This document shows positions 1 to 64,000 of a stretch of 64,000 nucleotides of DNA, piece after piece. How positions within the stretch are numbered: position 1 is the stretch's first letter; every line of letters begins with the position of its first letter. Origin of the DNA: Saccostrea echinata (taxonomy: Eukaryota); NCBI RefSeq assembly GCF_033153115.1, contig NW_026889774.1, positions 5,084,001-5,148,000 of the forward strand, given 5' to 3'. A program made the position numbers and the translations under genes. Under the pieces are notes generated by a model, which had not been told where the DNA came from, did not search any database, and was given only the letters and a program-made list of their open reading frames with translations.

Positions 1-289
1 TTAAAAGTACTTTTCTATTTTTGCGCATATTTGACATGACAGTAATTTAAATGACAAGCATAATTTATATGATTATTTGAATTTATGAAAGTATTTCGGT
101 ATTTGCTGTCTCCCTAACATTACTTGAATTTATATTGATCGATCAGCAATCTTGTGGGCGGAGCAATTAATGAAAATCGTACAATCAGCGACGCTGTGTC
201 TTTTTGATACTGATAATGTTACGGTTATTATGCTTGAAAACGTGATGAAAAATTACATGAAAAATAACCTTTAAAAATGTATTTCTTAT

Positions 290-3200
290 TTACGGTTCTC
301 CTTCCAAAAAATCAAAATTAGCACTGGTGACTTCTCCTGTGCTTTTCACGACAGCCTGTACTTTGAGTTCAGTTCCGCCAAAAATGAAACTTGTTGAAAC
401 TTCTTTATCTGACCCGTACTTTGGGAGATCAACCGTAAGTTTTCCTAGATAAGAACTGCCAGATTCGTCAACGAACTCTGGGTCTTCTCTTGTGGACGTA
501 TATACTGGTAACGACACTTTCGTTTGATTTGAATACAGAGGCCAGTAGCTCTTTTCACTTTGAACATCGTCTATTTCCAGTAATTGACCGGTACAAACAT
601 GCTTATCAAACACATCTTTACATTTTTCTCTACCTTCTACCATCTTCTTCTTCGACTCTGGGTGTTTTCTACGATCGAAGGTCGTATTCGTTTCAATGCC
701 GTATGTATATTTTGCGATACGTGCCGCAATAGTGGCCGGTTGATGACCAAATATAACAGCACCTTTAAGGACAGCTAGACCAGCCTCTTGTGGAATAATC
801 ACTCGACTATCGGGAAATTCCTCCCGAATTCTCTTTTGAAGTAAAGGAGATTCCGAAAAACCTCCAACCATAAGAATATTATTTGTGCCTCGAACTCTGG
901 GCGATCGTAGCAACTGTTTAACGTGATTTACCATGCCATCACTGGCTGCCGAAAACAAGTTCACAAAACATGGCTTGTTAATGCGCAGACGATCTCCAAC
1001 CCAAGTTAGATCATCTTTGTATTTGGTTTGGCGAATTTTCTTTTTGATTTCCTCTCCCGATCGCTCTTCGTACAGCTCTTGTAGACTTATTGGAATACGA
1101 ATGGTGATTTTTCCTGGAGCATCGTCTTTAACATTACGTTTTTTAGTCTCAAAGTCTCGGAACAGGTCAATATAGTCTGCAGTATGCGACAATGCAAATT
1201 CTTCTAGCATCCCTCCCCCCACTATCTCCTCCAGCATTTCTTTAAATGACTGGTCGACTCTAGTGCCGCCCCAAGCGCCGCCGCTTGCCTTGTCCAGTTC
1301 CTTCAAAGTTCCGTTGAATTGAACCTCGTGCACTGTGATATCGACCGTACCACCTTGAAAAAGAAATTCAAAGCAAACTAAAGAAAACCAAGCGAAGTTT
1401 AGGGGATTACCTACTCACTTTCTGTCATTGCTTGTATGTAATGATAGTTGTAGTTGCTTCTGAATCTCACTAAATTATAAGAACATAAATTGTAAATTAA
1501 CACTTACTGATAAAGTTCGGAATCAAGAAGGGAAAAGAAAGTTTTACTTCCACAAATACATGCACAATTATTTACTTTTGATACATGTGATTTAAGAAAT
1601 GCGTATAAATTCCAAAGCAAATTCAGGTTCACAGATTAAAATTACTAAGGACTGGATTCCAAATTCCGCCTCAAAAACTTGCTTTTGATGTTTACTATGG
1701 AATCCACTGTCTGGAAGTGGGGATTTGACTAGATTTCATTCTGGTATCCATATATTCACATATTAAACTCATTTCTGCAGAGTTAATTTTTGTGGACTTT
1801 CTATATCTTCCACAGAAGCAATAGCTTACCACCAGCATCTAAAACAAGGTATCGACTGCCAGGTTTGAAAGCACTGATTCCACCCTCAGCGCCCTGTAGC
1901 TTCTCTATAGGGAGATATTTACAAAACAAAGAAGCTGCCTCAGGTTCTAGAGCTATCATTAACTGCACTCGATTTATACCAGCCTAAACGGAAAAAAGGT
2001 GGAAAAAATTACGCACCAATACCAAATATTTAACACAGTTAAAATGATGGTTTTAATCCTGGATTTGCTGCAAAAACGTTTTCCAGCCACTCACCACTTC
2101 TTTTAAATTCGCAATGCTCAACCATTACACTGTGCATTATTAATTATTTTCATTACAATAGTTGTTTTTTGAGTAATAATTATTAAACTACATTAAACGT
2201 GAAAATATGAACTAAGTAAATTCCATTTATGACAAGTATTTCCTCGCATTTGTTTTCTTTTTTATGGCTTTGCCTCCTGAAAATCTTGCTATAAAGACTA
2301 CCTCTTCAGCAGCCTCCCGCATGAACTGTTTTGAGGGGTCGTCCCAGATAGCGGGCACTGTCAGGACCCAGTTGATGTCCCTTGCTTTGATCCCAGCCCC
2401 TCGTTGGTCTAAAGTTTTCAACATATGATCCTTGAGATAGCGAATGGCGTGGGCAAAGACAGTTATGGCTTTCATCTGTTTTCCTCCTGTCATGTCCTTC
2501 AACATCGTGTCTCTTGTCAGCCTCTGAAAAGAATCACTTTGTTCACACTTGGATCCCCAAATTCATATAAAAAATATAAAATTTTAATGAACAGAGGAAT
2601 AAACTATTTTGACTAGTTTAATTTTCAAGGGTCAGACGGCTAAGGGCAAACAATCAATATTTTAGTTTAGGTCATACTCGGTCAGGATCAAGATGGTTAC
2701 GGAAGTCTTGAGCAATTCAATCAAAGAACAAGCCTAGGCCAGTATGTCAAGATAGTTTCTGTCTGTTTCAGTTGAGCCTTTTGATGCAATAACTCAATTT
2801 CTTAACATAATGACTTTATATTCCAGACACAGACTGATAAGGTGAATGGAATGCACATTCGTGTTTTATCATATACTAGTACATGTACAATTATATAGGA
2901 GATACGTGCTCTCTTTTCTGTCAATGATCAAGACGTGGGCGGACTTCATATTATTTATTAATTTATTAGTAAAAATTCATTTTTATAATCACGATAATAG
3001 GGAATAAATATGTTTCGATGTTGTTGGAAGTTTCCTATGTCTTTTTCGTTGCATTTCAAATGACATCGTCTTTGTGGAGGCAGGATGTAACTTCGTGAAC
3101 ACCAAATGTAGTCAGAAAATTAAACTTTTACTTTTTTACCTTATTGTCATGTTCTAAGTCTCAATTTTACGATGTGATTGCATGCCCGGATCTAGAGTGG

Positions 3201-5046
3201 GACCCCCCACCCCACCCCCCACCCCGGGATAAGTTAAAAAGGTGAAGCTAATGAACTTGGTCGATCTCATAATTCTTTAAACAATACAAATTCTGAACAA
3301 GGCAAAAAAAAAAAACTTAGAAAATCACAGGTTGGATCAGGTGCCTAGGAGGGGTATGCATCCCCTATCCACCGGTCACACCCGCAGTGAGTCCTCTGTA
3401 TTGATCAGGTAAAAGGATTAACCCAAAGTTAAAATTAAAAAAAAAAACAGTGGCATAAAATTGGTACGAAACTTGTTATTCAAAATACAACACAGCGATC
3501 TGTTTTATTTGCAAAGGATTGAGTTATTAAATTTACAAAAAATATCAACCCCCCCCCCTTTCCAAAAATACGGATCCCTTGTAATATGGTAAGGAGAGCC
3601 ATACATCAGCATGATGAAAAGTGTACATAGAATTAGAAAAGAATCTCTCACACACCACACCACCCCCACCCACAAAATAGCAATTTAGGGTAAATTTTTT
3701 GTGCTTTCAAAACCTTCGGAGTCCGACGTTTGTTCCAGTTGGTGTGGAACAACCCCCTCCCCCCCCCCCCCCCCTCCTCGTATGAAACTTTTGAAAGTGA
3801 ATACGAAAATATGTTCTAATTTTTATATTCACACCCATCCATTTAGAGGATAATAGCCACTTCACTAGCTGGAATCTATTCTTTTCCGAAATTAAGAACT
3901 TATAGGAAGTGATACTTAGATAGTCCAACATTATGTCAAAATGTAAAAGAACAAATATATCAACAAACTTCATTTCTAAAAATCGATATTTCTTACCTAA
4001 CTTTTTTGGATTCATTTTTTTTTCACAATTAGAAGAAAAACTCCAACGTAAAAATGCAGAGACTTCTGTAAATTGTAGTGTACGAAACTTATTTTTGCCA
4101 ACTTTTGTCTAGCGCTACTGAAAATTACAGAACTATAACTGCAATTTGTAGTTCGATGGTCTGGAGAAATTGGAATGAACGACCAAAGAGCTATAGAAAA
4201 CGGCAGGTAGAAAAGCACATCGTTTACGAATGGTACATGCATGTTATATAATTAACAATCTTCAGAATTGGGGCTTTTGACAGCTTCATTGCACAGTTTC
4301 TTTTTCTCTGGCAAAAAAAAACAAACAAAAGTTTGAATTTTGACATTTTCTTTCATGACATGCCTAGCCGTGTGTCTCCTTGATTTATCAAGCAAGAGGA
4401 TCTCTAAAAGAAATTTCAGGGAGTGAAGAAAAAAAAATTTCAGGAAAAAAAATGGCAGGAAAAAGAATGTATTGCGGGATTCCAATGAAAGCGTTGTTTT
4501 AACGTTAGATTGTGAAAAAGGTAATGATACATTATACAAATTAAACTGGATTTTTAAAATTTTTCAAAAAATATTTTAGTGGATTGTAAATAGCTTGAGT
4601 TTGTCCCCCTCAAGATGTGAACTTGAAGACAAAATCTTTGTGTATATTAAATTTTTTTTATTCGATCTTTGCCATATCGGATCAAGGAAGGAAGGAAATA
4701 ACTGAATCACAAAATATTATCAACAACTTACAGAGGATGAATTGAACAGCGTCATTTTGAATCTTCTAAAATAGTAATAATCTGCGTGTTCCTGTTCGTC
4801 TGCAAGCTCGGAGTAGCGATCTTCTGCTTCGTAACCGAATGCGACCAATTCCCCATCTCCGTCTAGTAGCACCGTAGTGGGGGTCTTCAGGGAAACGAGG
4901 CCCGCTGTGCCCGCAGTCCACGTATTAGCTGATACTTTGAGAGGATCAGTCTCAAAGTCATGCCGAAATGAAAAGCAGTAGCCCGAATATGTCGTGCCAA
5001 AATCTATGGCCGCTGTCATAAGACGGTCTTCTTGGGCACATGCCAT
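290..5046 (-). CDS. HSPA12: Heat shock 70 kDa protein 12A/B-like (atypical HSP70), 4 coding exons, ~584 aa
   Basis: Exons 5046-4732, 2523-2302, 1983-1830, 1353-290 join in frame through GT-AG introns. HSPA12 motifs: AAIDFGTTYSGY, LKTPT, WVLTVPAIWDD, ALEPEAAS, LDAGGGTVD, ASGGAWGGTRVD, MVGGFSES, AVLKGAV, FIFGGTEL. An acceptor at 5065-5064 implies an upstream non-coding exon. Confidence 0.95.
3238..3410 (-). mobile_element. Fragment of an abundant oyster-type interspersed repeat (possibly retroelement 3' part)
   Basis: Reverse complement contains ggtgtgaccggtggataggggatgcatacccctcctaggcacctgatcc, which I recall as a high-copy oyster repeat motif. The class cannot be determined from this window. 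Confidence 0.4.
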
Positions 5047-5798
5047 TTTTGTTCTCTTTCCCCCTGCAGAAAAAATAAAGAAAAATCAAATTTATTTTAA
5101 AAAAAAGAAATATTGTATTCTGTAGAAATCAGTAACTAGTAAGGCCTAAACTTTTTTGTGCATTTTCGCCCTATTTCTTTCTTTCCTTTTAATTCATTAC
5201 CGGTAATTTTGAAAAGGCATGGTAATATGGTTTTATGTTTCCTTAAATTAGTTTAAGTTAGTGTATATTTATTAAGAAAAGAAAAGGGGGAGAGACTAGA
5301 CACTTCAAAAATAACACATATTTTTGTGTATATTACATTACCATATTGACTGAAGGCTCATTATTTAGTGTCCATGTAGAGGTTGAAATATATACATGAA
5401 GGTGCCAGTAATATTTTTTAGCAATTGAAAATCTTATACTGTTCGTTTTTAGCTCACCTGAGCCACAACCTCAATCGAAATTTGTCCGTGTTCTGTCATT
5501 GTAATCAATGTTGTAGTCGTAATCTTTACAAATTCACCCTTTTTTCTATAGAACCACTAGGTAAATATCAACCAAACTTTGCTCAGAGTACCCTTGAGTG
5601 ATGAGGATTCAGGTTTGCTCGAATGAAGGGCCATGTCCTCTTTCAATGGGGAGATAATCATGGAAAGACAAAAAATAGGGGGTGATTTAAAAAAAATCTC
5701 TTTCTAGGAACCACTGAGCCACAGCTTTCTGACATAGTGTAGACTCAGGGGGATTAGAGTTTGACATAAAAATGCATCATCAAGAGCAGCAGGGCTAT

Positions 5799-5919
5799 TA
5801 TCATGTTGTAAATTTTGAACTTATTAGGTGGAGGTAAATGCAAAATTTACAACATGATAACTATGCTGTAAATTTTGCAGCTACCTCCACCTAGTAAATT
5901 CAAAATTTACAACATGATA
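5799..5919. mobile_element. ~120-bp palindromic MITE-like hairpin nested in the element above
   Basis: tatcatgttgtaaattttgaacttattaggtggaggta pairs with tacctccacctagtaaattcaaaatttacaacatgata. Confidence 0.65.
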
Positions 5920-6060
5920 CATGTAAATCATGTATACCATATTGATATGCAAACATTAAGTTGTGTTGATTCAATTTTTTTTCTTTAAATGATAGACCTT
6001 AGGGTAAGGATTTGACTAAATTTGGGTATCAATTGTTACACAAATGTAGTGCATGTGTAC

Positions 6061-6479
6061 CATTCTCTATCCAGAGTTGTCGTTCCCGCTACGCTCCCAC
6101 ATACACCTCTGTCAATGCTTGTTATACAAGATTCTTGGGAAAATTGTAAATGAATAAAAGTTGTATTAATATTCGTTATTAATTATATTTCTTATTGGAA
6201 AACATTATTTGTTTTAATTTATTAAACCTTAAAAGGATTTTTTAATTAAGATTTTAATTTTACTCTGCAAAATAGTTCCCTTAAAACTTTGAAAACAAGT
6301 CGTTTTGAGGGATTACAGATTTAAAATAAATGATGAATCATCATCTTTATCGATAATTACAATAATCAATTACTATTTAAATTTCAAATTTTCACCATTA
6401 AAAATTTGTACAAGAATCTTGTACGAACGTTGACAGAGGTGTTGTGAGCGTAGCGGAAGACAACTCTGGATAGAGAAAG
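6061..6479. mobile_element. Non-autonomous TIR element with 10-bp target-site duplication (AcademH/MuDR-like)
   Basis: Imperfect TIRs of ~75 bp (cattctctatccagagttgtc... / ...gacaactctggatagagaaag). Flanked by perfect direct repeat gcatgtgtac at 6051-6060 and 6480-6489; an 8-bp TSD reading with CC/GG ends is also possible. Confidence 0.85.
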
Positions 6480-7170
6480 GCATGTGTACAGCAGAAAAAT
6501 GTTCACAGAAAGGCTTTGTTAGTCTTATTGATAATGAGGCATCCCCAAATTATATGGATTCAAGTTTGATTAAACCCTTTTCCTTGGGGCTTATGCTGAT
6601 GCCACAATATGGGGTCAAATTTTTTTCTTGGAAAAATATCTTTTAAAACTCCTCTGTAGAACAACATGTACAGGGCAAAGGTAACTCAGGCGATCATTGT
6701 GGCCCATGTACCTCTTGTATATCTTGCATATAATTCAGTGTTATCAGTCACTTTTTGTCTACATTATATTTCATATGTAAATAGTTGTACAGTTGTATGT
6801 ACTGTTTAATAATGTTTAAGCTCAAGAGGACCCGGATTTAGAAAGAGAGAAAGAAATACATGAAAAAAAAAACATTATCTTGATCAGGAATGCAAAATGA
6901 TTCATCAATTGTAAATATTGTGCAATGAGACTTTTACATGTCTGTTTCTCAATTTCAAGGATGTCTTGTAGTTAAATGCAATATTAAGTTTATGACATTA
7001 CAATCAGCTGAATTTGGATACATATAGAGGTTATATATACATATATATATTTATATATATATTTATACATGTTATATATGTATACTGATCAATATATACA
7101 GATCATGATGGTCCTAGTCACTTGTTACAAGATTTATGTTTACGACAGAACAACTCGTCTAGATGCACCT

Positions 7171-7322
7171 TAGTCCGAAGTATCTGACGTTTTCCAGGCT
7201 TTTTTCACGATTTTGATATTTATCTGATGTTTTCCAGTCTTTTTTCACGATTTTGATATTTTACGTGCCGTAAAATATCAAAATCGTGAAAAAGACTGGA
7301 AAACGTCAGATACTTCGGACTA
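7171..7322. mobile_element. 152-bp hairpin MITE with TAG...CTA ends and 9-bp TSD (Academ/AcademH-like)
   Basis: tagtccgaagtatctgacgttttccag / ctggaaaacgtcagatacttcggacta. Flanks gatgcacct (7162-7170) and gatgcactt (7323-7331). Same TIRs as 17754-18306. Confidence 0.85.
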
Positions 7323-8036
7323 GATGCACTTTTTCATTGATTTTATCGGTTGATCGTAAATGAACGGCCCCAAATAATGCATTTGATGTACATGTATACA
7401 GTGCAGGTTTCAGAATACCTTTAACTTGGTCAAAACGAAAGTAGGCGGAAAACAATTAACACAGGTATGTACCTTTTACATGTTTTATCAGTTATGAAAA
7501 CTTATTTTAAGTAAACTAATATTTTGTTTCGGTGGTGATTAATACTTACTTATAAATGAACGACAACAGCGTAGATATTTTGCTTCACAAAGTTTAGTAG
7601 TTGTCAAATATTGGATGTAACAAGAAAATGAACATGCGCACTCTGTTTAGTTTAAAAATGTACGGTAGCCACTAAAGGTCTAAACGAAATAACAATAATT
7701 TAAAGAGTCAAAAGTTGAGGGATAACCCAGGATAGGAACGAAAATAAAACAAGGTCAGTCAATAAGTAGAATCCCTGTATATACTCATATTTTTTTCAGC
7801 TAGTAACCTTGAACTTTCTCAAAATGACCTTGGGTCAAGGTCAAGGTCGAAAGCAATCATTGTATTAGGTAAACCTATGGACTTGCAAGATTTATAATTC
7901 TTTTTTAAAGTGATTAAATTTGAATGACCTTAGTTCTTTGATACTTTCAGGTCATAAGCAATGTTTGTATGATGTTTGACTTCCAATGTTTTTTCCAATG
8001 ACCTAAGAAACTTATGGTCCTGACAAGAATTATAAT

Positions 8037-9015
8037 TATGGGTTTTTTCTGCCAGTGATTTTGGACTTGCCTGAATGACAGAATGAACCATGACACATCC
8101 TTATAGTCATATTAAAAAAAAATTATCACTGGCAGATTTAGAGGGGGTGCCCCCCCCCCCCCTTTGTGATAAAAAATATACATAAGATTAATAAATCATA
8201 TTTTGTGGGATATTGCATTAATCATACATGACATCTTGTCCTATCGAGAGCCATGCTTAAAATGAGATGATTTTCGAATGAATTCTACAGGTTTCTCAAA
8301 CGATTATTACACGAGATAAATACTTTGGTTTTGAGAGAATAAATTGATATTGAACAGAAGCCGCTTGCTTCTCGGGTTTTCCTGACATTCCAGCATAGTG
8401 AAATGTAAAACAAACAAACGAACAAACACTCATAATTCTATACACCACTGCATGATGGATAATAGTTAATACAACTATTTATTATCATATTATACAATTA
8501 TTAAAAGAGACAATGACTCAAAAATATTTCTGGAAATGCTCATTAACATACATTTATTACCGCAGTAACATTACAATGCAAAGTGAAAGTCATGTTCACT
8601 CTGAAAACTTTTGACGTTGGTGCGAAAGTAACATGACGTCATTGTTTACCTGTTAAAGTATCATTGATATAAATGAAGAAAAAACCTACTTAGAGTTGAC
8701 GTAGGGCCATAAAAATTCAGATTTGGCAACTTCTAACCTTGCTCTATTAAAATCCATGAAAAACTTAAAATGTGTAAAAATTGCCATAAGGGCCCTTTTG
8801 TCATGGGCACAATCATATGGGTTTTTTCTGCCAGTGATTTTGGACTTGCCTGAATGACAGAATGAACCATGACACATCCTTATAGTCATATTAAAAAAAA
8901 ATTATCACTGGCAGATTTAGAGGGGGTGCCCCCCCCCCCCCCCTTTGTGATAAAAAATATACATAAGATTAATAAATCATATTTTGTTGTGGGATATTGC
9001 ATTAATCATACATGA
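8037..9015. repeat. ~195-bp near-identical direct duplication (8037-8231 and 8816-9015)
   Basis: tatgggttttttctgccagtgattttggacttgcc...aatcatacatga occurs twice, separated by ~585 bp of unrelated sequence. Confidence 0.85.
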
Positions 9016-9933
9016 AGTATGGCCTAATAAGTCAAAAAACTGTTCCATAAAACCCCTAAAACCTGCGAGCTACAAGGGGCTTCGCCCCATGGGCCCCCAT
9101 CCAAGACCCCCCAACTGGTTGCCCCCCCCCCCCCCCTTTTGAAGAGTCCTGGATCTGCAACTGTATGTTAAGTTGTTTCTAAAATACAAAGTAATTTAAT
9201 GACCTAAGACAATTGCACAAACAGACAGATGGACAGGGTGATTCTTATGAAGAACCCCATATTTTAAGGAACTTTAGACTCCCTTAAAGAAATAATAAAT
9301 TGTCAGGAAGAGTAATATTTGAAGGAAAGTACATTGTACATGTAGTTTATCCAGGTCATTCTATAAACCTCAGATGATTCTGTCACCTTCATAGCTAGAT
9401 GAGGTATGAATCGGCCAAGTTGTCCAGGTGTCGAAATCTTGCAAAAGGTTCAGGATAGAAAATATACATGATGGATGAAAATCATACATAATGCATTTTG
9501 TCTTGCTATGGAGTTACAATTTCTTTTATTAATTATAGTCTATCATTTAAGAATTAAAAACACTGAAAGCCTAAGCAAACCTTTACCTGTAAAAAATGTA
9601 AAGAACCTTCTTCCATGGCATGTTCTAGCTTGCTACATGTAGCTAGTAAAGTGAAGAATACTGGAATATTATTCAAAAGTATACGTAACTCTATTAAATG
9701 AAATTTCTTAGTTGCAAGTTTTCCAAAAAAGAAAAAATAATGAAACTCATGCCACAAACACAAAACTTCTTTGTTCTGCTAGGAAGGGAAGTTAACGTGC
9801 TTCATGAAATATTCTGGCGTGAAGCATCGTAGTTCATGTCCTCACGAATTCTCAAATAAAATGAAAACATGTATCAAATATATGATCAGAGTACAAGTCA
9901 GCTTTCAAGTGAAAGAAACATGATTTATAACTA

Positions 9934-10087
9934 CAGTCAACTTCATTATCTCGAGTTCAATGGGTAAAAACTTCAAAATATCCAAGAGTTTGAGATATTG
10001 AAGGTAAAAATCAGAAAGAAAAAAGTGATTTGGACTTCAAACTCTCTTCATGATATTTGAGATATTGATGTTCAAGAAGTTCAACTG
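9934..10087. mobile_element. Degenerate Tc1/mariner(pogo)-type MITE
   Basis: TA|cagtcaacttc...gaagttcaactg|TA with internal gagatat repeats. Confidence 0.6.
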
Positions 10088-10466
10088 TACTTAGAAAAAC
10101 TGATAAGGGTATGTTTACACTTTGTAGATTATCCCTGCCCAAACTTTTCAAATATTTTGTACATCATATGCAAGGACATGTGTGTCCCTGTGAGTTTTAT
10201 TCCTCCCTGAGCTCAGCTACAGATATTGAAAATAATTATATTTGTAATGATATTCATTAGTAAGAAACTTTATATCCTAATTATATATTAAAACTCTTTC
10301 AACTTCCTTCCATTTGTAGATCCTTATCTTCAAAACATTCATCAGACCTGGATTAGAATATAATCCTGAAAATCCAGTATCCACAACTACGACAGAAATA
10401 AAGTTTACATCAAAAGATTACATATTTAAAAATAACAAATTGTAAGATATTTTGTAAATACAAATT

Positions 10467-12962
10467 TTATTCATCATCATCATCATCACTATCTTCATCA
10501 TCATCTGAATCGGAATCATCTTTCTTTTCACTATCTTTGGTGGAGGATTCCCCCTCTGCAAGTCCAGCAAAAAAGTCATCTTTAGGAGCCAAATACTTAG
10601 GTTTGTTAGATTTCTTGGCCCTTTTCCTTGTGTTTACTTTTTCTTTTTTAAGATTGTCAACTCTCCAGAATTTAATAGTCTGATCATGTGAACAACTTGC
10701 CAGTATTGTCTTATCATGAGAAAGACTTAGATTTTCCACAGGAAATTCATCATGCTCCCCCACCACACCCAGGAATCTGTTTGGGAGGATGTGAACTGCT
10801 CTGAAAAAGGTGAATTTAATACTGTGCAAGTCAACATGTTAAATACTGAATAAATAAATACTTGATTTACAAAATTACATACATCTTGCCTAACCTGGAA
10901 CAAAGCTGACCTTCAGATTGATTTGAAATGAAAACAACTGTCAATGACAAATTGCTTATAATGAATTCTTTGAAGAAAAAACAGTATCAAAGTTCCTCTC
11001 TTTTCAAAGACAGGAGTAGGGTTGGGGGAGGACGGGGAGGGTCTGTAGGGTAGGAATAGATATAACCAATTGTCAGGGACAAGAAAAAAAATAGGTCAAA
11101 ACAAGTCATACATTGAAATCTGTGTATTTGCCTGAATATTCAAGTGAAAATTTTAGCTATAGATGGATCATGCAAAAATTTCCTGAACAGTATCAAAGTT
11201 AAACTGAAAAGAAATAATGAACTAAATACAATACAAACATTTTCATTATTTTCATGGACATACATTATTTTAACTTTGTACATAAGAGGTAGTACAGAGC
11301 CTTTAATCTTCCAGTTAATTTATCAATTTACCTCACAATTCCATCACTGGAACCCGTGCAGACAATGTCACTTGTAATGGGAACCATGCAGTCTATAGAC
11401 AGAGGATGGCCTGGAAATCTGTCACTAATATTCCCCCACTCTCCCCAGTTGAAAATATTAATGACACCCTCAGATGTCCCACACAAAACTTTCTGGTTAC
11501 CCTAGAGTTAAGTAATAAGCATGTCACATTAATCATCTTCTTGTTTATACATGTATATGTGAGTGAAAGTTTGTATATACATGTATTTCCATACATCCAT
11601 GTGTTACATTAATGGAAGATCCATGAAACAGTTGACCTTTGACACCCAGTTTAAACAAGAGGCCCATGGGCCAGTAACTACGGCACCTCTGTTCTTTATC
11701 AGCAGATTTTTCTACCCATGCACCAAGTTCACTCTAGTTCACCATACATTGTACTAAGAAAACATAGAAAAAATGCCCACCTTCACTACTGACAAGGACA
11801 GAAGCTCAGAATCAAACAGTTCTGACTGGATTTCCATTCTTTTTCTTCTGACATTGAATGCTGTCAAAGTACCATCCCCACTAAAAAAATAATGGATACA
11901 AAAAAAGTAAAGAAGATATATTGTACCTGTTATTATTCATGTTATCTTTTTAAATAACTATAATTCTATACTTTTCATCAATCAGCTTGATAATCAGAAG
12001 CTTCCATTTTGATTCTGAATAGTATAAAATAGACATGTACATGTATTCACAAGTTACATATACTAAATATAAGTATCTGGAATATATCACAGGATTGTCT
12101 TTATGAAACTTTGTGCTCTTAATTTATGATTCTATGAAATAACTCTTATAAACATGCTAACATATAACCTCTGTGATCCCTGTGTAAGAACACTGACCTT
12201 GTAGCCAGTAAGATTTTCTGTTGGTTATCTATGGCCAGATCACTGATATAATCATCATTCTCCTTCATATCCATCACAGCTGTCTTAGTTCTAATGTCCC
12301 ACAGCTGTTCTAGGAAAATCACAAAATATTCAGGTCTGTCATCAATGTAAAGGACCCTGAACTTACATTATGATGTAGCATGAAATTCAAATAAAAATGT
12401 TTCTATCTTGGATAATTGGAAAAAATAAAACTGAATAACACTTGAATAACAATTTCTAAAGTAAAAATAAATAATTGTAAATTAATCAATTTCTTATCCA
12501 GAATGGTGTATAATTGACATACATGTAGTTTCAGACCTGCCTACTTTCCGGATTTACCCTAATTTCTGATCCCAACGAACAATCTAAGATTTGAACGGCA
12601 GATCTCCAGATTTCCAAAATTTTCAGTTTTAAAATTATTCATAATAACTCTTCATCAGTCAAATGCTTTTCATAATGATTAATAGTGACATACAGTTTAA
12701 AAACATTCAAATAACAATGAGTAGAAACACATACATGTAAATGTCAAGACAAAGAGTCACAAACATAGAAGTTATGGAAATATTTTGGACTTCAAGTTGT
12801 CCACATATCATTTTAATGAAAAGTGAATGTGTTCCAAGGTGAAGTTGCTAAACTTTTCTGTCTCAAAATGACAAAAGGTGGAATCTTACAGACAAATTGA
12901 TAGAAAACTAGGAGAAAAATTAATTTTTGGTAGGCAGGTATGTAGTATGTATTGTAAAGAAC

Positions 12963-12997
<35 letters not shown>

Positions 12998-14037
12998 TAA
13001 CTTTGGCCATGCTGTTCTTTACCAGATTTCCCCCCTTTTAATATACCTACTGTGGCCCCGCCCTACCCACGGGGGTCAAAATTTGAACAATTTATAATCT
13101 ACACTACCCCAGGATGCTTCCATATAAGTTTCAGCTTTTCTGGCCCAGTGGTTCTTGAGAAGAAGATTTTTTCAGATTTTTCCTATATATTTCAATGTAA
13201 AATTTGGATTCCCTATTGTGGCCCCGCCCTATCCCTGGGGGTCATGATTTGAACAATTTAGATTCTACACTACCCCAAGATGCTTCCATATAAGTTTCAG
13301 CTTTTCTGGCCCAGTGGTTCTTGAAAAGAAGATTTTAAAACTTGGATTCCCTATTGTGGCCCCGCCCTATCCCCCCCCCCCCCCCCGGGGGTCATGATTT
13401 GAACAATTTAGATTCTACACTACCCCAGGATGCTTCCATATAAGTTTCAGCTTTTCTGGCCCAGTGGTTCTTGAAAAGAAGATTTTTAAAGATTTTTCTT
13501 ATGTATTTCAATGTAAAACTTGGATTCCCTATTGTGGCCCCGCCCTACCCCCTAGGGTCATGATTTGAACAATTTAGAATCTACACTACCCCAGGATGCT
13601 TCCATATAAGTTTCAGCTTTTCTGGCCCAGTGGTTCTTGAGAAGAAGATTTTTAAAGATTTTTCTTATGTATTTCAATGTAAAACTTGGATTCCCTATTG
13701 TGGCCCCGCCCTACCCCCGGGGGTCATGATTTGAACAATTTAGAATCTACACTATCCCAGGATGCTTCCACATAAGTTTCAGCTTTTCTGGCCCAGTGGT
13801 TCTTGAGAAGAAGATTTTTTAATGACCCCACCCTATTTTTGTCTTTTCTTGATTATCTCCCCTTGTAAGGGGACTTGGCCCTTTATTTTAACAATTTACA
13901 CTCCCCTTTACCCAAGGATACTTTGTACTAAGTTTGGTTAAAATTGGCCCAGTGGTTCTTGAGAAGAAGTTGAGAATGTGAAAAGTTTACAGACGGACGG
14001 ACGGACAGACAGACGGACAACAAGTGATCAGAAAAGT

Positions 14038-14072
<35 letters not shown>

Positions 14073-17000
14073 GGTAAAAAGGATCTTCTTGCAAGAAACT
14101 GATCTGGTTCTAAAAATATTACCTTTAAACAGCCATCATCATCTCCTGAAGCTAGAAAGTTTTCTCCAGTTACCAGTAGACTGTATATAGGTGAACTGTA
14201 ATGCACAGGGACATAAAATTAAAAATAAAATCCCCATAAGCTTTAACGTTCATTTTTTTTTTAAAAAGCTTACAATTTTAAATATTTTTGTCCTGTAGGG
14301 TGAGAAAAAGGAATATGTACTTCATGTGGTCTTCCTATTCTAGGTGCAGGGGAGGGAACCCAATGTGATTTAGCAGATGAAAATGCCCCTTCTCCCCCTT
14401 AATGGTTTTTAAAACATTTTGACTTCTTTCTGCCCTGGACATTACATTTTAGCAATATTACCTCAGTAGATTGTTTTATAATTTATCATACTACGGAGTT
14501 TGAGGGACTTTAGTGGTATATTGTATAAGGTGACCACATAGCCAGGATACGGCTGTCCTCAGAATATCACAGTGTATCATAGGACAAGTGGTGGTGAGTA
14601 AGTGCATTAATTCTGATATAAAATTTTAAAGCAGACAACTAGCCACTATAGAATGAAATGAAGTTCTAGGCCATTTAGAAATCTGCTGGATTTTTAAATA
14701 AGAAACCATTTACTTTTTTAAGATGTATGTCATTTATTCATCATTATTTAGCTTTAGAATTACAACACTGCCATGAGCATGGCATATATCAGCTAATATA
14801 CTAGTATTTAAAAATTAACTGTGTAAAATAAATGTAATAAAAAAAGCACATCCCATGTATTTTTGTTGTTGTTCAATTTTAACTGTAAGTAACAGTAAAT
14901 TAACAGGAAAAAGTTATGAACTCATGAAACACATTTAATTTTTCTTAACAAGTCAAGAATACACCTATTTTATATTTATAGAGGATCAAGTGCTCACTTC
15001 TACAACATCCGTTCATAAACAAACTAAAATTGAGTTTTTTAAAAAATCCCTGAAATACTGAAGCATTTATCCTGATGTCTTTGGGGACAGGTAAAGCACC
15101 ATAAAGAAGAATGATTAGGATTTTGTACTTGTCTCCACAGACAATGGCCATGAAGGTTTTTGTTTTCTCAACCTGACAAGTAATAGCCCTAAAAAGGCAA
15201 AAGACTGACTTCAAATACATGTAGTTCCCTCAAGGGAGGCAATTGGCCATGACTTTTTCTTCACCATGCTAGGTTCACTAGCAGCAAAATAAGAGAGTAG
15301 TGCTATTTGACAGCTCCTGTGTTCACATATGAGAACTAGTATGAACAGCTTTGATTTTATATTTGACTGCTCCTGTGTTAAGATCAGAGACTAGTGTTTA
15401 CCTGTGAGCAGCTTTGATTTAATGTTTGACTGCTCCTGTGTTAAGATCAGAGACTAGTGTTTACCTATGACCAGCTTTGATTTAATGTTTGACTGCTCCT
15501 GTGTTAAGATCAGAGACTAGTGTTTACCTGTGAGCAGTTTTGATTTTATGTTTGACTGCTCCTGTGTTAGGATCAGAGTCTAGTGTTTACCTGTGAGCAG
15601 CTTTGATTTAATGTTTGACTGCTCCTGTGTTAAGATCAGAGACTAGTGTTTACCTGTGAGCAGTTTTGATTTTATGTTTGACTGCTCCTGTGTTAGGATC
15701 AGAGTCTAGTGTTTACCTGTGAGCAGTTTTGATTTTATGTTGGACTGCTCCTGTGTTAGGATCAGAGTCTAGTGTTTACCTGTGAGCAGTTTTGATTTTA
15801 TGTTTGACTGCTCCTGTGTTAGGATCAGAGTCTAGTGTTTACCTGTGAGCAGCTTTGATTTTATGTTTGACTGCTCCTGTGTTAGGATCAGAGTCTAGTG
15901 TTTACCTGTGAGCAGCTTTGATTTTATGTTTGACTGCTCCTGTGTTAGGATCAGAGACTAGTGTTTACCTGTGAGCAGTTTTGATTTTATGTTTGACTGC
16001 TCCTGTGTTAGGATCAGAGTCTAGTGTTTACCTGTGAGCAGCTTTGATTTAATGTTTGACTGCTCCTGTGTTAAGATCAGAGACTAGTGTTTACCTGTGA
16101 GCAGTTTTGATTTTATGTTTGACTGCTCCTGTGTTAAGATCAGAGACTAGTGTTTACCTGTGAGCAGCTTTGATTTTATGTTTGACTGCTCCTGTGTTAA
16201 GATCTACAACTTGTATGGATTTATCTTTGGATGCTGTGTAGAGATGGAGTCCATCGCTGGAGAATCTAACAGCTCGGCAGGCTTTCTTGTGATGTTCTAA
16301 GTTCATCAATTCATTACTGTCTTCAGTGTTGGAGTAAGTGTGACTGTTAAAGTAACATTCATAATGTATATGACAATCAGCCATACTACATAAACCTTTC
16401 TATTTACAATCTGATCAAAAAAACAAAATTATAATCACTGATTTGTTTTTAAACTGCACAAGGTTATTCTCTCTAAAGAAGGACATGATTAAACATGGCT
16501 TTCCTCAATTCATCAATTTGAAGACATATATTTAAAAGAGAATATGTTCATACCTGAACAGAAGTATTTGAAAGTACGAGAGCATGTAAAAGATATCATC
16601 TAAATATTAAACAAACATGATTTTTTTTGGTTTATAAATTGTCATTTACATTGTTACATTTCCTCCTATGTGTCCTGCAGCAATCACCTCACGGTTTGGA
16701 TGGAATGAAATATCAACCACCAAATCATTAAACTTCAAATCTTTGGGTTTCTCATCATCTAATGTCTGAGGAAAAAAAAGGCATAGATAAGAATTCAGAA
16801 ATCACAACAAATACATATACTGCACTTGATTGTCACAAAGTATGATTTGAACTTGAATCTACACTTTATTACAATTATTAAGAATTAATATGATATTCTT
16901 ATAATTTTTGCATTTCATAACTCTGAGAAAAAGTTTTTAGGAGTTATTTCCATCAATATAACTATGTAAACATCAACTATTATGTTCAAATGCTGAAATG

Positions 17001-19338
17001 CAGCAGATTCTTGATCTTTGAATCCAATCCTATGGTCACTGCATCCTTATTATTTCCCCTTGATATGTGACTTTTCTAGCAAGATTAAGGAAATTGACAC
17101 ACTGTCTTAAGATACAACAAGAGGCCCATGGACCACAGTGAGCACCTGTCACCATGGCCCTGTTGTACATTCCTATGTAAAACTTTGATCTCATATTGTG
17201 GCCTCACCACCAGGGTCAAGAATTGAACAAATTTGAATCTACACTACTCAAGAATGCTTCCATACAAAAATGACTAATCATGGACTTGCTTTTCTAAAAG
17301 AAATTTCTGAAGATTTTTCAATGTCAGAATATACACTTCCTAAGGAAGACTTCACATAAGTTTCATCTTTAATAATGCAGGGTGATTCTTGAGAAGAAGA
17401 TATTTAAAGATTTTTCTTATATATTTCAATGTAATACTTTGGTGATTTATTGTGGCCCTACATGTACCTCCAGGGTCCATGATTTGAACAATTTAGAATC
17501 TACATTTCCTCAGGTAGCTTCCACATAACTTTCAACATAATTATCTAGTCCAGTGGTTCTTTTAAAGACTTTCTTATATACATTGATCCCTTATTGTGGC
17601 CGTACCTTACCCCCACGAGTTTCACCTTTTCTGGACAAGTGAATCTTGACTAGATTTTTTAACGACCTCACCCTAATTTTGCCTTTTCTTGATCATCTCT
17701 CCTTGGAAGCGGACTAAGTCCTTCATTCGAAAAATTTAAGAATCCCTTTACCATAGTCCAAAATATCTGATGTTTTCCAGGTTTTTTTTCACGATTTTGA
17801 TATTTTACGTGCCAGGAAAACATCAGAACCGGAGCAATTACGAAAACTGGGAATTTGCCGCCTCAATCCGGAGGCAGCATTCTTGGGTTTATTTTCAATA
17901 ATTGCAAACCGAATTAAATGTCAAACTTACAACTTATCAGTAGAACAATTGTTTTAGTACTCACCAACATTGTTTTTATGGTTCGTTTATAAAATATACA
18001 ATCCAATGAAAACATTTTATCAGACTGTTTTGTTTTCATTTTGTGCATTTTAAAATCTTGCAAATCCTGTATTGAAATGTGGAGTGTTGTTTTCTTTTCA
18101 TTGATATTGGTGAGTACTAAAAGCATTGTGCTACTGATAAGTTGTGAGTTCGGCATTTAAATCTGTTCACAAGTATCGAAAATCAACTCCAGTTGGAGAC
18201 GGCAAAATTTAAAGTTTTTGTAATGGCGTCGGTTCTGATGATTTCCTGGCAAGTAAAATATCAAAATTGTGAAAAAAGCTTAGAAAACGTCAGAGATTTC
18301 GGACTACATTTATTCAAGGATGTTTTGTGCCAACTTTGGTGAAAATTGGCCCAGTGGTTCTTGAGAATAAGTTGACAATGTGAAAGGTTTACAGACGGAT
18401 GCCGGACAACAGGTGAACAGAAAAGCTCACTTGAGCTTTAAGCAGGTCCAGTACAATTAGTATATTTAGCTATGTAGCTAAAATTACCTACCGTATCTTT
18501 ATTTACCTACCTCAGGTAGCTTTATTTAGCTACTTCAAGGCAACATTTCACAATTTTGCTTTTTATTTTAAAAAGACAAAAAATCGCAAGTAAATTACTA
18601 ATATTTATTCTAGGTATTATTTAAAAAGCAATCCAACATGTCCAAAACAGAGATAGTTTTAACATTGCTTTTTGAACACTTTTAAGGAAAAGATGTATTG
18701 CCATTGTTTGAGTAACTGTACACTTCCTTGTGTGCGATGAGGCCTGGATAAGTATGATTACTTCGCTTTGTGCTCATGTTAACCAGAAATGGTTTTCTTT
18801 GTTATTTCATTCAAGAAGTAACTGTTTGGTCACAAATTAACTGTTGTATATAGCTCCAAAACTTTAAGAACTTTGATTGAAATTGCGCAGAAAAAGACAC
18901 ATCTCCAAGAGGGATTTTTTAATGAATTGTTTTCAGATGAGTTCAAAGTTGAAGATTATCATTGCATCAAAGTGCATTTTTCTGCACTTTCTGGGGAAAA
19001 AAACTAATTTAAGAAATAAGTTTGATTTAGTAGCTATTTAAGATACTTCAGGTGGGTAAATAAAGCTATGTAGGTAATTCAACCTACGTAGCTAAATCTA
19101 GTACCAGACCTGTTAAGCTCAGGTGGTCTAAATTGTAGCTCACTTGCACTTTGGGTTTGTAAACATTTCAATTTCTATTCAAGATTAACTCTTATAAAGA
19201 AATAACCCAATGTAAAATAATGTTAAACAATATAATACGTAATTACAAAATGAATATTTTAACACAAAAAAATGCTTAAGCGAATTACAAATCCACAATA
19301 CAAAATGAAAACAAACACACGTGCACCTTCGTCGCCAT
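10467..19338 (-). CDS. WDR55: WD repeat-containing protein 55, 8 exons, ~365 aa
   Basis: Exons 19338-19327, 16765-16650, 16343-16158, 14195-14123, 12304-12198, 11880-11781, 11501-11332, 10800-10467 join in frame. Motifs DISFHP, HHKKACRAVRFS, TASKDKS, ASGDDDGCLKLWD, TSGDGTL, WGNISDRFPGH, VGEHDEFPVE, ASCSHDQ, DDFFAGL and an acidic tail are typical of WDR55. Confidence 0.93.
12963..14070 (+). mobile_element. Well-preserved pearl/CvA-like non-autonomous Helentron-type element with five ~166-bp Cg170-like core repeats
   Basis: 5' end aacaagaggcccatgggccacatcgctcacctgag. Core marker gcttcca recurs at 13116, 13282, 13432, 13598, 13764 (spacing 166/150/166/166). (GACR)n microsatellite at ~13991-14018. 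Self-complementary 3' end ...ttgagctttcagctcaggtgagctaaaaa. Lies in WDR55 intron 4. Confidence 0.9.
15305..16204 (-). repeat. 63-bp minisatellite (~14 units) derived from the 3' end of WDR55 exon 3 plus its 5' splice site
   Basis: Plus-strand ttacc (donor) recurs every 63 bp from 15398 to 16154 (13 copies). Minus-strand unit: gatcttaacacaggagcagtcaaacataaaatcaaagctgctcacag|gtaaacactagtctct. Confidence 0.97.
17754..18306. mobile_element. Academ/AcademH-like non-autonomous element nested in the pearl-like element
   Basis: tagtccaaaatatctgatgttttccagg...gaaaacgtcagagatttcggacta with ~120-bp imperfect TIRs. Degenerate 9-bp TSD cctttacca/catttattc. Same family as 7171-7322. Confidence 0.8.
18443..19112. 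mobile_element. Non-autonomous TIR element with 5-bp TSD (TTAAG) and CAGG ends
   Basis: ttaag|caggtccagtac...gtaccagacctg|ttaag with ~80-bp imperfect TIRs. Removing it restores the pearl-like 3' terminus. Confidence 0.8.
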
Positions 19339-19644
19339 ATTTTTCCCTCTGTTATATCATACAATTAAAATTCGAGAACACATAAATGATAATGACGAAT
19401 CATAGAAAAATATAAAAGTAAGTTTACAATTATTTCTTCTTTCATCTTTTATGGGAACAATATATACATATATATCGAGTCATATTTTATGCAATAATTT
19501 TATGCACGAATATATTATGCACGATCCTTCCATATTCTCCCCACCAACCGATGTGCTGTTGATTATAACGTTGATTAACACCGGTATTAGGGTATATTGA
19601 ATTTCCGTCTTCATTCCTCTTGTGAACAATTTAGTTTAAATGAA
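19339..19644. promoter_or_regulatory. Putative bidirectional promoter region, WDR55 / PGAP2-like
   Basis: Divergent ATGs at 19338 (-) and 19645 (+) are only 306 bp apart. TSS positions are not visible. Confidence 0.65.
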
Positions 19645-21620
19645 ATGGGGAAATTAGAATCAAAAAGAGTCGAAGATGTGCAGCTGACCATTCCATTCAA
19701 GCCTTTTTCGGTCGTAACTGTTTCCTTACCAGCGGTTTCATTGCTGTACTGTTTTCTGCATGGAATGATATTCCGGTTTAGTGAAGTCAATGAGACAGTG
19801 TGTCAGGTACTGTACTATGGTTATTCATGCGTAAACTCTTTTTTAATTCATAGATAGATGCTTTGATTTCATAATATGAACTAAAACATTTCCAACATCA
19901 TTGGGTGTGGCACTGTATCTTGACAGTTTGTAAACATGTATCTCATTAAAATTATCTTGCACACAGCCACAGCCGTGAAGTAATTGTTAACATCTGTGTT
20001 TTATCATACATTATACGCTTATTATATGAAACTATTCCATGTGTATTACAGTATACTAAAAAGGTACTGGTTCCTTCAGATTTATAAGAAATACAGTATG
20101 CTATAAATATGAGCACCCTCAATTAAAATAATATTACATGTATCAAAATTATATGCACATATATTATGATTAGCATCAAATAGCTATAGTATACATTTTC
20201 TATTTTTTAATATTGATTTCCAGTTTGGATTTGGGTGTATAATATTTATTGCCCAGACGTTTATCATTTGGCAATTAATACACAGTAAAATAGAAAGTAT
20301 TCTCCATAATTGGCCAGTGCAGTTTAGGGAGACCCTGGTATTCCCTGTGAGTTAGGGGTATTAATGGATGTTTTAGCCATACTTTTTGGTTTTGTCTTGA
20401 ATAAGATATTATGTTATCAGCCACAATAAAAATCTTTGTTTTGTGGCAATTAACATCATTCTGTGTTTATGGCACTTATGCATATTAATTATAATTACAC
20501 TAGTGTGGCTTGGGGAGAAGGAAACTTTATAGCTTGCTCAGCAAATAAGATCTTGTTAATTATTGAAAATAACAGGCACAAGAAAAGAAACCAATAAATC
20601 TAATAATGAAATCTTTAGTTCTAATTTCTTGCTGATTTGTGTACTTAATGCAGGTAATTTTTATGCATTAATGATGAGATATTGACTGTAATTTTTGTAA
20701 ATTGTTGTGCTATAGGTACATGTACTATCATGCATGGAAGATTTTTCTGTGTGTCTAAGCATTTACTTTATTAGTGCTGTGTTATTACAACATGAAATTT
20801 TATGTGATTTACATATATATTCTATGTGTCCTAACAAATTATTCATATAATATGCATTACTATACAATAAACATCATCAGTGCATGTAACCAGGTAATCA
20901 TCAAATCTTAAAGTTTGATACAATATAGTATTAAGCAGCCACAACATCTGTATTAGCCATCCGTTGTATGGGACCAATCAAGATAGCAAACTCTTTTGCA
21001 GGAAATATAGTCTTAAATTTGGGAGAAAAATATGTAAACTTCCATTTGCTACTGCATCCCTTTATAGAACCCAGATAATGAGAGTACTCATCCCTGATAA
21101 TCTTGATAATTGTTATATATAAAAAATAAAAACAGATGTTTATCTTTAGCTGAGAATTGCAAGATGCCTTCTATACTTTGAGTACTTCTTACCATGCTTA
21201 CCTTCTAAAACTAAAAGGTATACATGTGTACTACACATTAGTATATGTTTATTTTTAGTTCTACTGGTTAAAGACCAGAAAAGCCAATGGTAAGGTGTCC
21301 ATCGTCTGTCTGTCTAAAGATCTGTTTGTTTTCAAATTTTCAAAACTCTACTCTTACAGATTTTGTCGCAGATTTCAATAAAATTTGGAACACAAGTAGA
21401 CTACCCTATGATACATAATTCTGTTTATGGTTTTTTTTTATATTTCCTAGAGTGGTGTTCCCATGCTACTAAAACAATATAGAAATTTCTCTGAAATTCT
21501 TTCAAAATACTACTACAGTTTGAATGCAGATTTGATTTCAATAAAATTTAGTACATGTACACATGCAAGTAGACTACACTTGTCTAAGATACATAATTCT
21601 GTGTACATGTATTTGTTTTC

Positions 21621-21693
<73 letters not shown>

Positions 21694-24529
21694 TTGAACC
21701 AGTGGCCATGGTTACTAAAAATAGATATTTCTATGTAATTCTTTCTAAATGCTACTCTTCTAACAGTTCTGACATGTTTCAAAAAAGGTAAACTACACTA
21801 GGAATAATTGTATAATTCTGTATATGGGTTTCTAATTTTGTAAAAGGCTACTATTCCAACAGTTTTAGTCCAATTTCAATAAAACTTGCCACACAAAGAC
21901 TAAATCAAGTATCATAATTCTATAAATTTTTGTTGTTGCCAAAATTTTGAGTGGAATTACTATTTTTCTTCTCCTGTGTTATGATCACAAACCAGTAGAG
22001 CAACAGTCTCATTAAAATTAGTTATTCACATAATGCATTACTATGTACATTATTAAACTCAACCACTGATTAATGTTGAAAATTGACAATAAGTAAATCT
22101 GTTGATCAATATACATGTATGATCTGATCAAATTCTTTTGCAGAACCTCATTTTTAAATTAAAGGATTTCTTATTAAAAGTCTGTACATTGTATATATAT
22201 CTTTGTTGATATAAATACATGAACAGTGTATAAATATATTCTGTATATGGACTTTTTTCCCAATTCAGGCATCCAATGTTGTGCCCTCCATCAGTGCAGT
22301 TACTGGCATCACCCCAGGGGCATATTTTTGGAGGATCTGTATTGGTTTACATGCCACCCCTAGATTTGCTGTGGGCTTCATGCACTATAATTATTACATG
22401 GCTAGGATATCTTATGTTGACAGAGAATTTAGGCCTCTCTTTAAGAAGCTACTGAGTGTGAATTTCTGGTTGTACACTATTGAGAATTCCTGCTTAGTTG
22501 GTGTGACCTACATTTCCAACAAGGAAAATTATCGTAAGTATAAAGTAACAGCTATGCATGCATCATATACATGTATATCCTAATTCCTACTCAGGAATAT
22601 GAATGTGTTGTAAACGTGTTTGCAGAAATTAGGAAGTACAGTATATACACAATGTAAAAGTTCAACATGACAACTGTAATAGTTCATCTATGTTGTTTAT
22701 AGCTGTATTGAGAACAGTAGGAAAAATTACAGTTAACAGTGATGAAAATTTGAAGCTTATAATAATTTATATTTTTATTCATAGCTGTTCATGAGAAGAT
22801 ATTTGTGGTTTTCATGGTTGCCAGTTGCTGTTACATGTTACTAAATACCCTCATCTACAAATGGACCAGGACAGATATCTTGACACCAACAGTAAGAATA
22901 TATACCTTAAGTCCCCCCCCCCTTTCCTGGCTACATGTTTTAACTACATGAAAAGGGGGAGGTGTTAAGACCACAATATTCATCTGCCTCTTCCTTAAAA
23001 AAAATCCCCTTGTTTTTCTCAAAGAAATAAAGAAATTGTCAGAGTGTTCTGGATTCACCATTTCTGCCTTTCTGTGCAAGGTTCATGACAGCATTAAGGT
23101 CAATCTATTCCAACCTTTTCACTGGTTGTATCCACACCCAAGACTAACAAATATGGACTGCTTTTATGTAAGTTCAATTTCATGCATGCCTCAGGATGCT
23201 GCATTTGATCTACACTTTAAACCTGACAACTCTGGTAAAACCCAGTATTTATCCCAGTATTTAAGCAGTGTTTCCCACTGGTGTACAAGTAAGAATAAGG
23301 AGTAAGATAAATGGGTTTTAAAGGGTAAATGTTTAACCCTCTCTTATTGTTTTAATTATATATCCCCCATCCCTATCCATATTCAAGTCAGAATAAGAAT
23401 AAAATGTGGTTGTGAAACACTAATACCCCCATATGGCAGCTCAAGACCAAGGTTAAAGTTTTTAAAATGTAGGTCAAACTCCAAGGTCAAAATATATAGA
23501 ATAGCCCAACAATCATTCATTGTTTATTTTTCAGGAAAAAAAATCTTTAAAAATCAAGTGGATAATGTTTGCCTGTATAATGACAGCCACAACTGGCCTT
23601 TTGACTGCTTTTGTATTGCACAGAGTGTTCTGTGTTGCATATGGTTAGTAATATTTATATTATAGTCTTCTATGTAATTATTTTGAGAAAATATACCGGT
23701 AGTTTTATTCAACATCCTTTTGCAAAGCCAAACTTATTAAAGTACAGTAAAACTCAGTTATAAAGAAGTTCTTGGGACTTGCGAATTTACTTCACTATTT
23801 CCATAATTCGTTATATCCGAATAAGGAATTTTATTAAAGTGTATATAAGGATAACAAATTTGCAATATACATCATTTACTTCAAGTATGACTACCAAATA
23901 TATTCAAGGTGGTATTAAATTCAAAACTTTCCTTGGGGAACTTAAGATTTCTAATGAATATCAAATATAAATACTTATTAAAGACAATATCAGTTCCGTT
24001 CAGTATTTTAAGATTGAAAATGCATTATAAAAGAGTATATTTGTTTATTTTTAAACTCTAATGGACACAAAATGGTTCACTTTATCAGTAAATTTGTTAA
24101 ACATGTATCAGATTTTTTTATACAGCTACTGTGGTAAATCTTTTGATATATCAATTAACTTTTTCCTTTAGGCTATCATGTTTGTTGATATGTTGCTAAG
24201 GTACAAAATAAAAGATCTAATATTAATTACATTGTTCACAAAGTCAGCAAAATATACATGTTTAAATTTTTTTTTCCATTTCAGCATTTAGTTTTTTCTC
24301 AGCCTTCGAGTATGTTATAGCATACTCCAACATGGGATATCATGTCAGTGCGTACTTAGAATTTAAGAACAAATCAATTCTGGCGGCAGATGTCATCTCA
24401 GATTCTGTTTACACTAACGGAGACGCACCAGAATCCAATGTCATCACTGCAGATTCAGATGATGACCGAAATGGGACACGAAGAAGTTTGAGGATTCGCA
24501 AAAAAGGAGCTGGAGAAAGTGTTCAATGA
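19645..24529 (+). CDS. PGAP2-like (Frag1/DRAM/Sfk1 family) membrane protein, divergent paralogue, 5 exons, ~295 aa
   Basis: Exons 19645-19806, 22269-22533, 22785-22891, 23535-23643, 24285-24529 join in frame. Motifs ETVC, PSISA, WRICIGLHATPRF, EN...TYISNKENY, HEKIFVVFM, HRVFC, FEY...SNMGYH. Confidence 0.92.
21252..22005 (-). mobile_element. Degenerate pearl/Helentron-like element of another family, with core repeats and an embedded (TA)n
   Basis: Subterminal inverted pair gttctactggt (21258) / accagtagagc (21991). (GTCT)n at ~21304. Repeated cores of the form ctact...acag...atttcaataaaat...ataattctgt. Confidence 0.55.
21624..21689. repeat. (TA)n microsatellite
   Basis: About 33 TA units. 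Confidence 0.95.
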
Positions 24530-25666
24530 GGAGAGAGCACTAGTTTGTTATTGTTTAGTTTTTTACAGATATGTGCAATGATGGAAAAACTTGTCTGGTC
24601 TTTCTTTTTATGAGTGTTGTTTACTAAATGTACTTGTGAAATGTTCAAATTCTGATTTGTTTGTTTTATATTATGAAGAAATTGACATTATCTAGGCTAC
24701 TAGTCATGTAACAGTGGATATTAACATGATTGTTAAGGTAGAAGTATTTTGGTAGTATTATAACATTTAAAAGTATTTTCTTTGGTTGTTTAAGGTTCCC
24801 TTATCTAATACCAGAAAGGGATTTTACATTTATCACATGACTCGGTACTCAAGATTTTTTTTTTTTTTATACCGGTAACTGCAAATTTCTAAATGGCTGT
24901 TTCTAAAAGATCTGCTTTTATTCAATTGGGGAAGAAATTACATTTAATTTAGGAATTTACATGCATTTAACAATTATATTCTGAAATTTATTTATTATCT
25001 GTTTTTTGTCCTATGGACATACATGTATTCTGTTTATGCTTAAATTATAAACAATGTACATATACAAAATAATATGAAAAAATTTATGTGAACTTGTAAT
25101 GGCTTAAAATTTATCACTGAAGGAAGAGCAAACTTCTGCTCATAAAATATAATTTTTCTGTAATAACAAATTTCTAACAAAGTTAAGAATGAATTGTATC
25201 AACTGAAGTTTAGTATACACAGCAAAATTTTAAATAAATTATTGTTGATGAGCATTTTTAAAAGATTTTCAGTGTAGGAGTTACCTCCCTTAACATAACA
25301 TATGATTAAATGGACAGGTACAAAAATTCAATCAGTAAATTATGTACAAGGTAATTAACAATAGCTTTCATTAACACAGTCATTAGTTGTTTTTTTTTAA
25401 TGAAATTGATGCACAGCAGTTATCTGCCATGGCAGGATGAACTCATTTCCAATGCATTTAGATGTTTATATTGACAGTTAGATGATATATCGTCTTGCCA
25501 TTCACTCAATACATGTAGTCAAACACTATCATACCTATTCTATCTGAGTCACAGTCAGTCAGTAGTTGAGTTGTCAGTTGAAAAGATAAGTTATGAAATG
25601 TTATCAGCTGTAGTAATGTTAAACAATAGCTGTAAGTGTACAGATGTATTTTTATCATTGTTTATA

Positions 25667-26966
25667 CAGTGGCGCCGCGTTTATCCGGACGCCATTTATC
25701 CGGACGCTTCACCATCCGGACGATATTTTTGGGGAACCGATTTTTTCCACGTTATTTTGTCTCATTAATCCGGAAATTCGCGTTCCGTATCCGGACGGTC
25801 TATTTCTACTACAAAACATAATAGTTCATTCAAAAATGACTCGTTTATCCGGACGGTAATTTTTCAAGAAACGACATTTTCACACTTATCTTGCATTGGT
25901 GTTAATTGTTGTAAAAACATTGGCCATGCAGTCAGTTTGAAGGCGGTTACCTGTGACCTACAAACAATAGCGTCTATAATTAGCGAGTGTTTACCCCACG
26001 TTTATCTCTATTATGAAGCTCAGAGAATTAGCTGACACCGTGCATTAATTAAATAATAATCCGTTCAAAATCATATTGCTAACCGTATATACATCGGTAA
26101 ATTCAGGAGAATTTTGAAGAGTTGTAAATAAAATGAACATTAAATAACGAGCGATTTCGTAATGCTCTTTATAATGTCGATTGCGTTAGTTTAAAATACG
26201 AAGTTCCATTTCTAAAAAACGTAAATGTATTTGAAACGCTTTTTTCCCCCACAAGACAGTATTGAAAGGTACATAACTGAAGAAATATCTCTATTTAATG
26301 CACCACCGTTTACAAACGTCCATTACATATAAAACTGGCGTTACGTACAGAAGTTGATTAGTAAAGTTTTTAAGGTATTTTTTAATGATCGAAATTCAAA
26401 CTTAGCGTCTGTAGAAGAAAATAATATTGATAATCATGAAGATGGCTTTTGTTTACGAATGTTTTTAATACTTTGTTTGAGTTAGCTTGCAGTGTTCAGT
26501 TAATTTTATAGTAACCCTGTGTAATGAATATACGGGGAATATACAGGGTTAGTTTATACTTGAACATTGCTGAACAGTTCTGTCATATCATATGAACTTC
26601 AATAATTATAATATATGGCGAAATAAAACAACAGTAGATCAAAATTTGCTCAACCCATGAAGTCACATGCCAAAGAGAAGGCGAATTAAAAAAGGAGGTC
26701 TCGGCATAAAATTGCCCATCCATTTTTTTTTATTGTGTAAATTACATTTTAATATATTTTTTCATTAATCAATTACTGCTTTTAAAACAATTAACCAAAA
26801 TATAATTCAAAAGTTTTTTTTCTTTGCTGTCACATTTGAAACAAGAATGTGCATATATACATACTTAGAGAATGCTTTTTGAGATGTGATTCAATTATCC
26901 GGATGATTCATTTATCCGGACGATTTCCTTGGGGACAGAGGCGTCCGGATAAACGAGGCGCCACTG
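25667..26966. mobile_element. 1.3-kb non-autonomous Tc1/mariner(pogo-like) DNA transposon
   Basis: TA|cagtggcgccgcgtttatccggacgcc...ggcgtccggataaacgaggcgccactg|TA. Subterminal ttatccggac repeats at both ends; no transposase ORF; retained CpGs suggest it is young. Confidence 0.92.
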
Positions 26967-40661: not shown

Positions 40662-41212
40662 ATGCCTCGACAGCAAGCACTTTTCAATATTAACTTTTCT
40701 TTGTTGGTTACTGTTGCAGCGCTTTTGCCTTTGTTAGGGGCTCTTATTTGTATACTTTTGTCGATTTTATATAATTTCAAAGAATCTACTTGGACACACT
40801 GTCGCGTGAGTATCCCAGATTAAATAATCGAATATTATATAGTTTTATTGAGACATTCGAATTTCCTCGATGTATTTAAAGCTATTTTCATTGTATGTTA
40901 TTTAATAAAATAAATCAAGACACAGATTAACAAAATCTTGAAATATTAACAGAAAATTTTGGTCTTCAAACACTAAGTTATTACAGCATATAAATTTGTT
41001 TTCTTTTCCTTTTTTTATTTTAAAGTTTAATTTTTGCCAATTGTAATATCATTTTATGACATCTTGTTTGTTTCAGAGAAATATATTGAACCATTATATA
41101 TATATATATATATATTTACTTTAACACCCATTATATTCTGAAATATTTTAATTTGTTCAATTGTAATATCATTTTATGACATCTTGTTTGTTTCAGAGAA
41201 ATATATTGAACC

Positions 41213-41288
<76 letters not shown>

Positions 41289-43298
41289 CTTTAACACCCA
41301 TTATATTCTGAAATATTTTAATTTGTTCAAAACTCAGTCGTAATTGTAATCTTTAGAAAAACATATACTGTGACATTAATAACTACACTCTCTGTCTACA
41401 GACTAATAAACTGAATTTTAAATTCCATTTTCAGGTATCAAATTACTTACCTTCCATTAGTTCGGCTATTGGAGGATATGCCCCACAAAAATATATATGG
41501 AGGATATGTATAGCTCTTCATGCTGCACCAAGATTTTTATTTGCTTTCTCATATTATGGCTATTACATACATTTTCATGTTGGAACGAGGAACACTTTAT
41601 ACAAGACCCTTGCAAAGCTCTGTGTTTTCTTACATATAATTGAGAATGCAGCTCTAGTTACTCTTACTTATGTGTCATCTACTGATAATTATGGTAAGCG
41701 GAAGGCATTTGATCATCAAGATGAAGTATATATATTTTTCTGCCCCATCCATCTTACTGAAAAGGAAAATACACCTGTAGTAGATTTTGTCTTTTCCTCC
41801 ATCTGTCCATCTACCTCATATGAATATATCTGAAATTAGACTTTACAAATCTATGGACTCATTTTAGTTTTTATGAGGTAAATCAATAGGAAATGGTATT
41901 GAATTGATGTCACAATAGAGTTAACGTTATATAAAAGGGCAGATAATCCATGACATTGATACTGACAGGACCTTTGTATATTTTTATCTCTTACTTGATT
42001 TTATTGTACTACAATATTCAATATCCAAATTGTAGAAATAAACCAGCTGAAGTTATAAAGCTGTAGATGCAATTTTCATATGTTTAAAACATTCCTGGGG
42101 AAAATAATGATGCCCATGAATTGAATTTAAAACTAATAAAAGGTCTGAATTTGTTCTGTTTCAGCTGTGCATGAGAACATGTTTATCATCTTTATGGTGT
42201 GTTCTGAGTGTTATATGTTGCTTTCCTGTATTCTTTACAAATGGGGTCACACATCCAATGGACGTGCCATGACAAAAATGGTATGTAGATTAGAAATACT
42301 AAGTACACACAGTACATTAATCTCATTTTTCAAAATAGTAATGATACTTGATCATACTTCTTTTTTTTTCTCATGCACTTTAGTCAATTCATGCATTGGT
42401 TTCTATATCATGTATATAATTACATGTACATATTGAATTCAGTAAGTCAGCAGTTACATTAATTCATTATAATGGGATGTTTGCATGAAACAGCCCTTGA
42501 GATAATGTCAAAGTCATCTGAGTTTATGTCTTCTGCTGTTTGTATGCCCACCTGTGGGTTAGTCAGAATAAAATCATTACTTTGTACCTAGTATATATAT
42601 TTATATTTTTAATGCTTATGATTTACACACATTTGCTATTCTGTTTTATCCCCCATATAATGCATATTAGTGATTGGCTAATATGAATATATGCATAATT
42701 TTGATAGAAAAACTCACTGATATCAGAATTTATCTCTCAGATTTGTGAGAGCTAGTACAAGTGTGTTTCTGGATTTTGGGACCACAGATGACTGATTGTG
42801 AAAGAAAAAAAGATTTCTATTGGTAACCTTTGTGACTTAAAATACAATGTATCTTGTATTTTAGGAGGTCATGTCCTACCAGTATAAAAAGATTCTCTTT
42901 GTTTTCAACATTACCATGTTCGTGGCAGCAGTATACATGTTTTTTAGGCATGAGTGGTACTGTGAAACTGGAGGTAAAAAATTTGACATTTATTTACTAT
43001 CAACACTGTCAAGTTAAGCTCTCTTACACTTAATTTACTATGTGTCAGTGTAGGGTTTTATCAAATGATAAGTTTTGAAATTACAACCAAAATAATTATA
43101 TTATTTTATATACATTATATATAGCCTGGTTTTCTGTATGTTTTTTCTTCTATTTCAGTGTATTCCATATTTGCACTGTGTGAATATCTTGTAGTATTTT
43201 CCAATATAGCCTTTCATTACACTGCCAAATACGACTTCTCAGATCAGCAGGTTTTATTGTCAGGAGAAGAGAGTGGGAATGCCTACAAAGAAATGTAA
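40662..43298 (+). CDS. PGAP2: Post-GPI attachment to proteins factor 2, paralogue a, 5 exons, ~255 aa
   Basis: Exons 40662-40805, 41435-41693, 42165-42280, 42865-42973, 43159-43298 join in frame. Motifs STWTHCRVSNYLPSISSAIGG, WRICIALHAAPRF, TYVSS, HENMF, FFRHEWYCETGVYSIFALCEY..VFSNIAFH. Confidence 0.95.
41039..41330. repeat. Tandem duplication of a ~120-bp unit containing a (TA)n tract of different length in each copy
   Basis: aattgtaatatcattttatgac...ccat(TA)n tttactttaacaccc...aatttgttcaa occurs at 41039-41160 and 41159-41330. Confidence 0.9.
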
Positions 43299-46200
43299 GC
43301 CCCATCTCCCACCCAAAGGCTATTTCGGTAATTACTGCTGGAGACTGTGGTGATTTTTTTTTTAAGGCCTTGGTAGAGTTACACTGCTTTTATATAGAAT
43401 TTGTAATGATCTTATTTGTTAGTGTCATAATACAAAGGGGCATACATGTAACTGCATTACTGCTGAAAGAAAAAAAAAATCATTAGAAAGGGACATAACT
43501 ACATTACTGCTAAAAGAAGGAAAAACCATTACAAAACAGAATTAAGGATGATACAAAGATAAAAAGAAGTTTTAATTAGAAAATTTCAATTTTGTATAAC
43601 AGACACCTATAGAAAATCTTGTGTTGTGCTCCAAAATGCTATGGGGTAGGGAACCTTGAGTGGTGATAAATGCAATGTAATACACATGTACTTACACTCT
43701 GAACATTTTGAATTGAAGTTTGAGACATATTCATCTTGTGTTTTCATATTTACTTTAAATATTTCTCAATTATGTATTTCATAAAATCAGTAATTGAAAA
43801 ACTACTTTGTATTTCCTAATATTTTCCAGTTTAGAGAAAATTAATAGTATTTTCCCGACCAACCCTGTTAAGGGACATAACTGTATTACTGCTTAAAGGA
43901 GAAAAATATAATTACAAAGGGGCATAACTGCATTACTCTTAAATAGATTGAATTTAACTTATGTCAGTTGATATATACACTCATCTTTAGACACTTTTGA
44001 TTATCATTAAAACAAAAATGTAATTTGTTATAATATCCGTACATGTATGCACAGGTTTGAAATTTGTTTCGATATGCAGGTTCAAAAAATAAATATGATA
44101 CACTTTATGTTTGCAGGGTATTATCAGTACATCCTGTGTGACTTTTGTGACAGAATTAGTGACCAGAATGGCTGGAATTCTCAGTAGAACCCTCTGTGGA
44201 TATCTGATATAATTCTAACATATCCATTTTCAAGAATTGCAGCCGGGAAGAAAACTTTTCTATTTAAGGACATCTTGGTATTATTATCATTGTAACACAG
44301 CACTGTGCTATACAGCTATTGAAATAATCATTGTGTTACTAAAGGATATTACTAAACATTTTCAGTTTAGATCTGGATATGAGAAACATTTGATTCTAGG
44401 AGTTTATCACTTTGAGAATCAATGACTGACATTTTAGATAGTGTGTTTTCTCTCTGTTTTATTGTAAATGCTTTTCTATAAAGGCTAGTGTTGGTGTAAA
44501 GTACACATTGTAACCTGCTTGACAACTGTCAGTCTTCAAAACTTTACACAATAAAATATAGGACTCAGATATAGTTTGATTTATTAAGATGCCCCCCCCC
44601 CTCCCCAAAAAAAAGAAAGAAAGTAGTAAGAGGTAAAAGATTTTCTAAGTTTATTTATGGCCATATCTTCCTCCTCATTGAAGCAGCTTCTAAAGAGTAT
44701 TAGACATTGTATATATCTCTTTGATAGTTGACATTTGCATATACATGTTTTTGTAAAATTATCTAAATTCAATAGCCTCCCCCCCCCCCCCCCCCTAACC
44801 CCACCAACAAGTCTATCGAAGAAAAACACATTTTTTTCCTAGAAGAAGAAAAACTTGTCTCCATACTGTACAAATAGCTTAATGATAATAGTAAAATAAG
44901 AAGTGCTTAGATAGGGGTAGAAGAATGCCCATAAACAGAGTAATTACTTTCTAAATTAACGTTCTGGAAATCCTTGAAACATGAAATGCCCTAGCTGGTA
45001 AGCGTATTCCCTTTGCAAATTTATATCTCGGGGCATATACTAAAGATATTAACATACCACGTCTCGGGAAGGCCCCGTCCATTTGCAGTAGCACGTGTAA
45101 ACATTTTACTTCTTTTTTTCTGCATAACGAATTTGAAGCAAGGGCTTCAAATTAACGTTCGGCAGTTTTCTTGTCATATTAAGTCCTAAAGCAGGAAAAT
45201 CTAGAAGCAACATTTGTTTAATAATTATTTCTGAATTATGACATGAACCGTACCCCCTTTCGTTCGAAATAATTACGCTTTAAAATTTAATTCATTTTTT
45301 TTTCAAGTAAAACCAATACATGGAAAATTGCCAAACGTTGACTCAGTATAATCACTATCAGGGGAAATCCATTTTTATAACGGTTGCTAGAATTGATGGT
45401 ATACCTATAAATATGTCGAAATTGATGGAAATTTAACACCCCTTTGCCTATTAAAATTCTCACAACGTAGAAAAAAATAAATTACGAGAAATTTACAAAA
45501 TAAATATTTTGAGAGCTAGGTTAACATTTAATTCGATTATTGGAGCAATTTTGGTCGTATTCGGCGCACAGAGTTTAATTATGAAGACACGCTAGAGAGA
45601 ACTGCATGGTAGAGTGCAGAAAACTTGTAGTAATTAAATGTAAGAGATAGATGGCCTATATTTAAAGGGAAAAAATCAGTAAGGTTTTGACGAAATGCAT
45701 TTACCTGAATATTAACTTGTGAATCGAGACTGGCATTATAATTTCAAGAATTAACATACACATCGTGCTGACAATTTACAGTTCTTTGCGAGTCTGTGGT
45801 GGAGAAAACTATGAGAAATGTGCGATTTCATGAATTTCCCCCTCCCTTTTTCTTTCCTAATTTTAGATGATGAAGAGTCTGGAGAGATGGACAGTTTAAG
45901 TCACTATATAATATTCTTGAAATATTTTATCTCCCCGCATAAACAATCTATTTGTTCTTTGATTTAAATATATAATATACACGTTTCATGTCTCGCATGT
46001 TTATGATACGTTAGTTGATGTCGTTCGAAATTCTGTTTCCAGATTCTGATATCACGTTTCATAACTTTCAAACAATTTATGAATATCTCGACATTGAATC
46101 TAAGAAGTTTGACAGACAAGTTTGTACACATCAAGACACATTGTTTTGATAGAGTTTATATATGTGTGTGATTTTAATATAATTTTTAGTTTCAGCACAG

Positions 46201-47268
46201 TAGAAATATGATTCGTTTTTCTGCTAGAATTTGTTTAAAAGCTTCCCTTTAAATCAATTTTGTTTTGATTTTTATCATGCTACAGCTAAAGTGTTTTTTT
46301 TTTAAATAATGAAAAAGGTGAAGAAAATGAACAGTGATCGATCTAAAAAAAAAAATCTACACACAATACAAATATGTGAACAGGGCAAAAAACGCAGGTG
46401 ATAGCGGAATATTTCTACATAAATTAGATAAGTTTACTTGGGTGTTCCAGCTGAAAACAGTTTTGTCTGATATTACCGTTTTGTTTTTTTTTAATAAAAT
46501 TAACAATTTGTTAACATTAGACGTTTGATTAACTTTAGAATATCCTCTTTATAGGAATATATGTTCCATGCAACAATAGGACAATATTTAATGATTACAT
46601 ATACATGTATGTTTATCACTTGTTTAAACAGTTTGTGGTGTTACATATGATTTTATAATAAACCAGAATGCAACAGTAGGAACACATGCAGTTATCTTGG
46701 GGTATATTTATACAAAAATTGGCAAATTTTAGGAGAGCACACCCCCCCCCCCCCGCTCCAACACACACACATACACAATCCATCACAGCATACAATGGTT
46801 TTTGGAAGAGGGTTGGGATTATATAAGCACGTGGCCATCGAAATTAGTCACATGTTTACTTTTCCTATAAAGCTTGGTAATATAATCGATTTTAGTTAAA
46901 CACGTACAGACTTAACTGCAACATATTATAAAACACACATTTCCTTTCATGTATTTCAATTTATGAAGCTGTGAAAATTGATCATCCGCATAGCATTCAG
47001 TATATCTGAAACGGATCTAATCAGTCTCGGTTACATGTACATGTATATTCATGTTATAACTATATATAATGTATAGGATATGTTAGATTTAGAACCCTGC
47101 TGTCTACCTCACGTGGCTAATGATAAAGGATTTTTAAATGTGAGGGTTTCAGAAGTACTTAATTTACTTTTGGACTTATATTCGTGTTTTGGTTTATACT
47201 TAATGTATCTTTAAATTTAAATTTGAAACATTTAGTATGCAGAACAACTGAGTTTACCGTTTTGTGTT

Positions 47269-50200
47269 ATGGCTTATCAAAGTGTTCTCTTTCGGTTACA
47301 CTTTTCAATTTTGAGCAACATTGTTGCCGGACTACCTTTTTTCGCAACGTTATTTTGTGTTATCTGGTCAGTATTATTCAATTTCGAGGAATCTACCGCA
47401 ACACACTGTCGGGTGAGTTAATTTTTATGGAGCGGAGGTATAATTTTTGGTCTCTCTGATCTGTAATCTTACTTGTAACTTTTTTTTACAACATGCAAAA
47501 TTTACCCTTGGCAAAGATAGCTTATGACCAGAAAATGTCTCTTGGCCTTGACCATCAGACACATAAGGTTTGGGCTAAGAGACATTAATGTCATTTGAAT
47601 GGATCAAGGTTACAGTAGATTGCCCGGTTCATAAATGTACTCTTGTTCATGCAGTAGAAGCGATGACAGCTTATACATGTACATGTACCTTGCACAAAGG
47701 TGGGTTGTTTCATGACCATGAATCAATTTGATTTGTAGAACAAGAGCATTTTTGTCTCCAGGTGCTACACTCGGTCATTTGTATTAACAAATTCTTTTGT
47801 AACATTTTCATACATGCGTGTCTACTTTCAGTTTTGTAAGATTCAAACAGTGCAAGTCAAAAAGATGAAAAAATCAAAGTGAACTCTCTTCTTTACGTCC
47901 GTTACACTTGGGGGTACCCATCTATTATCAACAACTCCTCTTTGCCACTGAATAAAAATTACTGACTTTTACAGAATTTTTATAACGCAATGACATTATT
48001 CACCTATTTTACATTTCGATTGGACAGGGTTTACCATAGCAAAATGGGACTTTGCAATTATACTCATATGGGAGCGGGCCGGGGTATCATTTTGTGAGCT
48101 CACGGGCATAGTACCTCTAGTTTGTATATATTTTCAGGTGGCCAATTACCTACCTTCTATAAGTGCAGCCATTGGAGGATACATCCCTCAGAGAAATGTC
48201 TGGAGGATCTGTATTGCCCTCCACGCTTTTCCACGATTCCTGATTGCTTGTGCATATTACCGCTACCACGTGCGATTTGTAGTGGATACTTGGAGCAATA
48301 TTTATACCATTTTAGCCGGGCTATGTACTTTATTACACATTGTGGAGAATTTTGCACTGGTCATTCTAACGTATATATCCTCTCTCGATAATAGAGGTTT
48401 GTTTTACTTTAATGGCTTGCTTGGCCAAGGGTTCAATGCCTGGAGCTTTTCTGATCAGATATTCTTTGTTGTCTGGTGTAATAATTCACGTTTTCTTTTT
48501 TTCTTGATGCTTGTCACAGGGGCGTAGCCTGACTTAAAATTCTAGTGAGGCAAAACTATTGTGGCCGGGGGGCTGGCGGAGCCCTGGTGGGGGGGGGGGG
48601 GGCAAAGCCATCCGACGGAAAATGAATTTGGGAGTTTAGAATGTAAAAATCATACTTCTTCTGGACAGAAATTTCGTAATTTTACCGGTTTCATTATTGA
48701 AGACTTCAGCGTGCATATGATACTTCATATCTCTAAAGTATTTAGTAGAGTATTCAAACTTCTAGGCCTAACATTTTTATTTTTTCCACATAAACTACTT
48801 TAATAGAGCCCGATCTCATGAATTTTGATCCCAAACATATTGATATGAAAGTACAACATTTTATAGATTTGTTTAAAGGTTAAATAAAAACAATTAGTTA
48901 ATAAAACAAATCAAATAGTTTCTGCAATGTATTATCAATGTATGGGAAGGCGGTGGTGCTGAAAAAACTAGTGAGGCAGTTGCATGCCTCATTGCCACAA
49001 TGGAAGCTACGCCCCTGTTGTCATCAAGTTTGCGAAAGTATTTCCCAAAAAATTAATTTATCTAAAGTGTACATGTATCCTTAAATTGGAGTAATGTGAC
49101 AGAAAGAATGAAGCCATCGGATTCTAGAAAGAAATTCATTGTCTTTGGCAAATGTAATTTAATGTTCCCGAACTCGAGTTTGGATTTAATTTTTTGGGGG
49201 TGGGAGGTCTATCTGTCTCTATATGCTTCTCTTTTTTTCATGAATTTAGTGAGGAAACATTGAGACAGATGCTGCCTGACTAGGGTGTACGATGACATTG
49301 AACACGTGTCCTTTGAATATACTTATAACTACTATATTGTACAAACACTTTGAACATTATAACTGATCGATTACACAAAGGTAGCCTATAATCAATGGTT
49401 TTCACATGGCCTTGAATCAAGAAAACTCATTATTAACACAAAGGTAGCCCATTATGTCATGCCACTGACCCATGGTCATAAATTTTGATGTTTCAAGGTC
49501 ACAGGGACTGAAAATGTAAATTCAAATTAAAAAAAATGCCCTTGGCCGTCTTCACATTCTTGTTTTACTTACATATGTTTATTCACCAGTGACAAGAAAA
49601 ACAAGTGATAACACTTTTATATTTACATTTCAGAGATTCATGAGAACATGTTTGTATTATTCATGGTAACATCTGAAATCTACATGCTGTTGACCTGTTT
49701 TCTGTATCGATGGGGTCATTCCGGCAAAGGACGTGAAATGACACCTGCAGTGAGTAAATATTGTAATCTACCATTATACAAATAATCCCAGTATGATACA
49801 TCTATCTTAATCCAGTGTCCGCGAAATAATTCTAAACAATGCCCTGTCTTCACAAAGATACCGGTTGATTCCTAATATTCCACATATTTCATTGAATATA
49901 TGTCAATTAATGGTCATATTAAAGACTGCCATGTCAAAATCTTTCGCTTCAACTTAAATGTAGTAATTTCCTAAGTGCAAATTGTATGCTTTGATTGTCT
50001 AGCAAACTACAGCATTGCTTGAAAAATATCTATTTCAGGAGAAACTGACCGTAATGGTTTTCTTTTGAAAACTAAACTTTTCAGAGAGTCACATTTTTCT
50101 CCGAAAGGTCAGAATCTTATGAATCTCATTTTTAAACATTGATCACCCATAGTGGCCCCACCCAACAGCTGGGGGTCATTGCACGCTGGCCCTCCAGATC

Positions 50201-50461
50201 GAAAAAGTCTTTTTTGAGAAGCATTTATATATAGGTCATTAAATATCAGTCAGTGTGTTAAGAAGTTTTAATAACTTATAATCCATTATGAAAGGAAAAT
50301 GTCCTGTTTTAAATTACTCGTAGATTCAATGTGCAGCCGTTTTAAAACAGTAAAGCGTTTTTTGATAAGCTTTTTTGTTATCATGCTGCTACATTAGAAC
50401 ATAAATTACTTCCGAAATGCACATTTCCTTTAAACCCCCCTCCCTCTTAAAAGTGAGTTTA

Positions 50462-50513
<52 letters not shown>

Positions 50514-51207
50514 AAATTTGCGACTTTCTTCTTTGGACCTACCGGGCTAAGCTGGAGGTCTTAAAATGAATATTTTCCCCTCCCCAATGAAGTGGCGGGG
50601 CCTGTACCGAGATTTCTCAAACAAGCAGATATTGCGGGAAAAACCAAAGATAACGGGTTTGATACTAGTTTTCTCCTATGTTGTCCGTGTATAACTTTTA
50701 CACCATTCCTGCAAATATTAAACAGAATTTTACGTGGGATAATAGCTTGAGGGGGAAAATAGTAGAAATCATTTTTGTTCATGTATTTGAATGGACTTTT
50801 TGTTCTTTTTGCAGGAAACTAAATCCTTCCACTATAAAGTTGGCTTATTTATCTTCAATCTCTCCATTTTCATGGTGGCAGTATACATGTACTTTAGGCA
50901 TAACTGGTATTGCGAGCGTGGAGGTAGGTTCATTTCATTGATATAAATATAAAAGCGGGCACGATGTTTATTTTCGGGATAATTGTTAAAGGTGCTTGTA
51001 GAAAGCAGCTAAATTGATAAAATTTTAAATCGTCATTTTCAGATACGATTGAATTTCTTTTATATTTTAGTATACACTGGATTCGCTGCCTGTGAATATT
51101 TCGTGGTATTTTCAAACATTGCCTTTCATTACACTGCTAAATTAGACTTTCACGACCAAGTCTTGATTCTTGGAGGAGAATCTCATCGATCATCAAAGGC
51201 TGCTTAA
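47269..51207 (+). CDS. PGAP2: Post-GPI attachment to proteins factor 2, paralogue b, 5 exons, ~254 aa
   Basis: Exons 47269-47412, 48138-48396, 49634-49749, 50815-50923, 51071-51207. Exon 1-4 lengths (144/259/116/109) are identical to paralogue a. Motifs STATHCRVANYLPSISAAIGG, YFRHNWYCERGVYTGFAACEY..VFSNIAFH. Confidence 0.95.
48517..49017. mobile_element. Non-autonomous TIR element with 6-bp TSD (hAT-like CAGGGG ends)
   Basis: ttgtca|caggggcgtagc...gctacgcccctg|ttgtca with internal ctagtgaggca repeats. Confidence 0.85.
50470..50511. repeat. Compound (CT)n(TA)n microsatellite
   Basis: Direct reading of the sequence. Confidence 0.9.
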
Positions 51208-52396
51208 CAGATATTTTCCTTAACATTTAACATTGTAAATAAAATAGTTTTGTAAATAAAATAGTTTTAATGTCTCAAAATGCATTTCGTAATTACTACA
51301 AACTTTTTATATGGATTGTAAAGAGGACGCTGTTTTGTGCATTTAAACAACTGAACGGTAAGGGATATTTGTAAAAATGTATACATTACCGCTACATTTT
51401 CAAAATAATCATAATGATTACCGCTACATAGTCATAACCGCTACAAAATAGTATACATTACCCCACATATATAAGTATACATTCTGCTACAATGCCTCGT
51501 ACGTTAGCCAGCGCCCATGCATGTACAGATATAAAGTACAACATAGACATTCATAGGACCAGTTTCTCACCACCAAGATACGAAAGTAGAAAAAAGTTGA
51601 GAAAAAGTGAAGCGTAAATTTATCTCGCGGGAAAAAAATCAGCCTTTTTCTTTATCAACAAAATCAACATTTTTTTCGGGGGGGGGGGGGGGGGTCGGCT
51701 TTCAAATAAATTTCAGCAATTTTGATATATTAGTAGGCAATGGAGCTACCACCTTTTTTTAAACTCTTCTAGGTCTGCATTGAAATAAGGTAATTTGAGA
51801 TGTCCTATTTTTTTTTTTGGTCCTCCTTGAGATAAGGTATAATTTGTAAAGTGCCCCTACCTTATATAAAAGTTCCCTTTAATGTACATAACAGATTTGT
51901 ATACTGTGGAAAAATGCAAAAATGATATTATATGTAGTAGGAAAAATATGCTTCAATATATTGTGATTGATGGTTGTTTTGGGGGGGGTGTATCCATTTT
52001 TAAGCAATACCTTGGTGTGACCTTATAAAATAGTCCAGAGCGAAGACAGAATTTTATTCGATTCTGAAAACGCAATTATATTACATGTATGTGTGAATCT
52101 AAATATACCAGGTATGTAATTTTGTAATTCAAATTTGAGACAAGACTTTAAAACACATCGTTTATTAAAAAACTCCACTATAAAATATTTGGAAAACTAG
52201 ACATCATTGAGCAATTTTTATTTTCAGCTTAATGTACAATAGATTTGTCGTTATGTTTTATTACCAACAGAAAAAATAACTGTTTCTATACATGCTATAT
52301 ATCAACTGAAATTAAACTCACTATGCACAAAAATGCAACGCTTCGAAATACATCCATTAATAAATTTTTTATTCCTATGTGTACATTAAAGTAAGA

Positions 52397-54091
52397 TTAT
52401 TTATTTTCTTTCGGTACTTTTCCGTTATTGCTGGAATTTGTGTCTTGAGTTCCTTGACTACAAGATTTTAAAAGATCAGGAGCTTTCGATCCGCAAGTCG
52501 CCTTTACCTGAGCTTCATGTAGGTCTTCTTCCGTTTTCGTTTTAATCAAACCGTCTGTTGGTTTGGGAAGAATTTTGCCACATAATTTATATCGGGCTTT
52601 GTATTTGTAGTACAGAAGAGGAAAAGCAACGCCGATGCTTGTAAGAAAAACGATGACCAAGACAACGATAATGACGATAGTACTTCCTGCTGATAACTCA
52701 CTGCCGTCCCCTGTTAGTAAAATTGACAGCTATATCAATTTACATTTTTTAAAAACCCAACAAACAAACAAGTAAACAAAAATTGGCAATAGGGTATAAA
52801 TACATTAAAATAAAATTTACCAAAATTATTGTAAATGAATACCGGTAAATAAATGCATGTAAATGGATTGTTATTTTGGAATTAACAATATTTTTAACAA
52901 CAAAATATACATGTAACTATATTCATCCTAAAATAAAAGTCAGACTCACTAATAGCCGTGCCGTTTGAGTAGTACTGAATATAAAACCCTCTCCCAGCTA
53001 CCGTGGAATCGGAAATAAATCGTAGCAAAATGGAGGACCCAGAACTACGTAATTGTGTGACGTCATTCAAACAGCAGCCCTGGTACAGAAGGGAATCGTT
53101 CATAAAAGGACCTGTTTTTAGGGGGGAATGAAATATGATAAATTAGAACTTAATGGCGTTACCATCTGAATATTGTTAAAAGTAGCATTTGATAAAAGTA
53201 TCTTATTTTAAATCTATTTGTAAAACTTTAAAAGATCAATTTTATCTTTCCGAAAAAGAATTTGTCAAACTCCACACGATGAAAGACATGCACTGATAAG
53301 GATTTACGTCGCATATTTTACTTAGAAATGAAAGAAAAATAACAAAATTAAAGATATTCTAAAATTTACCATCGTAAACCGTAATTTGGTCAAGTTGACA
53401 ATATGGTACTTTTGCCGATGCATACTCAATGTTGCAGTCCAAGAAATTGATGTAAAGAATATCTGTCTGTGTGATTGTCATAATGGTTGTTTTCAGTGTT
53501 AAATTGCTAAAAATTCCAATGATTTTTAAAATAACACGAAATATAAAAAATAAAATACATTACTTCAATGTACATGTGAATTCAAGGCAATCTTCGAAAA
53601 CAGTGTAACAATTAAGAAGTTGCAAAGTTGAAATATAAATAGACTTTTAATATTACAATACTTGCTTGCCTTGGGTATTCGATGGGATATCCCGGGGAAG
53701 AAAAGTACTGAACTGATCCCGTGGCCTGCAGAGTTTGAGAAACTTCCCTGCCTTTAGATATACTGTATACATTTAATTTTGAAAAATCACAGCTTAATCA
53801 ACATATCACGTATCAATGATTTTGTGAAGAATATCCATATTTTCCCACCAAATACATGCAGCTACATATTAACTTGCATATCTTTGAAAACTTTTTTTCT
53901 TACATAATATAAGAAGAGACAAAGATAATTAATTCTGATGATAAATATACCTACCATCAACAGACGTCAATATCAGCAAAACAGCTAGAATCAGGAGGGT
54001 CCTAGAACATACAGAAGTTAGTAATTAAATCTTACCGTATTGAACTTTTCAAAAACATTCAAAACCAAAGAAATATTTACCCTTCCTCCAT
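52397..54091 (-). CDS. Single-CUB-domain type-I membrane protein, 6 exons, ~250 aa
   Basis: Exons 54091-54081, 54001-53955, 53751-53670, 53506-53370, 53111-52950, 52710-52397. Signal peptide TLLILAVLLILTSVDG. CUB motifs FSSPGYPIEYPSN, INFLDCNIE, CQLDQITVYDG, SSGSSILLRFISDSTVAGRGFYIQY. TM segment IVIIVVLVIVFLTSIGVAFPLLYY followed by basic residues. Intron 3 needs a GC donor. Confidence 0.85.
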
Positions 54092-55951
54092 GGTAAGGGT
54101 GATACAGCTATAATCATACAAACGCCCTTTCTCTGGTGGATTTAATGCACCGTTTAATGAAGAGGAAATCAATTTGTTGTGGCCAGTAATTGCCAAAGAT
54201 AGGTGACGGGGTCTTTATTAAACAAAGTCGTGTCCATTTTGTTTTTATTACACGTGTAAAATTAACATCGTAAACATTGCAACTTTGATCTCCCGAACTT
54301 TATTCTCGCACTCCTTTTTTTGTGAAAATATGCATGCTACCTTAATTGAAGACACGCCTCCATGTGAAAACTTTTTTTGTCATGTTCATGATTCAAATTT
54401 AAGAATTCATGTTTTTATCAATTAAAGCTGATTATGTGGTTAAAACTTATCTAATGTGTAAATACAATGTACAGTTAACTTTTTTCTGCAAGGATAAATT
54501 TTAAGGATTAAGTATTTCACAATAGATGAAAAAAAAAAACACTTTTATTAATCATTGAAAATTCTTACCTGGTATGGTCATAAACAATATTGCTATCAAA
54601 TGAAAGGTTTCGGAAGATTTTTTGCAAACGAGGCCACCGTGAGAAACAAGAGATTTGCTTCTAAATGCTTCAAATAAGATTTTGATATGATGAATTTCCA
54701 CTGAAGACTTGTATAAGTGCTCATAAAGAACAAACATTCTCAAATAAGCGTCAGAAAAGTTTGGTTTTATTTTGTCAAATAGTAATAGAGAAGTTTTAGT
54801 ACCACTACATTGTGGTATATTTTATAGTTAACACATAACAATAAACACAGCTGGTAAAACAGTTCTGTAGTAGAGTTTCATGTGCTGTCATGGACTTCAA
54901 TTACTACATGTATATTTACTTGACATTATGATTTCATTATTGTTTACAGTTGGTTTATATATTTATATCTATAGTGTCTTGGAAATTTTGCACTTCAGAA
55001 AACTACGGTTTATTAAATATTCTGTAGTTGTATCCACTGGACTAAATAGATATATATTTTTATCAGTTTGTTGGCAAATAAGTCATAGTGGGATTGAGCA
55101 TTTTAATTATACATGATAATTTGTTTACTGCTTAAAGACTTGAAAATATACAGTGTAGATAATACCATATGTTTGCATTGTCTTACAAGCCCAGCTAGTT
55201 TTTCATTTTAGGTAGAATCTTCCTCTACGTCATATGCTTGGTCACAACTAGACTAAGTGTACAATTTCCTTTCTTGGCAATGTTTCATAACCTTTTCACT
55301 GAATTTTACACTCTTTTGTCTTCATCCACGAAAAGCGAAATTCTCTTCAGGGTCAAAATTTGAAAATATACACAAGTATACAAGATTAGAAAAATATTTA
55401 TTGCATGGAATCAACAACCAAACAGAAACAAAAGCAAATTTATATGATATACTCAGTACTCCTGAAAGCATCTAAAATTTAAAATCTAGATGTGAAATGA
55501 AATACAATTGTTTGTTTGTTTGTTTGTTTTTGCACAGTTTCCGTATGAAATGAAATTCCACTGGTGCGTTTAGTGATTTGGTTTTCACAGTTACTGAGTA
55601 GCTTTGAGTCGTTCGTTGATATATTCGATTCTCTGTTATAGTTCTACTGAACTGAGAATCAAGATAATTATGGTCTTGACTTTCAAAGAAGACCAAACAT
55701 GAACTAAAGACTGGCGTAGAGTTGCATATGGTCAGCTCGTCAGTGCCATCCAACCACCTATCGCCTGTAAAACGAAAGTTTCGATTTTTTTACCCATTTT
55801 ATGCATTTTTCCACTCCTTGATATAAAAAAAAACAGCAAAGCAATTTCTAACTTGAACTACTTCTATTTTCAGTGTTATATAAAATAAAGTATACATGTA
55901 CGTAACGTTGAACGTTTGAAAGCTTTGGTATTACCTTCATAATAGGCCTAT

Positions 55952-56689
55952 TTATCTGTCGTAACAAGAAATCAAGATGTTATCGGAACTCTCATCATCG
56001 GATAAAACGCAAGTTAAGGCCTGGCTTTCCACCACGGAAATTAATGATGGAGATTTGTCAAAGCTTAAAATTATGGATCCTGTCAATGAGTCAGGTGGAG
56101 ATTCAGTCTCTGGATCGTTGGGCAATGAGTCGTCGGTTTCTGGCGGCTGAGGGTGTACCCTATTACGCCCTATCTTCTTTACTCTCTTCCAGGCGTCCCT
56201 CAGCCGCCCGAAAATTCCCTTCCTTGCTTGGTGATCAGCAGGAGCTTGAGACGTCCCTGCAGTCACCCGTGACGAGGTGAAAATTCCCTTCCTTGCTTGG
56301 TGATCATCAGTAGCTTGAGATGTTCCTGCAGTCACCCGTGACGACTCGAAAATTCCCTTCCTTGCTTGGTGATCAGCAGCAGCTTGAGATGTCTCTGCAG
56401 TCACCCGTGACGACGTGAAAATTCCCTCCCTTGCTTGGTGATCATCAGGAACTTGAGATGTCCCTGCAGTCTCCCGTGACGACGTGAAAATTCTCTCCCT
56501 TGCTTGGTGATCAGCAGGAACTTGAGATGTCCCTGCAGTCTCCCGTGACGAGGTGAAAATTCCCTCCCTTGCTTGGTGATCATCAGGAACTTGAGATGTC
56601 CCTGCAGTCTCTGTTGACGGAGCATACACGCTCACTCTATTTCTCCTTCCACGTCTAAAAAATTTCATGAAACGACTAGAAGCCCCCAT
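55952..56689 (-). CDS. Uncharacterised 245-aa low-complexity protein with six 23-aa tandem repeats
   Basis: Uninterrupted ATG-initiated ORF, GC-richer than its surroundings. The 69-bp repeats preserve frame and non-repetitive coding sequence flanks them. No recognisable domain. Confidence 0.55.
   Translation of the reverse strand: MGASSRFMKFFRRGRRNRVSVYAPSTETAGTSQVPDDHQAREGIFTSSRETAGTSQVPADHQARERIFTSSRETAGTSQVPDDHQAREGIFTSSRVTAETSQAAADHQARKGIFESSRVTAGTSQATDDHQARKGIFTSSRVTAGTSQAPADHQARKGIFGRLRDAWKRVKKIGRNRVHPQPPETDDSLPNDPETESPPDSLTGSIILSFDKSPSLISVVESQALTCVLSDDESSDNILISCYDR
56211..56612 (-). repeat. 69-bp coding minisatellite, 6 units
   Basis: cttggtgatc recurs at 56227, 56296, 56365, 56434, 56503, 56572. 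Unit encodes roughly ETAGTSQVPDDHQAREGIFTSSR. Confidence 0.95.
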
Positions 56690-56713
56690 GCTTGTAATTC
56701 CGGGAACAGCACT

Positions 56714-56729
56714 ATTATGACGTCATAAT
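56714..56729. promoter_or_regulatory. 16-bp palindrome containing a full CRE (TGACGTCA)
   Basis: attatgacgtcataat about 25 bp upstream of the orphan ORF ATG; second full CRE at 57054-57061. Confidence 0.45.
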
Positions 56730-57284
56730 CAAACATCGTCACAATGGAAATTTAACAATAGTTTTGAATGACAGAAAAGACTCTTTTATACACATACAGA
56801 GGTGTGGAACCCTGTAGAATTTTTTTTTTGTAAGGGGTGGATAATGTGTATATCATACTATATAAAGAATTCAGACTAATAAATTGATTCATCTTTTATT
56901 AATTTCAGAAGAACAAAGTACATGTATGTTATTGGCTGTTATTTTACAACTTATACATGTATATTTTTCGCACAATTAAATGTCTTTATGCTTTGTTCAC
57001 ATTGGGATCAAAGCTTATGCTCACTTGTATGAAAATGACGTAATATGCAATAGTGACGTCACAAAACCACGCCAAACATCAGCTGCTCAGCAAAATTGGT
57101 TTATTTTTCATAGAATATCAGCAAACTTTGATTAAATTAAATAATTGTATAAAATTGCTAGCTAAAAACCTTTTCCATAATTAAATTCGTGTCTGTTAAT
57201 GAGTGGAGACACTTTTTGAAAATAATTAGACCGGAAATGAATATAATTATAATATCATGCACTGTTAACATTCATGCTTTTGCA

Positions 57285-57840
57285 CATCTTCGCTAGCCAA
57301 GGGATTCTGATACGCTACTCTCCTCATAAACCCTTGGCATACGGTGCTGACAAAAGACGGGATTGTTTTCGTCGCATGATCACGATTCTACCAGGTACGC
57401 ACAGATTGCGTCATCGACAGAAATAAAAAGCGTATTTAAAACAATAATGTTTTTAAAGAATAATTAACAAGAAGGTATTGGGTTATGTTAATTTGTTATT
57501 TAAACATGTTAAAATGCAAATCTAAATCTTCAGTATTGATTCTTAATCACATATTTTGCACGTAGCTTAAGATATTAGATGACACCATATAGCTATTCAT
57601 AGAATGGCATGTTATCTTACGGATCGTTGTTTACTTGCGTTTTTCATTCCCGATATTAAAGAGTCAAGATATATCCCGAACGCAAATATCGTCATTTACA
57701 AAAAACAATTGCTGATTGGTCGAACGATGTCGATCAACTCCAATCACAACTTGAGAAAAAAATCCCAACTTTTTTTAACACCGTATGCCAAGGGCTTATG
57801 AGGAGAGTAGCGTATCAGAAACCCTTGGCTGGCGAAGATG
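57285..57840. mobile_element. Young non-autonomous TIR element with perfect 9-bp TSD (AcademH/MuDR-like)
   Basis: gcttttgca|catcttcgctagccaagggattctgatacgctactctcctcataaacccttggcatacggtg...caccgtatgccaagggcttatgaggagagtagcgtatcagaaacccttggctggcgaagatg|gcttttgca; ~60-bp TIRs. Confidence 0.92.
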
Positions 57841-58763
57841 GCTTTTGCACAATTTTATGAACAGCTGTAAATCATGTGATCACAAACATAATCCAAATCC
57901 GTAATAAGTTTAAATATATAAATGAACTTTATACATGTACCATATTTGTCTGATATATTTAATTTATGAAGTCTTTTATGATTTAGATTGAACAATGCCT
58001 GTGTCGAGAATTGTATGGTCGGTTAAAGTACACTATGGTCAGGTGTATTTATTTCTCAATATATGTGCATTTGGTGATGTCCTCATCAGTGATAGATAAA
58101 CTTTTCAAATATAATTCTGTATGTTATCATTCAGAATTTCAGATATTTATAGTACAATTAGCTACACTGTATCACCAGTTACTATGTGATAGTATAGCCT
58201 AATGCATGGTTGCTGAAAAAAGGATGTAAATTCCTAAATTTAGGAACCATCTCGCTCTCCCGTCTCTCGGTAATCTCCCTTATTGCTGTATTTAGCAAGA
58301 CACCTTCACATTTCTGACAAACCAACAGTCATTTTAAAACAACAAAAATCAATTAATTAACAGTTGTTTTCCCCCGAACTTATCGTCCTTGCCGAAGAAA
58401 AGCCCGTGTAGGAAATTCTCATCGATGTCTTAGCGTTGTTTATGTATAAAACCACAGACCTTTAGGTTGCTTTGATTCGACTGACAAAACTGGGGGTACA
58501 TGTATAAAAAAAAAAATATTCCTCCCGTTTTAAAAGTCGAATTAAAGCGATCTAAAGGCCTGTGGTATCAGGCACACTCTTTATATAAGTACATGTATGT
58601 ATAACTTAAAGATATTTTGTAACGTTGTTTTTTTTAAAATGCAAAATGTCTGAAATTATACCATCAAAAACTTTTATACACATTTAACTTAGATCTACCT
58701 CATCACCTCTGATTAAAGGTAAATCCATTGCATGCAAGAGTAATAGGCTATAGACTAACCAAT

Positions 58764-58862
58764 GGCCTGTTCAACAGAGCGAACGTTCGCGAGCGCTCGA
58801 CAAAATTCAAAATTATACTTCCAACAGAAATGTTGGCGAGCGCTCGCTGTGTTGAACAGGCC
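58764..58862. mobile_element. 99-bp palindromic MITE (Harbinger-like), same family as 28358-28469
   Basis: ggcctgttcaacagagcgaacgttcgc / gcgagcgctcgctgtgttgaacaggcc. Confidence 0.7.
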
Positions 58863-58880
58863 TCTGGTTATGTTATAGAT

Positions 58881-59030
58881 CAGACCTGGGGTCAATTACT
58901 TTGAAATGTAATGAATTAAATTACAATTACTTTGGAATTTTTTACCATTACAATTACCATTACTCTCATTCAGAAAAGTAATTAATTAAATTACAATTAC
59001 TTTGATAAAGTAATGAATTTCATTACACAT
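58881..59030 (+). mobile_element. Probable terminus of a hAT-like element with caattac subterminal repeats
   Basis: cagacctggggtcaattac followed by multiple (c/t)aattac repeats. The matching other end was not found. Confidence 0.4.
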
Positions 59031-61523
59031 ATTTTATAAGAGAAAAACAAAAATTTTATGACCACACAATTTATATCCATAACTTAACTTTCTCACATTT
59101 TGTGATCGATTAATATGCTTTCCCACATGTCTATAAGTCAGAGTGGTATTTGGATTTTGGATTTATTTATCATGTTCATGTAGTTTACCAATCTACAGTT
59201 GACAAAGAAAGTGGATGAGAACATTTTCAATGTTGTAGTTTTGTTCAGTCTCTGATGTTAGTTCCTCTTCTTCTTTTTTTTTAAATAAATGATAAACATT
59301 TCGAACTATATGTTCTGTGTAAAGTGATATTTAATCAACAGATAATTCTATTATTGTAAAACAAGTATGTATTAATAATTTAATTAATTGGCACTTGTAA
59401 TTAGCTGAGCAGGCGTAATCAAGGAAGATATAAATTTAACACGATTAACCAAAGGTGATAATTACTGGTACTTAAATATAGGGTTTGAAGTTAGAGGTGA
59501 CTCCCAAGGTAAAAAAAAAAAATGAATGATGGACGATATATTTACATTTCCAATGTCTTTTGTCCGAGATAAAATTTCAAATAGTAAAAATACTTAATTT
59601 CTACATAAATCTACTGGTTCATCGATAGGCGTGGTGAAAAAAAATCATGTGCGGGACGGGACAAATAGAGACAGAAGCTTGAGAGACTTGTAGCACGTGA
59701 ATTTGCAGAATCAAGAGCATGTAAATATAAGGAATAACTGTCAGTTTTTTTTGTTTCATGACGATGATCAAACGATTAGCTTGCGTGATAATTTTATGCA
59801 TGAACGCCTTCGGCGTTTTTTTTTTTTTTTTTTTTGGTAGTTGACGACCTTTTTTCTTTTTTTTTTTTTGCTTGTCAGGAATTTTTTGGTAGTGCCCCCT
59901 CAACTGTCAACTGAAAAATGTATGGCTGTGCCCCCCCCCCCCAACTGAAATTGCTTCCTACGGGCCTGACAAGTAAATAATATGGAATACCCTAAATGAC
60001 TATATGTAGGTAAACAAGGGTAGATCGGGGGGGGGGGGGGGGCAGGGAGTTCCGTCCGACCCCGGCATACCATTTTTGCGGACAAATCGCATACTTTTGA
60101 GAAATGAACAAGTGTTCATAATATATATTCACAGAATGGGAAGTTTTAAAACCGTCTCCAGAATTCCAAACGATCATAGGTGCTTGAGGACACCCCCCCC
60201 CCTCCACCCAATATAGACCCCCGGGCCTTTTTGACTTTTTTTCATAAACTATCTTTTAGTAACATATTTGTGATATATAATCCACATATAGTCCTGTCCT
60301 CAAGTACCTATGCAAACTATGTTACGTTCATAAACCATTGCAAATATGAGACTTCTTTAAAAAATAATAATTCAATGCTTATGTTAGCATCTTTGAACCC
60401 CTCTTACTTCAGCAATTTTTAATAATATTTTAGAATCCCGTTTTATCCTTTAGATAATTTACAAATAACACTGGAAAATCGTCTCTATCTTCTCATACAT
60501 GTAGCTCTCTCCTGCGACGTTGATACTGGAGTAGCTGCTATAGTTACCATAAAAGAAAACAGATAAATTACTGGAAGGTTTTGATAATCCATTTATATAT
60601 TTTTTTTCATCTGATAGCAATGACTGAAAGGCAGATGTTTAGTTTCCATACTCAGTAATTCTTGCATTCATATGTCGAACAAATTTAGGTGACTAGGTAT
60701 TGTGTGTTATGTGAAAATATAACTTGAAATTGCTTAACGTGCCTTTATCAGGGGGACATATGGTAAAAGTGTCAATATTATCAAGTATTACATTGTTGTA
60801 TACAAACAATACTATTAAAATTGAACTCACATGTACATAAACATGAATATCACGAAGGATTTATTAGATTTCTTGCAAATATTAAATCATATATATTTTT
60901 ACTACAAGTATGCAGATACATGTACATTGTAGCATCGTTATTCAAAGAAGGGGGTTAGCTAGAAAAGTTAGCTAGAAAATAGTTCACAACCCCCTTAAAA
61001 CATTAAAAAGAAAAAAAGAAAATAACTGACCAAAGTCACTCTCTTAGTATTTATTTAATATCCAACAACCAAAGAACTTGATGGGGAAAACTAAAAAAAA
61101 AACTAAAGATGATACAAAAAAAAAAGGAAATGAGAAAATGATACAAACTAACACGGATAAACTTTGTTAATGTCCCTACTACGAAATAGTTTGATTAAAT
61201 ATTGGTTTTAGTTAATTGCAAGTTCGATTGTATATATACTTTTCGAAATATAGTTACACTCGAAAGTGGGCGGACTATCTCGATGTCCACAGAAATATGA
61301 CGGGTTGTTCATAGAAGGCGAGGTTTCGTCGATGCTGCACATGTTATGGACGAATCGAAAAGTAGGACAGAAAGTCAATCAGAGGAATATTGTCTTCACT
61401 CTTTGAGTGATTTAAAGAATTACAGCTACCATAAATAACTATCCTCCACTTTCCCTTGCCTCGTATCGTGTGTTTTGTATGTTATCAGTAAAACGTAAAT
61501 ATACGTAACGAACAATATAATAT

Positions 61524-62335
61524 GTTGACGGTGCAACCGTTGGGGCGAACGCATTGTTCACTTCATTTTAAGATCCGCCTCTTCAAACCGCACGAGACAT
61601 TTATTTGGAACGCCTAGACTCTGACGTCACATGACGTCGTATGTTAGTTGCATTTCCATAAACAAAGTTTAAAAAATGTGCGAAGATTTTAACAAAGAAC
61701 GTTTAATCTACTATCTGTATGCAATATCCATTAAATTAAGGTGAGTTTATTTCTTGTGAATTTTTAGTTGTTGTAACCGCGCGAACGAAGTTAGCAGCGA
61801 GAACAACAAGTGATGCATTGTGGGTTCAGAATTACTGCGGAAAAAAATTCTGTTGAATGAATGTGCAGTAGTTCGAATTTTCTCTTCGCCCAGGCGTTGT
61901 CGTTAGAGCTCGCTGCGCTCGCTAATAAGTTGACGGTGCGACCGTTGGGGCGAGCGCATTGTTCAGTTCATTTTAAGATCCGCCTCTTCAAACCGCACGA
62001 GACATTTGGAACGTCTAGACTGTGACGTCACATGACGTCGTATGTTAGCAAAGTTTAAAAAGTACAAATATTTTAACAAAGAACGTTTAATCTACTATCT
62101 GCATGCAATAGCCATTAATTAAGGTGAGTTTATTTTTTGTGAAATTTTAGTTGTTGTCACCGCGTGAACGAAGTTAGCAGCGAGAACAAAAAGCGATGCA
62201 TTGTGGGTCAGAATTACTGCGGAAAAAAATTCTATTGAATGAATGTGCAGTAGTCCGAATTTTCTCTTCGCCCAGGCGTTGTCGTTAGAGCTCGCAGTGA
62301 CGAGCGGCGCTTCGCGCCGCTCGCTGCGCTCGCTA
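61524..62335. mobile_element. Head-to-tail dimer of a ~405-bp Helitron-like non-autonomous element
   Basis: Units 61524-61925 and 61929-62335 are highly similar. GC-rich terminal hairpin cgagcggcgc-ttc-gcgccgctcg at 62301-62323. Confidence 0.75.
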
Positions 62336-62414
62336 TTAATGAAATATTAATTACAAATATAGATAATCATCTAACATGAGGGAACCTCATCACATTGAGC
62401 AAATAAATAAACTT

Positions 62415-62860
62415 AACAAGCATTCTGAGAGTATTGCATTAGCAATACTAGTCCCCTACCGGCAAGTGTAATCTGGTTCCTGTTAAGAATTGAAAATGCC
62501 ATAATTCCCTCAAAAATCAATGAAGCGGAACGAAATGCAAACTCGATCTATAACTAATCAAGGTAAAGTCACATACCAAAAATCAGCTCAATATCTGAAA
62601 GCGTTTAGAAGAAAATTGCGGAAAACCCTTGAAAATCAAAAGGCCGTAATTCCGTCAAAAATCGATGAAGCGGAACGAAATGGAAACTTGATCTGAAACT
62701 CATCAAGATACACTTACATACAAAAAATCAGCTCAATATCTGCAAGCATATAGGAAAAAAGTGCGGAAAACCAAGTGGGACAGACTGACAGACAGACAGA
62801 CGGACGGACAGACTCAGAGGAAACCTATAGTCCCCTCCGATTTCACCGGTAGGGGACTAA
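62415..62860 (+). mobile_element. Pearl/Helentron-type non-autonomous element, copy 1
   Basis: aacaagcattctgag, subterminal IR tagtcccctaccgg / ccggtaggggacta, two ~145-bp cores and a (GACA/GACG)n microsatellite. Confidence 0.88.
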
Positions 62861-62978
62861 TAATTTTTTAAGGTAGTTGATATAATTTGACATTCTTTAA
62901 CATGTAAACCACGTAACCCCACCTTTTCAATGGCCAAGATTTCAAAATTCTTGAAAAATTGTGATGAATTCATTGTTA

Positions 62979-63465
62979 TTAGTCCCCTACCGGTGAAACC
63001 GGAGGGGACTATAGGTTTCCTCTGAGTCTGTCCGTCCGTCTGTCTGTCTGTCTGTCCGTCTGTCTGTCTGTCCCTCTGTCTGTCTGTCAGTCTGTCCCAC
63101 TTGGTTTTCCGCACTTTTTTCCTAAACGCTTGCAGATATTGAGCTGATTTTTGGTATGTGAGTGTATCTTGATGAGTTACAGATCATGTTTGCATTTTGT
63201 TCCGCTTCATTGATTTTTGACGGAATTACGGCCTTTTCAATTTTTACGGGTTTTCCGCAATTTTCTTCTAAACGCTTGTAGATATTGAGCTGATTTTTGG
63301 TAAGTGGCTTTACCTTGATTAGTCATAGATCAAGTTTGCATTTCGTCCCGCTTCATTAATTTTTGACGGAATTATGGCATTTTCAATTCTTAACGGGAAC
63401 AGAACCAGATTACACTTGCCGGTAGGGGACTAGTATTGCTCATGCAATACTCTCAGAATGCTTGT
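62979..63465 (-). mobile_element. Same family, copy 2 (inverted)
   Basis: Reverse complement of copy 1 with a longer microsatellite. Confidence 0.88.
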
Positions 63466-63470
63466 ATTTA

Positions 63471-63541
63471 TTAGTCCCCTACCGGTGAAACCGGAGGGGA
63501 CTATAGGTTTCCTCTGAGTCTGTCCGTCCGTCTGTCCGTCC

Positions 63542-63572
<31 letters not shown>

Positions 63573-63953
63573 CCTCTGTCAGTCTGTCCCACTTGGTTTT
63601 CCGCACTTTTTTCCTGAACGCTTGCAGATATTGAGCTGATTTTTGGTATGCGAGTGTATCTTGATGAGTTACAGATCAAGTTTGCATTTCGTTCCGCTTC
63701 ATTGATTTTTGACGGAATTACGGCCTTTTCAATTTTTACGGGTTTTCCGCAATTTTCTTCTAAACGCTTGCAGATATTGAACTGATTTTTGGTATGTGAC
63801 TTTACCTTGATTAGTTATAGATCAAGTTTGCATTTCGTCCCGCTTCATTGATTTTTGACGGAATTATAGCATTTTCAATTTTTAACGGGAACCAGATTAC
63901 ACTTGCCGGTAGGGGACTAGTATTGCTAGTGCAATACTCTCAGAATGCTTGTT
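63471..63953 (-). mobile_element. Same family, copy 3 (inverted, tandem with copy 2)
   Basis: Near-identical to copy 2, separated from it by 5 bp. Confidence 0.88.
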
Positions 63954-64000
63954 TACAGTGTATGGGAAGAAATTCTGTGGATTTTCTCCGGTGTTGCTTT

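Follow-up and report, generated by a model that had tools for sequence, protein, structure and literature searches.

A Tc1- and pogo-type germline excision scar as the very probable source of an abundant octamer in the Saccostrea echinata genome

Introduction

Excision is the usually invisible half of the life of a DNA transposon. According to the passages cited here, Tc1 of Caenorhabditis elegans leaves non-complementary 2-nt 3' overhangs, and the resulting germline breaks undergo homologous repair or are processed by polymerase theta with varied deletions (PMC4490562). The 4-bp forms TATGTA/TACATA dominate the somatic scars of the worm (78%, as given in PMC12632400), and taCATGta is mentioned as a known but rare footprint (PMC3520976, citing Eide and Anderson 1988). 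For Sleeping Beauty, Frog Prince and ZB, the cited part of PMC7913693 describes footprints in which a duplicated TA encloses 0-3 bp from the ends of the element, and a preference for AT-rich palindromic targets. In rice, alignments have also been used to survey excision scars genome-wide, with excision treated as a force that shapes the sequence; the account in PMC4423477 counts 94 excisions and 393 insertions, with mostly messy products. In Phytophthora, the identical octamer TACATGTA is abundant as motif-1/AM-20 and, in the sections cited of PMC3520976 and PMC11134190, is interpreted as a transcription-factor site, the idea of a footprint having been dismissed on the grounds of abundance and conservation, with no mention of an indel test in those sections. 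Most papers found for this word deal, by title, with oomycete promoters.

The same octamer is strongly enriched in Saccostrea echinata, and we conclude that here resident Tc1 and pogo elements with CA…TG ends very probably leave it as their regular scar on excision in the germline. The likeness to worm Tc1 extends to the TA target, the CA…TG ends, the product taCATGta and, as we infer, the 2-nt non-complementary 3' overhangs; however, this product is rare in the worm as described, whereas the scars of S. echinata are dominated by a single precise product, probably of complete fill-in, which is inherited. The TA duplication and target preference recall Sleeping Beauty and its kin, but the 3-bp form TACAGTA is enriched only 1.28x compared to 8.8x for the 4-bp form, and in contrast to rice, precise scars outnumber filled sites. 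The scar type itself is already known. We found no report of its dominance and scale, or of genome-wide TACATGTA scars, in the literature searched, the scope of which excluded most subscription papers and bioRxiv supplements.

Results

The window (the whole 64-kb stretch of DNA analysed) contains 54 copies of TACATGTA at 51 sites, where the first-pass annotation had claimed about 50 by eye; all 16 coordinates that it cited, and its three doubled motifs, proved exact.

2880..60924, no strand assigned: field of 54 TACATGTA octamers (word count, shuffles)
35958..35971, no strand assigned: double TACATGTACATGTA (word search)
47032..47045, no strand assigned: double TACATGTACATGTA (word search)
47674..47687, no strand assigned: double TACATGTACATGTA (word search)

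One hundred dinucleotide shuffles of the window gave 1.75 ± 1.34 copies with a maximum of 8, and Markov models of orders 1, 2, 3 and 4 predicted 2.0, 3.5, 5.8 and 11.0 copies, respectively. Because these models expect so few, the excess holds against a tetranucleotide-aware background, and the enrichment that had been proposed also persists in a sample of 94 unselected 10-kb stretches (940 kb), which contain 319 copies versus 36 expected (8.8x). Genome-wide we counted 311,761 copies (923 Mb), about 280,000 of them in excess of background; with 846 copies per Mb, the window is 2.5x as dense in the motif as the genome on average (338 per Mb). The spacing of the 51 window sites is compatible with a uniform distribution (KS p=0.80), and over the 94 stretches TACATGTA was associated neither with CpG observed/expected ratio (rho 0.17, p 0.09) nor with GC content. 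Doubles number 6,645 in the genome, with 2.1% of motifs adjoining another unit, and the 940-kb sample holds 307 singles, six doubles and no arrays of more than two units. Genes of the WDR55, ATG13 and Frag1 families are present in the window.

To define the state that preceded the motif, we polarised insertions in 244 sequences, counting an insertion where at least three sister loci agree, and obtained 342 independent events over 402 kb. Ten of the 25 independent 6-bp insertions are TA[CATG]TA, converting TA to TACATGTA, compared to a chance of 0.02% for random letters or 0.36% for tandem duplication. An adjacent TACATG template is absent from seven of these ten gains; the other three lie beside an existing unit and are possible duplications. 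The twelve 7-bp insertions include four of the form TA[CAATG/CATTG]TA and one TA[CCGGG]TA. One family used for polarising gains is represented in the window, and a coding exon also contains the motif:

25667..26966, no strand assigned: 1.3-kb non-coding TIR element with TA duplication and CA…TG ends; candidate scar-maker and gain-polarising family
50884..50891, plus strand: motif in exonic coding sequence, Frag1/PGAP2-like gene (VYMYFRH, against VYMFFRH in the paralog)

In its majority sequence the 1.3-kb element lacks the motif, which occurs in seven of 30 copies at three sites, two of them 6-bp insertions and one a substitution. At another locus (L104) a double stands opposite a plain TA, with 12 bp missing in the alignment. 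Comparison of transposon copies with their consensus, suggested in the first-pass annotation, therefore places TACATGTA opposite an unaltered TA, across a gap of 6 or 12 bp. Sister alignments exist for three of the window's 54 motifs (17459, 21552 and 32893) and are clean at 17459 only; the 54 include this one demonstrated gain and one plain coding sequence (50884), which we assign to background rather than to insertion because it is coding and gapless versus the paralog. Where sister repeats allow the preceding state to be read, TACATGTA has often been acquired by the addition of 6 bp at a TA.

The demonstrated gain lies in a repeat whose related array supplies the empty state:

17459..17466, no strand assigned: scar (CATGTA after TA) within a 166-bp repeat unit, in its core
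13046..13822, plus strand: 166-bp repeat array, the cores of which represent the empty state for 17459 (repeat comparison)

The reading of 17459 as a CATGTA insertion after TA stands as far as the 6-bp gain is concerned, but the core also carries a 5-bp loss just upstream that had been overlooked; 172 of 195 sister alignments to it are shorter by 1 bp. Genome-wide, 31,294 repeat units have an empty TA at the homologous position. This TA is scarred in nine units by 6 bp (two of them tandem neighbours) and in three by 7 bp, as judged from variants beginning TA-CA[AGT] (100 of 114 listed), the other listed variants being mostly point changes. Of seven candidates for the filled state, two contain TIR elements (4,058 bp and 506 bp) that have CA…TG ends and lie between duplicated TAs; the others include one with a 6-bp duplication and three that are not insertions. 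The three states come from separate repeat copies and not from one lineage. At this single TA, scars exceed filled sites ~4-6 to 1, a ratio that the loss of long insertions through selection and excision may explain. The view that the octamers are scars of cut-and-paste activity is thus supported: the motif is not conserved without indels at homologous sites, its excess does not disappear under a higher-order background, and a CA…TG element fills a homologous TA.

Candidate parent elements are resident in the genome. The Tc1-like element annotated at 25667-26966 is real and belongs to a TA-CAGTGG…CCACTG-TA family of at least 40 copies. A second element named in the first-pass annotation is a decayed member of another family, and only 10 of 30 ungapped positions match between its ends:

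9934..10087, no strand assigned: decayed 154-bp member of a dispersed TA-CAGTCA…CTG-TA family (~70% identity)

Searches of the genome with PF13358 and PF03184 returned 150 scored matches each. Clean TA-CAG…CTG-TA ends were present at 11 of 30 Tc1 loci and three of 50 pogo loci, TA-CCG…CGG-TA ends at two pogo loci, and TA-CTG…CAG-TA ends on one nested element; no inverted repeat was found in most other Tc1/pogo loci within the DNA extracted. One young Tc1 family has copies of 98-99.3% identity with open frames of 363-381 residues, and spacings counted by hand are DD34E (this family), DD29D and DD35D. From these features, the resident transposases are predicted to be able to move CA…TG elements. 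In the 940 kb, the words TACATGTA, TACCGGTA and TACTAGTA are enriched 8.8x, 4.7x and 3.9x, and the two rarer words match rarer element ends, CC and CT ends having been found. Counting against this correspondence, TAGTACTA is enriched 3.5x, yet no TA-GT element was seen, and at L171 and L174, Tc1-family loci whose ends differ from these, the matching words show no clear enrichment (TATTAATA 1.19x). De novo TIR scans were dominated by satellites and chance palindromes and were excluded from the counts.

Scar flanks resemble those of the elements in target preference. The flank bias of 400 motif ends correlated with that of 102 element ends (r=0.76 over 16 values), of which a single family supplies 58; for five control 8-mers the correlation ranged from -0.17 to 0.57, the upper value being reached by one. 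The frequency of A at -3 is 0.51 at motif ends and 0.68 at element ends against 0.36, and that of T at -1 is 0.19 and 0.09 against 0.34. Moreover, nine of 263 MITE ends (3.4%) lie inside a motif and 2.1% of motifs adjoin another unit, versus 0.39% of TAs (0.8-1.7% after weighting), and at one locus (L199) a Tc1 has inserted into the central TA of a double motif. The earlier proposal that doubles mark re-use of a site is compatible with these insertions, slippage being possible as well.

Decay of TACATGTA is transition-biased at all four positions: the four transition neighbours with one mismatch are enriched 1.46-1.68x and the eight transversion neighbours 0.91-1.33x. In 152 kb of alignment covering 76 copies of two families, we counted eight 6-bp scars per 2,229 distinct substitutions, i.e. 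a gain rate of ~1 scar per 280 substitutions. Weighing gain against loss roughly predicts 350-450 copies per Mb without selection, with the wide error of eight events, compared to the 338 observed.

Among the 37 polarised 4-bp insertions, 14 follow the pattern XY to XY·rc(XY)·XY with ten different dinucleotides, three of the 14 being ambiguous (two TATA, one TTAA); the chance of this pattern is 1.8%, or 10.7% for tandem duplication. Two or three of the 6-bp events are the 3-bp analogue. This class, which is invisible to word counts, would arise from a 2-bp duplication if hairpins on the flanks were cut open 2 nt beyond their tips and then rejoined through a microhomology of 2 nt. Hairpin (P-nucleotide) footprints are known for Ac/Ds, and the palindromic additions copied from the flank are alike in the description of PMC5873905, but the duplication of Ac/Ds (hAT) is 8 bp there, whereas here a 2-bp duplication surrounds its own reverse complement. 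That EnSpm elements which duplicate 2 bp of their target left these insertions as hairpin scars we regard as an even call. A young 12.8-kb PF02992 (EnSpm/CACTA) family has two copies of 99.7% identity flanked by duplications TA and CA; for a second EnSpm pair both ends were not recovered, and the extracted loci contain no CAC-ended elements with 2-bp duplications. Template switching and polymerase-theta snap-back are rival explanations for the 4-bp class.

Discussion

The geometry of the scar, together with what PMC4490562 describes for Tc1, suggests that transposase cleavage occurs 2 nt in from either end of the element, which would leave a CA 3' overhang on both flanks. Since these overhangs cannot pair, end joining would have to fill in both and ligate, giving TA-CA-TG-TA and, with an occasional extra base, TACAATGTA and TACAGTGTA. 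Established knowledge of such joining would point to the classical end-joining polymerases. The half footprint TACATA (0.98x) and the 3-nt fill-in TACAGCTGTA are not enriched in the window. The scars are probably near neutral and would accumulate to a balance of gain and decay at ~300-450 per Mb, and the TA of each scar, with A at -3 and G at -1, may be a better-than-average target, which could give rise to doubles.

That the motif is instead bound by a protein, an Irx homeodomain or, in Phytophthora, Myb, and owes its maintenance or spread to selection, appears highly improbable to us. TACATGTA is indeed cited as a preferred Irx site (in the relevant passage of PMC3520976) and PsMyb37 is reported to bind it (PMC11134190, in the part cited), and six window copies (29957, 30277, 30339, 31546, 32694 and 32893) are bridged by the spliced transcript contigs of one sample with no 6-bp gap among the matches listed. 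TACATGTA, however, arises as an indel within transposons and satellite units and is not kept without indels at homologous sites; its mismatches are transition-biased at every position, its spacing is uniform, its occurrence is unrelated to CpG ratio over the 94 stretches, and its density is already given by neutral gain and decay. Some scars may later have been used as binding sites. A point-mutation sink, i.e. CpG decay of TACGCGTA or conversion of TACATATA to TACATGTA, has next to no chance of being the source: one of the three motif sites in the MITE copies did arise by substitution and 50884 is chance coding sequence, but TACGCGTA is rare (one in 940 kb) and most informative sites differ in length, not letters. 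Because of the 6-bp gaps, point mutation is refuted for the excess and covers background only, ~1/9 of sites.

Slippage during replication, or copying of a (TACATG)n microsatellite unit from a local template, could account for the three polarised gains beside an existing unit, for the 6,645 doubles and for an unexplained 3.3x excess of ATGTACAT, 45 of whose 141 copies overlap the motif. Yet seven of ten gains lack the adjacent template, singles vastly predominate in the 940 kb (307 to six doubles, with nothing longer), enrichment peaks in the TA…TA register (8.8x versus 3.0-5.1x for the other rotations), and unit copying cannot yield the 7-bp forms; as the main source of TACATGTA slippage is refuted, and we give the idea very little credence. 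The remaining alternative, which we consider very unlikely, retains the target preference but adds the 6 bp in a transposase- or repair-linked reaction without a full element ever having been resident, as in abortive integration or end-fragment capture. Consistent with it, 12 scars face 2-3 filled sites at one TA, two families with ten CA…TG scars have no nested TA-CA elements listed, and none of the scars could be followed back to a filled ancestor within its own lineage. Conversely, the inner letters of the scars follow the ends of resident elements and filled sites exist at the same TA. We know of no reaction that adds 6 bp without a resident element, which we count against this alternative.

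On the basis that the octamers are excision scars of Tc1 and pogo elements, 338 copies per Mb of a fixed 8-letter scar make transposition history and target choice countable without the elements, and hundreds of thousands of past insertions would stand recorded although the elements themselves are gone. The repair route in this germline is apparently other than that of the worm. A wider reading, which we hold to be somewhat less likely than not, is that cut-and-paste excision ranks among the main sources of precise germline mutation here and works by two chemistries: fill-in for Tc1/pogo, behind 40% of the 6-7-bp insertions, and hairpins of the EnSpm type, behind the 38% of 4-bp insertions that read XY·rc(XY)·XY. 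The scars, far more numerous than the surviving elements, would form a neutral clock of past transposition. Germline repair would then proceed by classical fill-in joining, unlike in the worm, ~300,000 Irx-type sites would have been seeded, and the Phytophthora 'promoter motif' would perhaps share this origin. As a caution, finding TACATGTA in a motif search does not in itself mark a regulatory site under selection; scars could at the same time be a route by which such sites originate. Judged from the sequence alone, a 6-bp gain within a coding region would preserve the reading frame, adding Tyr-Met, His-Val or Thr-Cys.

Probable excision-scar words and adjoining elements

The octamer TA-CA-TG-TA, read as a Tc1/pogo excision footprint, directly adjoins some elements: at locus L199, TACATG lies on either side of a Tc1 element, and L190 and L260:2533 (position within the locus after the colon) are among other elements with the octamer on one flank. 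Separately, the 166-bp array repeat hosts CAG-ended TIR elements with 6-bp duplications (L320, L002).

Other words are also enriched. In the 940-kb genome-wide sample, ATGTACAT occurred at 3.3 times expectation, overlapping the octamer in only 45 of 141 cases, and TAGTACTA at 3.5 times; no element with ends matching TAGTACTA was found. Across the whole window, TACCGGTA (5 versus ~0.3 expected) and TACAATGTA/TACATTGTA (8 versus 2 expected) are minor scar words.

When four-bp insertions, a class that may be linked to EnSpm elements, were polarised in repeat copies, 14 of 37 had the form XY -> XY·rc(XY)·XY and are possibly hairpin scars. Examples in repeat copies are:

L058:1970
L047:2737
L208:3138
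L240:4491
L081:5998

A young PF02992 element of EnSpm/CACTA type has CCC…GGG termini with 2-bp duplications and an open frame of 900 residues:

G000:C29, ~41.354-41.367 Mb and 36.711-36.724 Mb: 12.8-kb element (L309-L312, L315, L316)

Genes and transcripts in the window

Frag1/PGAP2-like paralogs lie in tandem in the window; there are at least three, and spliced transcripts support two of them:

22215-24529: Frag1/PGAP2-like paralog
41357-44369: Frag1/PGAP2-like paralog
47994-51213: Frag1/PGAP2-like paralog

On the minus strand, 55952-56722 forms an open frame of 256 residues containing a 69-bp tandem repeat.

Contigs from three of the four transcript runs, all from one sample, lack 215 bases (30138-30352) and with them two octamer sites; the gap has ends other than GT..AG and may represent an allele. 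One transcript contig carries an extra TTAA next to TTAA at 28556, a gain resembling the duplication left behind by a TTAA-targeting element.
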